This document shows positions 1-64,000 of a stretch of 64,000 nt of DNA, in pieces. The notes beneath the pieces were generated by a model. It was given only the letters and a program-made list of their open reading frames with translations, was not told where the DNA came from and did no database searches. The stretch covers positions 128,001 through 192,000 of the forward strand of contig CAWGRW010000010.1 of assembly GCA_963825135.1 (NCBI GenBank), read 5' to 3'. The position numbers and the translations under genes were made by a program. Numbering within the stretch: position 1 is the first letter of the stretch; the number at the start of each line of letters is the position of its first letter. The DNA comes from an uncultured bacterium. Its GTDB lineage: Bacteria > Desulfobacterota_D > UBA1144 > Nemesobacterales > UBA2774.

Positions 1-114
1 GATGAAGAGCCTCACCGCGCCCGACGGGGTCATCCCCAGGCCGGATACCAGCCTCTCGAACTCCCTCTTTTCCCCCTCGTCTATCCTGATGTATAAGGTA
101 GAGTCCTTTCCCAT
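1..114 (-). CDS. RelB/DinJ-family ribbon-helix-helix antitoxin, N-terminal part (runs off window start)
   Basis: Manual translation MGKDSTLYIRIDEGEKREFERLVSGLGMTPSGAVRLFI fits the DinJ/RelB pattern (IRID...LGMT.S.AVRLF); AAGGAG RBS upstream. Confidence 0.8.
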   Translation of the reverse strand, partial: MGKDSTLYIRIDEGEKREFERLVSGLGMTPSGAVRLFI

Positions 115-141
115 ATCATCCTCCTTCCCTCTTCCGGACTC

Positions 142-186
142 ATTATAATACAATGTACTATATTTGTCCATACATTGTATTATAAT
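142..186. promoter_or_regulatory. Perfect 16-bp inverted repeat upstream of the antitoxin, probable autorepression operator
   Basis: ATTATAATACAATGTA-N13-TACATTGTATTATAAT; contains TATAAT on both strands. Confidence 0.6.
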
Positions 187-227
187 ACTTTTGTCTCTAT
201 TCAGAGGCATCCGCCAATCCCATCTGT

Positions 228-610
228 TCTTTGAATCTCCTCTCCCCCTGTGGGAGAGGATCAAGGTGAGGGGGTACCTCAATATTTTTGTCATTGCAAC
301 GGTTCTGATGAATAAGAAGAACCGGCCGCTGCTGGCTGATTGCATTCAAGTTGCTGCGCCCTGGGACGAACCTGCCAAATAAAATCTGCGAAGCAGCGCG
401 GCAATCTCGTCTTTTGAAATTAATTCCCCTCCCCCTCAATAGGAGGGGAGGGTCAAGGGTGGGGGTGTACCTCATTTTTGTCATTGCAACGGTTCTGATG
501 AATAAGAAGAACCGGTCGCTGCTGGCTGATTGCATTCAAGTTGCTGTGCCATGGGACGAACCTGCCAAATAAAATCCGCAAAGCAGCGCGGCAATCTATT
601 TTTTCTTATC
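228..610 (+). repeat. Tandem duplication (~190-bp period) of REP-like modules, each holding an element X insertion (299-383, 489-573)
   Basis: Near-identical gtcattgcaacggttctgatgaataagaagaaccgg...gcagcgcggcaatct units. Confidence 0.85.
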
Positions 611-741
611 TTCCCGACATTACAGAATTTGCGGCGGGTGAGCACCCGCATATTTATTCCCCTCCCCCCTTCCAAAGTGGGGGAGGGTCAGGGTGGGGGG
701 TTTACCTTATCACTCCTATCAAACAGAAAGTCTTTCTCTTT

Positions 742-866
742 CCCGACATTACAGAATTTGCGTTAAGAAAATCGATTGTACGAGCGTTAAGAATCTTACG
801 CGGGGTGGGGTTGAATTGGAAGATTTAGCGAGTACATGAGATTTTTAGCAAATTATGTAGTCGGAT
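742..866 (+). repeat. Element A hairpin repeat, copy 1 (class A)
   Basis: cccgacattacagaatttgcg...aattatgtagtcggat, followed by hairpin cttctttgt-atccag-acaaagaag. Confidence 0.95.
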
Positions 867-1264
867 GATTTTTGCTTCTTTGTATCCAGACAAAGAAGAA
901 AATAATATTGTCTTTGCTTTTCATAATCCAAACTACGTGTGTGATTTTTGCTTCTTTTCATCAAGGAAAAGAAGGATAAAAAAAACAGCCTTTCACCTTT
1001 CCTTTGTCTTTTCATTATCTTTTCATAGACCACTTTAGGTGCACGGTGTTTTCATAATCCACACTACGTGTGTCTTTTCATCGAGGAAGAGAAGAAATAA
1101 TATTCGCCATTTCTATGCCTTTATGAAATTGCAGCGCCCAGTCGCAACCCGTTAATCCACTGTCCCCCCGCTATCTTTTTCCCCCTCATGTGTTATATAA
1201 ATTCCCTTGCGCGGGCTGCGGATAAACGGGCTCGCGAATCAAACCGGCACTCTGCGGGGGACTG

Positions 1265-2623
1265 ATGGCACTCCTATCGAGGATTAGCAGGCGGCTCGAC
1301 AACCCGGCCGAGGACATCTCAGCCGGAAGCGGCGCTATCGGGTTCCTGGGCGCGTTCTCCATCGGCATCGGCGGCATAGTCGGCGGCGGGATATTCGCCA
1401 CTCTAGGCCTCGCCACGGTGGAGTCCAGGGGCGCGACGTTCCTCTCGTTCCTCATCGGCGGCATAGTCGCGCTTCTCACCGCGTACTCCTACGTAAAACT
1501 CTCCCTCGCCTACCCTAGCAAGGGCGGCACGGTCACCTTCCTTAACAAGGCGTTCGGCCCCGGGTTCGTCACGGGCTCGCTCAATACACTCCTCGTCATG
1601 AGCTACGTCGTGCTCCTCTCGGTCTACGCTTACGCATTCGCCAATTACGCGGCAGCCACGTTCTTCCCCCACGGCGAATACGCCCGCTGGCACAGGGTGC
1701 TCGTCTCGGCGGTCGTGGTCGCGCTCGCTCTGGTGAATTTCGCCGGACCCGCGCTCGTCGAAAGGTCTGAGGGGTTCTTCAACCTTAGCAAGCTCCTCAT
1801 ACTCTTCGTCTTCGTGGTGCTCGGTCTCCAGGGAAGCGGACTCACGTTCGAGCGCATGGCGCCCTCGGAATGGGTCCCGGCCCCGGAAATCGTTGCGGCC
1901 GGAATGCTGGTATTCCTGAGCTACGAGGGGTTCGAGCTCATCGCGAACGTCTCCGACCAGGTGAGGGACAGGGAGAGGAACCTGCCGCTCGCCTACTACG
2001 GCTCGGTCGCGACGGCGCTCGTGTTCTATGTCCTGATAATAGTCGTAGTGCTCGGACACATGAGCTTCAGCGCGGTCGCGGACTCCAGCAATTACACGCT
2101 CTCGGCGGCGGCCGAGCTGTTCATGGGGAGATCCGGGTTCGTGCTCCTCGCGATAGGGGCCATACTGGCGACCGCGTCCGCCATTAACGCCGGGCTATTC
2201 GGCGCGGCGAAGCTGCCGCTTATGCTCGCCAGGGTGAACGAGGCCCCGCCCATATACCTCCGCGAGTACAGGGGCAGGCATCCCGCGGGACTCGTCGTCA
2301 TCTCGATACTCGTCCTCCTGATAGTGAACTTCCTCGACCTCCACTCCCTCTCGGCCGCGGCGAGCACGGGGTTCATCGTCATATTCCTCACGGTCAATCT
2401 GGCGAACGCCAGGCTCGCCCGGGTGACGGGCGGCAGCAGGCGTGTATCGCTCATAGCCGCCGCGGTGTGTTTCGTCGCACTCGCGGTAATGATCGCGCAG
2501 ACGGCCTGGACCCCGGCCAACAGGAAGGACCTCTGGTTCATCGGCGGCCTCATGGTCCTCCCGCTAATCTACCAGACCGTATACCGCGGCGTCGGATACC
2601 TCCGCAGAACTCACGGCGGGTGA
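1265..2623 (+). CDS. APC-family amino acid permease
   Basis: 452 aa, many TM segments, GGIVGGGIF motif in TM1, YEGFE in TM6. Confidence 0.9.
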   Translation: MALLSRISRRLDNPAEDISAGSGAIGFLGAFSIGIGGIVGGGIFATLGLATVESRGATFLSFLIGGIVALLTAYSYVKLSLAYPSKGGTVTFLNKAFGPGFVTGSLNTLLVMSYVVLLSVYAYAFANYAAATFFPHGEYARWHRVLVSAVVVALALVNFAGPALVERSEGFFNLSKLLILFVFVVLGLQGSGLTFERMAPSEWVPAPEIVAAGMLVFLSYEGFELIANVSDQVRDRERNLPLAYYGSVATALVFYVLIIVVVLGHMSFSAVADSSNYTLSAAAELFMGRSGFVLLAIGAILATASAINAGLFGAAKLPLMLARVNEAPPIYLREYRGRHPAGLVVISILVLLIVNFLDLHSLSAAASTGFIVIFLTVNLANARLARVTGGSRRVSLIAAAVCFVALAVMIAQTAWTPANRKDLWFIGGLMVLPLIYQTVYRGVGYLRRTHGG

Positions 2624-2750
2624 GCACCCGCGGGCATACGATCTCCAACATCCCCCCTCAGCTCAACCCAACCCGTTCGTCCTGAGCGCACACGAAGTGT
2701 GCTGTCGAAGGGTTTCTTCCTTTCAATTTCCCCCTTAGAAAAGAGGGGAG

Positions 2751-2837
2751 ACAAATCCGAACGTGTGAGGAATTGGTTGGAGTTTGGTGATAGCAAAGAA
2801 GTCGCTTAATTGAAGCGGCAAATGTTATTAAAACCAA
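2751..2837 (+). mobile_element. Element X insertion in a ccccctt..aaggggga REP
   Basis: ac-aaatcc-gaacgtgtga-ggaatt-gg; flanks rejoin to the empty REP seen at ~15300. Confidence 0.7.
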
Positions 2838-2866
2838 ATTAAGGGGGATTTAGTTTTTTCTTCTTT

Positions 2867-3023
2867 CCCGACATTACAGAATTTGCGTCAAGCAAAATCG
2901 AGTTGTACGAGCGTTATGAAGTAGCGCAGCGCAATCTCGTCTTTCTGCAGACGTCGAGATTGTGGGGTTGAATTGGAAGATTTAGCGAGTACATGAGATT
3001 TTTAGCAAATTATGTAGTCGGAT
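2867..3023 (+). repeat. Element A copy 2 (loop region altered by a REP-like hairpin)
   Basis: Both arms present, internal caatctcg...cgagattg. Confidence 0.9.
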
Positions 3024-3307
3024 GATTTTTGCTTCTTTTCATCAAGGAAAAGAAGGATAAAAAAACGTCCTTTCACTTTTCATAGACCACTTTAGCGCAC
3101 GGTGTTTTCATCAACACGTGTGTCTTTTCTTTGCCTTTTCTTTCCGAAATCGAGAAGCCCGGACTCCATCCTCGAACCCATACATCGAGCGCCCGCAAAA
3201 AAAAACTCCCCGTCCCGCCGTTTCCGGCGGAGCGGGGAGCGCTCTTTTCAAAATAAATCAATCAGCTATTCACGGGCGGTATCCGCCCGCGCCCTGCGAG
3301 TCAACCC

Positions 3308-3826
3308 TTACTGCCCCTGTATGCAGTACGCGCGCACTTCGACCATGAGACAGTTGTCGGGAGACCCCGCGCCTTCCTTCCTGAAAACGGAGACCTTCCA
3401 TCCGTTCCATCCGCTCGGGTTCATGTTGTCGGCTACGCTCGATGTTACCCTCACCTCTTTCATGTCTATGGTCGAGTCCTCGGGCATGACCGTATAACCG
3501 CCGCCTATCGCGAAGGACCCGGCCGGACAGGTCGCCCTGAAATCGAGCGCCCTTCCCGCGAGCATGCTCACCTGCTGGCTCTCGGACACTTCCGACACAG
3601 AAACGCCGCTCGCCTTCACGGTCTCCACGTTGACGACCATGGGCTGGCACTTCTTCGAGCAGGAGATACCCTCCTGCGACGAGCACGGCGAAGCCGGGGC
3701 CGGAGCGACGGGTGCGGGCTGCGGATAAACGGGCTGCGCGAAAACGCTCCCCGTCCCGATCGCCAGTAAAAACGCGCCGAAAATCGCCCCAACGATTAAT
3801 TCGTTCAATGTTCTGCTGCTCTCCAT
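3308..3826 (-). CDS. Secreted Cys-containing hypothetical protein
   Basis: Signal peptide, ATCPAG...GGGY and AYC motifs, GGAGG RBS. Confidence 0.7.
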   Translation of the reverse strand: MESSRTLNELIVGAIFGAFLLAIGTGSVFAQPVYPQPAPVAPAPASPCSSQEGISCSKKCQPMVVNVETVKASGVSVSEVSESQQVSMLAGRALDFRATCPAGSFAIGGGYTVMPEDSTIDMKEVRVTSSVADNMNPSGWNGWKVSVFRKEGAGSPDNCLMVEVRAYCIQGQ

Positions 3827-4213
3827 GATTTAATTCCTCCCTTGAATGGATTTGATAACTCCCCTTGCTCGCACGATATTACTATATTATCCGGCGCGAT
3901 TCAACACTCCCCCGATAATCCCCTCCGCCCCCTGTTTTACCGCTCGCGGGCGCAGTAATTTTATATCTCAATACAGTATATCGAGTATATATTTACTGCC
4001 CGCGGCGCCGCGAGCGTCGAGCGGCCGCCGCCAAATAAAAAGGCCCCTTCCCCCGAAACGGGGGAAGAGGCCCAATTAATCTTTTTCCGGTCACCCTGAA
4101 CCGGTTTCAGGGTCTCTTTTTTATTCCGTCATTGCGAGCGAAGCGCGGCAATCTCATCTTTTCCTTTCTTAAACCCGTTCGCCCTGAGCTCGTCGAAGGG
4201 TCGAAGGATGTGT

Positions 4214-4774
4214 TTAAACACCCGCCGCAGATCTCTTCCGTCTCACCGCGAAGAACACGCCGATCAGACCAAGCCCGGCCGCAGCCGAGATCGTCCCCCA
4301 CTCGGAGAGCGTCGGTATCTTGTCCGCGGATATCCTGTTAACGAAGACGCACCCGGCTCCGGAAATTTGTCCGCTCGGCTCGACGCAATGGAAAGTTACG
4401 CTGTCCTCGGTCTTCTCAATATCGACGCCGACCCCCTCGAAACACCCAATCTCCTCAATCGTCCACCCTTCCTGCGGAAGCTCCGTGAAGCTTACAGTGC
4501 CCCCGGCGCCTACGAACACGAAATCGGGCGGAGACACTTGATTCGACGACACAGTGATTTCGGTTTCGACCCCGTTCACATTCTTGATGAATTCAAATGG
4601 TATCTCGGACTCAGTCTGGGGTATCTCTTTAAAAATGAAAAATCCGCAATCACCGTCCGGGATGGATGGAGCCCCCGCCTGCGCGGTCATGCCCGTAAAA
4701 CCGGAAAGCACCAAAGATAAAAGAAATAGACGTATAGCTCGTGTAACCATGGTCATCCTCCTACGGATATTCAC
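4214..4774 (-). CDS. IPTL-CTERM surface protein
   Basis: Signal peptide; C-terminal IPTLSEWG + TM helix + RRKR. Confidence 0.9.
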   Translation of the reverse strand: MNIRRRMTMVTRAIRLFLLSLVLSGFTGMTAQAGAPSIPDGDCGFFIFKEIPQTESEIPFEFIKNVNGVETEITVSSNQVSPPDFVFVGAGGTVSFTELPQEGWTIEEIGCFEGVGVDIEKTEDSVTFHCVEPSGQISGAGCVFVNRISADKIPTLSEWGTISAAAGLGLIGVFFAVRRKRSAAGV

Positions 4775-4899
4775 TGAGCTTATTGTACAACTTTATATGA
4801 ATTTTAACAATAGTTATAGAAGATACAGAGCCGCTTCGAGGTATACGCGAATCCCGGTCCCCCGGCCGCGCTTTCGCCTTCCGTTCGGGCGCGTGTATA

Positions 4900-5544
4900 A
4901 TGTCCCGGATGCGAAGCGCGTTCATATCTGCGGCCCTCGTTCTCGCTGCATTCGTCCTCACCGCCTCGGGCGGAGAACCCGCGGCGCGCCCGTCGGTTTC
5001 CCTCCTCCCCGGCTCCGATACGCCCCGGACGACGCAGTGCCCCGACGGCGCGGCGTATGTCTATAAGGGATATACTATATATGTAACGCAGAGCGCGGAG
5101 TCCCCCGGGCAAGGCATATCCGTCTACGAACCCCCGTCCCCTCCCGCCGATCCGTGCGGCGAGGGCAAGGGCGGCAGGTACTTCTCCATCCCGGCGGGCG
5201 AGTCGGGAGGGACGAACTTCTTCGCGGGCGTCTCGGGAGACTACCTCTTCATAGACCAGGGCACGGGTCCTTCTTTCCGGACGATCAGCATATTCGATAT
5301 GAAGGAGAAGACCTTCCCGCTCCTGGAGATCCGCTACTCGGACGCGAAGATAGAGAACGGAGCGCTGACGTATTACGAATCGAGGGACGAGGTCTCGGGC
5401 GTTCTGGCGAAGATACCCTGCCCGCAGGCGTCCGAATGGAAGAAACAGGGGCTCGATGTCGTATATGAGGAGAAAATGTCGTTCGACCTCAAAACGGGAA
5501 GGGAAATCTCGCTCCGCCAGTTCCGCTGCTCCCCCGCGCAGTAA
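4900..5544 (+). CDS. Secreted hypothetical protein, paralog of 24490..25155
   Basis: Signal peptide; shared GG.N.F.G..G.YLFID and IPCP.A..W.K.G motifs. Confidence 0.8.
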   Translation: MSRMRSAFISAALVLAAFVLTASGGEPAARPSVSLLPGSDTPRTTQCPDGAAYVYKGYTIYVTQSAESPGQGISVYEPPSPPADPCGEGKGGRYFSIPAGESGGTNFFAGVSGDYLFIDQGTGPSFRTISIFDMKEKTFPLLEIRYSDAKIENGALTYYESRDEVSGVLAKIPCPQASEWKKQGLDVVYEEKMSFDLKTGREISLRQFRCSPAQ

Positions 5545-5671
5545 CGCGCACGCTCAGCGTGTTCTACGATCCCTTCCAACTCCGCCGCCATTATCGATAA
5601 CCCAAGCCAAACCCGTTCGTGCTGAGCTAGTCGAAGCGTGTGAACTTATTTCCCTCCCCCCATGAGGGGGA

Positions 5672-5756
5672 ACGGATGCGAGCGTGCAAGCATTCGGTCG
5701 CCCTCCGCAAAACGCAAGCAAGCTACTGTGCCATGGGAAGGACATACTATATACAA
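5672..5756 (+). mobile_element. Element X insertion joining halves of two different REP families
   Basis: ac-ggatgc-gagcgtgcaa-gcattc-gg; left flank ccctcccc..gggga, right flank ctgcatagcagcgcggcaatctc. Confidence 0.7.
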
Positions 5757-5980
5757 ATCTGCATAGCAGCGCGGCAATCTCGTCTGTTCCTTTAATTCCC
5801 TCTCCCTCGCGGGGGAGAGGGACAGGGTGAGGGGGTACTTTATTATTCTTTTCCTTTCCCGACATTACAGAATTTGCGGCGGGCACACACAATGTGTGCT
5901 TTATGATCCTTCCGAAACTCTTACGCTCAAACCAGCAACGTAGCCAAACCCATTCGTGCTGAGCTTGTCGAAGCACGTTA

Positions 5981-6184
5981 CCGACATTACAGAATTTGTG
6001 TTAAGAAAATCGATTGTACGAGCGTTAAAAATCTTCCACGGGACGAATGCAAGCGCGCGCGCATTCGGACACCCTCTCCTATCCGCGCGACGTTAGTTAG
6101 CCACGGACATCGCTAAACTATCGCTCCGATGGGGCAGAATTGGAAGATTTAGCGAGTACATGAGATTTTTAGCAAATTATGTAG
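5981..6184 (+). repeat. Element A copy 3 with element X (6043-6128) in its apical loop
   Basis: Arms conserved; 86-nt insertion ac-gaatgc-aagcgcgcgc-gcattc-gg. Confidence 0.9.
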
Positions 6185-6378
6185 AGTCTTTTCGGAAACC
6201 ACACTACGTGTGTGATTTTTGCTTCTTTTCATCAAGGAAAAGAAGGATAAAAATAAAGCCTTTCACCTTTCTTTTGTCTTTCCGAAAGTTCACACTATGT
6301 GTGTGTCGCGGCTGGAAGCCGCTCCTACAGAGTTTGTCACTGCCAGCAGCGCGAAAAATCTATCTTTTGCCTTTCCTT

Positions 6379-6504
6379 CCCGACATTACAGAATTTGCGT
6401 TAAGAAAATCGATTGTACGAGCGTTAAGAATCTTCCACGGGGTGGGGTTGAATTGGAAGATTTAGCGAGTACATGAGATTTTTAGCGTAATTCTGTAGTC
6501 GGAT
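6379..6504 (+). repeat. Element A copy 4
   Basis: Matches consensus. Confidence 0.95.
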
Positions 6505-6698
6505 GATTTTTGCTTCTTTTCATCAAGGAAAAGAAGGATAAAAATAAGGCCTTTCACCTTTCTTTGCCTTTTCTTTTCGAATGATCACGCTATCTATGTT
6601 CATCAAGGAAAAGAAGGATAAAAAAACAGCCTTTCACCTTTCTTTCGTCTTTCCGTAAGGCGCATTGAAAACGCTGCAATCCCGTCCTGCTTCCCCCC

Positions 6699-7310
6699 TC
6701 ACCTGTAAAGCATAATGGCCGGCGGGACCTTGTTGCTCACGGGATCTATGGTCCGGAGATACGCGTAGATGGATATCAGGTCCGAGTCGGGAAGCTCCGC
6801 GAGCTCCTGCCACGGCATCGGATAGAGGAGCCTCCTGCCGAGCCCCTTGTGCATCCCCTGCCTCATGGTCGCGACGAACTGCGCCTCGGACCACGCACCC
6901 GTGCCGGTCTCGATATCGGGCGTAAGGTTGGCGGAGAATACGAGCGTGTCGTTTGACGCCCATACCGTATTGTCGAGGTTGTCGAGGAACTCCATGAATT
7001 CGTTCGACGTTACGACCATGTCCCCCACGTCGGGTATCTTCTCGTCCTGCGGATGGCCGGACAGGAGCCTCTGCGGATTAGGCATGGGCTTGCCGTCGGG
7101 GCCCTTCAACTCAGGGGTGTGGCAGTAGTTGCACTTCCACTCGTTCACGAGCTCCACCCCCCGCGTGACCTGAGCGGCGGTATAAGATGCCGCGGGGACG
7201 GGAACGGCAGCCTGCTGTGGCGCGTTCTTATTGCACGCGGATACAAGCGCCGCGGACACGACAAGCGCCGCGGCCAGGAATAGTCCGAGTTTCATGTCGA
7301 TTCTTTTCAT
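6699..7310 (-). CDS. c-type cytochrome lipoprotein
   Basis: Lipobox-like VSAC, CNYCH heme motif, NLTPD..TG.G.W and PMPW motifs; start set at MKRIDMK after GGAGG. Confidence 0.85.
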   Translation of the reverse strand: MKRIDMKLGLFLAAALVVSAALVSACNKNAPQQAAVPVPAASYTAAQVTRGVELVNEWKCNYCHTPELKGPDGKPMPNPQRLLSGHPQDEKIPDVGDMVVTSNEFMEFLDNLDNTVWASNDTLVFSANLTPDIETGTGAWSEAQFVATMRQGMHKGLGRRLLYPMPWQELAELPDSDLISIYAYLRTIDPVSNKVPPAIMLYR

Positions 7311-7605
7311 CTTTGTGACCTCCTGAAAATCACTTTTAATTATGCCGGATTTTTCGGAATTTACTATCGCACACGGACACATAGTGTCATTTTACGGTTC
7401 TTCCGAATCTCCTCCGCCAAACCCGGCAGCCGCGGCAATTTCGTATGTCGGCGAAATAAATGAAACCCGTCCGTCCCGGGCCTGCCGGAGGGTCGAAGGA
7501 TTGAACGGGCGATGTCCCGCTTGGCGGGACCGCCCGTTCGCGCTTTATGTTATTCCCCCCCTCATGTCGCGGGGAGGGGCCGCGGCGCATTAAAAACCGG
7601 TTCCG

Positions 7606-9048
7606 TCACTGCGGGGCATCGCCGGCGGGGGCGTTTCCCTCCGCGTTCCACCAGCCGCCTCCGAGCGCGACGTAGAAAGCAACCGTGTCCTGGAGCCGCT
7701 GCGCTACGGCCTGTATGTAACTGATCCTGGTCTGATAGTACTGATAGTTGGCTATAAGTACCTGCAGATAATCGACGATGCCCGCCTGGTAATTCGCCTG
7801 TATCAGCCTGAGGGCCTCGTCAGCCTGCCGCATCGCCTCCGATTGCGCCTTAAGTATCTCCGCGTCGTGCTCGAGCGCACGGAGCGCATCGGCGACCTGA
7901 GCGAACGCGCCGAGCACGGTCTCACGGTAATCGGCCAGGGATTGATTGTAGCCCTCTATCGCCGCGCGCCGCTGGTACCAGAGCGTGCCGCCGTGAAAGA
8001 TCGGAGCCAGGATACCCGCGCCTATGCTCCAGAAGCTGACCGCGTTTTTGGAGAGGTTTTCAAACGTAGTGCTGTTCACGCCGTAATCGCCGCTCAAGGT
8101 GAAGTTGGGGAACAATGCCGCCGTGGCGACCCCGATCTCCGCGCTTGCGCTATGCAGCCGGGATTCCGAGGCGAGTATATCGGGACGCTGCCTGACGAGG
8201 TCGGAAGGGAGCGACAGGGGCAGGTCCGCGGGCAGCGCGAGGTCGGCTAATTCCACGTCGGGCGGGCTCCACTCGGCGGGCGTCCGCCCGGACAGCGCGG
8301 CGAGCAAATGCTCGGTCTGGCTGAGCTGCTGCTTGAGTATGGGGATGTTCGCTTCCGTCGCGGAGAGCTGGCTCTGCAGGCTGAGCACGTTCGAGTAGGG
8401 GATTATGCCGGCCTGCGCCTGCGCCTCGGCGATCCCGACCTGCTCCTTCTCGTTATCGATCGTCTGCTCCGTCGCCTTTATCTGCTCGCGGTAGGCCGCC
8501 TGGGCGATAACGGCGTTGACTATATTCCCGGAAAGAGTGAGGTATGCGCCCGTGACCGTATAGCGCTCGACGTCCACCTGCGCCTGCAGGCTCTCGACCG
8601 CCCGGCGCTCCCCGCCGAAAACGTCGAGCGCGTAATTGACGGTCCCGGCCAGGGTATAGATATTGAATATGCTCGACGCGGGGTTCCCGCTGAAGCTCAC
8701 GGGGGAAGACTTCAGACGCGAGACGCCGAGAGTCGCATCGGCCTGCGGAAAGAAAACGCCGTAGCCCGCGCGCAGGTTATCCTGGCTCTGACGCAGGCTC
8801 GCCTCGGCCGCCTGGAGGGTCTGGTTATTCGCGAAGGCCTCTTTCATCACGCCGTCCAGCTTCGCGGAATTGAAAAGACGCCACCAGTCGGCGTTGAGCT
8901 TGACGCCCTCGTCGAACCGCTGAGCCCGCCCTTCGGCGGTGATCGTCGCCGAAGGCTGCTCGCCGCTCGTATAGCGGTCCACGGGAGGCGCCTCGGGCTC
9001 TTTGAAATTCGGCCCGACAGCGCAGCCCGCCATGTAGAGCGGATACAT
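7606..9048 (-). CDS. Outer membrane efflux lipoprotein (NodT/TolC family); start uncertain
   Basis: AGCAVGP lipobox, WW..F, L.RQRPDI..AE, ALGGGW C-terminus. Confidence 0.92.
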   Translation of the reverse strand: MYPLYMAGCAVGPNFKEPEAPPVDRYTSGEQPSATITAEGRAQRFDEGVKLNADWWRLFNSAKLDGVMKEAFANNQTLQAAEASLRQSQDNLRAGYGVFFPQADATLGVSRLKSSPVSFSGNPASSIFNIYTLAGTVNYALDVFGGERRAVESLQAQVDVERYTVTGAYLTLSGNIVNAVIAQAAYREQIKATEQTIDNEKEQVGIAEAQAQAGIIPYSNVLSLQSQLSATEANIPILKQQLSQTEHLLAALSGRTPAEWSPPDVELADLALPADLPLSLPSDLVRQRPDILASESRLHSASAEIGVATAALFPNFTLSGDYGVNSTTFENLSKNAVSFWSIGAGILAPIFHGGTLWYQRRAAIEGYNQSLADYRETVLGAFAQVADALRALEHDAEILKAQSEAMRQADEALRLIQANYQAGIVDYLQVLIANYQYYQTRISYIQAVAQRLQDTVAFYVALGGGWWNAEGNAPAGDAPQ

Positions 9049-9193
9049 CAGGCACAGCAGCGCCGACGCCCGCCATATAAAGCTCCCCCGCCGGTTATTG
9101 CGAATCTTATTCCCCCCGCAGCTTCGTCCCCGTGCAGTTTCCGTTTAGAGAGCATAATTTATCCGGCACATCCCCCGAAAATACCGGGCGCTG

Positions 9194-10294
9194 TTATTTG
9201 CCTCCCGTTTCGGGCTCCTCTATATAAACGTCGACGAGCTGCCCGGTATAGAGTTCCACATTCTTGGGCTTCTCGAACCTGAATATCACAGGCAGGACCC
9301 TCACGTCCACCCTTTCCGTCCTCTGGTTCGACAGCTCGATCTTGGGCGTCACGTAAGGCTGGACGCGCACGAATTCGAGCGGGATGCTGATATCCGTCCC
9401 CCTGATAAACATTTTTGCGTTGATCCGGGGCGGAGGAGGAAGCCTGTTAATGAGTATTTCATCGATGTAACAGCGGACGCTTAATTGGGACTGCGCGCCG
9501 CCCATGACGATTACGGGGTTATACCCGCCCGTGTAGGTGTCGTACGTCCCCTGCGCCGACACATAACTGCCGGGGGCGGCATTGATCGATAGGACCACCC
9601 CGTCGACCGGCGCTTTGAGCGTGTACTTCTCGAGGAGCGCGCTTGAGGCCTCATACGCTTTTGAGAGGGATTCGTACTGGCTCTCCTGGTTTTTTATGTC
9701 GTAAACCCATGCCCCCGCCTTCGTGAGGTCGTACTGTTTCCGGGCGACCCCGAGGTTCGCTTTCGCCACCTTCACCGCGTTCTCGGCGTTGTCGAGAGAA
9801 TATTTACTGACGGATTTCGGGTTCAGCTGATACGATTGCTTCTGTTTGTCCAGCTGGTCCTCCAGGTTCTTGAGGCTGGCGCTCGCGTAGTCGACCTGCG
9901 CTTCCGCGACGTCGAGGGTTTCTTTTCTCGGCTGAGCCTTGAGCTCCTGAAGGAGCGCTTTTGCCGATTCCGCCTGGGCTTCCTGCTGCATGGCGAGCGC
10001 TTTCTGGACCGAGTCGTCCATCATGAGCAGCGGTGTCCCCCGGCTGACGGCCTGCCCTTCGGCGACCGGGATCTTCACGACCGTCCCCGGCACCTCTGGG
10101 TATATGTTTACGTTCTCTCCGCTTTCCTGGTAGCTCTCGATTATGCCGCTCGCATAAATCCCTTTCCCGTACGGGTTCGATGCCGGGCTGAATACCGGCG
10201 GCAGCGCCTTTTTCTCCCTGCCGTGGATGTACGCGGTCACGAGTCCGGCCAATATCCCCAGGATCGCAAGCGCGAAAATAATCTTAGTCCTCAC
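9194..10294 (-). CDS. HlyD-family membrane fusion protein
   Basis: N-terminal TM, lipoyl-like halves, coiled coil, KAPVDG, ERVDVRVL. Confidence 0.9.
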   Translation of the reverse strand: MRTKIIFALAILGILAGLVTAYIHGREKKALPPVFSPASNPYGKGIYASGIIESYQESGENVNIYPEVPGTVVKIPVAEGQAVSRGTPLLMMDDSVQKALAMQQEAQAESAKALLQELKAQPRKETLDVAEAQVDYASASLKNLEDQLDKQKQSYQLNPKSVSKYSLDNAENAVKVAKANLGVARKQYDLTKAGAWVYDIKNQESQYESLSKAYEASSALLEKYTLKAPVDGVVLSINAAPGSYVSAQGTYDTYTGGYNPVIVMGGAQSQLSVRCYIDEILINRLPPPPRINAKMFIRGTDISIPLEFVRVQPYVTPKIELSNQRTERVDVRVLPVIFRFEKPKNVELYTGQLVDVYIEEPETGGK

Positions 10295-10988
10295 CCTGCC
10301 CTCCGTTCTCGATTCCGATCACCTTTCCGTCCTCCATCCTGATTATTCTATCCGCATATTCCGAAATCCTGCTGTCGTGGGTGACGATCAAAATGCACCG
10401 GCTTTCATCGAGTATGTTTTGCTTTACGAATTCCACAATCTTCCGCCCCGTATCCCCGTCGAGGGAAGCCGTCGGCTCGTCCAGTATCAGGATATCCGGA
10501 CGGCTGACGATCGCCCTCGCGATCGCGACGCGCTGCTGCTCTCCGCCGCTCAGCTTGAACGGGGGCAGGGTCGCCCTGTCCTTGAGTCCGACTATTTCCA
10601 GGTACTGCATGGATAATTTCATCGATTCGTCCCAGTCGTACTTTTTCAGGATCAGCGGAATAGCGACATTCTCCACGGTGGTCAGACGCGGAAAGAGGTG
10701 ATAGTCCTGAAACACGAACCCCACCGTGTTCAATCTGAAATCCGCGATCTCGTCGCTCGTCAGGTTCCAGATTTCCCTGTCCTTTACGCTCACCGCGCCG
10801 GAGTTTGGCCGGAGGATGCCAGAGATCATGCTCAACAGCGTCGTTTTTCCGCTCCCGGAAGGCCCTTCGATGTAGAGCATCTCCCCGAAGTTCGCCTCGA
10901 AGCTCACGCCCCTCACGGCGTAAGTTTTCGTCTCCCCTTCCCCGAACCATTTGACCAGTTCCCTGGCCTCGATTGCGTGATTCGCCAT
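10284..10988 (-). CDS. ABC transporter ATP-binding protein (LolD/DevA-like)
   Basis: Walker A GPSGSGKT, LSGGEQQR, ILDEPT. Confidence 0.95.
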   Translation of the reverse strand: MANHAIEARELVKWFGEGETKTYAVRGVSFEANFGEMLYIEGPSGSGKTTLLSMISGILRPNSGAVSVKDREIWNLTSDEIADFRLNTVGFVFQDYHLFPRLTTVENVAIPLILKKYDWDESMKLSMQYLEIVGLKDRATLPPFKLSGGEQQRVAIARAIVSRPDILILDEPTASLDGDTGRKIVEFVKQNILDESRCILIVTHDSRISEYADRIIRMEDGKVIGIENGGQGED

Positions 10989-10989
10989 G

Positions 10990-12198
10990 TCAGCCTCTGA
11001 AAATGTCGAACGGTTCTATTTTTATTACCTTCCTGACGCCTATGTAACTCGAAAAGCCCGCTATTATGAGCATCATGACAAACGCGCGTCCGAGGTTCGA
11101 GTAGGTGATGATCGATGCGTACGACGGCAGCCTGAGCTTGGCTATCGTAATCAGCAGGGTGCTCGAGCCTATGCCGAGTCCGTAGCCCGCAAGGCTCGTG
11201 AGCGCCGCCTGGAACAGGATCATGTAAATGAGCTCCGACCCCTTTGCGCCTATCGCTTTAAGGGCTCCGAACTTTTCGAGGTTCTCCAGCACGAACGTAT
11301 AAAAGGTTTGCCCGGATATGGACAGGCCGACTATGAAGCTTATTACGGTCATTATCAGTATATTCGTGCCGATTCCGGTTTTGTATTTATAATAAGTCGC
11401 TATCCTTTCTATCAGCTCGTCCTTCGTCTCCGCGCGGTATCCGAGCCTGCCTACCTCTTCCTTGATATGTTTCACCGCGGCCCGGTCCTTCGGCTCGACG
11501 AGTATGTACGAAGTCGTGTATCTCGAGTTAGGCAGATACTGGACGGCCCTCTTGTAAGTCGTATACAGCGTCGGGCTCCCGAATAGTCCGCCGGTAGTGG
11601 CTTTCGCAAGGCCCACGACGACGCCCCTGTGGTCGTTCACCTCGAATACGGTGCCGAGCTCCGGGCTTTCCAGCTTGGCGTATTCCCCGTCCTTGACGAC
11701 GATAAACGCGTTCTCGGCATAGATATCGTCGATGTTGCCCTCTAACAGCTCGGGCCTGCCGAAGAGACTCGAATCGTCGAGACCCAGGATCGTAACGGAC
11801 TGATAGTTGCCGTCCCGGAGCTTCACCAAAGCGCCTCCCGTATATAGCGGTACGGCGTATTTCACCCCGTTTATGCTCCTCACGGCGTCAAGCACGTAAT
11901 CGGGCATCGGGATGCTGTTTAACGGGTTATTTACGGAGGGGTCCATTACCCATATGTCGGCCCCGATGTTGATCATAGTCGAAGACGACCTGTGCAGGAC
12001 GCCCGCGAAGAGCGACGTCATCATATTCATCAAAAAGACGGCGAACGTCATGCCGAGTATAAGCGCGGCGAATTTCCCTTTGTCGTTAACCAGAAGCTTG
12101 AATGCGATTCTCAGGATACCCACGTTCTCAAAAGGGTTAGGTATCCGGAGCCTGCTGCGGAGGGAGCTTATCTTCTTCGAGATACTATATTTATCCAT
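10990..12198 (-). CDS. ABC transporter permease (FtsX/DevC-like)
   Basis: ADIWVMD periplasmic domain, LKAIGA motif, C-terminal TMs. Confidence 0.9.
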   Translation of the reverse strand: MDKYSISKKISSLRSRLRIPNPFENVGILRIAFKLLVNDKGKFAALILGMTFAVFLMNMMTSLFAGVLHRSSSTMINIGADIWVMDPSVNNPLNSIPMPDYVLDAVRSINGVKYAVPLYTGGALVKLRDGNYQSVTILGLDDSSLFGRPELLEGNIDDIYAENAFIVVKDGEYAKLESPELGTVFEVNDHRGVVVGLAKATTGGLFGSPTLYTTYKRAVQYLPNSRYTTSYILVEPKDRAAVKHIKEEVGRLGYRAETKDELIERIATYYKYKTGIGTNILIMTVISFIVGLSISGQTFYTFVLENLEKFGALKAIGAKGSELIYMILFQAALTSLAGYGLGIGSSTLLITIAKLRLPSYASIITYSNLGRAFVMMLIIAGFSSYIGVRKVIKIEPFDIFRG

Positions 12199-12590
12199 GG
12201 CCCTGTATCAATGATACGAATGCGCCAGTCCGTTTCCTTCGCCGTTTCTGTACCCGATATCGCTAAAGTCTACCCTATAACACCCCGGCGATAAGGATAT
12301 TTTGATGCCCGGCACTCTCACCTCAGTCAAGCACGGCGGCGGGTGAGCACCCGCGGGCATATGCTCTCAATCATCTCCTTTCCTGTCATTTCGAGCTGAA
12401 GGCGAGAAATCTATCTTTTGCCTTTTCTTCCCCGACATTACAGAATTTGCGGCACACAATGTGTGCTCATATACGATCCTTCCGAAACTCCTACGCTCAA
12501 ACCAGCAACGTAGCCAAACCCCTTCACCCTGAGCGCACACGAAGTGTGCTGTCGAAGGGTCTTCCTTAATTCCTTCCCCCTGGAGGGGGG

Positions 12591-12752
12591 ACGGCTTCGA
12601 GCATGGGGGTTTCGACCTTACAGCGAGAAACCGGTCGCCCCGGAGAACCTTTGAGCTTGCCCTCAATGAGCATCTACTGAATCAAAGTTGTCGGCGGGTG
12701 AACCTTTACCCGCTTAGGTCATGTGATCCATGCTCTCCGATTTGTCGAGCTG
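12591..12752 (+). mobile_element. Longer (about double-length) element X-like insertion in a REP
   Basis: ac-ggcttc-expanded loop-gaaacc-gg-tcgc inside ccttccccc..gggggg / ggtgaggatggggg. Confidence 0.5.
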
Positions 12753-12807
12753 TGGTGAGGATGGGGGTGTCACCTTAACTCAAATCAATCCAGAAAGTCT
12801 TCTTCTT

Positions 12808-12932
12808 CCCGACATTACAGAATTTGCGTTAAGAAAATCGATTGTACGAGCGTTAAGAATCTTACGCGGGGTGGGGTGGAATCGGAAGATTTAGCGAGTA
12901 CATGAGATTTTTAGCAAATTATGTAGTCGGAT
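12808..12932 (+). repeat. Element A copy 5
   Basis: Matches consensus. Confidence 0.95.
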
Positions 12933-13287
12933 GATTTTTGCTTCTTTTCATCAAGGAAAAGAAGGATAAAAAAATAGCCTTTCACCTTTCTTGTCTTTTC
13001 CTTGTCTTTTCGAAAGACCACACTACGTGTGTGGTTTTTTGTATCAAAATAATATTCTCCGATGGATGACGGAGATGCGGGAGTTTATCACCCCCACCTA
13101 TATCCTCCCCCCTCAAGGGGGAGGAAAATAATACGGATCGCGGCCGGAAGCCGCTCCTACAACTATGAGTGTCATTGCGAGGCTTCGCAGAAGCCGCGGC
13201 AATCTCGTCTTTTTCCTTCCCGGCATTACGGAATTTGCGGCGGGCACGCGCTCCCTGCATACTATATTACCGCAGGAGGTAAGTCCC

Positions 13288-14130
13288 ATGAAATTCGGAA
13301 TTTCCATGTTCCCCACGGATTACGCCATTCACCCGGCGGATCTCGCCCGCGAGGTCGAGAGCCGGGGCTTCGATTCGCTCTGGATGCCGGAGCACACGCA
13401 CATCCCTGTCAGCAGGCTGACCCCCGCGCCCGGAGGCGGCGACCTGCCGAAACACTACTGGCACACGTACGACCTGTTCGTCGCCCTCACTGCGGCGGCC
13501 TCGGCCACGACGCGCCTCCTCATCGCGAGCGGCATCTGCCTCATCATCGAGCGCGACCCCATCATTACGGCTAAGGAAATCGCGAGCCTCGACAGGCTCT
13601 CGGGCGGCCGGTTCATATTCGGCATAGGCGGGGGCTGGAACGCGGAGGAGATGGCGAACCACGGGACGGAATTCAAGAAGCGGTGGCGCATCATGCGCGA
13701 GCGCGTCCTCGCCATGAAAGAGATATGGACGAAGGACGAGGCCGAGTACCACGGGGAATTCGTCAACTTCGATAAAATATGGTCCTATCCGAAACCGCTT
13801 CAGAAACCGCATCCCCCGATACTGATAGGAGGCTCGGGCCCGACGACGTTCGACCGGGTCGTCGAGTACTGCGACGGATGGCTTCCCGCCGGAGTCGATC
13901 CCGAATCCATGCCCGGGAGAATGCAGGAGCTCCGCAGGAAAGCCGAAGAAGCGGGCCGCGCCCCCGGAGATATATCCGTCACCTTCGTGATATACAGCGA
14001 CCCCGACCGGGAAGCCGTGGACGCGCTTGAAAATGCCGGCGTCGAGAGAGCCGTATTCGCCGTAACGCCCGGAGAAAAGGACGCAGTACTCCCCGTTCTG
14101 GACAAATACGTCAAACTCGCGCGCACGTAG
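13288..14130 (+). CDS. LLM-class flavin/F420-dependent oxidoreductase
   Basis: GFDSLWMPEH, LDRLSGGRFIFGIGGGW, PKPLQKPHPPILIGG; start after AGGAGG. Confidence 0.92.
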   Translation: MKFGISMFPTDYAIHPADLAREVESRGFDSLWMPEHTHIPVSRLTPAPGGGDLPKHYWHTYDLFVALTAAASATTRLLIASGICLIIERDPIITAKEIASLDRLSGGRFIFGIGGGWNAEEMANHGTEFKKRWRIMRERVLAMKEIWTKDEAEYHGEFVNFDKIWSYPKPLQKPHPPILIGGSGPTTFDRVVEYCDGWLPAGVDPESMPGRMQELRRKAEEAGRAPGDISVTFVIYSDPDREAVDALENAGVERAVFAVTPGEKDAVLPVLDKYVKLART

Positions 14131-14331
14131 TCAGCCGTCGAAGGGCATATCCCAATCCTGTCATTTCGAGCAGCGCGAGAAATCTATCTTTTGCCTTTTC
14201 TTCCTCGACATTACAGAATTTGCGGCACATAATGTGTGCGCGCATACGATTCTTCCGAAGCTCCTCCGCTCAACCTGGCGTGTCATTGCGAGGCTTCGCA
14301 GAAGCCGCGGCAATCTAGTTTTTCTTCCTCT

Positions 14332-14458
14332 CCCGACATTACAGAATTTGCGTATAAGAAAATCGATTGTACGAGCGTTAAGAATCTTACGTGGGGTGGG
14401 GTTGAATTGGAAGATTTAGCGAGTACATGAGATTTTTAGCACAATTCTGTAGTCGGAT
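14332..14458 (+). repeat. Element A copy 6
   Basis: Matches consensus. Confidence 0.95.
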
Positions 14459-14713
14459 GATTTTTGCTTCTTTTCATCGAGGAAAAGAAGGATAAAAAAA
14501 ATAGCCTTTCACCTTTCTAGTCTTTTCATGATCTTTTCATAGACCACTTTAGGTGCACGGTGTTTTCAGAACCCACACTATGTGCGTTCATTCTTGGGCG
14601 CAGTACCTGCATACGCCTACGATCCTTCCCGACCCCCTCTGCCATTGCCTGCCGAGTTCCCGTCTCAGAAAATTTCGCTTTCTTCCGCGCGCTTACTGGT
14701 TACACTAATAGGT

Positions 14714-15184
14714 ATGAACGGAGCCGTCAATTTAGCGTACGCGGCGCTCGCACTCTTCGTGGCGGCGATCAGCTTCCCGGGGCTCGCCACGGCCAGGGAC
14801 ATCAGGGAGCAGGTGATGAAAGAGACCGTCCTCGACGAGGAGATCAGGGCCTTCTGCGCGCTCAGGTGCGTCGGGAACGAGAGGAAGGGGACGCTCAAGA
14901 GCCTCACCATCGACCCCGTCGGGAAAGGCCTCTACTCCGTGTTCGGGATAGCCGCGTTCAGGAACCGCGAGGTTATGGATAACCCGCTCGACTACGTCGT
15001 CTTCGACCACACCGTTTATATAAGCTCGCGCGGGACTCTCAACTCCGAGACCTGCGTGCTCAAGGTTACGGACGCGAAGGTGGATAACGACTACCACGGC
15101 ATTTTCACGGAGATGCTCCGCTCGGAGTCCGACGTCGTGGGCAAGACCTTCAAAGTCCCCGACTGCAAACGCTTCATCGAATAG
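14714..15184 (+). CDS. Secreted hypothetical protein
   Basis: Signal peptide, host-like codon usage, 4 Cys. Confidence 0.7.
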   Translation: MNGAVNLAYAALALFVAAISFPGLATARDIREQVMKETVLDEEIRAFCALRCVGNERKGTLKSLTIDPVGKGLYSVFGIAAFRNREVMDNPLDYVVFDHTVYISSRGTLNSETCVLKVTDAKVDNDYHGIFTEMLRSESDVVGKTFKVPDCKRFIE

Positions 15185-15457
15185 CACGCAGCACACAATG
15201 TGTGCGCATATACGATTCTTCCGAAACTCTCACGCTCAAACCAGCAACGAAGCCAAACCCGTTCGTGCTGAGCGCGAAGGTGGTCGAAGTCTCTTCCCAA
15301 TCCCCCTCAAAAAAGGGGGATTAAGGGGGATTAGTTTTCTCGTTCCCGACATTACAGAATTTGCGGCGGGTGAGCACCCGCAGGCATACGATCTCAAGCA
15401 TCTCCTTTCCTGTCATTTCGAACGCATGTGAGAAATCTGTCTTTCTTCTTTTTCTTC

Positions 15458-15651
15458 CCCGACATTACAGAATTTGCGTATAAGAAAATCGATTGTACGA
15501 GCGTTAAGAATCTTACGCGGGAGAATGCAAGCGAGGGATTGGAGCCTCTTATCCGCACGAGTTAGAGCCACGGACATCGCTATTATTGCCCGTGGGGTAT
15601 TGGAAGATTTAGCGAGTACATGAGATTTTTAGCACAATTCTGTAGTCGGAT
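15458..15651 (+). repeat. Element A copy 7 with a degenerate element X in its loop
   Basis: Insert shares gagccacggacatcgcta-like sequence with the copy 3 insert. Confidence 0.9.
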
Positions 15652-15823
15652 GATTTTTGCTTCTTTTCATCAGAGGAAAAGAAGAAATAAAATTCAGCCT
15701 TTGCTTATCCTTCTATTTGTCTTTTCGAAAGATCACACTACGTGGTGTCCGCTCGAGCGCTACCAGGGTGTCATTGCTAGCTGCGAAGCAGCGCGGCAAT
15801 CTCGTCTTTTCCTTCCCAAACAT

Positions 15824-16495
15824 TTACGGAATTTTCGTCGGGCGCCGCCCATAGACGAACCCGAACGCAGGCACGGCGAGAGCCGCCCCTATGAGCGGCG
15901 CGGCCAGGTATATCCACAGCCCCGCGAGATGAAACGACACGAGCGCGGGCGCGAGCGACCTCGCCGGGTTCATCGAAGCCCCCGACACCGGCCCCCCGAA
16001 CATCGCTTCGAGCCCCACGACGGCCCCTATCGCGATCCCCGCCATTATTCCCTTCTCCTTGCTCCCCGCGGACACGCTCAGTATCACGAACATGAGGAAG
16101 AACGTGAGCAGTATTTCGAGCGCGAACGACTGCATCCGGGGCCCCGAGGGCAGCGTCGCCCCCAGGTCCGTGCCCCCTCCGAAAAGGAGCGCGAGAGCGA
16201 GGCTCGCGGCGATAGCCCCCGCGCACTGGCTCACGACGTACGGGACCACCCTCCCTCCGGGGAACCGGCCCGCCATCCAGAACCCGAGCGTGACCGCGGG
16301 GTTGATGTGCGCCCCCGACACGTCGCCGATTGCGTATATGACGGACATCACCGTGAGCCCCCACACTGCCGCTACCCCCGCGTGCGTGATGACGCCTGCG
16401 TAGAGGCTGTTCACCACCATCGCGCCCGTGGCGGCGAAGACGAGAAAGAACGTCCCCAGCCCTTCCGCGAAATAGATACGCATAGACTCCTTCAT
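15824..16495 (-). CDS. MIP-family aquaporin/aquaglyceroporin, likely arsenite channel
   Basis: Two NPA motifs (SGAHINPAVT, SMNPARS); downstream of arsR-arsC. Confidence 0.92.
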   Translation of the reverse strand: MKESMRIYFAEGLGTFFLVFAATGAMVVNSLYAGVITHAGVAAVWGLTVMSVIYAIGDVSGAHINPAVTLGFWMAGRFPGGRVVPYVVSQCAGAIAASLALALLFGGGTDLGATLPSGPRMQSFALEILLTFFLMFVILSVSAGSKEKGIMAGIAIGAVVGLEAMFGGPVSGASMNPARSLAPALVSFHLAGLWIYLAAPLIGAALAVPAFGFVYGRRPTKIP

Positions 16496-16598
16496 CCCGG
16501 ACCGGACCTCCGTTCGTTCGGCATTGTGATTGTAATGTGAGACGCCGCCTGATTATCCGCGCGGCGCCCGGTGATTTTTAATTGTGCCGGAACCCGGC

Positions 16599-17061
16599 TC
16601 AGACGGCTTTAATTCTACCCTTCTCATCCGCTTTTTCGGCGTCCGCGACCCACCCGGAGATCTTTTCCTTTATCCTGTCCCTCAATTCCCTCACCCTCTC
16701 CATAATCTCCTCGTCGGTCCCGGTGAATTTCGAAGGGTCGGGAAAGCTCCAGTGCAGCGTCTCCCTGCGTCTCGGGGAATATCGGGCACGACTCGGCCGA
16801 CGTCTCGTCGCACACCGTTATGACGTACGTGTAATAACGCCCCTGCTTGAGCAGGTCGAACGCGGACACGGTCTTTTTCCCCGTAATGTCTATGCCCTCT
16901 TCCCTAAGAGCGGCAACGGCGTGGGGGTTGAGGGTCCCCGGCTCGAGCCCCGCGCTCTCGACTTCGAACCTGTCCCCCGCTATTTTTCTGAGCAGCTCCT
17001 CGGCCATCTGGCTCCGGGCTGAATTATGCACGCACACGAAAAGCACCCTGTGTTTCGTCAT
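16599..17061 (-). CDS. arsC: Thioredoxin-type arsenate reductase (LMW-PTP fold), one frameshift near 16770
   Basis: [23 protein letters not shown]; alternative frame continues LHWSFPDPS...RDRIKEKI to TGA at 16599. Confidence 0.88.
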
Positions 17062-17420
17062 GACTTGCTCTCCTTCCTGCAGAACGAGATAAAAGACTTC
17101 GCCTCTATAAGCGAGCTGCGCGTGCAGCACTCCGAGAAGAGAAAAGTAAGGATATCCTCGAGCGCGTGCGCCTCGGCCCTGTAACGGAGGAACTGGCTCT
17201 CCCTCTTCACGCCGGCAAGCCCCGCCGTCCTGAGCTTTTCCAGGTGATGAGAGAGCGTCGAGCCCGGAACGCCGAGCTCCGACTGTATGTCCCCCACCAC
17301 CATGCCTTCGGGATGAGAGGCCAGCAGGAGCCTCATTATCATGAGCCTGTGCTCGTTCCCCATCGCCGAGATCATATCGGCCAGGCGGGCCACGCTCTTT
17401 TTCTGCGGTTTTAGTTTCAT
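17058..17420 (-). CDS. arsR: ArsR/SmtB metalloregulator
   Basis: STLSHHL HTH, C-terminal ECC As(III) site. Confidence 0.9.
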
Positions 17421-17440
17421 ATTTCTATTATAGTAGAAAT
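17421..17440. promoter_or_regulatory. Candidate ArsR operator
   Basis: ATTTCTA-N6-TAGAAAT palindrome abutting the arsR start. Confidence 0.5.
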
Positions 17441-17621
17441 GTAGTAATATGCAAGGGGATACGGAGCGGCGCGCAATGTGCGCCCGTACGCGATCTTTCC
17501 GAATCTCTTCAGCTAAAGCCGGCGACGAAGCCCGTCCGTTCGTCCTGAGCTTGTCGAAGGGTCGAGGATTGAACGGGTGATACCTCAGTACGTCGGCGGC
17601 GGCCCGCCGCGCCGGAGGGAG

Positions 17622-17864
17622 CTAAGCAGTCCCCTCGTCCTCATCCGTCTCCAGTAAGCGGCGCTTCGGGCTCTGGTCCCTCCAGTTGGCTCCGCAGGAT
17701 TTGCAGCCCAGGTCGGGGTCGCTGCCGAACACGACGCACCCGCCGAGCATGACCTCGCCCATAATGGCCCTGGCTTCGAGATCGGGGCCCGGGAGGCCGT
17801 ATATTATCGGAACGACGTCGTGCGAGCCGCATTCAGGGCACGCGGTTTTTTCGAATTTACTCAT
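17622..17864 (-). CDS. Small zinc-ribbon hypothetical protein
   Basis: CPECGS..PIIYGLP...LGGC...CKSCG. Confidence 0.75.
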   Translation of the reverse strand: MSKFEKTACPECGSHDVVPIIYGLPGPDLEARAIMGEVMLGGCVVFGSDPDLGCKSCGANWRDQSPKRRLLETDEDEGTA

Positions 17865-18122
17865 ACGTAGATATTAAACTATAGCCCCCCTGACCGCAAA
17901 AAAAATCCCCTTTCCTCCGCTGTGGAAGAAAGGGGGATTCAAATTCTCTGTCATTGCGCGCTGCGAAGGAGCGCGGCAGTCTCGTCTTTCCTTCCCGACA
18001 TTACAGAATTCGCGGCCGGTGAGCACCCGCACATTAATTTACCTCCCCCCTTTTCAAAGTGGGGGAGGGTTCGGGTGGGGGGTTTACATTACAATCCAAT
18101 CAACCAAGAAAGTCTTCTCTTC

Positions 18123-18247
18123 CCCGACATTACAGAATTTGCGTCAAGAAAATCGATTGTACGAGCGTTAAGAATCTTACGTGGGCTGGGGTGGGATCGG
18201 AAGATTTAGCGAGTACATGAGATTTTTAGCAAATTATGTAGTCGGAT
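18123..18247 (+). repeat. Element A copy 8
   Basis: Matches consensus. Confidence 0.95.
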
Positions 18248-18326
18248 GATTTTTGCTTCTTTTCATCAAGGAAAAGAAGGATAAAAATAAAGCCTTTCAC
18301 CTTTCTTTGCCTTTCTCCCCGACCAC

Positions 18327-18365
18327 AAAAAAAGCCCCTTCCCTCCATTGCGGAAGAAAGGAGCT
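18327..18365 (-). terminator. Repeated intrinsic terminator-like hairpin downstream of minus-strand genes (also ~4037, 17898, 22337, 26495, 27935, 28693, 52807)
   Basis: Plus strand aaaaaagcccctt...gaagaaagg reads as hairpin + U-tract on the minus strand. Confidence 0.6.
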
Positions 18366-18424
18366 CCAATTTTCATGTCATTCCGGACTCGATCCGGAAT
18401 CTCATCTTTTATAATGTAAAACTT

Positions 18425-18964
18425 CTATACCGCCTGCGCCCTCTTGCGCTTGAAAGCGAAGAACACGCCGACGATCATCAGCCCCGCTGCCGCGGCGATC
18501 ATCCCCCACTCGCTGAGGGTCGGAATATTCGAAACAGTATCCCCAGGCACGTTGATAAACAAGCATCCGCCCCCCCCATTTTGCTCATCGCACTCTATTC
18601 TCACCCCGTCACTGAGTCTCGTGACGGTCACTCCATCGGTTTTACACTGGACGTCATCCAGCACCCAGCCCTTGATCGGCAGCTCCCTTATCTCAATAAA
18701 GCCCGTAAACGGTCCGCCGGTGCCCTCGCCGTCAATTAATGTGAAATCCCCGTCCCCCTCCGAATCGTGGGTAGTGAAGCGGAATACCAGGTCGCCCGCC
18801 CCTTCCGCCTGCTTGGCTATGCCGATGCCGCACTCCTGCGCCCGCGCGCTGTCGCCGTATCCGGCGAGCATCGTAATGCCGGTCAAGACTAAAACGAGCA
18901 GGGAAATCTTACATACCGTGTCGAATGCTCTATTCATACGTCCTCCGTAACGTTTATTTTTCAT
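18425..18964 (-). CDS. IPTL-CTERM surface protein
   Basis: IPTLSEWG-TM-KRKR; GWVLDDVQC motif. Confidence 0.92.
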   Translation of the reverse strand: MKNKRYGGRMNRAFDTVCKISLLVLVLTGITMLAGYGDSARAQECGIGIAKQAEGAGDLVFRFTTHDSEGDGDFTLIDGEGTGGPFTGFIEIRELPIKGWVLDDVQCKTDGVTVTRLSDGVRIECDEQNGGGGCLFINVPGDTVSNIPTLSEWGMIAAAAGLMIVGVFFAFKRKRAQAV

Positions 18965-19018
18965 TGTCGTTCACAACGCCGATCGGGAATCTTGTCTTTT
19001 ATATCCCATATATCCTCT

Positions 19019-19579
19019 CTATACCGCCTGCGCCCTCTTGCGCCTGAAAGCGAAGAACACGCCGATCAGCACGAGCCCCGCCGCCGCCGCTATCATCCCC
19101 CACTGGGACAGCGTGGGTATGTTGCTCACAATCTCGCCCGGCACATTGAAGAAAGTACACGACCCGGATGCGTTGTTCGGGTCCGTGCAGTTCAATACAA
19201 CGCCGCCGTCTACAGTTTCAAAAGTTATGCCGGTGGTATCGCATTCGATATGATCCAGCTTCCATCCGGATATCGGATCCTCGAAAACCGACAGGTTCGA
19301 GGAATCATCGAAACCAAGAAGAATGCATGCACCCATAGCTTCGGTGGGTATAAGGTCGAATTCATCTATCACTCCGCCATGGTCCGTTGTGAACGGAAAG
19401 AGCAGATCTCCCGCCCCCTCAGCGCTTTTGCAAATCCCTATATCGCACTCCTGCGACCGCGCGCTCCCGCCAAACCCCGCAATACCGGCCGCCGTCAATA
19501 ATAACAGCGCGATCATCAACAGCGAATTCAGTACTATTTTCATCAGAGCCTCCGTAACGTAATCCTTGTTTTTGTTCAC
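19019..19579 (-). CDS. IPTL-CTERM surface protein
   Basis: IPTLSQWG-TM-RRKR. Confidence 0.92.
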   Translation of the reverse strand: MNKNKDYVTEALMKIVLNSLLMIALLLLTAAGIAGFGGSARSQECDIGICKSAEGAGDLLFPFTTDHGGVIDEFDLIPTEAMGACILLGFDDSSNLSVFEDPISGWKLDHIECDTTGITFETVDGGVVLNCTDPNNASGSCTFFNVPGEIVSNIPTLSQWGMIAAAAGLVLIGVFFAFRRKRAQAV

Positions 19580-19690
19580 AGTTTTTAGCTTAATTTATAT
19601 TCCCTTAAACGCTCTTCTCCTTCCGGATTCAGCGGCCTCTCGGCTGCGCGTAATTTACTCCTCCGCTATCAGCTTATGGCGTCCGAAGGC

Positions 19691-20245
19691 TTACTTGCGC
19701 GCAGTCGTTTCACCGCGAAGAACACTCCGGCAAGCATCGAGTCCCGCCGCCGCCGAAATCATCCCCCATTCCGAAAGAGTCGGGATGTTCGAAACAGTGG
19801 CCCTGTTCACGAACGTGCATGTCACGGTAACACTCGCCTGCGTATGACATTGTCCGCTTACTCCGTCCGGTATATCGGCGATCGTGATACCCGGTTGGGG
19901 ATCGCACACGACATCCTGAAGAGCCCAGCCGGTGGTCGGCGATTCGGTGGCATCGAGGGTCGTATCAAAGTCGAAAGACTCAGTAAAACAGTCCCCTCCG
20001 TCAAAGAGCGCGACCGCAACAGGCTTCCCTTCGCCGTTGAAATTAATGGTGAATGGGGTATCCCCGGCGCCCGGAGCAGACTTGCAGATCTCCAGAGCGC
20101 AGTTCTGGGCATTCGCGCTTCCGCCAAACCCCGCAATACCTGCCGCCGTCAATAAGAACAGCGCGATCATCAACAGCGAATTCAGTACCTTTTTCATCCG
20201 AGCCTCCGTAACGAAATCCTTATGTCTGTTCATAGTTTTCAGCAT
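19691..20245 (-). CDS. IPTL-CTERM surface protein, frameshift within the TM anchor (~19740)
   Basis: IPTLSEWGMISAAAGL, then frame breaks; GVFFAVKRLR in another frame. Confidence 0.85.
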   Translation of the reverse strand: MLKTMNRHKDFVTEARMKKVLNSLLMIALFLLTAAGIAGFGGSANAQNCALEICKSAPGAGDTPFTINFNGEGKPVAVALFDGGDCFTESFDFDTTLDATESPTTGWALQDVVCDPQPGITIADIPDGVSGQCHTQASVTVTCTFVNRATVSNIPTLSEWGMISAAAGLDACRSVLRGETTARK

Positions 20246-20342
20246 GCTTTATATTCCCTTAAACGCTCTTCTCCTTCCGGCTTCAGCAGCCTCTCAGCTG
20301 CGCGTAATTTACTCCTCCGCTATCAGCTTACGGCGTCCGACT

Positions 20343-20423
20343 GCTTACTTGCTCGCAGTCGTTTCACAGCGAAGAACACGCCGATCAGCACGAGCCCCGC
20401 CCCGGCCGCGATCATCCCCCACT
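20343..20423 (-). pseudogene. Isolated IPTL-CTERM tail remnant
   Basis: Encodes only WGMIAAGAGLVLIGVFFAVKRLRASK; upstream part replaced by a REP palindrome. Confidence 0.7.
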
Positions 20424-20554
20424 TTAGTTTTTGAATTTCCCCCTTTACAAAGGGGGATTCAGGGGGATTTGAATTTCTTTCTTTTAAGAATTAAACGCCC
20501 TCTTCCTTCCGGCTTAAGCAGCCTCTCGGCTGCGCGCAATTTACTCCTCCGCTA

Positions 20555-21088
20555 TCAGCTTACGGCGTCCGAAGGCTTACTTGCTCGCAGTCGTTTCGCC
20601 GCGAAGAACACGCCGACGATCATCAGCCCCGCACCGGCCGCGATCATCCCCCACTCCGAGAGAGTCGGGATGCTTCGTGACCCGGAACCTCCGACATTCG
20701 TAAACGTACAAGACCCTGTGCTGCCCGGAACCAGGCAGACGACTTGAACGGCGTTCTCGGTATCGAAGTTGAAGCCGAGACCCTCACCCGTGCAGGATAT
20801 GTCGTCGAGGTTCCAGCCTTCCAGCGGCAGCTCGACGATTACGGCGCTTGAAGAGAAATTCACCGCCGATGTTGCGCCATCCATAAGAGAACCCGGAATC
20901 GACGGGCCGTTGTCCAAGGTAACTTCAAAGGGGAATTCCGTGTCCCCCCCGCCCTGCGCAACCTTCGTGAACTCTATACGGCACTCCTGGGCCCTTGCGC
21001 CTTCAGGAGTCATAAAAACCACGGAGCATGCCGAAATAATTAGAAATAATAGAACAATACGGATGGAAAAACTTGAAATTTCCCTGAT
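20555..21088 (-). CDS. IPTL-CTERM surface protein (in-frame ATC after AGGAGG may be the start)
   Basis: IPTLSEWG tail; signal peptide extends in frame upstream of 21022. Confidence 0.85.
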   Translation of the reverse strand: MREISSFSIRIVLLFLIISACSVVFMTPEGARAQECRIEFTKVAQGGGDTEFPFEVTLDNGPSIPGSLMDGATSAVNFSSSAVIVELPLEGWNLDDISCTGEGLGFNFDTENAVQVVCLVPGSTGSCTFTNVGGSGSRSIPTLSEWGMIAAGAGLMIVGVFFAAKRLRASKPSDAVS

Positions 21089-21243
21089 TTGAATCCTCCT
21101 TTAAATAACTTCTACTTCGATTTTACAATATTTTCAGGGGTTTTTCAATGATTTTTAACTAATTTTGTCAGCTGCTTACAGGATCTTAACCTTGCGCGTC
21201 GCCCGCGATAAAGCCGCATCCCTCCATTAACTCCGAACCGCAC

Positions 21244-21657
21244 CTATTCGGGGGTGCAGCCCGTCACTTTTACCGTCGGCACGTTGAACATTAAGAGCCC
21301 GTCGAGGAGGTTATTGACGCAGCCGTTGTACTGGGCCTGTGTGATGCCCTGCCCTCCCCCTGCTCCCCCGGTGCAGGAGCACCCGGTCCCGTCAGATTTG
21401 CAGTGAGCCGCGTAAACGGTCGAATTCGAATCGTTGTAGAGGAGCAGCAGGCCGAACACCGAGTTCGCGCATTCGATGACAGTCGACTGCCCTGCCGTGT
21501 TGACTACGTCCTCCTGGGAGAAGCACGGGCAGGACTCGGCCCCGCCCACCCCTCCGTCGTCGGAGAAGACGTTGTCCCCGCCGCAGCCGGCGACCGCGCC
21601 GAGCGAGATCAGGATCAATACGGGAATAAACAAAACAGTCCTTGGAAGCCTCATCAT
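21244..21657 (-). CDS. Cys-rich lipoprotein
   Basis: VAGC lipobox, several further Cys, AAGGAGG RBS. Confidence 0.75.
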   Translation of the reverse strand: MMRLPRTVLFIPVLILISLGAVAGCGGDNVFSDDGGVGGAESCPCFSQEDVVNTAGQSTVIECANSVFGLLLLYNDSNSTVYAAHCKSDGTGCSCTGGAGGGQGITQAQYNGCVNNLLDGLLMFNVPTVKVTGCTPE

Positions 21658-21829
21658 TCAGCCCTCCTTGCGGGAATTGTTATTTGGAAATTATACCACC
21701 GCTCCTCTCCCGACCTACACTGTCATTGCAAGCTGCATAGCAGCGCGGCAATCTCGTCTTTCCTCTCCGACATTACAGAATTTGCGGCGGGTGAGCACCC
21801 GCAAATTAATTCCCCTCTCCCTTGAGGGA

Positions 21830-21918
21830 ACGGTTCAGAGCAAGCGCATGAACCGGTCGGAGTCACAACGAAACTGATGTAGCCAATTAACTCAGTCTCA
21901 ATGCAACTTAAACTCAAT
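21830..21918 (+). mobile_element. Element X insertion
   Basis: ac-ggttca-gagcaagcgca-tgaacc-gg-tcgg inside a ccctctcccttgaggg REP. Confidence 0.7.
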
Positions 21919-21975
21919 TGGGTATAGGGTGAGGGTGTACCTTATCACTACTATCAATCTAGAAGTCTTTTCTTC

Positions 21976-22101
21976 CCCGACATTACAGAATTTGCGTATA
22001 GAAAATCGATTGTACGAGCGTTAAAAATCTTACGTGGGGTGGGGTTGAATTGGAAGATTTAGCGAGTACATGAGATTTTTAGCACAATTCTGTAGTCGGA
22101 T
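21976..22101 (+). repeat. Element A copy 9
   Basis: Matches consensus. Confidence 0.95.
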
Positions 22102-22415
22102 GATTTTTGCTTCTTTGTATCCAGACAAAGAAGAAAATAATATTGTCTTTGCCTTTTCTTTTCTTTTCTTTTCGAATGATCACGCTATGTATGTTTATCA
22201 AGGAAAAGAAGGATAACAAAACAGTCTCTCACCATTCTTTGTCTTTGCTTTGTCTTTCCGAAAAATCACATTGCGCTTGTGTCGCGGCCGGAAGCCGCTC
22301 CTGCAAGTGATCGAGAATGCAGTATCGCTGAAACACAAAAAAAGCCCCTTTCCTCCACGCCGGAAGAAAGGGGCATTCCCACTCTTTAACTTTTTCTTTC
22401 TATTCTTCTGTGCCT

Positions 22416-22940
22416 TTACGAATTAACAGCCGCTCTCTTCCTTTTCATTGCAAAGAACACGCCGATCAGCACCAGCCCCGCCGCAGCCGAAATCATCCCC
22501 CACTGGGAGAGCGTCGGAACGTTCGATGCCGCCCTCACGTTCGTGATCGTGCAAACCGCAGCCCCGAGCTTCGCGTTCTCACACTCCAGCGTGAAGCCGC
22601 CGTCGAAGTTCGTCACGATGAGTCCACCCAGGCTTTCGCATTCGATCCCGCCGAATATAAAGCCGTTCTGAGGGGCCTCGGTCACGGTGCGGATGAGTCC
22701 TTCTGTGAGAGTCCCGCTGTCGGTCTGGCCGTCCTGGAGGAAAAAGCTGTTCCCGCCCTCCGTCTGAACTACGAACTCGAATTCCTTATCTCCCGCTCCG
22801 GGCGCCGACAACGTTCCGTCTATAAAGCAGCCGAACTCTTCTTCCGCGGCGCTCATGCCCGCCGTAAAGCAATAAACCGGGAGCGACAGCAAAATAGCTA
22901 ATACAAAACTCGATACAGGTATTGATCTCCACTTCATCAT
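22416..22940 (-). CDS. IPTL-CTERM surface protein
   Basis: VPTLSQWG-TM-KRKR. Confidence 0.92.
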   Translation of the reverse strand: MMKWRSIPVSSFVLAILLSLPVYCFTAGMSAAEEEFGCFIDGTLSAPGAGDKEFEFVVQTEGGNSFFLQDGQTDSGTLTEGLIRTVTEAPQNGFIFGGIECESLGGLIVTNFDGGFTLECENAKLGAAVCTITNVRAASNVPTLSQWGMISAAAGLVLIGVFFAMKRKRAAVNS

Positions 22941-23493
22941 TAAATCCTCCTTAAAGTGTTTTTTTCGCGAATAATAACCGAAACTTGTAAATCAAATCTC
23001 CATCGGTTGATGATTACTTAACTGGATACCTGTCCACCGGCCTTTGAATAGACCGCCCCGGCATCGTCCCGGCGCCCGCAATAACAAAATATCACGTGAC
23101 GTAGGACAATAGATATATAAGGCAATACTTGCAGAACTTAATTATGAAGCATCCTCCGGAGATACGACCAAAGACAATCACTAGAAACTACTAATTGAAT
23201 AAATGTTTATCTCATTTTACTACATGCGTACATAAAATACAATAGGGCATCCCGTCAGGTCCCGAATTAACAAAAAAGCCCCTTCCATCCGTCCCGGGAG
23301 AACGGAGCACCGATCGTCTTGTCTTTTCAAACCCAAGGCGAGGAATCTATCTTGCACCCCTTCACCCAGAGCGCACACGAAGTGCGCTGTCGAAGGGTCG
23401 AAGCGTGTGAACTTATTTCCCTCCCCCTTGAGGGGGGAGGGTACGGGTGGGGGTGTCACCTTACACTCAAATCAATCCAGAAAGCCTTTTCTT

Positions 23494-23619
23494 CCCGACA
23501 TTACAGAATTTGCGTATAGAAAATCGATTGTACGAGCGTTAAGAATCTTCCACGGGCTGGGGTTGAATTGGAAGATTTAGCGAGTACATGAGATTTTTAG
23601 CATAATTCTGTAGTCGGAT
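23494..23619 (+). repeat. Element A copy 10
   Basis: Matches consensus. Confidence 0.95.
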
Positions 23620-23804
23620 GATTTTTGCTTCTTTTCATCAAGGAAAAGAAGGATAAAAAAACAGCATCTCACCTTTCTTTTGCCTTTTCGAAGGACCGCA
23701 CTACGTGCGTGTCGCGGCTGGAAGCCGCTCCTACGTTAATCTTCATGTCATTGCAAGCTGTATAGTAGCGCGGCAATCCCACTTTTATATCCTGTATTTC
23801 CCTT

Positions 23805-24320
23805 CTATACCACCTGCGCCCTCTTGCGTTTGACGGCAAAGAACACCCCGACCAATCCTAATCCCGCCGCCGCAGCGATCATCCCCCACTGGGAAAGAGT
23901 CGGGATATTAGAAACTCTCACGTTCACGAACGTGCACTCGCCCTGAACAAACTCCGACGGATTGAGGCAATCGAACGTGAACCCGTCCTCGACCTCGGTC
24001 ACCACAACCCCCGTCCCGGTCTCGCACGATTTGTCCGCCAGCTCCCATCCGGAGTTAGGCAGCTCAGTGAGCGTCACGGGCTCGCCGCTTCCGAAATTGC
24101 CGACACTCGTTTGGCCTCCTATAAATTCGGCGAAAGCCGTATTGCCGCCCACTTCGACCTGGAAGTCAAAAATGAGGCCCTCCCCGCCTTCCGCTATTTT
24201 CGTAACCGCTATTTTGCATGTGCCCTGCGCGCGGCTCTCGCCCGACGTCAGGAACAACACCCCGGTCACGGCTGCAACGAATAAGAAAATGCTGAAAAGC
24301 GGTTTGAACAGCTTGGTCAT
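23805..24320 (-). CDS. IPTL-CTERM surface protein
   Basis: IPTLSQWG-TM-KRKR. Confidence 0.92.
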   Translation of the reverse strand: MTKLFKPLFSIFLFVAAVTGVLFLTSGESRAQGTCKIAVTKIAEGGEGLIFDFQVEVGGNTAFAEFIGGQTSVGNFGSGEPVTLTELPNSGWELADKSCETGTGVVVTEVEDGFTFDCLNPSEFVQGECTFVNVRVSNIPTLSQWGMIAAAAGLGLVGVFFAVKRKRAQVV

Positions 24321-24489
24321 ATCATCCTCCGCATACTCAAATTTTGCTAAATTTTACAACACTTGCTCAAAATTTTCAAAATTAATACAATTTTATCACG
24401 TCCCGTCCCGGAATCATTCGTCATACAGGCCCGCAATCGCCCGGCCGATTACGCTTGCAGTCGCGCCCCAGGCCCGTATCCTATTGACC

Positions 24490-25155
24490 ATGCGTGCCCG
24501 TATCGCGTTTATATCCGCCCTGCTGCTTCTGCTCTTCGCGTCCCCGGCGGCGCGCGGAGCGGACCCCGCGGACACCTCCCTGGTCCCGGGCTCGGACCCG
24601 GCCCATGCGGTCAAGTGCGGCGAAGCGTCGGTTTATGTATATCCCGAATATATCGTATATGCTAGTAAGTCGCCCGCTTTCGAGGGACAGGACATCCGCT
24701 TATTCAAGCCGCGCGCTCCCGTGGACGACCCGTGCTCTCTCGCCTCTCGCCAGGCCTACTACACGATAAACGCCGGGGAGTTCGGAGGGGCGAACACCTT
24801 CATCGGCATGCGCGGAGGGTATCTCTTCATCGACGAGTGGCCGGGGCGCGAGGACAAGCGCTTCCTGGTAATCGACGCGGCGTCCAAGAGCCTCGTGTAC
24901 TTCGACTGGTACGCGGACCCGGCGATAGAGAACGGCAAGCTCGAATACAACCGCGTCATCAAGGCGAGCGGCTCGACGAAAAAGGAGATACCGTGCCCTG
25001 ACGCGGAGAAGTGGGAGAAAGAGGGCCGCGCGGTCCTCTACGTGGAGAAGATGTCGCTTGACCTCACGACCATGAAGGGGACCGATTCAGGCAAGTTCTC
25101 CTGCGAACCCGCCGCTCCGATAACCAAACGGGCCGCCGATTACACGATACACTGA
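24490..25155 (+). CDS. Secreted hypothetical protein, paralog of 4900..5544
   Basis: Start MRARIAFIS; shared motifs with the paralog. Confidence 0.8.
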   Translation: MRARIAFISALLLLLFASPAARGADPADTSLVPGSDPAHAVKCGEASVYVYPEYIVYASKSPAFEGQDIRLFKPRAPVDDPCSLASRQAYYTINAGEFGGANTFIGMRGGYLFIDEWPGREDKRFLVIDAASKSLVYFDWYADPAIENGKLEYNRVIKASGSTKKEIPCPDAEKWEKEGRAVLYVEKMSLDLTTMKGTDSGKFSCEPAAPITKRAADYTIH

Positions 25156-25255
25156 CGCACGCGACGCGCGCTCGTATTTGGTCCTTCCGAAACTCTTACG
25201 CTCAAACCGGCGACGTAGCCAAACCCGTTCGTGCTGAGCTAGTCGAAGCACGTTA

Positions 25256-25379
25256 CCGACATTACAGAATTTGCGTGAAGAAAATCGATTGTACGAGCGT
25301 TAAGAATCTTACGCGGGGTGGGGTTGAATCGGAAGATTTAGCGAGTACATGAGATTTTTAGCAAATTATGTAGTCGGAT
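25256..25379 (+). repeat. Element A copy 11
   Basis: Matches consensus. Confidence 0.95.
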
Positions 25380-25517
25380 GATTTTTGCTTCTTTGTATCC
25401 AGACAAAGAAGAAAATAATATTGTCTTTGCCTTTTCCTTCCTTTGCCTTTTCTTTTCGAATGATCACACTACGTGTGTTCATCAGAGGAAGAGGAGCATT
25501 ATTAGTTGCCTTTCTAT

Positions 25518-25679
25518 TCAAACGTCCCCAAAAGAAAGGCCTACACCATCCGCCACTTTCGTAATGCACAAAGGGCACCCGGCCTGGGCGCGGCTCTCGC
25601 CCGAAGTGAGGAACAACACACCGTTCACGGCCGCAAGGAATAAGTAAATGCTGAATAACGGCCTGGATAGCTTATGCAT
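25518..25679 (-). pseudogene. Truncated N-terminal paralog of IPTL-CTERM gene 23805..24320
   Basis: MHKLSRPLFSIYLFLAAVNGVLFLTSGESRAQAGC...stop vs MTKLFKPLFSIFLFVAAVTGVLFLTSGESRAQGTC. Confidence 0.8.
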
Positions 25680-25862
25680 TTCGTCCTCCGTTAAACAAAA
25701 TATTTAGGGCAACCTACAGTATATGACCGAGTATTCCAATAGAGGTTAACGCGACATAAGCGTATCCCGCCGCCGGTCCAGGCGTTCATGCCCGGATCCC
25801 GCGAGCTCAAGCCCGAGTGTGCGTGCGCCGCGCACGGCGCGAGGACGGAAATTCTGCCCGGC

Positions 25863-26051
25863 TCAATTCTCGGTGATGCCCAGACTCTCTTTCAGGTCCT
25901 CGAAATCGGCCGCGCTTATGTAGTCGAATCCCGAGCCCCTGTCGCGCTGCACCGCGATCCCTACGTCGTTAATTTCTTCGAGTAGTGTATCGATGTCCGT
26001 GCCGAGTATCCGCGCCGCTTTTTCAAGTGTGATTTTCGATTCGCTTCTCAT
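25863..26051 (-). CDS. Small protein, possibly HTH-like
   Basis: MRSESKITLEKAARILGTDIDTLL; ORF extension upstream is repeat-derived. Confidence 0.5.
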   Translation of the reverse strand: MRSESKITLEKAARILGTDIDTLLEEINDVGIAVQRDRGSGFDYISAADFEDLKESLGITEN

Positions 26052-26214
26052 AGGAAAAAGTCTACAGAATGATTTGCGGATTTGGAATATTAATTTTGTC
26101 TCCTTAACCGCGCGTTCACAAAATTTTATCCGCCGCCAAGTCCCGGAAGAAACGGCATCCAAATTCTCTGTCATTGCAAGCTGTATAGCAACGCGGCAAT
26201 CTCGCCTTTTCTTC

Positions 26215-26339
26215 CCCGACATTACAGAATTTGCGTTAAGAAAATCGATTGTACGAGCGTTAAGAATCTTCCACGGGGTGGGGTTGAATTGGAAGATTTA
26301 GCGAGTACATGAGATTTTTAGCAAATTATGTAGTCGGAT
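26215..26339 (+). repeat. Element A copy 12
   Basis: Matches consensus. Confidence 0.95.
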
Positions 26340-26627
26340 GATTTTTGCTTCTTTTCATCAAGGAAAAGAAGGATAAAAAAACAGTCTTTCACCTTATCTG
26401 TGTCTTTGCTTTGTCTTTCCGAAAGATTACATCGCGCTTGTGTCGCGGCTGGAAGCCGCTTCTACAAGTGATTGAGAACGCAGCATCGCTAAAACAAAAA
26501 GCCCCTTTTCTCCACGCCGGAGGAAAGGGGCAACTTTGAAGTCACCCTGAACTGGTTTCAGGGTCCCGGTTTTCCTTTTCTGTCATTCCCGTGAGCTTCT
26601 ATCGGGAATCTCGCTGTTATTTCCCGT

Positions 26628-27140
26628 CTATGCCGCCTGCGCCCTCTTGCGCCTGACGGCAAAGAACACCCCGACCAATCCTAATCCCGCCGCCGCCGAA
26701 ATCATCCCCCACTGGGATAGAGTCGGAATGGGGGACACAGCGGGAAGGTTGGTGACTATGCAGAAGGTCTCCAGACTCGGAGTTTCGCATTCTTCGACCC
26801 ACCCGTCTTTCAGTACATCCAATATGGCCACCCCTCCTCCGGGCTCACATTCTATTCCTCCGAACTTCCACCCCTCTACAGGGACTTCCGTTATTGTCGC
26901 AGGCGCCGTTGACGCTGAGCCCGATGCGGATCCACCGGCTATAATAGAGAATGAAAATGTCTCTCCGTTAGCCTCCACTCCGTTGAAATCAAAACTTTGG
27001 CCTTCCGCCCCGGGTGCTACCTTCGTCACCGTAATTATGCAGCCCTGCGCTCTGCCGTCTTCGGCCGAAACAATTAAAATCAATGGAACCGCGAAAAGCA
27101 CAATTGCAAGAATTAATATAGATTGTAGAAAGTTACGCAT
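26628..27140 (-). CDS. IPTL-CTERM surface protein
   Basis: IPTLSQWG-TM-RRKR. Confidence 0.92.
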   Translation of the reverse strand: MRNFLQSILILAIVLFAVPLILIVSAEDGRAQGCIITVTKVAPGAEGQSFDFNGVEANGETFSFSIIAGGSASGSASTAPATITEVPVEGWKFGGIECEPGGGVAILDVLKDGWVEECETPSLETFCIVTNLPAVSPIPTLSQWGMISAAAGLGLVGVFFAVRRKRAQAA

Positions 27141-27566
27141 ACCTATCCTCCTTTTACAATGTTATCGATTTTACAATATTACCGGCGTACGGTCAACGGG
27201 GTTTAACGTGTCTTCGGGTCATTCAGCTGCCCGGGTGTCCAAAAAAAGCCCCTTTCCTCCGCAACGGAAGAAAGGTGCATCCAAATTCTCTGTCATTCTC
27301 GATTACGATTGTAAGCAACAATTCGCACCAGCGAGAGAAATCTGTTTTAATCCCGTTCACCCTGAGCGCACACGAAGTGCGCTGTCGAAGGTTCTACATT
27401 AATCTTCCTGTCATTGCAAGCTGCATAGCAGCGCGGCAATCTCGCATTTTCTTTTCCCGACATTACGGAATTTGCGGCGGGTAAGCACCCGTGGGCATAC
27501 GATCTCTAACATCCCCCTCAGCTCAACCCAACCCGATCACCCTGAGCCTGTCGAAGGGTGATTATT

Positions 27567-27692
27567 CCCGACATTACAGAATTTGCGTATAGAAAATCGA
27601 TTGTACGAGCGTTAAGAATCTTCCACGGGGTGGGGTTGAATTGGAAGATTTAGCGAGTACATGAGATTTTTAGCACAATTCTGTAGTCGGAT
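27567..27692 (+). repeat. Element A copy 13
   Basis: Matches consensus. Confidence 0.95.
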
Positions 27693-28067
27693 GATTTTTG
27701 CTTCTTTTCATCAAGGAAAAGAAGGATAAATAAAACAGCCTTTCACCTTATCCGTGTCTTTGCTTTGTCTTTCCGAAAGAGCACACTACGTGTGTTCATC
27801 AAGGAAAAGAAGGATAACAAAACAGTCTTTTACCGTTCTTTGTCTTTGCTCTGTCTTTCCGAAAGATTACATTACGCTTGTGTCGCGGCTGGAAGCCGCT
27901 CCTACAAGTGATTGAGAATGCAGTATCGCTAAAACAAAAAGCCCCTTTCCTCCGCAACGGAAGAAAGGGGCAACTTTGAAGTCACCCTGAACTGGTTTCA
28001 GGGTCCCGGTTTTCCTTTTCTGTCATTCCCGTGAGCTTCCATCGGGAATCTCGCTGTTATTTCCCGT

Positions 28068-28592
28068 CTATACCGCCTGCGCCCTCTTCCGCCTGACGGC
28101 GAAGAACACGCCGATCAGCACCAGCCCCGCCGCCGCCGAAATCATCCCCCACTGGGAGATAGTCGGAATGGGGTTCACGGGCACGTTGGTAATTATGCAG
28201 AAGGTTGCCAGATTCGGATTCACGCATTCATTGGACCAGCCGGTCTGCGTCACATCCGTAATGATTAGCCCTCCTCCTTTGCATTCTATTCCCGCGAACT
28301 TCCAGCCGGGAACAGGTACTTCCGTTATCGTGGCGGACTGCGCCGAAACGCCGACTGAAGTCTCACCGACGGTTACAAAAAATGTAAAATCGTCCCCATT
28401 CTGATCCACGCCATTGAACTGGAATTCCTCGCCCTCTGCCCCGGGAGCCACCTTTATCGTCGAAACAGGACACTCTAGTGGCTGCGCGGCGCTGTTCCCG
28501 GCCGAAAACGATAATATCATGGGCATAACAAACAATAGCAAAACAAAGGTTAATAATGATTTCAAAAGTTTACGCATAGCCCTCCTCCTCAT
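28068..28592 (-). CDS. IPTL-CTERM surface protein
   Basis: IPTISQWG-TM-RRKR. Confidence 0.92.
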   Translation of the reverse strand: MRRRAMRKLLKSLLTFVLLLFVMPMILSFSAGNSAAQPLECPVSTIKVAPGAEGEEFQFNGVDQNGDDFTFFVTVGETSVGVSAQSATITEVPVPGWKFAGIECKGGGLIITDVTQTGWSNECVNPNLATFCIITNVPVNPIPTISQWGMISAAAGLVLIGVFFAVRRKRAQAV

Positions 28593-28831
28593 ATTCGAGA
28601 TATGCCATTTTACTCTATCATCGGGGTCCGGTCAATGCGGATTGCGCCTTTTTATGTCCCCTTACAGGGATATATCTCACCCTGCCCCCAACAAAAAAGC
28701 CCCTTCCCCCGCATGGAGGGAAGAGGCTCTTAATTTTTCAGTCATCCTGAGTCGAGCTCAGGATCTCATCTTTTTCTTTCCTGTCATTCCCGACTACGAT
28801 CGGGAATCTCATCTTTAATAAAGTAAAACGT

Positions 28832-29365
28832 CTATACCGCCTGCGCTCGCTTCCTTCTTACAGCATAGAACACCGCTATCAACCCTAACCCACCAGCAGC
28901 AGCGATCATTCCCCACTCCGAGAGCGTCGGGACCCCTGCGATCTGCACATTCGTAACCAGACATTCCGCCTGGCCCGTCTCTTCATCCACGCAATCGATC
29001 GAGAAGCCGTTCGCTATCTCAGTGATGATTACTCCGGGCCCCGTTTCGCATTCTATCCCGCCGAACCTCCATCCGAATTGAGGATCTTCCGTTATCACCG
29101 TAGTCGTTCCGTCTTCGACGCCGAACCCGACATGCTGCCCGTCCGCAAGGGACTCGGAAAATGTGTCGCCGTTTTCATCGACGCCGTTGAATTCGAACTC
29201 CAGATCACCCGCCCCCGGCGCCGACTTGGTAATCAAGATGTCGCAGTCCAGGAACTGTGCGCTTGCGCCGTGCGCGTTAAGAAATAAGATTCCGCATACT
29301 GTTGCGGCCAGTAAAATAAGGCTGAATACGTAATTGCATTTGCTCAGCATATACCCCTCCTTCAA
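28832..29365 (-). CDS. IPTL-CTERM surface protein
   Basis: VPTLSEWG-TM-RRKR. Confidence 0.92.
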   Translation of the reverse strand: MKEGYMLSKCNYVFSLILLAATVCGILFLNAHGASAQFLDCDILITKSAPGAGDLEFEFNGVDENGDTFSESLADGQHVGFGVEDGTTTVITEDPQFGWRFGGIECETGPGVIITEIANGFSIDCVDEETGQAECLVTNVQIAGVPTLSEWGMIAAAGGLGLIAVFYAVRRKRAQAV

Positions 29366-29554
29366 TATTTTGAACCCATTTTACTAAATATGCCGTGCAA
29401 TGTCAATCATAATTCATTGACATTCATGGTTGTACGTCGAAATACGGTCTGTCTGCCGCTCATTTCCTCATACTCCCCGCCGGATTAGCGAGGAGGGAGA
29501 GCGCCGGGGTGAGGGGATACATTTCTATTTCCGTCAATCATGGTTAAATAAGTC

Positions 29555-30064
29555 CTACGCCGTAATTCTTCTCCGCCTCAATGCGAAGAACACGCCTACC
29601 ATCGCCAATCCGGCCCCGGCCGCTATCATCCCCCACTGAGATAGAGTCGGGACGTTCGCGGGCCCTTTGTTGACGAAGGTACAGACCGCGAAGCCGTTGG
29701 TCGAACAGTCGGCTATAACCTGGTTATCGTCATTCACAAACACGGTAAAACCGGAGCTGACGTTTTCACATTTGACTTCGACCAGCTCCCACCCCGCTCG
29801 GTCGAGCTCGGTCACAGTCACGGTCTCTCCGGGTGTTAAAAATTCATTAGTACCGGTGCCGGCCGATAAGGAAAACGGATCATCCGGGTCCTTCGTGGAT
29901 TCCGCGAGAAAATCGAAGGACCCCTCCGGCGGGAACGCCTCTTTAACAATCTCGACCGAGCAGCCCTGCTCGACTGTTCCGGCCGAGGCCTGACGCGGGG
30001 ATACAGCCAACGCGACAAAGAACATAAGGCACAGACAAATTGCGGTTTCAATAAACTTACTCAT
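29555..30064 (-). CDS. IPTL-CTERM surface protein
   Basis: Start MSKFIET after AGGAGG; VPTLSQWG tail. Confidence 0.9.
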   Translation of the reverse strand: MSKFIETAICLCLMFFVALAVSPRQASAGTVEQGCSVEIVKEAFPPEGSFDFLAESTKDPDDPFSLSAGTGTNEFLTPGETVTVTELDRAGWELVEVKCENVSSGFTVFVNDDNQVIADCSTNGFAVCTFVNKGPANVPTLSQWGMIAAGAGLAMVGVFFALRRRRITA

Positions 30065-30108
30065 TGAGCCTCCTTTAAATAGATCATAATTTGAATTTTC
30101 ACTTTTAT

Positions 30109-30642
30109 TTATGCCTCGCCCCGCGCCTTTCTTCCGCGAAGTGCGAAAAACACGCCGACGAGCACAAGCCCCGTCGCCGCCGCTATCATCCCCCACTCAG
30201 AGAGCGTGGGCACGCTTCCGAGCCGTTTATTGAAGAAAGTACATCCTGCGCCGCCGCCGTTGGGAGGACAGAGAATTCGTACGCCGTTCTCGATATTCGT
30301 TACGACCGCCGCGTCCTCGGTCACGCATTCCACATGATCGAGCACCCATCCGCTCAGCAGATCCTCTACTACGTCCACCGAACTTCCAGCGGGACTTGTA
30401 AGACCCTTACCGTCGCCGCTGACAAGGTCGAATTCCGGCGAGCTCGCCGGACCCGTAGTTACAAAGTGGAATTCGGTGCCGTCATCAGGCGTCGCCACTT
30501 TGCTGATGCCGATTTCACAGCCAATCTGGGCATAACTTGTCCCTGGATGTATCGCCGCAAACCCGGCCGCGATAAATATAATTACCAATAAATAAGACAT
30601 ATTACGTATTTGATTCAGGAACAGGCTCGCTATGCTTCTCAT
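30109..30642 (-). CDS. IPTL-CTERM surface protein
   Basis: VPTLSEWG-TM-basic tail. Confidence 0.92.
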   Translation of the reverse strand: MRSIASLFLNQIRNMSYLLVIIFIAAGFAAIHPGTSYAQIGCEIGISKVATPDDGTEFHFVTTGPASSPEFDLVSGDGKGLTSPAGSSVDVVEDLLSGWVLDHVECVTEDAAVVTNIENGVRILCPPNGGGAGCTFFNKRLGSVPTLSEWGMIAAATGLVLVGVFFALRGRKARGEA

Positions 30643-31103
30643 ATTCCCTCCTTTAATTGACAGGCTGTATTATACGATTTTCCGACGAAACTTGCAACCG
30701 CAACTTGTGAGCTCTTAAAGGTGACGGGACACATTGTGATAGCGTCGATTACGGGCCCTGGGAGGAATCGGACGCCCACACACGCACGTAGTGCGTTTCT
30801 ACGATCCTTCCGACTCCTCCGCTTCCACAATACTCCCGTATGTCAGCGGCGACACGCCGCCCCGTTCACCCCGAGTGCAGACGAAGGTTTAAAATTCATC
30901 CCCTCCCCCTTGAGGGGGGAAGGCGAGGATGGGGGTGTCACCATTCATCCATTCAATGATGCTTATATCTTTTCCTTCCCCCGACATTACAGAATTTGCG
31001 GCACACATTGTGTGCTCATATACGATTCTTCCGTAACTCCTCTGCTTTCGGCAGGGAATGAGCCCAACCCGTTCACCCTGAGCACGTCGAAGGGTGATTA
31101 TTT

Positions 31104-31310
31104 CCGACATTACAGAATTTGCGTTAAGAAAATCGATTGTACGAGCGTTAAGAATCTTCCACGGGACGATTCCGAACTAGTAAGGAATCGGACGCCCTAT
31201 CCTTATCAGCAACTTCGGAATTATAATCACGCATCATCAACCCACATCACCATGTGGGGTAGAATTGGAAGATTTAGCGAGTACATGAGATTTTTAGCAC
31301 AATTCTGTAG
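31104..31310 (+). repeat. Element A copy 14 with element X (31166-31253) in its loop
   Basis: 88-nt insertion ac-gattcc-gaactagtaa-ggaatc-gg at the same loop position as in copy 3. Confidence 0.9.
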
Positions 31311-31768
31311 AGTCTTTTCGGAAACACACTACGTGTGTGATTTTTGCTTCTTTTCATCAAGGAAAAGAAGAGATCAGTTTCGTCTTGCCTTTTCCGTGTC
31401 TTTTCGGAAACCCACTACGTGTGTGATTTTCGCTTCTTTTCATCGAGGAAGAGAAGGATAAAAAAAACAGCCTCTCACCTTTCTTTTCTTTGTCTTTTCG
31501 AAAGACCACACTACGTGTGTTCATCAAGGAAAAGAAGGTTTAAAAAAAATAGCTCTTCACCTTTCTTTGTCCCTAAGAACATCGCCAGGCGCATGCAATC
31601 CGATCACGGATGTCGGAGCGGTCATTCACTCCCCATCCAAACGCAGCTCCGCACCGCGCGGAAAAATAAAATTCCCCCGCTCACTCCTCAGAAACAATTA
31701 TGTTGAATTCTCGACCGTCGGTCCGGCGCGCATGGCGCGCGCACGTTCCCCCGACCCGCGGACGAGTG

Positions 31769-32146
31769 TTAGTGCCCCTTCAGCTTATCGGACCTGTTGT
31801 CCCAGGGCAGATTTACCTCTTTCGGAACCTTCGCCTGCGCAACCGGCGCGAAGCGCTCGAACATCACCTTCTGCACATTGAACATCCTCTTCCCGTCCTT
31901 CTTCCTGAAGTGGAGTATGATGTCCCTGTCGTACTTCTTGTTGCGGGCATGGTATATCTCGTACCTCTCGTCCTCGAACAGGAGTCCGAGAACCCTGAAG
32001 CTGATGCCCAGGCGCTCGTGGAAATAATGTGCCTTCATATTCTTTTCGTGGCCGCTAATCGTCCGGGTCTCCCCGTTCTTCGCGGGCACTATCGTTTTCT
32101 TTTCGCTCATATGTATTGTCAGTTTTCTCTTAACTATCGCCTTCAT
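31769..32146 (-). CDS. Basic hypothetical protein
   Basis: 125-aa ORF, plausible codon usage, no recognised motif. Confidence 0.55.
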   Translation of the reverse strand: MKAIVKRKLTIHMSEKKTIVPAKNGETRTISGHEKNMKAHYFHERLGISFRVLGLLFEDERYEIYHARNKKYDRDIILHFRKKDGKRMFNVQKVMFERFAPVAQAKVPKEVNLPWDNRSDKLKGH

Positions 32147-32615
32147 AAGGCCGTATCCTTTTAATCCGGATTAAAAGGGGAAATTCACCCAATTTAAGAG
32201 TATACCTTATTTATGCGTAATTATCCCCTAAATTCGTTATAAATTATTAAATACGTGAAATCGCACACCTGCCGGGCTCTTTTCACGATCATACGGCCAT
32301 ATTTAGTGTTCGGTCAGATTCATTCCCTATCCTCCTGCAATTATTGAGATGTGTCATATAAGCCACCGCGAATTCTCACGCTTTTCGGCCGCCTGCCGGA
32401 CTTTCTAACGTAGATTTTGTCATATCGCACAATCCTCCCTCTTCCCGGCGCCCTGCCCTTATCGGCCGCCCCGGCCACCCCGGCCATCGCACCTGACCGC
32501 ATTTGTCTACCCCGACATTACAGAATTTGCGGCGGGTGAGCACCCGCGGGCATATGATCTCAAGCATCTCCTCTCCTGTCATTTCGACCAACGGGAGAAA
32601 TCTGTCTTCTCCTCT

Positions 32616-32741
32616 CCCGACATTACAGAATTTGCGTGAAGAAAATCGATTGTACGAGCGTTAAAAATCTTCCACGGGGTGGGGTTGAATTGGAAGATTT
32701 AGCGAGTACATGAGATTTTTAGCATAATTCTGTAGTCGGAT
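32616..32741 (+). repeat. Element A copy 15
   Basis: Matches consensus. Confidence 0.95.
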
Positions 32742-32876
32742 GATTTTTGCTTCTTTGTATCCAGACAAAGAAGAAAATAATATTGTCTTAGCCTTTCACC
32801 TTTCTTTTGTCTTCCCGAAAGATCACACCGCGTGTGCCTTTTCCCTCCCTTTCGAAAAGCGCGGAGCGGCAGCGCA

Positions 32877-33695
32877 TCAAACGAAAATCCCCCTCTCCCT
32901 GTTCCTCCTCCTGATCTCGGCCAGGACCGGGTCGGTCTCGGGCTCACCAGCCTCACCAGCCCGCTCCTCTTCCCGCCCGCTCCGGAGCGACTCGATCAGC
33001 CGGCGGACCCGCCTCCTGTTCTCCTCCGACCACTCCTCCCATTCGGGCTTCTCGAACCGCGTCTCGCGCCTGGCCCTCTCCTCTTCCTCCCTCTCGCGGC
33101 ACGCCCTCATCCGCCGCCAGTCGTACGTCACCCCGTCCTTCGTGCCCGAGGCGCAGTAATCGTCGTTCCCCTCCATGCCGAAGCACGCCCTGAAGTACTC
33201 GTACATCGGGGAGAACCCCTCCTCCGAATCCCCGTACTCCCGCCGCCACCAGGCGAAGCTCTGCCTGTAGAATATGCTGTCTTTCCCACATATATCGGAT
33301 ATATATTTCTGCGAGTACCCGCATTTCGTCAGGTACGCAGTGCACCGCGCCCAGAAATTATCGAACGCGTTTGTGAGCCTCGCCCTCTCCTCCGCGCGCC
33401 TCAGTATGTAGTAGAGGTGCCTGAACGCCTCGAGGAAGCGGTCGAGCGTCCTCTCGGACCTGAGCACCGGGAAAAACTCCCTCTCGCCGGGCTTTATGAA
33501 ATCCGCGAAGGGGTCGATCCCCTCGTAGAGCGCGAAGAGATTTTTGAGCGCCGCCTCCGCCTCGCTTCCTCCCGCCCCCCGGCTGAGAACCCGGCCCGTG
33601 TCCTTTGGAAGCGCGCTTTCGAGAAAGTCCAGCGCCTCCCTGAGCAGCCTCTTCTGCCTCGGCGTAGTATCCCCGCCCGTATACGATTTCTTCAT
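32877..33695 (-). CDS. Hypothetical phage-associated protein (start uncertain)
   Basis: Long ORF downstream of the replication gene; region upstream of MKKSY is repeat-derived. Confidence 0.6.
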   Translation of the reverse strand: MKKSYTGGDTTPRQKRLLREALDFLESALPKDTGRVLSRGAGGSEAEAALKNLFALYEGIDPFADFIKPGEREFFPVLRSERTLDRFLEAFRHLYYILRRAEERARLTNAFDNFWARCTAYLTKCGYSQKYISDICGKDSIFYRQSFAWWRREYGDSEEGFSPMYEYFRACFGMEGNDDYCASGTKDGVTYDWRRMRACREREEEERARRETRFEKPEWEEWSEENRRRVRRLIESLRSGREEERAGEAGEPETDPVLAEIRRRNRERGIFV

Positions 33696-33906
33696 TCCGC
33701 CGACTATCGCAGGAGCGGATTCCAGCCGCGATGATACATCGCTTCGCCCTGAACTTGTCGCTCGTCCCATAGTTTTATTCCCCTCTCCCCGGTCCAGAGG
33801 GAGAGGGTTCGGGTGAGGGGGTACCTTATTTTCACTTAAAAATTCTTCCTGATGCGCGTACCCCGCGCCGACCTCGGACTCCTTCCCCGCTCCGCAGCCC
33901 GGACCC

Positions 33907-35358
33907 TCAACCCCTCTTGCGGCTGACCGCGCGGCTCCCGTCCGGAAGCGCCCGCCTTCGTGAGGCGCTCTCGATACCCCTGAGCTCCCCGTAAACTCTC
34001 TCGATCTTTTCGTTTGCATCTTGTCCCTCCCGCAATTTATCCGTGAAGCTGATCCGCACATCCGTCCCGCCGCGCTCCGCCGCCGCGGCCCCTCCCGGCC
34101 CGTCCCTCACGCCGCCCTGCCGCATCTTCCGCAGGTGCCACTCGACCGACTGCGCCTGGCTCGCGAGGAGGCATATGTCGGGCGGTTTGTGAATCCACCC
34201 GAATACGCCCCCTTCCATCTGCGAGCCGAGCATGAACGCGGCCCCTTCGCCCGCGAGGTCGTAGATCTCCCCGGGCGGCATCTCCGGGTTCAGCTCGCGG
34301 AGCCTCCTGAAATAGGTCTCGGCCGATTTGTACTCCCGGCCGCCCGTGAGCGCCGGCTGCCCCGCCGCGCTTTCGTAAAGCCCCCTGAAAACCTCGTTAT
34401 ACCACCTCGAATGCGAGTACCCGCCGGCCCCTCTCTTACTGTCATTGCGAGGGAGCGCTTTCGACGCGACCGCGGCAATCTCTTGCGAAGAATCCGCACT
34501 CACACTCGATCTCCTCGTGTCATCACTACCCTCAATCATTTCCTCACCCTCCCCCGTAATGGGACCACGGGGGCCCCGCCCCGCCCGCGCAAGGTGGATT
34601 TGACCGGCCTTACCTTCCTTGATCACGGCATCGCCTTCGCGAGCCTGATTGCGGTCATTGCGCGGAGCCTCCTGATAAGGCCCCCCGGTCTCCCGTATAA
34701 AGCCGTAATTCATTCCCCCCGCGCCTCTCCTTATTCCCCTCCCGTCCGCTTCTCCCTCATTCACGTTCGCTGAAAAATCCGCGCCCCCCGGCAAGCCCGC
34801 GTTCTTTGCGGGCGTGTTCTCACTCTCGTCTCCGTATATAAACTCTTCTCTTGTATTGGGGGGGACGGATTGTACACCCACGTAGGGGACATTTTCTTCC
34901 CCCACAGTGGGGGACATTTTTTTCATCATCGTCCTCAGCTTTCTCACCAGAGGGTCTACGCTGAATACGACTCCCCTGGTTCTGCCGTTCCCGTGAAGGC
35001 TCACCTTCCGCCTGAGGAGCCCCTTCTTCTCGAGCGAGGTCAGGAGCCTTCTTACCGACCTCTCGTTCATCCCGCTCACCTCGGTCAGGTGCTTGTACGG
35101 GTTCATCGTCCCGCTGAACGAGTAATAGTCCACATAGTCGAGCAATATGGTATATTCGTTATTGGTGATGCCGAGCTCGGCGCGCCTGAGCCTGAGCGCC
35201 CTCGGCACGCGCATGAACCCCTTCTCCGTAATCAGACTCTCCCAGTTCTCCCCGCTCATCTCAGTCTCAGTCTCCGTCTCAGTTTCAGTCCCGTCGGCAT
35301 TAGCACTCGTCATCCGCTGCGATTCCTTCCGGCCTCTTCCGCCCAAACCGGCAGCCAA
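33907..35358 (-). CDS. Phage replication initiator-like protein with N-terminal winged HTH
   Basis: KGFMRVPR...LGITNNEY...SGMNERSVRRLLTSLEKKGLL resembles HTH_36/DnaD-N replisome organisers. Confidence 0.65.
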   Translation of the reverse strand: MAAGLGGRGRKESQRMTSANADGTETETETETEMSGENWESLITEKGFMRVPRALRLRRAELGITNNEYTILLDYVDYYSFSGTMNPYKHLTEVSGMNERSVRRLLTSLEKKGLLRRKVSLHGNGRTRGVVFSVDPLVRKLRTMMKKMSPTVGEENVPYVGVQSVPPNTREEFIYGDESENTPAKNAGLPGGADFSANVNEGEADGRGIRRGAGGMNYGFIRETGGPYQEAPRNDRNQAREGDAVIKEGKAGQIHLARAGRGPRGPITGEGEEMIEGSDDTRRSSVSADSSQEIAAVASKALPRNDSKRGAGGYSHSRWYNEVFRGLYESAAGQPALTGGREYKSAETYFRRLRELNPEMPPGEIYDLAGEGAAFMLGSQMEGGVFGWIHKPPDICLLASQAQSVEWHLRKMRQGGVRDGPGGAAAAERGGTDVRISFTDKLREGQDANEKIERVYGELRGIESASRRRALPDGSRAVSRKRG

Positions 35359-35772
35359 ACCCGTTCGTCCTTAACCCGCCTGCCCTGAGCCCGTCGAAGG
35401 GTCGAAGGATTGAACGGGTCATACTCCCGTATGTACGCGATAACTTTCCGCCCTCTCAACAGCTCCCCCATCCTCTCCCGCCCCCTTCCCTATATATATA
35501 AGAGGTCCCGGCGCCCCGGCCCGGCCAGGGGACTGGCAGCCGGAGCATCTCCGGGACCGTCTCTGTAGGAGTGCAGCCCCGGCTTTCCCTTCGCACAAGA
35601 AGGAAGGATTGCAAGCGAGCACGCAATCGGCCGCTCTTGACTACATGCAAGCCCATTATTCACCGCGCGTCAGTCACGTATACGGCTGAGCGCAAGCAAG
35701 CCCGTTATTCATCGCGCAAGAGTCCCTAATATAGAATTGCGGGAAAGCCGGAGCGGTTGGCCTCAGCCCGGC

Positions 35773-36042
35773 TCACCTCTTCGTGAACTCGAGCAAATTA
35801 TTATTGCGCCCGGCCCCGGGCTCGACCGACTCCTCTATCGCGCGCTCGTACACGCGCTTTAGCTCCCCGATCTCCACGTCGACCGCCCTGCAGTCGTACC
35901 CCGCCTCGGTCTCCATGCACGCCGTGACCGTCACGTTCCGCGCCTCGTCCCTCTCGAACGCCCTCCCCAGGTGCCACGTCATGTACAGGAACCCGAACCC
36001 GAGAACCGCGTAACTCATGTACCTAAGAACCGAATACTTCAT
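35773..36042 (-). CDS. Small membrane-anchored hypothetical protein
   Basis: GGAGG RBS, one TM helix. Confidence 0.65.
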   Translation of the reverse strand: MKYSVLRYMSYAVLGFGFLYMTWHLGRAFERDEARNVTVTACMETEAGYDCRAVDVEIGELKRVYERAIEESVEPGAGRNNNLLEFTKR

Positions 36043-36078
36043 GACCGCCTCCCATTAATTTATTTGTCATTTCGAACA

Positions 36079-36166
36079 ACGGTTCTGAACGTGTGCAAGA
36101 ACCGGACACCGATCACTGATTCCAAATAAATCCATTAGTCCTTGTATCTCATCAGCACAAACCAAA
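36079..36166 (+). mobile_element. Element X insertion in a gtcatttcga..gagaaatct REP
   Basis: ac-ggttct-gaacgtgtgca-agaacc-gg; body homologous to 51070-51156. Confidence 0.75.
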
Positions 36167-36234
36167 ACGTGAGAAATCTTTTTTTTTCTTCTTTTTTAAT
36201 CTGTCATTGCGAGCAACGCGAAGCAATCTCGCCT

Positions 36235-36957
36235 TCATCCTTTAATTCCCTCCTTAGAAAAAGGAGGGCTAGGGAGGATTTTCTTATCTATTTTTAAATC
36301 CCCCTCATCATCCCCCCCCTTGTCCAGCACCGCCCAGAACCCGCCGTCCTTTAGCCCGGCCACCACGTCCGGATGAGTCTCCTTCATCCTGAGCGTCTCT
36401 ATCAGCTCCACAGGGTTGAGCCCGTCCGCCGCGACGTACCCCGAAAACGTCTGCCCCCTCTTTTTGAGCTCCTTCTCGAACCTGAGAAGGTTCAGGTACC
36501 CGTACTTCCTCAAAGCCTCTTCCACGGGCCTGCTCTTCGCCCCCTCCACGTAAATCACCATCTTCGTCGATGCCGGGCTCACCCCGTGCGAAGCCGCGAA
36601 ATTCTCTATGCTCCCCCACTCCCCGATTATCTGCTGCGTCGTTATGTGCTCTATCCGTCCCATCAGTTGAATTCTCTCCTCTCCGTCGTTAGCAACTCCG
36701 ACCGATTCCTTGCTCGCTCGGAATCGTTGCTCTATCCGTCCCATCAATCCCATTCTCTCCTCTGTTTCATTAGCAATGGCGTCCGGTTCGTTTTGTTTTC
36801 TGCCGCCGCTGAGCCAGACATTTGCATTGATGTACCCAGCGTGGGGCGTCCGGCTGTTCGCCCGCTCACAACCGTTGCTCGCTCGCAACCGTTGCTCTAT
36901 CCGTCCCATCAGACTCCATTGACTCCTTATTAATTCCGTCATCATAATTTCCGTCAT
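36235..36957 (-). CDS. Cro/Ner-like early DNA-binding protein; N-terminal part built from tandem and nested element X copies (core may start at 36663)
   Basis: WGSIENFAASHGVSPAST HTH-like segment; LMGRIE repeated three times; first long ORF of the operon divergent from cI. Confidence 0.5.
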   Translation of the reverse strand: MTEIMMTELIRSQWSLMGRIEQRLRASNGCERANSRTPHAGYINANVWLSGGRKQNEPDAIANETEERMGLMGRIEQRFRASKESVGVANDGEERIQLMGRIEHITTQQIIGEWGSIENFAASHGVSPASTKMVIYVEGAKSRPVEEALRKYGYLNLLRFEKELKKRGQTFSGYVAADGLNPVELIETLRMKETHPDVVAGLKDGGFWAVLDKGGDDEGDLKIDKKILPSPPFSKEGIKG

Positions 36958-37191
36958 CTTTCCTAAATTGTAGGAGCGGCATCTTGCCGCTTCTTTTAAT
37001 TCCCTCCTTTCGTAAAGGAGGGTCAGGGTCTATTTCCCTTTCCTTCTTTTAACCATCATCCTGAGCCTGTCGAAGGATGTCATCTCTCCCTTTCACTCCC
37101 ATTCCCCGCCTCATCTCCCCTCATCTTCATTCCCGCCCTTTTATCATCCATTTCAACCGTTCTCCCAATTTCGCGACCATTCCACTTGCAA

Positions 37192-37293
37192 TTCACAGTA
37201 TTGTGTATTAATATTGCTATTGTCATATTGTCTATGTATATTATATTCACAGAACTGTGAATCTGTCAATAGGAAAATTCACAGAATTGTGAA
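37192..37293. promoter_or_regulatory. Three palindromic operators and a leftward sigma70 promoter (lambda OR-like switch)
   Basis: TTCACAGTATTGTGTA 37192, TTCACAGAACTGTGAA 37246, TTCACAGAATTGTGAA 37278; minus-strand TTGACA (37269-37264)-N18-TATAAT (37245-37240). Confidence 0.85.
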
Positions 37294-37306
37294 ATAGGGG
37301 GTAAAA

Positions 37307-37951
37307 GTGGATCACAATAACGAAATCGGGCAGAGGCTCAAACTCGTAAGAGAGGCGCTCGACTTGACGCAGGAGGAATTCGGCAAGGGCATAGGCAAAT
37401 CCCTCAACACCATCCTCAGCTGGGAGTCCGGCCGCACGCGCCCGCCCGACCATTTCCTGAAGGTCATAGAGAAGATATACGGCATAAGCCCGAAGTGGCT
37501 ACGCCGCGGCCAGGGGGATATGTTCCTCCCTGATATATCGTCTGTCTTCGGCGGGGACAGCCTCGTCGAGATCAAGATATGGGAGCTGGCCGGCGCGGGG
37601 AACCCGCTCGCGTCTCCCGACGCCGAGCCTATAGAGCGCGTCACGCTGCCGTCGAAGCTGGTGCGGAACTACACGAACGGGTTCAGGGTCGAGGGGGACA
37701 GCATGTACCCCACCATCGTCAACGGCGCTTACGTGGGCTTTGACCCGAACGACAAGAAGATCGTGAGTAACGGGATATACTGCCTCCATCTGCCGTACGA
37801 GGGCTACGTCGTCAAGCGCGTCGAGATCAAGCCCAACGAGATCATCATCAAGAGCGATAACCAGATGGTCGACGACTACTCCGTCCCTCTCGACGAGCTC
37901 GACCGGAACCTCATCGTCGGCCGCGTGAGATGGGTGTTCCAGAATGTGTAA
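37307..37951 (+). CDS. CI/LexA-like repressor (XRE HTH + S24 peptidase)
   Basis: LTQEEFG...SWESG HTH, AG cleavage site, VEGDSM and VVKR catalytic motifs. Confidence 0.93.
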   Translation: MDHNNEIGQRLKLVREALDLTQEEFGKGIGKSLNTILSWESGRTRPPDHFLKVIEKIYGISPKWLRRGQGDMFLPDISSVFGGDSLVEIKIWELAGAGNPLASPDAEPIERVTLPSKLVRNYTNGFRVEGDSMYPTIVNGAYVGFDPNDKKIVSNGIYCLHLPYEGYVVKRVEIKPNEIIIKSDNQMVDDYSVPLDELDRNLIVGRVRWVFQNV

Positions 37952-38051
37952 TGGGGGGGGAAAATCCTAAAATTACCGCAAGATAATGAGCATAATAGCA
38001 AATTTCCCCCTTTAAATGCTTCTGTAATTTTGTTAGAATATATATAAGAAC

Positions 38052-38801
38052 ATGAGTGAGCTAAGCAAGATTGAATGGACAGATGCAACGTGGAATCCTG
38101 TAAGGGGCTGCAATAAAATAAGCCCCGGATGTAAATTCTGCTATGCAGAGGTTTTTGCGGAAAGATTTCGCGGCGTTCCCGGACATCCATACGAACAAGG
38201 TTTCGACCTAAGATTAGTTCCTGAAAGATTGGAAGAACCTCTAAAGTGGAAAAAACCGAGAATGATATTTGTAAACTCGATGAGTGACCTCTTTCATGAA
38301 AGAGTACCGAAGCAATATGTAAAAGAAGTATTCAAAGTTATGACAAAAGCTCATTGGCATACATTTCAAGTTCTCACAAAGAGATCTGAGCGCCTGTTGG
38401 AAATAAGTTTTGAGCTTGAGTGGCCTAGCAATGTATGGATGGGAGTAAGCATTGAATCCAGTAAATACACGTATAGATCAGATGATTTATCTAAAGTTCC
38501 AGCGGCAGTTCGTTTTCTAAGTGTTGAGCCTCTGTTAGAGATGATTCCCAACCTCCCCCTTAACAATATTAATTGGGTTATAGTTGGCGGTGAATCCGGA
38601 CGTAATGCAAGACATATGAGTTTAGAATGGGCACAATCGATAAAGAATCAATGTGAAAAAGCGGGCGTAGCTTTCTTTCTAAAACAATTAGGAGGAAGAA
38701 TAAACAAAAGAGGAGGCGACTTGGCACTCCTCGACGGTAGAACGTGGCGTGAATATCCAACCAGCAATCTTGATTCACGCAAGTTAGCTGTAGGAATTTA
38801 A
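38052..38801 (+). CDS. DUF5131 / phage Gp37-Gp68 family three-Cys (radical SAM-like) protein
   Basis: IEWTDATWNPVRGC...PGCKFCYAE, FVNSMSDLFH, WVIVGGESG, FFLKQLGG. Confidence 0.92.
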   Translation: MSELSKIEWTDATWNPVRGCNKISPGCKFCYAEVFAERFRGVPGHPYEQGFDLRLVPERLEEPLKWKKPRMIFVNSMSDLFHERVPKQYVKEVFKVMTKAHWHTFQVLTKRSERLLEISFELEWPSNVWMGVSIESSKYTYRSDDLSKVPAAVRFLSVEPLLEMIPNLPLNNINWVIVGGESGRNARHMSLEWAQSIKNQCEKAGVAFFLKQLGGRINKRGGDLALLDGRTWREYPTSNLDSRKLAVGI

Positions 38802-38827
38802 CTTTCTCTATTTATTCACAATAGACA

Positions 38828-39935
38828 ATGTCCCCGCCTAAAGATACAGTCTGGAAACTAGAACCACCATACATAAGGCAAACATCTTGTATTGAGAGTC
38901 CTACCTTGATGCGTGGATTCCGATATTGAGCTACGTGGAATCAACGTATTTTATTTATAGATGGGTTTGCTGGTCCTGGAGAATATGAAAATGGAGAAGA
39001 TGGTTCTCCGGTGATAGCTTTGAAAGCACTAATTCATCATAGATCAAAGATTTCATCAGAAATAGTTTTTCTTTTTATTGAGCAAGACAAAAAGAGAACT
39101 GAGTATTTAGACGATGTGCGGCAAAGTCCACTCCTAACCTCCCCCAAATGCGAAAATACAAGTTATCCACGGCAAATTCGATGATACAATGGAACAAGTT
39201 TTAGATCAGATAGAAGAACAAAGAAAGTTACTGGCACCTTGTTTTGTAATGATTGATCCCTTCGGTATAAGTGAAACGCCTATGAGTATCATAAACCGAA
39301 TAATGATGAACCCAGCATCAGAAGTTTATGTGACCATTATGTACGAATATATTAATCGATTCAAAGAAAGACCAGAATTTGAAAAGCACTTAGATGAGTT
39401 ATTTGGATGTGGCGATTGGAGGGACGGGATAGATATTCAAGATTAGGAAGAAAGAAAGGATTTTTTTTTCAATTTGTATAAGAAACAACTCAAGCTAGCC
39501 GGTTGTAAATATGTTGTGAGCTATGATCTTTATAGAGGAAGACGTCATATATATTCAATTTTTTTTGGCACTCAACATTTAAAAGGCTGTAATGTAATGA
39601 AATATGCTATTTGGAGAATAGCACCAAAAGGCGATTTCCGGTTTCAAGGAACTCAATCAAAGCAATTAACACTTAAAATAGACAAGCCCGATTTTAAACC
39701 TCTCAAGAAAGCTCTACAAGATGAATTCATTGGCAAAGATTGGGTTACGATCGAAGAAGTATTGGATTTCGTGATGTCAGATAAAACCGACTACCATTCC
39801 GGTCAAGTTAAAAAAAATGTATTAAAAGAAATGGAGAAAAATGGAGAAATTGAAGGAAATGGAAATGCAAAAAGGAGAAAAGGGACCTATCCCGATGGAA
39901 CACGGCTCAGATTCGTAAAAAAAATGAATATCTAG
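38828..39935 (+). pseudogene. tcmP: Three-Cys-motif partner protein TcmP, broken by frameshifts and a stop at 39444
   Basis: Pieces WKLEP(H)T..KHLVL..YLDAW.PIL, FIDGFAGPG..GSP, FVMIDPFG across frames. Confidence 0.85.
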
Positions 39936-39948
39936 GGGGATATTATGG

Positions 39949-40893
39949 ATGAGTAATCAAATTCTTGAAAAATACGATGTAGCAATCTCTTACCTTTCCA
40001 GAGATGAAGAATTGGCCTATGCAATCTACACTGAGTTGGGTGAAATTTTTAAAACATTCGTATATACACAACACCAACAAGAACTCGCAGGTGGAAATGG
40101 AGTTGAGCTATTACGAAGTATATTTATAGAAAGAACGAATTTAATTGTGATTTTGTATAGGGAGGGTTGGGGGAAGAGCGACTGGACAAAAACAGAAGAG
40201 CTGTTTATCCAAGAATTTGGCTTGGAAAATCATTGGGAAGGAATATTGCTTGTGAATCTCGATGAAAGCGAAAAACCCAAATGGTTTGCACGCCCTTTAT
40301 TTTCTTTGGATTTACCAAAATACGGATTTCAGGAATTAATCGGTGTAATCAAATCGCGAGCTCAGAAAAGAGGGAGTGAAATAAAATCCGTTACTGTTGT
40401 TGAGCAAGCCAAGATCCTACAAATTAAACGAGAAATAGCTAATAAAAGAAGAGCCTTTTTACATTCCACGGAAGGTGTAAATGAAGCTATGAACGAAGTC
40501 AATGATTTGTTTGAAGAAATCGAAAGGATTTGTGTAAAAATAAATTCGACTCCCGTGAAATTCGAATACAGAAAGAAAAATGACTTTACCTACTATTTAA
40601 AAGCATTCAGACATGACGATAAACTCGGTTCTTTAGGGTTTGAGGTTATTGTTCAATGGGTGCCTCAGTTCAGTAACACATTGGACAAATCAAAACTATA
40701 TGTCTCAAAGATAGACTTGGGAAGAGTTATTTATAGAGAAGAACCAGGAAGAATTGGAGATTTGTTATTTGATTTTGATGTAACACCTCTTATGGAAAAT
40801 TGCTGGAGGGATAATCAAAGCAATAAACCATACACATCAGCAAAGCTCGCAGATGAGATTGTCAAAATGATTATTAATTTTAAATCATCATGA
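39949..40893 (+). CDS. TIR-domain protein
   Basis: YDVAISY...D, GWGKSDWTKTE with candidate catalytic Glu; unknown C-terminal domain. Confidence 0.8.
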   Translation: MSNQILEKYDVAISYLSRDEELAYAIYTELGEIFKTFVYTQHQQELAGGNGVELLRSIFIERTNLIVILYREGWGKSDWTKTEELFIQEFGLENHWEGILLVNLDESEKPKWFARPLFSLDLPKYGFQELIGVIKSRAQKRGSEIKSVTVVEQAKILQIKREIANKRRAFLHSTEGVNEAMNEVNDLFEEIERICVKINSTPVKFEYRKKNDFTYYLKAFRHDDKLGSLGFEVIVQWVPQFSNTLDKSKLYVSKIDLGRVIYREEPGRIGDLLFDFDVTPLMENCWRDNQSNKPYTSAKLADEIVKMIINFKSS

Positions 40894-41234
40894 ATCAGTC
40901 ACCCTGAACTAGTTTCAGGGTCTCGTTTTTACTAGTTCACTGTCCCCAAAACCGTACGAACAAAAATCAAAAGGATATGAAAACTTGAAGTCACAAATCG
41001 TGATTTCGAGATCATGATACAATACAAGATCCTGAATCGAGTTCAGGATGACAAAAAATTGGAGGTCACAAATTGTGTCCTCCAATCATCTAACTGCCTG
41101 ATATATATCTCCCGAAATCCCGCGCCGAATCATAGCGATTACTCGCTAATGGCGAAATTCCGCCATGTGAGATTTTGCGGCTGCGTTCTTCCTAACCCTC
41201 CGTCATCACTAATATTTATCGCATCCATGCAATC

Positions 41235-41250
41235 TGGCACAAGGCTTGCA
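41235..41250 (+). promoter_or_regulatory. Sigma-54 promoter
   Basis: TGGCAC-AAGGC-TTGCA, exact -24/-12 consensus about 40 bp before ATG 41290. Confidence 0.8.
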
Positions 41251-41289
41251 CCCTTATATCTTAAAATACGTTACAAGGAGATTAGCAAC

Positions 41290-41556
41290 ATGAAGAAGTT
41301 AATAGCAGCAGCGGTTTTAGGTTTATCGTTCGGCGTTTCATCTCTTTCGTTCGCTTCGGATTATATGGACCTTTATACCAGCGGTCCGGCGGCGCACGAG
41401 GCGGCAAGCGGATCGAACGGCGGTGCGGTGGAGACAAGCCCGATGAGCTTCTATCTGAGCCCGGTTAAGGTAAGCGCAAACAGCGAAACCGTAAAAATAA
41501 CCGAGAAGACGGAAAGCGGCGAGTATACTCTATCGGTATTCGGCGTCAGGATTTAA
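41290..41556 (+). CDS. Small secreted protein
   Basis: AAGGAG RBS, signal peptide MKKLIAAA...SFA. Confidence 0.75.
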   Translation: MKKLIAAAVLGLSFGVSSLSFASDYMDLYTSGPAAHEAASGSNGGAVETSPMSFYLSPVKVSANSETVKITEKTESGEYTLSVFGVRI

Positions 41557-41619
41557 GCGGCCTGCCCCGATTGTTAATACACGTTTAACGAATATTCTAT
41601 CGTCAAAGGAGACACTATC

Positions 41620-42054
41620 ATGAGCGAGAGTAAAACATACACAGGAAGTTGTTTTTGCGGAGCGGTTCAGATAGCCGCAACCGGCGAGCCCGTACTCATG
41701 GGCTACTGCCACTGCGATTCGTGCAGGCACTGGTCGGCGGGGCCGGTCAACGCGTTCACCCTCTGGAAACCCGATGCGGTGAAGGTCACCAAGGGCGAAG
41801 CCAACGTCGGCACGTTCAACAAAACGCCCCACAGCTTCCGCAAGTGGTGCAAGACGTGCGGGGGTCACGTATTGACCGTGCATCCGACAATGGGACTCAC
41901 CGACTTGTACGCGGCCATAATCCCGGGCCTCCCGTTCAAGCCGGCGGTCCACGTGAACTATCAGGAGACCGTGCTTCACATTATGGACGGCCTGCCCAAG
42001 TTCAAGGACTTCCCGAAGGAAGCGGGCGGCTCCGGCGATACGATGCCTGAGTAA
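41620..42054 (+). CDS. GFA/CENP-V family Zn-binding protein
   Basis: GSCFCGAV, CHCDSCR, CKTCG. Confidence 0.93.
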   Translation: MSESKTYTGSCFCGAVQIAATGEPVLMGYCHCDSCRHWSAGPVNAFTLWKPDAVKVTKGEANVGTFNKTPHSFRKWCKTCGGHVLTVHPTMGLTDLYAAIIPGLPFKPAVHVNYQETVLHIMDGLPKFKDFPKEAGGSGDTMPE

Positions 42055-42088
42055 ATGAATAGTTCCCTCCCCCTCTATAGGAGGGGGA

Positions 42089-42176
42089 ACTGCCGCGAAC
42101 GAGTGAGCGGTAGGTCGCTCTTGCAACAAAGGCAGGAAAGGCGCTTAATTCCGATTCTTCGATGCCTAGGCCAAAA
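42089..42176 (+). mobile_element. Element X insertion
   Basis: ac-tgccgc-gaacgagtga-gcggta-gg-tcgc inside a ccctccccc REP. Confidence 0.7.
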
Positions 42177-42483
42177 TAGTTAAGGGTGGGGGTGTACCTT
42201 ATTATTTCTATATTATTTCTGTCATTCCCGACACCGATCGGGAATCTAGTCTTTTAAATCCCCCTAAATCCCCCTTTACAAAGGGGGAAAACAATATTTC
42301 CAGATTTTAATTCCCTCCTTTAGCAAAGGAGGGTTAGGGAGGATTTAGCTTTTTCTTATCCCCGCGACATTACAGAATTTGCGGCACACAATGTGTGCTC
42401 ATACTACGATCCTTCCGTAACTCCTCTGCCATCGCCGGGTAATTAGCCAAACCCGTTCGTGCTGAGCCAGTCGAAGCACGTTA

Positions 42484-42608
42484 CCCGACATTACAGAATT
42501 TGCGTATAGAAAATCGATTGTACGAGCGTTAAGAATCTTACGTGGGATGGGGTGGGATCGGAAGATTTAGCGAGTACATGAGATTTTTAGCAAATTATGT
42601 AGTCGGAT
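42484..42608 (+). repeat. Element A copy 16
   Basis: Matches consensus. Confidence 0.95.
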
Positions 42609-42768
42609 GATTTTTGCTTCTTTTCATCAAGGAAAAGAAGGATAAATAAAACAGCCTTTCACCTTTCCTTTGTCTTTTCGAATGTTCACACTACGTGTGT
42701 GCTTCTTTTCATCAAGGAAAAGAAGAGAATAATATATTGCCTTCGTTTTATTTTAAATCCCCCTGAAT

Positions 42769-42853
42769 CTGGCTTAACAAAAATGTCGCTTCGATTAAGG
42801 AAATCCTTTGCCTTTAATCATCTCCGACCAATTCCTCACTTGCTCGGAATTGT
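42769..42853 (-). mobile_element. Element X insertion (minus strand)
   Basis: Reverse complement ac-aattcc-gagcaagtga-ggaatt-gg, close to 61640-61724. Confidence 0.75.
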
Positions 42854-42913
42854 TCCCCTTTACAAAGGGGGAAAACAATATTTCCAGTATTTAATTCCCT
42901 CCATGGAAAAAGA

Positions 42914-43002
42914 ACGGATGCGAACGGGCGAGCATTCGGACGCCCTATCTCAAAGAGCACAGAAGTAACTTAACTTCCAGCTCCATCCTTCTGAAGTCCA
43001 AA
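42914..43002 (+). mobile_element. Element X insertion
   Basis: ac-ggatgc-gaacgggcga-gcattc-gg-acgc inside a ttaattccctcc..gaggattt REP. Confidence 0.7.
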
Positions 43003-43049
43003 TAGGCTAGAGAGGATTTTATTTCCCCTCCCCCCGACGGGCACAGAAT

Positions 43050-43905
43050 TTACTTCCTCGCCATTATGAACCAGGTGCTCGAAGGCATATACACCCCGTC
43101 CGCCCTTTCGTACTTCTTCATCGACTTTCTCATATCCTCGCGCACCACGGCGAGCTTTTCCTTGCCCAGCTCCGCCGCCTCGCGGATTATCTCCCCCGAC
43201 GGGCCGACCAGTATCTGAAAATCAATCGCCTCTTCGAGGCTCGTCCCTATGCACACCTCGGCGTCGTTCCTCCTGAAGAGATCGACCTTCTCGAACCCCG
43301 CGGCCTTCAGCATCCCCCTGTCGGTCTCCTCGTCGGCGAGCGCGAACGGGCCCGGCCCGCAGGTCTGCGCGCTCTCTCCCGGAGGGGGCAGGTGCTTGAG
43401 CGCGACGTCCTTCGCCAGGCCCCAGCACGGGTTATCCCTTATCGTCCTCCAGACTATCATGCAGAGCTTGCCGCCCGGCTTGAGCGTCTTGTGCGCGTTC
43501 TTGAGCGCATAGACGATATTCTGAAAAAACATCACGCCGAAGCGCGAATAAACCACGTCGTAATAATTCTCCGGCAGCTCGCATGTCTGCGCGTCGCCGA
43601 GGACGAACTTCACGTTGCGCGAGCCCCGCCGCGTCCCTCTCCCTGTTCGCGATTTCGAGAAACGCCTCGGTGCAGTCGAGCCCCAGCACCTCGCCCCCGG
43701 GGCCGACCATCCTGCCCATTTCGAGGCACGTCTCGCCGTATCCGCAGCCTATGTCGAGCACCTTGTCGCCCGGCTTGATCTGAAAATATTCGTATGCCAT
43801 GGCGCTGTGGACGGCGCCGTTCCCGGAGAGCAGATGGCGGAACCTGTTCCACTTCGGGACGAGTATTTCGTTCCAGCAGTTAATAAATTCGTCGTTACCG
43901 TTCAT
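43050..43905 (-). CDS. Class I SAM-dependent methyltransferase, frameshift near 43615
   Basis: VLDIGCGYG in the first frame, YDVVYSRFGVMFF and LKPGG in the second. Confidence 0.88.
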
Positions 43906-44063
43906 CGGCAGTCTCCTTCTGCATGTACGTACACATTATCGTTGCGCGGAAAGAGCGTGTCAATCCGCTGCGCACCGGTAGAACGTGCGTTTTATCTATT
44001 TCCCATGCCTCCTCGGCGTAAACGGGCCAGGGAAGGCAAGCCGGAAGCTTGTCGGAGGCCGGA

Positions 44064-44576
44064 TCAGACCGCGCCCGAGGCCCTTCTCCGCCTCAACGCG
44101 AAGTAAACGCCCGCTATAATCAATCCACCGGCCGCTGCGATCATGCCCCACCCGGACAGGGCGGGTATGTTACTTTCCACCTGCGCCCTGACGTTGACGA
44201 ATGTGCACTGGATATCCCTCATTCCCGACTGGCAATCGATCCGGACGCCGCCGTCAATCACCTCGAACGGCACTTCAGTCTCGGTCGTGCATTCGACCGA
44301 ACCGAGAGCCCATCCCGGAGACGGGTCCTCGAGCACGGTGAATTCGCCGGAGCCGTTGAAAAGAAAGTGGTGCGTGTCTCCGTCGACTATGCTAAAATCC
44401 GCAACCTCGGGCACCGTAGTCGTAAAACTGAAAAGCGTATCGCCGGCCCCCTCCGCCTCTTTCGCTATAATAGTCGCGCACGACCCGCGGGCCGAGTCAT
44501 TAACCATAAACAGAGAGACAGACAACAGAATCACGGCGATACCGAAGAAATTCAGAATAGTATCGAATCTCCTCAT
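44064..44576 (-). CDS. IPTL-CTERM surface protein
   Basis: IPALSGWG-TM-RRRR. Confidence 0.9.
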   Translation of the reverse strand: MRRFDTILNFFGIAVILLSVSLFMVNDSARGSCATIIAKEAEGAGDTLFSFTTTVPEVADFSIVDGDTHHFLFNGSGEFTVLEDPSPGWALGSVECTTETEVPFEVIDGGVRIDCQSGMRDIQCTFVNVRAQVESNIPALSGWGMIAAAGGLIIAGVYFALRRRRASGAV

Positions 44577-44853
44577 TTTTCTATCCTCCTTTTCATATTG
44601 AATTCCGTTTTTATATTGAATTCCGTTCCCGGCAGGTCAGGTTGCCGGTCCGGCTCTTGATGATTTTCTTTACACGGACAACTGTAATCTCCATAAAACG
44701 TATATATACATTATTAAGCTTCCCGCTCCCGGAGTCAATCTCACAAATGACGCCGCCCCCTCGCCGCCGGTTCCGCGCGCCCCCCGAATCCTTGACCGCC
44801 ATCGTGAAAAACGTGTATAATCGCAGCTATCACCGCGTCAGGAGGAAGCCCGG

Positions 44854-45450
44854 ATGAAAGGAATAAAGAAGTTCTACATACTATCATTACTAATCTCGTT
44901 ATCGGTCTTCGCCCCGAGGGTTTGGGCGCAGCCCCCGGATCTGCCCGAAGGGCGCGTGCGTCACGCCGGAAGTGGAGCAGTGCGTGAACCCCGACCAGAC
45001 GCTGCTCAAATGGAGCGAAGGCACGGAGCAATGGCCCGACGAGGCGTGCAACTCGGATCGAACTATAGCTTCGGCGACTGCGACACCGACAGCTGCGACT
45101 CCGCCAACTCGTACGCACAGTACGTGTGCGCGGCTAACGGTTATGACGTCGGAATCTGGACGGGCAGGAAGGCGGCAGGCTGCGGTCCCGGCGGTCCCGG
45201 CGGCCCCGTCACGAACGGCACCGGAAACTTCAGCTTCTACTGCCTGGACGATTCTATCCCCTGCGATCCGTTTTTAGAAGATAGCTGCGTTCCATCCGAT
45301 CAGACGCAGATCGAGGTCTTCTGCTGCAATATATCGAGGCCGGCGCTGTCTCCGATACCGGCTATATCCGAATGGGGTTTGATCGCCACGGCGGCTGCTC
45401 TGGGAGTAGTCGGATTCATGGTATTCAAGCGAAGGAAACAAACAGCGTAG
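44854..45450 (+). CDS. Cys-rich IPTL-CTERM protein (probable compensating frameshifts ~44938 and ~45060)
   Basis: Signal peptide, IPAISEWG tail; alternative frame gives ICPKGACVTPEVEQCVNPD... Confidence 0.8.
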   Translation: MKGIKKFYILSLLISLSVFAPRVWAQPPDLPEGRVRHAGSGAVREPRPDAAQMERRHGAMARRGVQLGSNYSFGDCDTDSCDSANSYAQYVCAANGYDVGIWTGRKAAGCGPGGPGGPVTNGTGNFSFYCLDDSIPCDPFLEDSCVPSDQTQIEVFCCNISRPALSPIPAISEWGLIATAAALGVVGFMVFKRRKQTA

Positions 45451-45473
45451 AACATACTGAATAAACGTATAAC

Positions 45474-45500
45474 AAAAAGGGAGCTTCGGCTCCCTTTTTT
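45474..45500 (+). terminator. Intrinsic terminator (same hairpin at 46471-46495 and 47016-47039)
   Basis: aagggagc-ttcg-gctccctttttt after three plus-strand IPTL genes. Confidence 0.85.
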
Positions 45501-45824
45501 GTTTATCCGCCGCCTTCCCCTTCATCCCGGGCGCACACGAAGCGTGCTGTCGAAGGGTATATCCCAATCCTGTCATTTCGAGGTGAAGGCGAGAAATCTA
45601 TCTTTTGTCTTTTCTTCCCGACATTACAGAATTTGCGGCACACGAATGCGTGCTGCATATACGATTCTTCCGAATCTCCTCTGCCATCGCCAGGCAATGT
45701 AGCCGCAACCCGTTCACCCCGAGCGCGTCGAAGGGCGGTAATCTTATCTCCCTCCCCCCTTGAGGGGGAGGGTATGGGTGGGGGTTTACCTTAGTCCCAC
45801 AATCAATCCAGAAGGTCTTTCCTT

Positions 45825-45945
45825 CCCGACATTACAGAATTTGCGTTAAGAAAATCGCGTGTTTAAGCGTAAAGAAATCTTTGAGCAGTCCAATTGAAAG
45901 ATTTTAGCTAAAACACAAGATTTTTAGCGTAATTCTGTAGTCGGA
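45825..45945 (+). repeat. Element A copy 17 (class B inner stem)
   Basis: Same outer arms, inner gtgttt/aaacac and aaatcttt/aaagattt. Confidence 0.92.
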
Positions 45946-46105
45946 ATGATTTTTGCTTCTTTTCATCAAGGAAAAGAAGGATAAATAAAACTAGCCTTTC
46001 ACCTTCCTTTGCCTTTTCTCCCACTTCGAATGCCGCAAACTCAGCATTTTTATTCCTCGTCCGTTTATTGTATAATAGAGTCAATTATTAACGGAGGGTA
46101 AGAAT

Positions 46106-46441
46106 ATGCGCGGAATACGGACTTATTCGTTCGCTGTAGCTTTTCTGGCATTTGGCTTTTTACTTCTGGCATTGCCGAAAGACGGGTTTTCGGGATTCTC
46201 AACCGAGATATCCTGCTGCCAGGCGGAAGGTAAGTGCACCGATAGTTCAGAGGGACCCTTTCTATGCAGGGTTGAAGACGTTGTCGAAAACGCGTTTTGT
46301 GATCAGGGCACGGGCGAATGCACGCTTATTGACACCAGCAGCAACATACCGACCCTCTCCGAATGGGGATTGATTGCCATGGCCGGCGTGCTGGGAATAG
46401 CGGGATACGTCATTATCAGAAGAAGGAAGGCAACGGCTTAA
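46106..46441 (+). CDS. Mini Cys-rich IPTL-CTERM protein
   Basis: 6-Cys domain, IPTLSEWG tail. Confidence 0.9.
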   Translation: MRGIRTYSFAVAFLAFGFLLLALPKDGFSGFSTEISCCQAEGKCTDSSEGPFLCRVEDVVENAFCDQGTGECTLIDTSSNIPTLSEWGLIAMAGVLGIAGYVIIRRRKATA

Positions 46442-46648
46442 AGCCCGGAATATCTACAATCTATCTTAGCAAAGGGAGCTTCGGCTCCCTTTTTTATTCG
46501 CGCTGCCTGGGCGCGGTTCTTGAGACGGACCAGCCCGTCTATACCTCCATCGGCAAAACGGCAGCGTCTGTGAACCCCCGGAATTAAAGCTGTTGTTCCT
46601 CGTCCGTTTATTGTATAATAGAGTCAACTATTAATGGAGGGTAAGAAT

Positions 46649-46987
46649 ATGCGGGGAATACGGACTTATTCATTCGTAGTCGCTTTTCTGGCATTTGGTT
46701 TTTTACTTCTGGCATTGCCGGAAGACGGGTTTTCGGGACTTGGTCCCGCACCTCAATACTGCTGCCAGGGTGAGGGGACCTGTGCTGATAGTTCAGAGGG
46801 GCCCATTTTGTGCAGGGTCGAAGACGTTGTCCAAAACGCGTTTTGCAATCAGGAAACCGGCGAATGCGCGCTCCTTGACACCAGCAGCAACATCCCCACC
46901 CTCTCCGAATGGGGATTGATAGCCATGGCCGGCGTTCTGGGAATAGCGGGATATGTCATTATCAGAAGAAGGAAGGCAACGGCTTAA
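46649..46987 (+). CDS. Mini Cys-rich IPTL-CTERM protein, tandem duplicate
   Basis: Near-identical to 46106..46441 including upstream region. Confidence 0.9.
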   Translation: MRGIRTYSFVVAFLAFGFLLLALPEDGFSGLGPAPQYCCQGEGTCADSSEGPILCRVEDVVQNAFCNQETGECALLDTSSNIPTLSEWGLIAMAGVLGIAGYVIIRRRKATA

Positions 46988-47370
46988 AACCTCGAATTTA
47001 AAATATATACACATCAAGGGAGCTTCGGCTCCCTTTTTTGTTTATCCGCCGCCCAACCCGTTCACCCGAGCCTGCCTGTCCCGAGCCCGTCAAAGGATCG
47101 AATTGCGAAAGGTTCAGAACCATAATACCGTATGGAGAGAAACCGGTCGCAGCGGGATATGCGCATGTTAATGCATGACGTGCCGTAATTTCGCCTAATT
47201 TTGACAAACAGGGATTATAATTAAGCAATAAGCATAAAAGTTCCGCCCCGGAAAAGGAATAAATGTTAAAGTAATAAAGAGCGTTAAGTTCGGATTTGAA
47301 TGTTATTGTTCATGCCGGGCTGCGGCCGGATGACTGCCGGGGATAGCAGCGAGAGGGGCGCGTGGAATAA

Positions 47371-50300
47371 ATGAAAGAGAGCTCTAAGACCAAAGCGCAG
47401 CTTTTAAACGAGCTTGAAAACCTTCGCAGCGCAAGCGCCCGCTACGAAACCATTCTCAACATCGCCGAGGACGCGGTCGTATCCGCCGACGCGGAGCACA
47501 GAATCGTCTATTTCAATAAAGGGGCGGAAAAAATCTTCGGCTACCGCCCGGACGAAATCCTTGGCAAGCCTCTCGAAGTCCTCATGCCCGCGCGATTCAC
47601 GGAAGCCCACGCAAAACACGTGCAGGATTTCGCCCGCGGCCGCGTGTCGTCGAGGTACATGAACGAACGCTCCAGGTTCTTCGCCCTCCGGAAGGACGGC
47701 ACGGAGTTCCCGGCCGAGGCCTCGATCTCCAGGTACGGCACGGGAGAGGGGACGGTGTTCACGGCGATAATGCGCGACGTCAGCGCTGAGAACGACTCCA
47801 GAAGCGAGCTCGAACATGCGCTCTCCCTCCTCCGCGCAACTATCGACGCAACCGCCGACGGCATTATATCGATAGACATGTCGAACAGGATAACGAGCCT
47901 CAACCGGAAGTACGTCGAAATGTGGCGGCTGCCCGAGCAGGTCACGGCGGCGAGAGACTTCGGCCCGCTGATAGAGCACTTACTCTCCAATGGTAAAGGA
48001 CCCCGAATGCATCCACGGGACGGTAAGTCATCTCGAGAAGTGCCCGGAGAAGCCGATACACGAGTTCATAGAGCTCAAGGACGGCAGGGTCTTCGAGCAT
48101 TCGAGCAACCCCCAGATGATCGGGGACGAAATCGTCGGCATCGTCTGCAGCTACCGCGACGTTACGGATGAGAGGCACGTCGTCGAGAAGTTGGGCGAGA
48201 GCATCTCGCGGCTGTCGAAGAAGAACCGGTACGAGTCGATCATCGACTCGATTCACAGGAGCGTCACCGAATCCCACAACCTTCAGGAAATTCTCGACGA
48301 CATCGTCGAGGCCATAAGTAAAAACACCCAGTCGTCCGATATCGTTTCCATCTATTTCGTCGAAGGCCGCGAAGCGGTGCTCAAGGCATCGAAGGGCTAT
48401 CCCGACTGGTATATGAGGGAGGCGGGCAGGATACCGTATCCGAAGGGCTTTACCTGGAAGGCGATCATAGAGAATAAACCCTTGCTATACTGCTCGGACG
48501 TCGACCAGGACCTGGCTATCGGACCCGCCGGGAGGAGACTGGGGACGAAGAGCTACGTGTCCATGCCGTTCGGACACGAAGGCGAGGTCACGGGGACGAT
48601 AAACATTCATTCCCTGAAGAGGGACGCGTACGATGAGGAAGAATTAAATTTATTGGAAACGGTGGCGCAGCAGATAGAGAGGGCCATAAAGAAAATACGC
48701 ATGACGGAGGCGCTCCGGCAGTCAGAGGAGCGCTACCGCATACTATTCGATCAATCGCCCGTCGGCGTGTATATCTTCGACAGGGACCTGAACGTCACGC
48801 AGTGCAACAAGCGGATGACCGAGATACTGCGGAGAGCCCCGATGACACGATCGTAGGGTTCAACCTCAGGGACCTCAAAGACAAGAGCTTCGTCCCCGCG
48901 ACTGAAAAGACGATACTGGGCGAGCACTCATACCGTGAAGGCCTGTATGAAGCGACTACGAGCGGGGCCAGGGTGTGGCTGTCTCAGTACTTCTCCCCGC
49001 TCCGCGACGAGCAGGGGACCGTCATAGGCGGCATGGGTGTCGCCGAGGACATCACGGAGCGCAAAGAAGCGGAGGGGGCGCTGCAGAAAATCAAAACGAG
49101 CCTCTCGGACGCGCAGCGGATAGCGCACCTCGGGAACTGGGACTGGGACATCGGGACGAACGCGCTCCTCTGGTCGGACGAGGTTTACCGGATATTCGGA
49201 TACGCACCGCAGGAGTTCGGCGCGACGTACGGATCGTTCCTGAATTCCGTCCACCCGGACGACAGGGATTTCGTAAAGAAGTCCGTCGACGAAACTCTCT
49301 ACCGGGGGGCGATTTACAGCATCGACCACCGGATAGTGCTCCCGGACGGCTCGGAGCGCGTTGTCCACGAGCGGGCCGAGGTCGTCTTCGACGATTACGG
49401 CCGGCCCGTCCGCATGATCGGGACCGTGCTCGACGTCACCGGACTAAAGAAAACGGAAGAGGATCTCAGGAATAACCAGCGCATGCTCACGACCGTGCTG
49501 ACCAGCCTGCCGGGATGTACCTACCGTCGCAGGAACGACAAAGACTTCGCGTTCGAATTCGTGAGCGAAGGCATATCGGCGCTCACCGGTTATACGTTCG
49601 ACGATTACAGGAGCAAAACGGCGAATTACCTCGACCTCATTCACCCCGACGACCTTCCGAATATCCTGAGCGACGTGTACGATGCGCTCGAAAATCACCG
49701 GATGTACGAGGTGATATACAGGATCAGGACCGGCAAGAACGAGGAGAAGTGGCTATGGGACAAGGGCCAGGGCGTCTATTCGCCCTCGGGAGATCTTCTT
49801 TACCTCGAAGGTTTCGTTACCGACATAACGGAGAGGAAGCGTCTCGAGGAGCGGGTCGGCCAGTCCCAGAAGATGGAGGCCGTCGGCAGGCTCGCGGGCG
49901 GGATCGCCCACGACTTCAATAACCTTCTCACGGTAATCCTCAACTACAGCGATCTCCTGCTCTCGCGACCTGCGACCGACAAAAAGCAGGAGGAGCGCAT
50001 ACGGGAGATTAAAAACGCGGGGGAGCGCGCCGCGGCATTGACGAAGCAGCTCCTGGCCTTCAGCCGCAAACAGATCCTCCAGCCGAAGGTGCTCGACTTA
50101 AACGACGTAGTCGCCGGGATGGAGAAGATGATACGGCGGCTCACCCGTGAGGACATAGTGCTCGTCACCGAGCTTGAGCCCGCGCTCTGGCGCGTGAAAG
50201 CCGACCCGGTACAGATCGAACAGGTGATTTTGAACCTCGCCATCAACGCCGGGGACGCAATGCCGAAGGGAGGAACGCTGCGTATACAAACGTCGAACGT

Positions 50301-51018
50301 CCGTCCGGGAGAAGCTCTCTCGGGCCGGGACCCGGGCTTTGAGCCCGGGAGCTCCGTGATGCTCTCCGTAAGCGATACCGGACACGGGATGGACGAGGCG
50401 ACGCTGTCGCAAATCTTCGACCCCTTCTTCACGATGAAAGAGATCGGAAAAGGGACCGGGCTCGGCCTCGCGACCGTCCACGGGATAATCAATCAGAGCG
50501 GCGGACGCGTCACGGTCGACAGCGGGATGGACAAGGGCACGACGTTTAGAATATATCTCCCCGCGGTCGAGGGGCTTCCCGAAGAAGCCCGGGACAGTAT
50601 CACGGCGGTGGGGAACGCAGAGGGAGGACCGGAAACCATACTTATTGCCGAAGACCAGAACGAGGTGCTGTCCCTGGTCAGTCTGGTATTGGAAGAAGCG
50701 GGACATAACGTGCTCGAAGCGAATAATAGCGATGCGGCGATCCTGACCTGTGAGCGGCACAAAGAACCGATCGACCTGCTGCTGATCGATGTCGTTATGC
50801 CGCATATGAGCGGACCCGAGCTCGCCAGGCGTCTGACGGCGCTTCACCCCGAGATGAAAGTCCTCTACATGTCGGGCTACATCGATAGCACGATCGATGA
50901 ATACGGCGTCTTCTCCAACGGAAGGTCTTTCCTGCAGAAACCTTTCACGCCCTCAGTCCTCCTCGGCAAAGTGCGCGAAGTGCTGAACGCACCTCTTGCA
51001 CGGACGGGCGGCGGGTGA
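47371..51018 (+). CDS. PAS/GAF hybrid sensor histidine kinase-response regulator, split by frameshifts near 47990 and 48835
   Basis: Several PAS domains, GAF, AGGIAHDFNN H-box, GKGTGLGL, C-terminal receiver. Confidence 0.9.
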
Positions 51019-51069
51019 GCACCCGCGGGCGTACGATCTCGAGCATCTCCTTTCCTGTCATTTCGAACA

Positions 51070-51156
51070 ACAGTTGCAAGCGTGCGCGCAACTGGTCGAC
51101 GTTGGTTGATTGCAAGTAACTCAAATTGACACCGTACACGATCTGCACAATCCAAA
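51070..51156 (+). mobile_element. Element X insertion in a gtcatttcga REP
   Basis: ac-agttgc-aagcgtgcgc-gcaact-gg. Confidence 0.75.
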
Positions 51157-51271
51157 ACGAGACATCTGTCTTTTGCCTTTGGTATTAATTCCCTCCTTAG
51201 AAAAAGGAGGGCAAGGGAGGATTGGGGTGTTACCTTCCGTTCGTACTGAATCCAGCGAAGCACTTTTCTTC

Positions 51272-51397
51272 CCCGACATTACAGAATTTGCGTTAAGAAA
51301 ACCGATTGTACGAGCGTTAAGAATCTTACGCGGGGTGGGGCGGAATCGGAAGATTTAGCGAGTACATGAGATTTTTAGCACAATTCTGTAGTCGGAT
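51272..51397 (+). repeat. Element A copy 18
   Basis: Matches consensus. Confidence 0.95.
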
Positions 51398-51559
51398 GAT
51401 TTTTGCTTCTTTTCATCAAGGAAAAGAAGGATCAATCAAATAGCCTTTCTCCTTCCTTTTGTCTTTCTCTCCCTTGCATCGAATGCCGCAAATGCAGAGC
51501 GGAACCCCGCCTTTTCCCCGATCTGCATGTATAATTCTACGGAGGAGAAAACCCCGCCG

Positions 51560-52150
51560 ATGAAACCTATCACGCTCGCCCTGATCGCGGCCATAATACT
51601 CACCGCCCTGGCCCCCGAATCCCGCGCGGAGAACAATACCCACGACTTCAGGAAAACCCGCTGGGGCATGACCCCGGCGCAGGTGAAGCTCACGGAGAAC
51701 GGCACACCCGTGAGCGAGACCAAGCTCCCGCCCTACGACCTCGCCGTCAGCTACAGGGGAAAGTACGAAGGGCTCGACGCGGAGATCGGCTACCTGTTCA
51801 CGAACGATAAGCTCGTCTTGGGCGGATACGCCGTGACGAGCAAGTACGAGGACCCTCAGCAGTACGTGAAGGACTACGAGAGGGTAAAGGGCGTCCTCGC
51901 CGGGCAATTCGGCAAGCCCGCGGAGGACTGGAAGACCTGGAGCCCGGGTCAGCAGGAGGAAAAGCCCGAGTCCTACGGCAAGGCCGTGACGGAGGGGAAG
52001 CTGATACTCCAGACCTCCTGGAAAACGCCCGAGACCGAAATATTCCTGACCCTCGAGGGCGGGAACGTGAACACAATCCTGTCGGTGCTCTACTACAGCG
52101 TGAAGTTAAACCCGCGCGTCGAGGAGCGGAAGCTCAATCAGCAGCCGTAG
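51560..52150 (+). CDS. Secreted hypothetical protein (DFR..RWGM family)
   Basis: Signal peptide, DFRKTRWGMT motif shared with 59360 and 60817. Confidence 0.8.
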   Translation: MKPITLALIAAIILTALAPESRAENNTHDFRKTRWGMTPAQVKLTENGTPVSETKLPPYDLAVSYRGKYEGLDAEIGYLFTNDKLVLGGYAVTSKYEDPQQYVKDYERVKGVLAGQFGKPAEDWKTWSPGQQEEKPESYGKAVTEGKLILQTSWKTPETEIFLTLEGGNVNTILSVLYYSVKLNPRVEERKLNQQP

Positions 52151-52534
52151 AAAATTCGGCCGCGCGCACGCACACGCACGTAGCGCGTTTCTATGATCCT
52201 TCCGAAACTCCTACGCTCAAACCGGCAATCATGGCGTTTTCGTATGTCGGCGGCGACACCGCCCCGTTCACCCCGAGCGCACACGATGCGCGTCGAAGGG
52301 TTTTCCCTTCAATTCGTCCCTTAAAAAAGGGGGATTAGGGGGATTTAGTCTTTTCTTCCCCGACATTACAGAATTTGCGGCACACAATGTGTGCTCATAT
52401 ACCCCTTCCGGATCTCCTCCATATAGCCGGCAACGAAGCCCAACCCGTTCACCCTGAGCGCGTCGAAGGGCACATTATCCGTCATTTCGAGCAGCGCGAG
52501 AAATCTATCTTTTGCCTTTTCTTTTGCCTTTCCC

Positions 52535-52656
52535 CCCGACATTACAGAATTTGCGTTAAGAAAATCGCTTGTTTAAGCGTTAAGAAATCTTTGAGCAGTC
52601 CAATTGAAAGATTTTAGCTTAAACACAAGATTTTTAGCACAATTCTGTAGTCGGAT
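52535..52656 (+). repeat. Element A copy 19 (class B)
   Basis: Inner stem tgtttaagc/gcttaaaca. Confidence 0.92.
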
Positions 52657-52941
52657 GATTTTTGCTTCTTTTCATCAAGGAAAAGAAGGATAAAAAAACA
52701 GCCTTTGTCTTGTCCTTCCTTAGTCTTGTCTTTTCGAATGATCACACTACGTGTGTGTGTCGCGGCTGGAAGCCGCTCCTACAAGTGATTGTAAACGCAG
52801 CATCGCTAAAAAAAAGCCCCTTTCCTCCATCCCGGAAGAAAGGGGCAACTTTGAAGTCACCCTGAACCGGTTTCAGGGTCCCGCTTTTCTTTTCTGTCAT
52901 TCCCGTGAGCTTCCATCGGGAATCTCGCTGTTATTTCCCTT

Positions 52942-54004
52942 CTATACCGCCTGCGCCCTCTTGCGCCTGACGGCGAAGAACACCCCTATCAGCCCCAATC
53001 CGACGACGGCGGAAATCATCCCCCACTCGGAAAGGGTGGGTATCGGCCGCGCCGGGGAGATCCACAACTTCTCCGCCGTAAGCGTTTCCCCGCCCTCTAT
53101 CGTAGCTACGATAGTGTCCGTACCGGGGAACTTACTCCCCGTATAAGTCCACGATACCCGACCGTCTATGTCCGTCGTACAGTCGTCGTTAGGCGTGCAC
53201 TCGCCGTTCCCGGGATCGCTCGCCTGCCCATCGTTCGGCCCCGACGTCACTTCGAAGCTCACCAATACCCCCGGCAGCGGGCTGCCGTTCGAAATAATGG
53301 CCGCCGTAACGGTATGGTCGGTAAATATATCGTTCGTCGCGAATTCCGGCGACAGGCTCACGAGGTCCGGCGTAATCCCATCTCCGAAACTTATGCTGAG
53401 GAGGCCTCGTACTTCAGCTGTCATGTCGCCGGGCCGCAGCTCGATTCTTGCAATAGGCACGGCCGATGTGACCCCCAGGAATGAATTAAACAGGTTTGTG
53501 ATTGGAATGACAGTCGAGTTGAGAAGGACGTTCCCTGCACCGTATACATCGACGATATTATTGTCGCTGCACGTCCCACCAGACTGAGCGCATCCGATAA
53601 GCATCCCCGCCCTCATTATAGTCGGGTCGGTGAAAAGTATCCGATACGTATCCGCGAATACATTAGTAGTAAGCACGTTCGCCGGATTGCCCGCCCCCGA
53701 TGCATTCGACCCGAGTGCCAAAATATTACCGGCGTTGAGCAGTCGTAACGGTGAATTCAATTCCCGGCAGAATTTCACCCGGCGTAAAACACACATCGTT
53801 TGAGGCGGAATTCACCGGCGGGTTACATGAAAGGAACCCGTTCGCAGGCGCGTTTGCGGCGGCAAAATCCTGGAAAGCGAGCCCCGGGTTATCAGCGTTG
53901 AACTGAGACTCGTTCGTAGTAAACGTGACCTGGGCCTGTGAAACGCCGTAGGAAAAAACGAAAAAAAGAATTAACGCGGCATATAGCACTCTTGATGTAT
54001 ACAT
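52942..54004 (-). CDS. Larger IPTL-CTERM protein with Ig-like (Big_1-like) domain, frameshift near 53750
   Basis: Signal peptide MYTSRVL..., V.F.V.SGPN...TD.DG..SWTYTG, IPTLSEWG. Confidence 0.85.
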
Positions 54005-54278
54005 TAGGGATTTATCCTCCTCCTCTAAGTGATTCCGAACCCAATATACCATGATTAAAAGAATTAATAAACATTTTTCACCGATTCTTAACCCTCCGGC
54101 TCTCAATTCCGCTCTTTTTCCAACGGGCTAAAACAAAGAGCCCCTTTCCCCGGAGCGGGGAAAGAGGCTCTTTCATTTGCTGTCATTCCTGAATTCCTTA
54201 TTCCGGAATCCAATCCTTAAATTCCCTCCCCCTTTACCAAGGGTGGGGCGTCACCTTACATTAATAATCCAACTGAAA

Positions 54279-54797
54279 TTAAACCGCCTGCGCCCTCTTG
54301 CGCCTGACGGCGAAGAACACCCCTATCAGCCCCAATCCGACGACGGCTGAAATCATCCCCCACTCGGAAAGCGTCGGAATAGCATTACTCGTAACTCCCG
54401 GAACGTTGACGAATGTGCAGGTCGTCTCAGACATAGCCTCGCTCGTGCAGAGGGCGGTAAGACCACCCGGTATAGCGGTAAACTCAAACCCCGTGCTGGA
54501 ATCGCAGAGGACATCGTCGAGCACCCATCCGGGCGTCGGCTGCTCCGTGATATCGACGTCGGCGTCAAAATTTAATTGCGTCGTAATGCAGTCCCCTCCG
54601 TCGAAGAGCTCTACAGTTTCTGTCATACCGGAATCGGTGAAGTCGATTAGAAAACCCTGGTCCCCCGCTCCCGGAGCAGACTTGCAGATTGTCACCGCGC
54701 ACGGCTGCGCGCTCGCGCTGTCTCCGAACGACGCTATACAGACGGCAGCCGCGATAAATACCGAAAGTTTCAACAACGAATTCAATACTCTATTCAT
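54279..54797 (-). CDS. IPTL-CTERM surface protein
   Basis: Start MNRVLNS after GAGGAGG; IPTLSEWG. Confidence 0.92.
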   Translation of the reverse strand: MNRVLNSLLKLSVFIAAAVCIASFGDSASAQPCAVTICKSAPGAGDQGFLIDFTDSGMTETVELFDGGDCITTQLNFDADVDITEQPTPGWVLDDVLCDSSTGFEFTAIPGGLTALCTSEAMSETTCTFVNVPGVTSNAIPTLSEWGMISAVVGLGLIGVFFAVRRKRAQAV

Positions 54798-54921
54798 ACG
54801 ACCCTCCTCGAAAATATTTATTTTATTCAAGTAGAAATTCTTGCTCGCAGCCGTTTCACCGCGAAGAATACGCCGATGAGACCTAATCCGGCGGCAGTCG
54901 ATATCTTCCCCCGCCCGGATA

Positions 54922-55332
54922 TTATCGGGCCGTTCCCTCTTCGTTCTCAAGCGTGCACCCGCCTTCGCCGGACGACGCGCATTCGGCCGCGAACCCGTCC
55001 TTCGTTTTGGTGATCGTTATTCCCTTGAGGTCCGTGCACACCACATCGTCGAGCACCCATCCGGGCGTCGGCAGCTCCGCGACTTTCAGCGTATCGGGCG
55101 GGTCGAAGGATTCCTTGATACACGGCCCCATATCGACAAGCGCTTTCTTCTCCGTCTTTCCGCCGCCCTCGATCCTGATATTGAAAGGCGCTTCCCCCGC
55201 GCCGTCGGCCTCGAGGCATATAACCAGCCGGCAACCCTCCGCGCCCGCGCTCCGGGCGAAAGAGGGGACGATCATGATTCCCGCAACAGCGATAATCAAT
55301 AAGACGTAACAGGCTTTAATTATCCGCCTCAT
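54922..55332 (-). CDS. IPTL-family paralog lacking its CTERM anchor
   Basis: Homologous to 55363 gene; decayed out-of-frame tail PIISGRGKISTAAGLGLIGVFFAVKRLR follows. Confidence 0.8.
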   Translation of the reverse strand: MRRIIKACYVLLIIAVAGIMIVPSFARSAGAEGCRLVICLEADGAGEAPFNIRIEGGGKTEKKALVDMGPCIKESFDPPDTLKVAELPTPGWVLDDVVCTDLKGITITKTKDGFAAECASSGEGGCTLENEEGTAR

Positions 55333-55362
55333 CTATTCCCTCGGTTCATACGAGTCCGTCTC

Positions 55363-55890
55363 TTACGCCTGCTCGGAGCCCCTGCCCGTCCGGAGCCTCT
55401 TCAACGCGAAGAACACACCGATCATTCCCAATCCGAGAGCCGCAGCGATCACGCCCCACTCCGAGAGCGTCGGGACGTTCACTTCGGCCGTTCCCTCTAC
55501 GTTGACCAGCGTGCACGTGCCTGCGCTCGACGACACGCATTCGGCCACAAACCCGTCGTTGGTGTTGGTGAGCTCGATTCCGTTGAGGCCGGGGCAGAAC
55601 ACATCGTCGAGCACCCATCCGGGCGTCGGCAATTCCGCGACTGTCAGGGTATTGGGCGAATCGAAGGTTTGCAGGATACACAGTCCCTGATCGACCAGCA
55701 CTCCCTTGCCCACCTCACCGCCCACTTCGAACCTTACTTCGAACGGCGTATCCCCCGCGCCTTCGGCCGACTTGCATATGACCAGCTCGCAGCTCTGCGC
55801 GCCCGCGCTTGGGGTGAGGGACGGGACGATCATGGTTCCCGGAACGGCGATAATCAATAGTACGTAACATGCATTAATAATGTGCTTCAT
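55363..55890 (-). CDS. IPTL-CTERM surface protein
   Basis: Start MKHIINA after AGGAGG; VPTLSEWG. Confidence 0.92.
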   Translation of the reverse strand: MKHIINACYVLLIIAVPGTMIVPSLTPSAGAQSCELVICKSAEGAGDTPFEVRFEVGGEVGKGVLVDQGLCILQTFDSPNTLTVAELPTPGWVLDDVFCPGLNGIELTNTNDGFVAECVSSSAGTCTLVNVEGTAEVNVPTLSEWGVIAAALGLGMIGVFFALKRLRTGRGSEQA

Positions 55891-56070
55891 ACAGCTCCTC
55901 CTGTAAGGGCATATCACCCTTCCGCTTGATCTACGCCCAATATACCATAATCAAAAGAAATAATAAACCTTTTTCTCCGGTCCTTAACCCGCCGCGCAAA
56001 AATTTCACACCTCCCGATTCTCCGAGTATAATTCAGTCCATCCAGGGCAATTTTTCCCCGCTGAGGCAAG

Positions 56071-56799
56071 ATGAAACCGATTCACGCTGTCGTAAGGATT
56101 CTGGCGGTCGTAGCCGCGGTGTTTGTAATCTACTACTGGGCCTACCCCCAGATGATGAGGTTCTATTACTACTACACGGCCGAGTCCCGCATGCTCGAAG
56201 TCCCCGCGTTCCCTGAGATAAAGGAATACTACCCCGACCTCTACAGGCAAATACTGTCCGACACGAAAACGGCGATTATCAAGGGCGGCAAGATGGACGA
56301 TATAATAGCGGCCAACGGCGATAAGATCGCGGCGCTCCTCGGAAACGACCTGCCCCTCGCCTCGCACGAAGCGACCTCGGCGTTCATCACGTCCTTCATA
56401 GGGGTGTTCCGGAAGGCCGGAAACAGCGACCCCGAGTGCTGCGTCGATCTCATAAACGGCAACGAGCAGTGCATGTGGACCCTCATGACGCCCGAGGAGC
56501 AGAACGAGGTCTTAAGGGCGATTGCGCTCATTATCAGGTCCGCCCACACGGAGCCCGCGAAGCTCAAGGACGTGAAGCAGGCGAAAAGGGACGTAGGCCG
56601 CGTCTCCTCGAACGTCGTCGCGAAGTACGGCCCGGAGATCGACTACACGGCGCAGACGGAGCTCACCGATGAGGACAAGAAGAAGGTCTGCTTCGCCATA
56701 GCGGAGCTATACTCGGAGACGCTCAAGCTCCCGCCCGCCCGCTCGTCCGACGCCATCAAATTCCTCCTCTCCGGCGCGGGCGGCGAACCGCAGCAGTAG
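56071..56799 (+). CDS. Membrane-anchored hypothetical protein
   Basis: N-terminal TM, host-like codon usage. Confidence 0.75.
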   Translation: MKPIHAVVRILAVVAAVFVIYYWAYPQMMRFYYYYTAESRMLEVPAFPEIKEYYPDLYRQILSDTKTAIIKGGKMDDIIAANGDKIAALLGNDLPLASHEATSAFITSFIGVFRKAGNSDPECCVDLINGNEQCMWTLMTPEEQNEVLRAIALIIRSAHTEPAKLKDVKQAKRDVGRVSSNVVAKYGPEIDYTAQTELTDEDKKKVCFAIAELYSETLKLPPARSSDAIKFLLSGAGGEPQQ

Positions 56800-57398
56800 G
56801 CACACACACACGTAGTGTGTTTCTATGATCCTTCCCGACCCCCTCAGCTCAAACCGGCAATCATGGCGTTTTCGTATGTCGGCGGCGACACGCCGCCCCG
56901 TTCACCCCGAGCGCACACGTAGCGCGCTGTCGAAGGGTCTTCCTTAATTCCCTCCCCCTTGAGGGGAGAGGGTGAAGGGTGAGGGTGTACCTAGATATGT
57001 AAACCCGTTCACCCTGAGCCCGTCGAAGGGTCATCCTTAATTCCCTCCCCCTGGGGGGGAGGGTTAGGGTGGAGGTGTATTTCGAGCAGCGCGAGAAATT
57101 ATTTTTGCTTTTTTCACCGAGAAAAGAATTGGTTAAAAAAACGCTGTTTCACGTAACGATACCTTCGAACAGACCAATGTGAAAGGTTTTAGCATAAACA
57201 CAAGATTCTTAGGATACGGAGTCGGAGTTTTCGCCCCTTTTCATCAAGGAGGAGGATAAAAAAAGATCCGTGCACCGCTCTTCGACTTTGATTGTCATTG
57301 CGATAAATCACATTGCGCTTGGTCGCCCTGGAAGCCGCTACTACGTTAACGTCAGCATTGCAAGCTGCATAGCAGCGCGGCAATCTCGCCTTTTCTTT

Positions 57399-57586
57399 CC
57401 CGACATTACAGAATTTGCGTCACATTGTTTCCCTCCCCCTTCCCAAGGGGGAGGGTGTGGGTGGGGGTTTACCTTATCAGCCTATCAATCCAGAGAGTCT
57501 TTCTCTTTCCAGGCGTAAAGAAATCTTTGAGCAGTCCAATTGAAAGATTTTAGCTTAAACACAAGATTTTTAGCACAATTCTGTAG
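57399..57586 (+). repeat. Element A copy 20 (class B, interrupted by a REP); degenerate copy also at ~57150-57265
   Basis: Left arm at 57399, right part resumes ~57512. Confidence 0.8.
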
Positions 57587-57757
57587 AGTCTTTTCGGAAA
57601 CCACACTACGTGTGTGATTTTTGCTTCTTTTCATCAAGGAAAAGAAGGATAAATAAATGGTTTTTCACCTTTCCTTCGTCTTTTCCTATCTTCCCTTATC
57701 CTCTCGAAAGAGACAACGAAGGACCCGGCACTCCCGCCCGCCCCCCCGGATACGCCG

Positions 57758-58174
57758 CTACGGCAGCTGACGGTAAATCTCCTCCATATCGAACCAGACG
57801 TTCTCCCTCCTGATCTTCCCGTCCCCCGCAAACTCGATCACGTGCAGGAGCCTGAACTCGAGCGGACGCCCCCTGCCCTCAATGCCGAACGGACGCCCCG
57901 GCGCAGTGCCCGCCCAGAGGGACTCGTCGACGAGAAAATCCTTCCCGTAGAGCCGCTTCAGAGAGGTGACCTTCGAGACCTTGAGGTCCCGGAACGCGGC
58001 CTCGTAGAACCGCCCCGCCTCCTCTTTCCCGAACGTAGGCCCCGTGGGCGCGCCCACGACGTCGTGGACCACGTCCGGCGTGAGCGTGCGCAGCACCCCC
58101 GCCACGTCGTCACTCGCCTCGCAGTCGAAATGGTCGTCCAGTATCCTGTCCATCTGCTCGCGCGTGAGCGCCAT
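57758..58174 (-). CDS. SnoaL/NTF2-like ester cyclase family protein
   Basis: DVVHDVVG..G, FGIEGRGRPLEF, GKIRRENVWFD. Confidence 0.85.
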   Translation of the reverse strand: MALTREQMDRILDDHFDCEASDDVAGVLRTLTPDVVHDVVGAPTGPTFGKEEAGRFYEAAFRDLKVSKVTSLKRLYGKDFLVDESLWAGTAPGRPFGIEGRGRPLEFRLLHVIEFAGDGKIRRENVWFDMEEIYRQLP

Positions 58175-58364
58175 GCCGCACCTCCGTGCTCGTATATTAG
58201 ACGCGCTGACCCCGGCCGCGGATTTACGCGGAGAAAAATCCCGTCCCGCCCACGCGCCGCGGGCGTGAGGCGCGAACTCACAAACGCTCTCCTCCGCGTT
58301 TCACGTGAGTGAATGCCCAGCCCCATAGACACCCCGCTCATAAATATTGTATTGTAGTAACGTC

Positions 58365-59255
58365 ATGCCCGGCATCAGGGACGAGACATTCGGCGGCACG
58401 TTCCCCTTCGCTCCGCGCTTCTCGGGCGCGGGCGGATTCGATATGCATTACATAGACGAAGGAGAGGGCGAGCCCGTGCTCATGCTCCACGGAGACCCGA
58501 CTTGGGGTTATCTCTGGAGGGAGTTCATCCCGGCTCTATCGGCCGGGCGCCGCGTCATAGTCCCCGACCACATGGGCATGGGCAAATCGGACGCGCCCGA
58601 AGGGCCCTACCCTTACCGCCTCGGCCGCCACATAGACAACCTCGAAGCGCTCGTCCTCTCGCTCGGCCTCTCGGACATCACGCTCGTAGTCCACGACTGG
58701 GGCGGCCCCGTCGGCCTGGGCTTCGCCGTGAGACGCCCGGAGCTCATCAAACGCCTCGTGCTCACGAACACCTGGGCCTTCGCGCGCTGGCCCGGAGCGC
58801 CCTTCCCGAAGCTGGTCGAGATGATAAGGTCCCCGCGCGGGGAGCAGTTCGTGCTCGAGAAAAACGGCTACGTCGGCCGCGCGATCACGGGCACTGTGAA
58901 TTATCCGGAGAAGATAACCCCCGAGGTGATGGGCGCGTACACGGCGCCCTTCCCCACGCCCGAATCGAGGCGGGCGCTCCTCTGCTGGTCGCGAGACATC
59001 CCGGTCGACGAAGGGGATCCCTCGTGGGACGACATGGCGGCTATCGAGAAGAATCTCAAACTGTTCGAGAACATCCCCGTCCTCATAGTGTGGGGCATGC
59101 TCGACCCGATACTCCCGCCGGTCCTGCTCGAGCTCTGGAAGAGCGTCTATCCGCACGCACGCGCCGTGGAGATACCGGACGCCTCGCATTTTCTGCAGGA
59201 GGACGCCCCGGACGCAGTGCTCGGAGCGATAGAGGGGTTTTTGGAAGACACTTGA
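58365..59255 (+). CDS. Alpha/beta hydrolase, haloalkane dehalogenase/OleB-like
   Basis: HGDPTW, VHDWGG nucleophile elbow, HFLQED. Confidence 0.9.
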   Translation: MPGIRDETFGGTFPFAPRFSGAGGFDMHYIDEGEGEPVLMLHGDPTWGYLWREFIPALSAGRRVIVPDHMGMGKSDAPEGPYPYRLGRHIDNLEALVLSLGLSDITLVVHDWGGPVGLGFAVRRPELIKRLVLTNTWAFARWPGAPFPKLVEMIRSPRGEQFVLEKNGYVGRAITGTVNYPEKITPEVMGAYTAPFPTPESRRALLCWSRDIPVDEGDPSWDDMAAIEKNLKLFENIPVLIVWGMLDPILPPVLLELWKSVYPHARAVEIPDASHFLQEDAPDAVLGAIEGFLEDT

Positions 59256-59359
59256 TAACTCATATTCCACTTCACCGGAATACCCCCCCTTCCTTGCTTA
59301 TTCCCCCTCCCACGAACATAATATATCCCTACTCCCCCCGCCCGGTGTGAGGACCTCGG

Positions 59360-60058
59360 ATGCAACTAGAGAGAGCTATATTTCTTGCGGTATCGATATC
59401 CCTGGCCGCGTCGTCCTGCTCGCGCGACAAGAAGCCCGATTTCAGGGACGTCAGGTGGGGCATGTCTAAAGAAGAGGTCAGGAAGCGCGAGACCGCGGAG
59501 CTCATGAAAGAGGGCAACGAGGTGCTGATTTACAGGATCGGCGGCGGGCTGTCGACAGTTGAATCCGAGGGCACGGTAGAGGTCGAGCTCGACGCGAAGC
59601 CCGGGGACGGCAGCGCCCGGGAGAGCCCGCGCGTAACCATAGAGGTCGAAACGCCCGAGCCCGAATACGACGTCGTCTATGCGTTTAAGGACGGCAGGCT
59701 GGGCATGGCCGTGCTCCACCTCCGCGATTCGGCGCAGGACCCCTCCGAATATATCAGGCTCCTCAGGGAAAAGTCCGCGGAGATATCGAAGGAGACGGGC
59801 ACCCCCGCCTCGGGAGTCGCCGAGTACGGCGTGGGCGCGCCGAAGGACGACCCCTATTCCGCGCCCCGGGAGATTTGCGAGGGACAGTACTCCCTCAAAC
59901 ACGCCTGGCCGACTTTCAAAAACAGGACCGACGTCACCATAGAGCTCGACCAGAAAAAGTTTTCCCACGAGCCCGACTGCAACCTCTCCGTATTCTACGA
60001 GAGCGTGAAGTACCCGATCGACCCCGCCCTCTCCGGCGAGCTCCACGAAAAGCTCTAG
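59360..60058 (+). CDS. Lipoprotein, DFR..RWGM family
   Basis: ASSC lipobox-like; paralog of 60817..61485. Confidence 0.8.
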   Translation: MQLERAIFLAVSISLAASSCSRDKKPDFRDVRWGMSKEEVRKRETAELMKEGNEVLIYRIGGGLSTVESEGTVEVELDAKPGDGSARESPRVTIEVETPEPEYDVVYAFKDGRLGMAVLHLRDSAQDPSEYIRLLREKSAEISKETGTPASGVAEYGVGAPKDDPYSAPREICEGQYSLKHAWPTFKNRTDVTIELDQKKFSHEPDCNLSVFYESVKYPIDPALSGELHEKL

Positions 60059-60444
60059 CGCTGTGAAACGCAGCACGGCAAACTCGTCTTTCCTTCCCGA
60101 CATTACACAATTTGCGGCAGGCACACACAATGTGTGTCTCTACGATTCTTCCGTAACTCCTCAGCTCAACCAACAAGCGAAGCCAAACCCGTTCGTGCTG
60201 AGCTTGTCGAAGCACGTTACCGACATTACAGAATTTGCGGCGGGTAAGCACCCGCGGGCATACGATCTCTAACATCCGCCTCAGCTCAACCCAACCCGTT
60301 CACCCTGAGCGCACACGAAGTGTGCTGTCGAAGGGTCCTCCTTAATTCCCTCCCCCTCAATAGGAGGGGGGAGGGTCAAGGGTGGGGGTGTACCTTAATC
60401 ATTCTGTCATTGCGAGCAAAGCGAAGCAATCTCGCCTTTTCTTC

Positions 60445-60564
60445 CCCGACATTACAGAATTTGCGTCAAGAAAATCGCGTGTTTAAGCGTAAAGAAATCT
60501 TTGAGCAGTCCAATTGAAAGATTTTAGCTTAAACACAAGATTTTTAGCAAATTATGTAGTCGGA
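60445..60564 (+). repeat. Element A copy 21 (class B)
   Basis: Matches class B consensus. Confidence 0.92.
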
Positions 60565-60816
60565 ATGATTTTTGCTTCTTTTCATCAAGGAAAAGAAGAG
60601 ATCAATTTCGCCTTTGCCTTTGCTTTTTCTTTGTCTTTTCGAAAGACCACACTACGTGTGTTCATCAAGGAAAAGAAGGATTAATCAAATAGCCTTTCAC
60701 CTTTCTTCGTCATTGCGAGCCCTCCCGTTCGACCATCGGCACGCATCCCCCCTCTTGCGTCCCCCGCCCTTCCGGCACTATAATATCCGCAACACCCCGA
60801 GCGGGAGCGGAGACCC

Positions 60817-61485
60817 ATGAACATCAAATCACTTGCCGTAATCGCCTTATTATTGCTATCCCCGGCGGCCCTGTGCTTCGCGTCGGGCGAAAAGCCCGAC
60901 GTGAGGGACGTGAGGTGGGGCATGTCGAAGGAAGAGGTCATGAAGCACGAAAAGGCCGAGAAAATCAAGGAGACTGACAGCATACTCGTATACTTCATCA
61001 AAGGCGGGCCTACGCGCGAAATTATCCACACGCATCCCGACCTGGATGGGAAATCGATGGAGCTATCCATGGATATCGACGTACCCGACTACAACCTCGT
61101 CTACCTCTTCCCGGACGGCAAGCTCGGCATGGCCATTCTCCATATGGACAACCCCAAGGCGGACGCGAAGGATTATATCGACGAGTTCGACCGCCTGGCG
61201 GACAAGATAACCGATGAGACCGGGAAGGAGCCCGACGGACAGGCGAAATACGCCGAGAACGAGAGCGAGGACACCGTCTACGAGCACCCCGCGGAGATAT
61301 GCACGGGGAGGTACGGTTTAAGGTACATCTGGCCCGCGACAAACGACAGGACTAAAATCATGATCGAGCTCGACGACAGGAAGTCCGCCGACGACAAGTC
61401 CGAATGCACCCTGGCGATATTCTACGAGAGCGTCAAATTCCCCGTCGACCCGGCGTCTTTGGCGAAGATGCACGAAGCATTGTAA
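60817..61485 (+). CDS. Secreted protein, DFR..RWGM family
   Basis: KPDVRDVRWGMSKEEV, FYESVKFPVDP shared with 59360. Confidence 0.8.
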   Translation: MNIKSLAVIALLLLSPAALCFASGEKPDVRDVRWGMSKEEVMKHEKAEKIKETDSILVYFIKGGPTREIIHTHPDLDGKSMELSMDIDVPDYNLVYLFPDGKLGMAILHMDNPKADAKDYIDEFDRLADKITDETGKEPDGQAKYAENESEDTVYEHPAEICTGRYGLRYIWPATNDRTKIMIELDDRKSADDKSECTLAIFYESVKFPVDPASLAKMHEAL

Positions 61486-61639
61486 CGCGCGACACACAGA
61501 CACATAGTGTCATTTTACGATCCTTCCGTGACTCCTACGCTCAAACCAGCAACGAAGCCCAACCCGTTCGTCCTGAGCGCACACGAAGTGTGCTGTCGAA
61601 GGGTCTCTTCCCTTCAATTTCCCCCTTAGAAAAAGGGGA

Positions 61640-61724
61640 ACAATTTCGAACGAGTGAGGAATTGGTCGGAGATGATTAAATGCAAAGGACTTTCTTAATT
61701 GAAGTGACACTTTTGTCAAACCAG
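61640..61724 (+). mobile_element. Element X insertion
   Basis: ac-aatttc-gaacgagtga-ggaatt-gg-tcgg. Confidence 0.75.
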
Positions 61725-61866
61725 ATTAAGGGGGATTTAGTTTTTTCTTTTTCCCCGACATTACAGAATTTACGGCGGGTGAGCACCCGCAGGCATACGA
61801 TCTCAAGCATCTCCTTTCCTGTCATTTCGACCAACATGGAGAAATCTAGTCTTTCTGCCTTTTCTT

Positions 61867-61992
61867 CCCGACATTACAGAATTTGCGTTAAGAAAATCGA
61901 TTGTACGAGCGTTAAGAATCTTACACGGGGTGGGGTGGAATTGGAAGATTTAGCGAGTACATGAGATTTTTAGCACAATTCTGTAGTCGGAT
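61867..61992 (+). repeat. Element A copy 22
   Basis: Matches consensus. Confidence 0.95.
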
Positions 61993-62279
61993 GATTTTTG
62001 CTTCTTTTCATCAAGGAAAAGAAGGATTAAAACAACCAGTCTTTTACCTTTCTTTGTCTTTTCATTAAACACACTACGTGTGGATCTGCGGCCCTGGAAT
62101 ACCTCCTCCGCTCAACCCGGCAACGAAGCCCAACCCGTTCGTCCTGAGCGAATTCAAAGGATCGAAGGGTTGAACAGTATTACAGCGCTTCCCCCCTTCC
62201 CCCCAACCGAGGTTATAATTGTTAATCGTTATATTTTCGTGCTAATCTATGCCACTCGGTCTTTAAAGGAGGATATGGT

Positions 62280-63908
62280 ATGAAATCAAGAAGAGCCTCG
62301 CTCGTCCTGGCGCTCGCAGTCATAGCCGCATTCGCCTTCGTCCTCGGCCGCAATGATAGCGCAGACTCCGCTGATACCGGCATCCCGCCCGGCATCAAGG
62401 CGATATTCGACAAGCCCGCTTACAAGAGCGCAACATGGGGCCTTCGGTTAGTGGACCTCGAAACGGGCAATGTGCTCATCGACGTGAAACCGGATTACAA
62501 CTTCTTCATTGGCTCCGTACGGAAAGTATTTTCCGTTGGCCGGCTCCTGAATCAAATCGGTGCGGGACACAAATTCGTCACGCCGATATACAAGCATGGC
62601 AATGTGAACAGCTCAGGCGTGCTGGACGGCGAGCTCATACTCGTCGCGTCGGGCGACCTCACCATGGGCGGACGCACGGAGGCTAACGGCAAGATTGCTG
62701 TAACAGATTTCGACCATAACGAATCGGACTCTCTCGGCAACTCCCAGCTCACGAAGCCCGACCCGCTCCAGGGTTACGAGGCTCTCGCCCGGCAGGTCGC
62801 GGCGGCGGGCATCAAGCAGGTTAACGACGTCGTCATAGACGACAGGCTCTTCCAGCCTTTCCCCTTCAGGAACGAGGGCAATTTCGCGATAAGACCGATA
62901 TTCGTGAACGACGACTGCGTCGATCTCATAATCAATCCTTCGAGCCCCGGTGAGCCGGTATCCCTTGACTGGCGGCCCAAATCGGCCGCTCTCACTCCCG
63001 TCAACAAGGCGGCGACGAGCGGACCGGACACCGATTTTACGATCGGGCTCGAGCCGGAATTCCCGCCGTGCATCGGCAGTCCCGGCTGCAAGGCGGCTAT
63101 CACCGGAGAGCTCCCCGTGAATTTCAAGCCCCCGCTCACCGGCGAGTTCCCGCTCATCAGGACCTTCAGGATAGTCGAGCCCCAGAACTACGCGCGCACG
63201 GTGCTCATCGAACAGCTCGAAAAGGCGGGCGTTAACGTGCTCGCCGACGCCGTGGCGCAAAACCCCGCGGCGCTTCTCCCGGCGAAGAACTCATACTCGC
63301 AGGACGACCTCGTAACCTCCCTCGTCTCACTCCCCTACGCGGAATACGCGAAGTTCATATTGAAGGTGAGCTACAACATAGGCGCGGACACGAGCCTCAT
63401 CCTCTGGGGCACGACGCAGGGCCTCGACAACATGGACGACTCGCTTGAGGCCGAGAGGAAGAGCCTCACGGGCAAATACGGCATACCGGGCAATGAGTTC
63501 CTCTTCGTCGACGGGAGCGGAGGCGGGGAAACGACCGCGACTAACCCCGCCGTTACGAAATGGCTCGAAATAATGACGAAGCAGCCTGTGTTCGACGCCT
63601 TCTTCGCCGCCCTTCCGATACTGGGAGTGGACGGCTCTCTCGGGTTCGTAATCGATTTCGAGAAGGACCCCACGCTCGCGGGCGCAAAGGGGCAGGTGCG
63701 CGCCAAGACCGGCACGTTCGCGGCCGGTGACGCATCGGGTCTCGTGATAAAGGGACAGGCGTTCGGCGGCTATATCGACACGAAGAGCGGCAGACGCCTT
63801 ATTTACCAGCTCGTCGTCAACAACGTGCCGATATCCGAATTCGATCAGCTGCTCGAGATATTCCAGGACGAGGGCACAATATCCGCGGTCCTCTGGCGCG
63901 ACTATTGA
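62280..63908 (+). CDS. dacB: D-alanyl-D-alanine carboxypeptidase/endopeptidase (peptidase S13, PBP4-like)
   Basis: SVRK (SxxK), SYN (SxN), DGSG, KTGT motifs. Confidence 0.9.
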   Translation: MKSRRASLVLALAVIAAFAFVLGRNDSADSADTGIPPGIKAIFDKPAYKSATWGLRLVDLETGNVLIDVKPDYNFFIGSVRKVFSVGRLLNQIGAGHKFVTPIYKHGNVNSSGVLDGELILVASGDLTMGGRTEANGKIAVTDFDHNESDSLGNSQLTKPDPLQGYEALARQVAAAGIKQVNDVVIDDRLFQPFPFRNEGNFAIRPIFVNDDCVDLIINPSSPGEPVSLDWRPKSAALTPVNKAATSGPDTDFTIGLEPEFPPCIGSPGCKAAITGELPVNFKPPLTGEFPLIRTFRIVEPQNYARTVLIEQLEKAGVNVLADAVAQNPAALLPAKNSYSQDDLVTSLVSLPYAEYAKFILKVSYNIGADTSLILWGTTQGLDNMDDSLEAERKSLTGKYGIPGNEFLFVDGSGGGETTATNPAVTKWLEIMTKQPVFDAFFAALPILGVDGSLGFVIDFEKDPTLAGAKGQVRAKTGTFAAGDASGLVIKGQAFGGYIDTKSGRRLIYQLVVNNVPISEFDQLLEIFQDEGTISAVLWRDY

Positions 63909-64000
63909 TTCGCGCGCACACACAATGTGTGTCTCTACGATTCTAGTGGAACTCCTTAGCCCGACCAATAATTTCCCTCCCCCGCAAGGGGGAGGATTAA

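Follow-up and report, generated by a model that had tools for sequence, protein, structure and literature searches.

A ~90-base non-coding DNA module with a covarying hairpin, restricted to one clade of uncultured Dadabacteria, looks like a novel relative of bacterial REP-type repeats

Element X is a module of ~90 bases of non-coding DNA whose hairpin arms change together, and it looks like a novel relative of the bacterial REP-type repeats. We give about an even chance to the reading that it is a lineage-specific non-coding insertion module of one Dadabacteria clade and forms part of a mosaic system of intergenic repeats of the REP/BIME/NIME kind. This reading draws on the observed anatomy and covariation, the asymmetry between strands, the location in hairpins, sites seen both filled and empty, composite insertion and restriction to the clade.

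All 16 copies and three variants that an earlier note had listed in the window (the whole stretch of 64,000 nucleotides that was analyzed) exist, as 13 single copies, three heads in the cluster at 36647-36893(-) and the variants, and all carry a head consisting of (G/C)AAC, a 6-bp stem, a loop of the type GARCNNGYRA, the returning stem and GGWCGC; two minus-strand units, near 20.3 and 20.6 kb, had been missed. At 13 of 13 singly listed coordinates there is AC, a 6-nt arm, a loop of 10-11 nt, the complementary arm and GG. This 37-nt head, running from (G/C)AAC through the stem of free sequence, the loop and the return arm to GGWCGC(C), is the sole universally conserved part of element X, and its loop reads as a tandem G.A/A.G mismatch with one further covarying R:Y pair and a CNNG or 5-nt apex.

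The head is followed by a body of ~55 nt, the sequence class of which tracks the type of host repeat. Although the body classes cannot be aligned to each other, the length of single units is constant: all 13 complete single units that we measured in the window, and a nested inner unit, are 87-92 nt including the AAC, rather than the 81-89 nt given previously; a unit at an ORF start measures 64 nt plus a 17-nt repeat. The ending near YCAAA that had been described holds for units in REP and element A hosts, as the motif CCAAA(A/T), but not for those in H3 repeats, and no version of the 3' end is common to every host class. The unit ends are not inverted repeats, RNAalifold found no conserved structure outside the head in 23 aligned class-II units, and the whole unit with its host, treated as single-stranded DNA, folded no better than shuffles (z ~0). 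No promoter or terminator signal was found to recur among units. One and the same body was seen joined to differing heads, and these head/body chimeras point to recombination.

To find heads throughout the genome we used a pattern in which loop and flanks are fixed and the arms are free, with no pairing required, and took the reversed genome as a control. The genome gave 98 heads, with all six stem pairs formed in 91, five in 5 and four in 2, and with 36 distinct arm pairs among them, whereas the reversed genome gave a single match with two pairs; when partner arms were shuffled, complete pairing was expected in 16.6 of the 98. We also aligned 64 sequences drawn from this genome and its relatives. 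The 6-bp stem is paired in 98.1% of cells, both sides have changed at 6/6 pairs, and 0 of 500 shuffles attained the covariation score; with the partners slid by 1-3 columns, no more than 42.9% of cells pair. Loop positions 3 and 8 also covary (GC 40, GU 15, AU 5), column pair 20-49 is A:U in just 21 of 62 sequences, and position 48 is G. The previous description of a stem that differs between copies and stays paired is borne out by these figures, as is the definition of the family by structure, through a covarying stem and a conserved loop. Wobble is asymmetric: the 486 cells of 81 heads contain 20 G.T and 4 A.C, and in helices 2 and 3 of the alignment GU accounts for 45 cells and "other" for no more than 9. 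The excess of G.T over A.C argues that one strand is under selection.

The strict pattern found 81 heads on the two large contigs, C9 and C10. The small contigs of the assembly are allelic copies of parts of these two (96-99% identical), so raw copy counts are inflated. On C10, 30 heads lie on the plus strand and 6 on the minus strand, and the H3 array is co-oriented with them, while the four possible arrangements of heads relative to flanking ORFs are represented by 14, 18, 18, and 16 cases; the orientation of units goes with the chromosome rather than with genes. Almost every copy lies within one GC-skew compartment, and consequently a replication-strand bias is inseparable from array orientation. 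Across the phylum, element X was found in 21 of 120 genomes (reversed-pattern control, 0), namely in 9/9, 7/7, 1/1, 2/10, and 1/1 genomes of the genera g1, g5, g6, g3, and g22, respectively. A scan of species genomes likewise placed matches with all six pairs in Dadabacteria-type MAGs only, those in unrelated taxa having 0-4 pairs, and element X is thus restricted to one clade of these uncultured bacteria. The Rfam 15 covariance models gave no match at the gathering threshold and four weak ones at E<=1, none of them on a unit, in keeping with the earlier view that the family is undescribed. As far as tested, element X does not correspond to the terminus of any known IS family.

Element X does sit in the hairpins of other repeats, as had been proposed: it occupies the loops or shoulders of at least seven types of hairpin repeat, its own head loop, and the ends of tRNA genes and ORFs. 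The hairpin hosts are H3 (in its loop), two REP classes built on the grammar of the head (at apex or shoulder), three element-A types, and the TGAGCTTGTCGAA hairpin. H3, with 84 copies, is the cleanest host, as an empty site (CGGG-NN-GGGG) and a filled one (CGG(G)-unit-TGGGG) differ by the unit alone, without target duplication; this comparison is clean for the unit at 6043..6129 (+; 87 nt). A second H3 loop holds a unit of a different body subfamily at 31166..31254 (+; 89 nt), and a degenerate remnant that has lost the 3' arm of its head lies within an H3 repeat at 15521..15592 (+). Insertions into REP hosts are also without direct repeats. Two near-identical units of 90 nt, at 298..387 (+; head AAC GGTTCT GATGAATAAGA AGAACC GG) and 488..577 (+), lie in a GTCATTGC...GCGGCAATC REP and in a second REP, respectively; a third unit of 90 nt, at 51069..51158 (+), lies in a GTCATTTC-type REP 3' of a histidine-kinase gene, and that at 36078..36168 (+; 91 nt) takes the place of the 4-nt apex of a GTCATTTCGAAC-xxxx-GTGAGAAATC REP. 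The unit at 5671..5760 (+; 90 nt) is flanked on the left by the G-arm of element A and on the right by the right arm of a REP.

Element A of type 1 carries the units at 21829..21919 (+; 91 nt) and 42088..42178 (+; 91 nt), type 2 that at 42913..43004 (+; 92 nt), and type 3, a CCCCC..GGGG / TTAAGGGGGATTT repeat, those at 2751..2838 (+; 88 nt; one stem mismatch), 42768..42854 (-; 87 nt), and 61639..61725 (+; 87 nt). Four further features have approximate 3' ends: a variant with ~18 nt extra inside the head loop (12590..12697, +), a variant head without AAC in a CCGGCTTTCCC...GGGAAAGCCGG hairpin (35606..35720, +), and the two units added here, of which 20275..20363 (-; head 20334-20362) adjoins a coding-like tail ending in GVFFAVKR and 20507..20595 (-; head 20566-20594) contains the end of the ORF at 20555-21022(-). 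In the cluster, a short unit of 64 nt (36665..36728, -) precedes 17 nt that repeat the ORF start GATGGGACGGATAGAGC; the outer unit (36746..36893, -), whose head loop is split after base 8 by a nested unit of 87 nt (36790..36876, -), is followed by another such 17-nt copy.

On C9 and C10 together, filled and empty sites, as judged from host right-arm motifs and with some of the "empty" matches due to chance, number 10 vs 56 for H3 and 10 vs 54, 3 vs 23, and 7 vs 18 for the element-A types. The position of the junction varies by host, lying at the apex in GTCATTTC-type REPs, at the 5' shoulder in GTCATTGC-type REPs, and at the border of loop and 3' arm in nested units and in the TGAGCTTGTCGAA hairpin, and ~1-5 host bases are often missing. 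The claim that removal of the insert restores an empty loop is upheld most cleanly in H3 and is qualified by these varying positions. The claimed lack of target duplication applies to H3 and REP hosts but not to the 3' ends of tRNA genes and one ORF start, where 9-17 nt of target sequence flank units as direct repeats. The insertion site in tRNA genes, none of which lies in the window, is the border of acceptor and T arm, and tandem units, each closing with a duplicate of the tRNA 3' end, stand behind the genes for tRNA-Glu, tRNA-Arg, and one further tRNA. At the ORF start three units read in frame, and in IPTL-CTERM-type ORFs the last codons and the stop are supplied by units.

A composite of ~140 nt, made up of element A and element X, is present in this genome and missing from the matching site in four aligned related genomes; six relatives have a gap of ~10-12 nt at that place. 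That the body class tracks the host and that composites insert whole indicate that the unit does not clearly jump alone. Allelic contigs were not seen to differ by any insertion or deletion of unit size, and comparison between genomes did not yield a clean unit-only polymorphism. The earlier proposal of an independent tiny mobile element survives in part, its independence being at odds with the tracking of host by body class, the insertion of whole composites, the recombination of heads and bodies, the variable junctions and the target repeats at tRNA and ORF ends.

The 94%-complete assembly had no match to the Y1/RAYT, IS110 DEDD, RT, Cas1, TnpB-type, or serine recombinase families. PF01797 (Y1) gave 0 matches in this genome and did match in control genomes; PF04986 and PF14319 (Y2 HUH, IS91-type) matched neither here nor in the controls. 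Y1 genes are found in 5 of 33 family genomes (3/9 in g1, 0/7 in g5) and do not track element X. One IS3-type rve gene was the only DDE family member seen, and the tyrosine recombinases were XerC, XerD, one phage-type integrase, and one Xer-like gene. The longer autonomous version beside a transposase, RT, or nuclease gene that the earlier note had envisaged was not found among the best 80 of 140 repeats >500 bp, a few of which were searched with Pfam.

If element X is an insertion module of a mosaic repeat system, its head would act as a single-stranded hairpin, in single-stranded DNA more likely than in RNA, and would be the handle for a putative trans-acting protein. Such a protein may insert the unit where other hairpins expose a single-stranded loop or stem shoulder; the targets would include hairpins built on the same stem-GA...GA-stem grammar, and the head of the unit itself. 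After insertion, the composite of host and unit would spread as a single piece, and heads would be swapped between copies through recombination. The direction of events is probably insertion rather than deletion. Varying junctions and lost host bases are unlike the work of a precise transposase, and a few ancient insertions followed by composite spread could explain most copies, with no ongoing movement of the unit alone being required.

The module might instead be a self-contained miniature transposon with fixed ends, currently moved alone by a dedicated enzyme that recognizes hairpins. We consider this unlikely, as no 3' end is conserved over every host class, host type predicts body class, composites go in as single pieces, allelic contigs lack unit-sized polymorphism, and neither an autonomous copy nor a candidate enzyme was found among the repeats and gene families searched, even though the near-constant 87-92 nt, the conserved 5' head, the alike filled fractions of several unrelated host repeats (~12-28%), nested insertion invariably after loop base 8 of the receiving head, and H3 sites at which the unit alone separates filled from empty all count in its favor. 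We assign a similarly low probability to the suggestion that the head is the handle of an undescribed single-strand-specific integration system outside the known transposase families, which would measure out ~89-nt units and put them into any exposed DNA hairpin loop, its own included, leaving no duplication where it enters a loop and long repeats of the target at tRNA stem borders.

It is improbable, in our assessment, that the head is an att/dRS3-kind site of a site-specific recombinase, at which units or cassettes are exchanged or stacked and rows behind tRNA genes arise via repeated 3'-end integration. The 9-17-nt target-end copies flanking units at tRNA-Glu, tRNA-Arg, the further tRNA, and the ORF start are what integrase-type integration leaves, and were counted for it; the number of units at tRNA-Glu varies from 1 to ~4 among nine genomes of the genus, integrase fragments adjoin the unit-bearing tRNA-Arg(TCT) gene, and the window is part of the co-oriented array in which 84 H3 repeats separate small accessory genes, to which the neisserial NIME arrays are a described parallel (PMC1797815). 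However, no recombinase of this genome, Xer, Xer-like, or phage-type, exceeded the integron-integrase cut-offs, the Xer-like gene occurs in 29/33 family genomes including unit-free genera, the AAC 5' of the hairpin faces GG(T/A) instead of the matching GTT of attC, and H3 and REP insertions lack direct repeats. Just as hard to favor is a structured RNA module, either a cis-acting stability or processing element or a small RNA, with a host function and copies spreading passively with the host repeats. G.U wobble is tolerated on one strand, heads are kept across genera while bodies diverge, length is constant, and some units lie directly 3' of stop codons, yet units show no orientation bias relative to neighboring ORFs, those behind tRNA genes are antisense to the tRNA, no unit matched Rfam, RNAalifold found nothing conserved outside the head, and no promoter or terminator signal recurs.

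Among known systems, the REP/REPIN/BIME repeats of the RAYT type in Enterobacteria and Pseudomonas are similar in being short, lineage-restricted intergenic hairpin repeats in tens to hundreds of copies, mosaic with other motifs; element X, too, consists of abundant intergenic imperfect palindromes kept as hairpins rather than as sequence. The system has a single-copy RAYT (Y1 HUH transposase) gene associated with it, REPs have a conserved GTAG-type tetranucleotide as 5' foot, and REPINs are REP doublets in inverted orientation. Element X has a (G/C)AAC tag, a conserved loop with a free stem, and single heads, mostly on one strand, with a body; with neither a RAYT gene nor a GTAG foot or inverted doublets, it was not assigned to the REP/REPIN-RAYT group. 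Miniature elements derived from IS200/IS605 (palindrome-associated transposable elements) share hairpin-guided single-strand logic and strand specificity; they insert with no duplication of the target, which element X shows in H3 and REP hosts and not at tRNA and ORF ends. They carry a subterminal hairpin at either end and are moved by a Y1 TnpA that acts in trans. Element X was not placed among them, since it has a conserved hairpin at the 5' end alone, shows no fixed target tetranucleotide, and has no TnpA/TnpB gene in this genome. A classical DDE MITE has terminal inverted repeats and a target duplication of fixed length; this class was set aside because element X does not end in inverted repeats and H3 filled sites show no duplication, and a described Rfam 15 RNA family because no unit matched.

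Integron attC sites are structure-defined, strand-specific hairpins with paired AAC...GTT cores in co-oriented cassette arrays. ORF-less cassettes of this sort resemble element X in the strand-specific hairpin, the conserved AAC, and the co-oriented array of small accessory genes, but the 37-nt head is shorter than any known attC, the cores are not paired as there is no GTT partner, and no IntI above the cut-off was found, so this candidate was rejected. In E. coli, the 178-bp tyrT/tyrV repeats stand in rows behind tRNA genes, and the 3' end of the tRNA is copied at the end of each repeat. The likeness extends to the subset of units at the three tRNAs and not to the copies in the window; element X differs in its covarying hairpin and in its residence in the other hairpin repeats and at ORF ends. 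Rickettsia palindromic elements are small repeats tolerated within ORFs, and the units in frame at an ORF start or forming IPTL-CTERM-type ORF ends recall them by residence, whereas most copies of element X are intergenic. In the neisserial mosaic, dRS3, a 20-bp repeat (ATTCCC-N8-GGGAAT), flanks RS segments, and the arrays combine this hairpin-forming repeat with variable segments of 50-150 bp in many families, are dynamic, and have been proposed to contain recombinase sites (PMC1797815). Element X is alike in joining a short hairpin-forming repeat to variable segments; it has no sequence likeness to dRS3, and no IS110/Piv-type gene was found in this genome. It was not classed as a NIME because the organization is reversed: the arms of dRS3 are conserved and its center is free, whereas in element X the arms are free and the center is conserved.

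Element X, hereafter the unit, is a real, structured and clade-wide repeat module of ~90 nt, composed of a 37-nt head (AAC, a 6-bp stem of free sequence and a conserved loop) and a body of ~55 nt. The order of the head, (A)AC, a 6-nt arm, a loop of 10–11 nt, the complementary arm, GG and mostly (T/A)CGC, is present in the window sequence at all of the positions where the earlier note had placed a unit, and two additional minus-strand units were identified near 20.3 and 20.6 kb. The complete single units in the window with host flank at each end (n = 13) are 87–92 nt long and a nested unit is 87 nt, upholding the proposed near-fixed length but not the range of ~81–89 nt that had been given for it. 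The source assembly (3.13 Mb in 17 contigs, completeness 94%) was searched with a pattern in which the loop and flanks were fixed and both arms left free, yielding 98 sites with 36 distinct arm pairs; six of six pairs (Watson-Crick or G.T) form at 91 of these, five at 5 and four at 2. The reversed genome gave a single site with two pairs, and when the 3′ arms were randomly reassigned among the sites, 16.6 of the 98 attained all six pairs. Raw repeat counts are inflated in this assembly because the small contigs (C1–C8 and C11–C17), which are probably strain variants binned together, are 86–99% identical to parts of the two large contigs, C9 and C10, on which 81 of the heads reside.

For covariation analysis, 14 heads from the window were aligned with 50 from related metagenome-assembled genomes (MAGs), the latter being every pattern match, irrespective of pairing, from those of the first 80 loci that belong to Dadabacteria-type records. 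In this 64-head alignment 98.1% of stem cells are paired, all six stem pairs have double-sided changes, the covariation score was attained by none of 500 column shuffles, and sliding the partners by 1–3 columns lowered pairing to 43% or less, all of which bears out the covarying 5′ stem-loop that had been read from the sequence alone. Covariation extends to loop positions 3 and 8 (GC 40, GU 15, AU 5), and positions 1–2 and 9–10 are GA...GA in a tandem G.A/A.G arrangement; GA...GA and one pair are retained in the variant loops of 11 nt, GATGAATAAGA, GACGAATAGGA and GACAAATCGGA. No conserved body structure was found, RNAalifold on 23 class-II units identifying the head alone as common structure; folding of unit and host together was no better than that of shuffles.

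The head pattern was identified in 21 of the 120 genomes of the phylum set, and its reversed version in none of the 120. By genus, matches occur in all nine genomes of g1, all seven of g5, the single genome of g6 and two of ten in g3 (a single match apiece), with two further matches in a genome from another family; genera g2, g4 and g7 have no units. A wider scan of one genome per species of bacteria and archaea produced 83 matches in the first 80 loci. Among these listed matches, the 55 with six of six pairs are all in MAGs labelled Dadabacteria, Thermodesulfobacteriota, delta proteobacterium or Spirochaetia, which share the unit's host repeats, and those in clearly unrelated taxa have 0–4 pairs each. 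Units in the source genome are concentrated on C10 and at both ends of C9, with just three between 0.7 and 2.2 Mb. The GC skew of C9 is negative over 0–1.26 Mb, positive over 1.3–2.2 Mb and negative over 2.3–2.7 Mb, the repeat-rich variable region lengthening one skew compartment to ~2x the other.

The pairing is informative as to strand. Among the stem cells of the 81 heads on C9 and C10, 458 are Watson-Crick, 20 are G.T, 4 are A.C and 4 are other mismatches; a G.T pair would be A.C on the opposite strand, and the hairpin is therefore maintained on the strand as written. Judged from these sequences, the head hairpin works as a single-stranded nucleic acid. We favor single-stranded DNA over RNA as its form because unit orientation ignores ORFs, follows the chromosome and is antisense behind tRNA genes. 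By crude ORF calls, the four possible arrangements of units and neighboring ORFs number 14, 18, 18 and 16, and units inside ORFs are sense in 8 cases and antisense in 7; on C10, 30 heads are on the plus and 6 on the minus strand, alongside co-oriented H3 repeats. A promoter and terminator scan found no recurring signal in the units. Identity with a known RNA family was rejected, as was a tRNA/tmRNA-like identity, there being none in the window.

H3, one of the hairpin repeats that carry units, is >150 bp long. Its 84 copies are almost exclusively plus-strand copies located on C10 and at the C9 ends (window 778–62024; C10, 69–222 kb; C9, 0–194 kb and 2455–2711 kb), at a spacing of 0.4–6 kb. Its sequence, GTACGAGCGTTAAGAATCTT...GGAAGATTTAGCGAGTACATGAGATTTTTAGC, precedes one to three GCTTCTTTTCATCAAGGAAAAGAAG hairpins. 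Small, mostly unannotatable genes lie between the copies, in an order unlike that of related genomes. The overall layout resembles that of a very large cassette array. An integron reading of this array was rejected, as no IntI was detected and H3 alone folds no better than shuffles; the unit system itself, with neither IntI nor a GTT core, also differs from attC sites. Element A (window 240–282, 425–470, 660–700 and many others) consists of a C-arm, loop, G-arm, spacer and second G-arm (e.g., AGGGTGGGGG) and occurs in at least three sequence types.

There is good evidence that the unit resides in the single-stranded parts of these and other hairpins, and its entry into them is the most likely explanation. 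H3 sites without a unit read ...CGGG-NN-GGGG... and filled sites ...CGG(G)-[unit]-TGGGG..., and duplications are absent. The two REP classes that host units, GTCATTTC-GA-RC-N3/4-GY-GA-GAAATC and GTCATTGC-GA-GC-AAC/GAA-GC-GA-A-GCAATC, have the same hairpin grammar as the unit head; the unit at 36078–36168 substitutes precisely for the four apical nucleotides of one such REP, and in the GTCATTGC class the unit comes after the 5′ arm. In three element A types the unit occupies either the loop or the interval separating the G-arms, a hairpin with a TGAGCTTGTCGAA loop has it at the border of loop and 3′ arm, and a unit within another unit's head always follows loop base 8, the host losing ~2–4 bases from the loop end and 3′ arm. 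Counted by the host right-arm motif on C9 and C10, filled/empty copies number 10/56 for H3 and 10/54, 3/23 and 7/18 for element A types, some of the empty matches being due to chance. The consistent filled and empty junctions expected from the earlier reading were not found, as positions vary from host to host. A crossover between AAC sequences would suit some REP sites but fails at the element A and H3 junctions, and was rejected. The absence of target duplication holds for filled H3 sites but not for the units at tRNA-Glu and at one ORF start, which are flanked by target copies.

Whether the unit moves as an independent element, as had been suggested, is a claim that the H3 sites support, since filled and empty copies differ by the unit without duplication; the association of body class with host, the composites of host repeat plus unit and the swapped heads limit it. 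REP-hosted bodies have GGCTGATTGCAA...CCAAAAY in common, element A-hosted bodies CAACAAAG...TTAACTTCCGGCT...GCCAAAATA (aligning near gap-free across genomes) and H3-hosted bodies GGACRCCCT..CCTAT, and bodies in other genera form a further class. One H3 body in the source genome occurs with two heads, GATTCC/GAACTAGCGA and GAATGC/AAGCGAGCGC, and another body has GAATGC and GATTCC heads in the related genomes G077 and G075. Element A can insert as a whole: at C9:1215196 a composite of element A plus unit (~140 nt) is source-genome-specific, being missing at the same site in four aligned relatives, with a gap of ~10–12 nt there in six relatives. No unit-sized indels were detected in 18 aligned pairs of allelic contigs, and no clean unit-only polymorphism between genomes, the orthologous sites examined being either whole composites or too rearranged to read.

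No candidate driver was identified in the source genome (completeness 94%), where searches for Y1_Tnp, Cas1, IS110 DEDD, RVT_1, TnpB-type and Resolvase domains found no match. We consequently rejected a casposon-like Cas1 driver (considered for its 14-nt duplications) and IS110, reverse transcriptase, TnpB and serine recombinase drivers. A RAYT/IS200 driver was rejected both for the absence of Y1 here and because Y1 genes, which five of the 33 family genomes possess and all seven of unit-rich g5 lack, do not co-occur with units. Searches for Y2 and the IS91 zinc domain found no match in this genome or in control genomes. The tyrosine recombinases of the genome are XerD, XerC, one phage-type integrase, integrase fragments that adjoin a unit-carrying tRNA-Arg(TCT) gene, and a 285-aa Xer-like protein. 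This third Xer-like recombinase was rejected as the driver because it occurs irrespective of the unit, 29 of the 33 family genomes encoding it, some from unit-less genera among them. A longer autonomous version of the unit was absent from the best 80 of 140 self-BLAST repeats of at least 500 bp, which represent allelic contigs, GroEL, EF-Tu and one IS3-type family.

In working terms, the nearest relatives of the unit are REP/BIME/REPIN repeats and neisserial mosaic elements. The latter join a short hairpin repeat with variable 50–150-bp segments, and a role as recombinase sites has been put forward for them (PMC1797815). The unit differs from REPs in that their defining RAYT was not detected in its genome, from dRS3 in the opposite arrangement of conserved and free parts, from IS200/IS605 derivatives in having one conserved hairpin only and no TnpA, and from classical MITEs in lacking inverted ends. 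No paper on Dadabacteria repeats was found, within incomplete literature coverage. To our knowledge, the mechanism of REP-type hairpin repeats has so far been explained only alongside a RAYT or IS200-type enzyme. That a clade holds about a hundred strand-specific, covarying, fixed-length hairpin modules nested in other hairpins, with the known mobilizing enzymes undetected, is therefore unusual. A protein partner, should there be one, would represent a new mode of moving or copying DNA via hairpin structure; if none exists, the units would be a clear example of repeats spread purely by recombination.

As unit heads terminate ORFs and adjoin tRNA genes, they shape gene ends in the large variable region. 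Each of nine readable genomes of the genus has at least one unit (1 to about 4) between the end of tRNA-Glu and a CACACA-N-TGTGTG hairpin, flanked by antisense copies of the tRNA end (9 nt here, 13–14 nt in most relatives). The heads at this site are completely different from genome to genome, and divergence of the bodies is visibly greater than that of the flanking genes (82–89% identical). The subset of units behind tRNA genes, which are antisense relative to the tRNA, fits the description of tRNA-linked repeats. The ORF at 20555–21022(−) ends ...SIPTLSEWGMIAAGAGLMIVGVFFAAKR-LRASKPSDAVS*, the unit supplying its last 11 codons and stop. It is one of the ORFs whose IPTL-CTERM-type sorting tail (...IPTLSEWG...GVFFAAKR) continues into a unit head that provides their last codons and stop, others being on C9 near 662.6, 665.3 and 2203.4 kb. 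At 36665–36893(−), three heads are each followed by the first 17 nt of an ORF, all read in frame, a unit here being 64 nt and then the 17-nt target copy. The small ORF that starts with these units (36235–36957, minus strand; MGRIEHITTQQIIGEWGS...) has no Pfam match and is back to back with genes for a LexA-like HTH/S24 repressor (37307–37951) and a DUF5131 protein (38052–38801), where G+C is lower (44.7%). Another such locus, with the unit after ...GACGGATAGA, is on C9 near 2459.1 kb.

Follow-up and report, generated by a model that had tools for sequence, protein, structure and literature searches.

A ~120-base hairpin repeat between genes of Candidatus Dadabacteria, oriented with replication

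Genes and repeats of the window

The window, the whole stretch of 64,000 nucleotides that was analysed (GCA_963825135.1 CAWGRW010000010.1:128001-192000), has a mixed gene content that includes a permease, MacAB-TolC, ars genes, a histidine kinase, hydrolases and small IPTL-CTERM/SpaA-like proteins. The genes lie in blocks of one to about six, on either strand, between copies of element A, which belongs to an undescribed family of ~120-base DNA hairpins found between genes in Candidatus Dadabacteria. None of the 132 window ORFs of at least 100 aa proved to be a recombinase or transposase gene when scanned against Pfam, in agreement with the first-pass annotation, which had seen no cognate enzyme in the window. 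The same annotation had counted 22 co-oriented copies on the + strand. A covariance model trained on 45 distinct copies bears this out, recognising in the window 21 full copies and one disrupted copy of a hairpin of ~122 nt, every one of them on the + strand. The full-length + strand matches (n=21) score 82-148 bits and are joined by one partial match at 57492-57572; on the - strand, the same positions reach merely 16-38 bits.

Full copies are located on the + strand at 743..864 (type 1, 142.9 bits, followed by hairpin B), 6380..6502 (139.5 bits), 12809..12930 (144.2 bits), 14333..14456 (130.1 bits), 18124..18245 (140.9 bits), 21977..22099 (135.5 bits), 23495..23617 (139.6 bits), 25256..25377 (143 bits), 26216..26337 (148.2 bits), 27568..27690 (139.5 bits), 32617..32739 (141.7 bits), 42485..42606 (139.8 bits), 51273..51395 (131.8 bits) and 61868..61990 (138.4 bits). 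The full copy at 2868..3021 has an apical-loop insert of ~35 nt (82.1 bits), and the sequence at 5981..6186 (100 bits) contains a nested apical-loop module of ~87 nt and ends in ...CTGTAG, after which another module stands in place of TCGG. Nested loop modules are also present at 15459..15649 (107 bits) and at 31104..31312 (96.7 bits), the latter with a 3' end that is altered in sequence. Subtype 2 is represented by the copies at 45826..45944 (109.2 bits), whose inner stems have changed, with compensation, in the alignment, 52536..52654 (113 bits) and 60446..60563 (116.2 bits). In the disrupted copy at 57399..57572, the sequence runs from a 5' arm through a C-rich hairpin module into a subtype-2 copy that retains its 3' two thirds, and its partial match covers model positions 24-105 with 21.3 bits.

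The 21-mer 5' arm occurs 39 times at up to 3 mismatches, always on the + strand, where 0 occurrences are expected from 100 shuffles; in 21 cases the arm begins a complete hairpin unit, 118-209 nt long, and the other 18 are solo arms that lead into other modules. Arm matches on the + strand place solo arms at 613..633 (followed by a GC palindrome module), 5858..5878, 12431..12451, 13219..13239 (2 mismatches, 48 nt upstream of the ATG of a luciferase-like gene in the sequence), 14204..14224, 15345..15365, 17994..18014, 21766..21786, 27456..27476, 30980..31000, 32511..32531, 42363..42383, 45617..45637, 52359..52379, 60096..60116, 60219..60239 and 61754..61774. The 176 bp reaching from the solo arm at 52359 to the next arm are missing in a variant contig.

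Fold and mosaic architecture

The RNAalifold consensus of element A consists of the stems that had been named on first reading, and the hairpin is maintained by compensatory change. Pairing holds in 98.1% of 1800 alignment cells and both-sided changes affect 9 of 40 pairs (58 cells), which was reached by 0 of 500 shuffles, with a maximum of 3 pairs and 5 cells in slid controls. The termini CCGACAT... and ...GTAGTCGG are found in 45/45 aligned copies, alignment columns 1-20 and 124-132 being invariant partly by construction because the collection of copies from other genomes required an exact 20-mer from the 5' arm plus a 9-mer from the 3' arm. Unpaired features comprise an AT bulge, a G/A mismatch and an internal loop of 4-5 versus 1-2 nt, and the apical part ranges from ~16 to ~100 nt. 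The element is strand-asymmetric, both through its one-sided AT bulge and through an excess of G-U over A-C cells in the pairing table (68 versus 4 by manual count, mostly at two pairs), and its predicted RNA folding energy is -38.6 kcal/mol for the + strand versus -32.3 kcal/mol for the - strand.

The second hairpin, which had been said to follow every copy, does so in 22/22 cases: hairpin B has a 9-bp stem, GCTTCTTTT/AAAAGAAG(G), with a compensated variant GCTTCTTTG/CAAAGAAG, and no U-run follows it on either strand. Element A is the biggest module in a mosaic of small co-oriented hairpin modules whose architecture is like that of BIMEs and NIMEs, its constant companions being a pyrimidine tract on the 5' side, hairpin B on the 3' side, and GC palindromes with CATACGAT behind them. 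Solo arms, loop inserts and hybrids all occur in this mosaic, and sequence breakpoints recur directly after ...TTTGCG and after ...CTGTAG; the 3' arm (CTGTAGTCGG) contains GTAG, and one recurrent breakpoint falls immediately behind it. Upstream of lpdA, a composite of element A and hairpin B is nested within an inverted GTAG-type REP pair. Twelve lpdA loci were fetched for comparison and the upstream region was visible in 11, with element A present in 5 loci, other modules without it in 2 genomes of the same genus, and a short spacer without repeats in 3 loci from other genera.

Distribution, replication and turnover

The family was found in 38/101 genomes of the order and is missing from the other 63 at E up to 1e-6. 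It extends across families of the order, shows arm variants specific to lineages, and is present in 9/9 genomes of the genus, where copy number spans 8 to ~200: arm matches number ~165 in this genome, 198 in a second genome, and 27 and 8 in two other congeneric species. At least 88 full copies were counted in the genome, and the array carries 92 arms on one strand across 153 kb. Single copies also occur in ordinary intergenic regions outside arrays, and isolated copies hundreds of kb from the nearest other copy are still replication-polar. The consensus is nearly identical across species whose genes are 70-94% identical. The window has 0 Rfam matches at the gathering threshold, and one junction searched at E up to 1 returned RNAI alone (19.1 bits against a threshold of 47); phage and plasmid collections gave no match either. 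The initial description of a conserved, strand-specific structure without a named family stands.

The orientation of element A tracks replication rather than genes, as examined in four genomes. In G010, a rule pairing forward copies with negative GC skew fits 11/12 regions of 20 kb, whatever the majority coding strand, and in this genome (G000) the skew is negative at 8/8 forward sites. In G012, the change of orientation coincides exactly with the GC skew flip of the terminus: 6 reverse copies precede and at least 31 forward copies follow this flip at ~2.262 Mb, which lies 1.27 Mb from dnaA on a contig of 2.67 Mb, and in G015 12/13 copies agree with dnaA-defined replichores. The C-rich strand, by the usual skew rule the leading-strand template, carries the same strand of the element at every copy. 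Pfam-supported neighbouring genes lie about half on each strand, and the orientation of element A is independent of them. The dense array adjoins the replication terminus, and in G012 and G000 the copies cluster in the 150-300 kb next to the skew flip.

Copies of element A are gained, lost, nested and replaced over a short time. Two contigs with genes 95% identical differ at one junction by ~620 bp of modules, and tandem duplications of junction units are bordered by the 21-nt arm. When syntenic junctions of a second species are compared, just 1/22 window copies has its closest copy at the syntenic position, and interior identity of non-syntenic copies is up to 0.90-0.98 with genes 70-94% identical; that copies at syntenic junctions are not mutual closest relatives indicates turnover. 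Neither a target site nor a target duplication nor a clean empty site could be defined for the element, whose flanks are repeats themselves, and no separated pair of arms enclosing a gene was found among 177 3'-arm matches, of which 20 are orphans and 18 of these 20 chance-like.

The first-pass annotation had further proposed that element A organises a surface-protein region, and had suggested comparing strains for gain or loss of gene blocks exactly at its copies. The proposal does not hold in that form: gene content is mixed, single copies sit in ordinary intergenic regions and element A is one mosaic module among many. The array is mostly collinear between two species, and the three block differences compared (MacAB-TolC present or absent; ars genes and a SnoaL gene at different array positions) are not bounded precisely by element A, which is lacking at the left edge of the MacAB-TolC block and at the right edge of the ars block.

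Interpretation and comparison with known systems

The search for an enzyme covered the genome and its relatives. The integron integrase model TIGR02249 had 0 matches over its 265-bit cut-off in the genome (best, 88 bits), the 8 Phage_integrase matches all lie on one contig distant from the array, and the 17 kb preceding the first copy contain no recombinase. IS110, serine recombinase and TnpB genes were not found in this genome, and Y1_Tnp had no match in it (a draft, 94% complete); among the nine draft genomes of the genus, Y1_Tnp matches occur in three, one of them IS200-like. Two RAYT-like genes were inspected and both are flanked by repeats other than element A, the one inside the G012 array by a different small palindrome. 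A third Xer-like gene occurs in 7 genera without the element and is missing from 3 genera with it. The genome is poor in IS elements, the sole trace being a decayed IS3-type fragment. MITEs derived from DDE transposons have terminal inverted repeats flanked by target-site duplications, occur in both orientations and have a related autonomous IS. This reading was rejected on the grounds that the flanks are conserved modules without duplications, that orientation is uniform per replichore, that no arm pair surrounds a gene and that only this decayed trace is present.

ERIC/IRU elements of enterobacteria and Correia/NIME elements of Neisseria are, like element A, intergenic imperfect palindromes of ~120-150 bp in which internal insertions give longer forms, and NIMEs combine repeat units, set between short conserved repeats, into mosaics. 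ERIC/IRU and Correia elements are found in either orientation and are taken to be MITE-like or to act at the RNA level, whereas the orientation of element A tracks the replichore. The likeness to REP, BIME and REPIN sequences extends to intergenic hairpin repeats in tens to hundreds of copies, to mosaic clusters of several module types, to a hairpin preserved by compensation, and to persistence over long times as a vertically inherited population around a conserved master sequence, as these systems are described in the sources cited (PMC6006769; PMC3116915; 10.1101/2022.05.22.493013). Element A differs from them in being a single hairpin of 118-125 nt, against REPs of 20-40 nt or an inverted REP doublet, and in its strict one-strand orientation by replication and dense terminus-side array. 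REP/REPIN-RAYT systems are expected to have a single-copy RAYT (TnpA_REP, Y1 HUH) flanked by the same repeats, and no such arrangement was seen in these drafts, RAYT being found neither in this genome nor in 6/9 genomes of the genus. Palindrome-associated elements derived from IS200/IS605 share hairpin dependence, strand specificity and replication orientation with element A (PMC6006769), but have distinct subterminal hairpins at two ends and use the lagging-strand template, whereas element A is one end-to-end hairpin; neither a TnpA nor a TnpB gene is present in this genome.

The best reading of element A is a non-autonomous, single-strand, replication-coupled repeat of REPIN type. Its behaviour is that of a selfish intergenic repeat of the REP type and not that of a gene-cassette recombination site, and on balance, though by no means firmly, we favour its being the long-hairpin member of lineage-specific non-coding, non-autonomous intergenic repeats with mosaic junctions of the REP/BIME/REPIN, NIME or ERIC kind. 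Among the options offered at first reading, a non-autonomous mobile element fits best and a recombination site is weakened by the refuting condition set there, since the block differences examined do not start and end at element A. In the form of a folded DNA single strand, the element would be copied or moved at the replication fork, where IS200/IS605 and REP enzymes are described as working on single-stranded hairpins (PMC6006769). A trans-acting protein may read the conserved arms, the AT bulge and the G/A mismatch, and we propose that the arms and consensus are near-identical between species with diverged flanking genes because this protein reads them; it would be no recognisable Y1/HUH enzyme of this genome. 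As a by-product, the many co-oriented junctions could offer homologous stretches through which the intervening gene blocks are gained, lost and shuffled. Several observations speak against this explanation: Y1_Tnp has no match in this genome and occurs in just 3/9 genomes of the genus, although element A is in 9/9; the RAYT-like gene within the G012 array is flanked by another palindrome; IS110, serine recombinase and TnpB genes were not found and IS elements are few; target site, target duplication and clean empty site could not be defined; and the better-folding strand lies on the leading-strand template, whereas IS608 uses the lagging-strand template.

The comparison with integrons yields a rather improbable alternative, in which element A is an attC-like site whose folded strand is cut and joined by a non-IntI recombinase, e.g., one of the three Xer-like tyrosine recombinases, and the terminus-side array is an integron-like or IMEX-like cassette store. 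attC sites are described as imperfect hairpins of 57-141 bp that vary in their apical part and show unpaired features such as extrahelical bases and a central spacer, and in big integron arrays the recombinogenic attC strand is on the leading-strand template (PMC5371416). An integron has an integrase (IntI, with its extra domain), normally heading the array, its attC sites have inverse core RYYYAAC and core GTTRRRY at their two ends, and its cassettes come and go with breakpoints at one fixed position of the site. Element A has a similar hairpin length, conserved ends, a bulge and internal loop, a variable interior with its structure kept (apical part of a few to ~90 nt), a large co-oriented array of 92 arms on one strand over 153 kb, a better-folding strand placed on the leading-strand template, which is also the arrangement in large chromosomal integrons (PMC5371416), recurrent breakpoints, and block-level differences between species. 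The resemblance of the hairpins is one of shape only. Against this alternative, no protein reaches the integron-integrase cut-off, all tyrosine recombinase genes are far from the array, the third Xer-like gene is mismatched in distribution, the arms have no RYYYAAC/GTTRRRY (R/L box) consensus, the blocks hold up to about six genes, on both strands, the array is mostly collinear between two species, the MacAB-TolC and ars blocks each lack element A at one edge, and single copies stand outside arrays. It is likewise quite improbable that the arms are the recognition and cleavage site of a fork-acting single-strand recombinase or transposase outside the Y1/HUH, IntI, IS110 and TnpB groups, with the terminus array as an integrase-less cassette store; if so, gene blocks would be captured and reshuffled at the hairpins.

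Terminus-side enrichment and the retention of element A at many syntenic junctions could also reflect a host function. A polar DNA signal of the terminus, such as a topological barrier or a site bound by a protein of the nucleoid, of segregation or of replication, as with BIMEs that bind gyrase and IHF, would account for the strict orientation in four genomes, the density beside the skew flip and the near-identical consensus, but a conserved host signal should be more uniform, and this role seems unlikely given a copy number of 8 to ~200 within one genus, the 63/101 genomes without the family, the several subtypes with many broken, nested and half copies, and the differences in content between near-identical strains. 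We give little credence to a role as RNA, either a repeated small RNA or a UTR hairpin with a stabilising or terminating effect on transcripts, which has been proposed for ERIC and REP sequences: G-U pairs are tolerated solely on the better-folding + strand and a solo arm with its palindrome resembles a putative -35/-10 pair (TTGCGG, 17-18 nt, TATACG), whereas orientation follows GC skew independently of neighbouring genes, hairpin B lacks a U-run and Rfam holds no matching family. Equally doubtful is that no dedicated enzyme exists and the repeats spread and are homogenised solely by general recombination, gene conversion and replication slippage from one neighbouring junction to another, in which case orientation would stay uniform since inverted copies would lead to harmful inversions. 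The searches that found no candidate enzyme, the arm-bounded tandem duplications and the higher similarity among non-syntenic than syntenic copies agree with such a process, but the isolated, still replication-polar copies, an orientation that flips per replichore and is not uniform per genome, and the occurrence of lineage-specific arm variants across families of the order argue against it.

Classical GTAG-type REP pairs co-occur in the genomes that carry element A; in REP/REPIN-RAYT systems, the GTAG 5' of the REP hairpin is described as conserved and needed for cleavage.

The element A family and its fold

Element A, a hairpin repeat of about 122 nt, is a real, structured and apparently undescribed repeat family. 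Its opening 21 nt, the 5' arm (CCCGACATTACAGAATTTGCG), has 39 matches in the window at up to three mismatches, every one on the + strand, where none would be expected by chance. Complete hairpin units ending AATT(C/A)TGTAGTCGG are opened by 21 of these arms, and the remaining 18 are solo arms that lead into different modules, in most cases a GC palindrome (GCGGGTGAGCACCCGC or GCACACAATGTGTGC) with (C/T)ATACGAT behind it; motif spacing at the solo arms is suggestive of promoters. The covariance model, for which 17 distinct copies were taken from the window and 28 from elsewhere (45 in all, the 28 being from other genomes), recovers 21 full + strand copies in the window at 82-148 bits and a partial one at 57492-57572; together they account for the 22 co-oriented copies of the first-pass annotation. 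Its claim of a constant second hairpin also holds, since hairpin B, of 9 bp and with a compensated variant of its own, stands behind 22/22 copies. The apical loop carries an extra 35-90 nt in four window copies, and three end ...CTGTAG and pass into another module in place of TCGG.

The stems listed in that annotation are those of the computed consensus fold, in which 98.1% of 1800 cells are paired. Two-sided changes occur at 9 of 40 pairs (58 cells), a level reached by none of 500 column shuffles, and a control with slid partners gave at most 3 pairs and 5 cells. These compensatory changes are found in the inner helices. The 16 outermost pairs are invariant, partly by construction, because the aligned copies were collected by exact match to 20 nt of the 5' arm together with a 9-mer from the 3' arm. 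The element is asymmetric, with an AT bulge only in the 5' side and, in most 3' arms, a G that faces an A. By a hand count from the pair table, G-U cells outnumber A-C cells by 68 to 4, mostly at two pairs, which indicates that one strand is the folding strand, and its folding energy as RNA is -38.6 kcal/mol, against -32.3 for the complement.

The genome from which the window comes (G000; 3.13 Mb, 17 contigs) holds at least 88 full units, with 150 of 1164 covariance-model candidates scored. The window's contig, C10 (the window being C10:128001-192000), has 92 arm matches, all forward and between 69.5 and 222 kb, with none in the first 69 kb. On C9, the first 82 kb hold 21 forward copies, and 10 scattered forward and 3 reverse ones follow. 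An exact-match scan with one genome per species found at least 153 stretches, and among the matches listed nearly all are in MAGs titled Candidatus Dadabacteria or Thermodesulfobacteriota. With the covariance model (E up to 1e-6), the family was detected in all nine genomes of the genus and, scoring up to 35 candidates per genome, in at least 38 of 101 genomes of the order; arm counts of 8, 27, ~165 and 198 were obtained within the genus, and arm variants are carried by other genera, TTTGCG, TTGGCG and AATTGCG being among the arm forms in the order. The family is well defined in a phylum known from metagenomes alone. In IMG/VR, four contigs carry the 5' arm, one of them beside a terminase gene. 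The IMG/VR contig L243, which is classed as viral, has an arm copy and, at a distance of 1.6 kb, a gene for the large terminase (region ~3000-5900), which places the family in phage or prophage DNA of its hosts as well.

Several small contigs of G000 (C1, C2, C6, C11 and C13) are variants, at 90-97% identity, of stretches of the array, the dense co-oriented run of junctions (intergenic repeat mosaics between gene blocks) on C10, and their junction modules differ. Co-assembly of strain variants, and not true paralogy, is the probable explanation. Much of the assembly fragmentation in the phylum can be attributed to the element A family, the small contigs of G000 being repeat-ended or array variants. 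Active insertion sequences were considered as a source of the repeated DNA outside the array and discarded, as this DNA consists of groEL, tuf and decayed IS3 fragments.

Orientation and the replication terminus

The orientation of element A tracks replication and not the genes. In a second species of the genus (G010), 11 of the 12 copy-holding 20-kb regions fit a rule by which forward copies go with negative and reverse copies with positive GC skew, and orientation cannot be predicted from the majority coding strand. Local skew in G000 is negative at 8/8 scattered forward sites, and the single reverse cluster (C9:2.544-2.548 Mb) sits at about zero skew. The nearly closed genome of another genus, G012, has six reverse copies between 2.225 and 2.251 Mb and, between 2.320 and 2.479 Mb, at least 31 forward ones, with the skew passing from positive to strongly negative at ~2.262 Mb; since this flip lies 1.27 Mb from dnaA on a contig of 2.67 Mb, it marks the terminus. 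In the single-contig genome G015, 12 of 13 copies agree with the replichores set by dnaA. On C10 the skew turns negative at 55-65 kb, at genes orthologous to those at the G012 flip, and the array begins just beyond. The leading strand is usually G-rich, and by this usual rule the better-folding strand of element A is on the leading-strand template. Such strict polarity offers a sequence-only marker of replichore and terminus for draft Dadabacteria genomes. A search for dif sites, which the arms might mimic, with the E. coli consensus, a relaxed core pattern and brute-force 28-mers shared by the G000 and G012 terminus regions returned coding matches only. The two repeat arrays of opposite orientation in G012 are separated by ~50 kb at 36-44% GC that begins right after the flip (contig C1, 2262000-2320000; L216-L219) and has a very strongly negative skew (to -0.24); this DNA may represent a large foreign island in the terminus region.

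Gene blocks, junctions and copy turnover

The block genes of the window are diverse and found on either strand; they include an amino-acid permease, a MacAB-TolC operon, a luciferase-like oxidoreductase, an aquaporin/ArsC/ArsR group, a PAS-GAF histidine kinase, hydrolases and small IPTL-CTERM and SpaA-like proteins. At 18400-21100, 28000-30700 and 44000-47000, small paralogous genes occur in runs and encode SpaA-like prealbumin-fold domains or IPTL-CTERM sorting signals, so the earlier description as a surface-protein region fits these runs but not the blocks overall. The stretch 37300-42300, with 37-44% GC against ~54% and reversed GC skew, encodes an HTH/S24 repressor-like protein and a DUF5131 protein, has different DNA as its counterpart in the other species, and resembles a prophage remnant or a foreign island within the array. 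At 43050-43902 (-), two overlapping ORFs with half a SAM-methyltransferase domain each are probably one frameshifted gene.

It had been proposed that element A delimits the gene blocks, and a weakly supported alternative is that it is an integron-like (attC-like) site. Element A resembles attC sites in shape and array logic (PMC5371416), but those defining attC features that were tested are absent from it, and the whole G000 genome has no integron integrase match above cut-off. The array is mostly collinear with that of the second species (G001/G010, over three contigs, 70-94% nucleotide identity), unlike a fast-shuffling cassette store. Differences do exist: the MacAB-TolC block (7417-13256) is absent from the second species, the ArsC-ArsR pair is there at a different array position beside a different arsenite carrier, and a SnoaL gene has been relocated. 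The junctions also mark a terminus-proximal zone of gene-block exchange between species. In the two block differences read base by base, element A is absent from one edge in each, and the brackets of the MacAB-TolC block are two copies of a palindrome-TACGAT module; few as these cases are, such edges speak, by the refuting condition set in the first-pass annotation, against element A as a block-delimiting site. When contigs of four DNA runs were aligned to window 5001-25000, only short pieces were obtained, with joint sides under 60 letters between repeat copies, which we read as cross-mapping and not as excision evidence; word depth in these runs is much higher in junction bins.

There is turnover of the copies around a master sequence that is retained. 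At lpdA, the upstream spacer is short and free of repeats in three loci from other genera. Two genomes of the same genus carry modules of other kinds there, an inverted GTAG-type REP pair among them, without element A, and five genomes have element A, which in G000 stands with a pyrimidine tract and hairpins B and C inside that REP pair. At one junction, two contigs with 95% identical genes differ by ~620 bp of modules, among them tandem units bounded by the 21-nt arm, and a 176-bp arm-to-arm unit present in the window is absent from C13. The syntenic copy in the second species is the most similar one for only 1 of the 22 window copies and is often of another subtype, and interior identity with non-syntenic copies reaches 0.90-0.98. 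Such turnover around a preserved master sequence has been described for REPIN populations (PMC3116915; 10.1101/2022.05.22.493013).

Relatives and the putative enzyme

Element A has no match in Rfam, phage records or plasmid records, and the accessible portions of the Dadabacteria literature on integrons or repeats contain no description of it that we could find. The nearest known kind is REP/BIME/REPIN (PMC6006769), from which element A differs in its single long hairpin, strict replication polarity, terminus-proximal array and lack of a RAYT. ERIC and NIME are analogues in size and architecture.

Most likely, the copies are non-autonomous elements whose folded single-stranded DNA is propagated, in time with replication, by a putative enzyme. 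None of the 132 ORFs scanned in the window is a recombinase or transposase, in line with the first reading of this region. The whole G000 genome has no match to Y1_Tnp, IS110, resolvase or TnpB and no multi-copy IS except decayed IS3 fragments, and its eight Phage_integrase matches are all on C9, distant from the array. Y1_Tnp genes, absent from G000, are present in 5 of the 33 genomes of its family and in 3 of the 9 of its genus. A third Xer-like recombinase was rejected for want of co-occurrence, being found in seven genera without element A and missing from three with it. The reverse cluster on C9, the only one in G000, was discarded as an enzyme locus: it holds no enzyme candidate and borders ordinary genes (MnmA, a MiaB-like gene and a phosphoesterase). 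The searches of G000 and its relatives left no enzyme candidate, and REPIN-like persistence without a recognisable RAYT makes a concrete case for seeking a new enzyme acting on folded single-stranded DNA.

A RAYT-like gene within the G012 array has another small palindrome, different from element A, on its flanks, and that of G010 (L233:1441-1905) is surrounded by GTAG-type REPs. REPs of classical look, often in inverted pairs, were observed at window 13100-13160 and 52760-52790 and upstream of lpdA at loci L183 and L186, with the form GTAG then a GC palindrome (GTAGGAGCGGCTTCCAGCCGCGA and its complement). Together with the RAYT-like gene among them in G010, they point to a separate, ordinary REP-RAYT system that coexists with element A.
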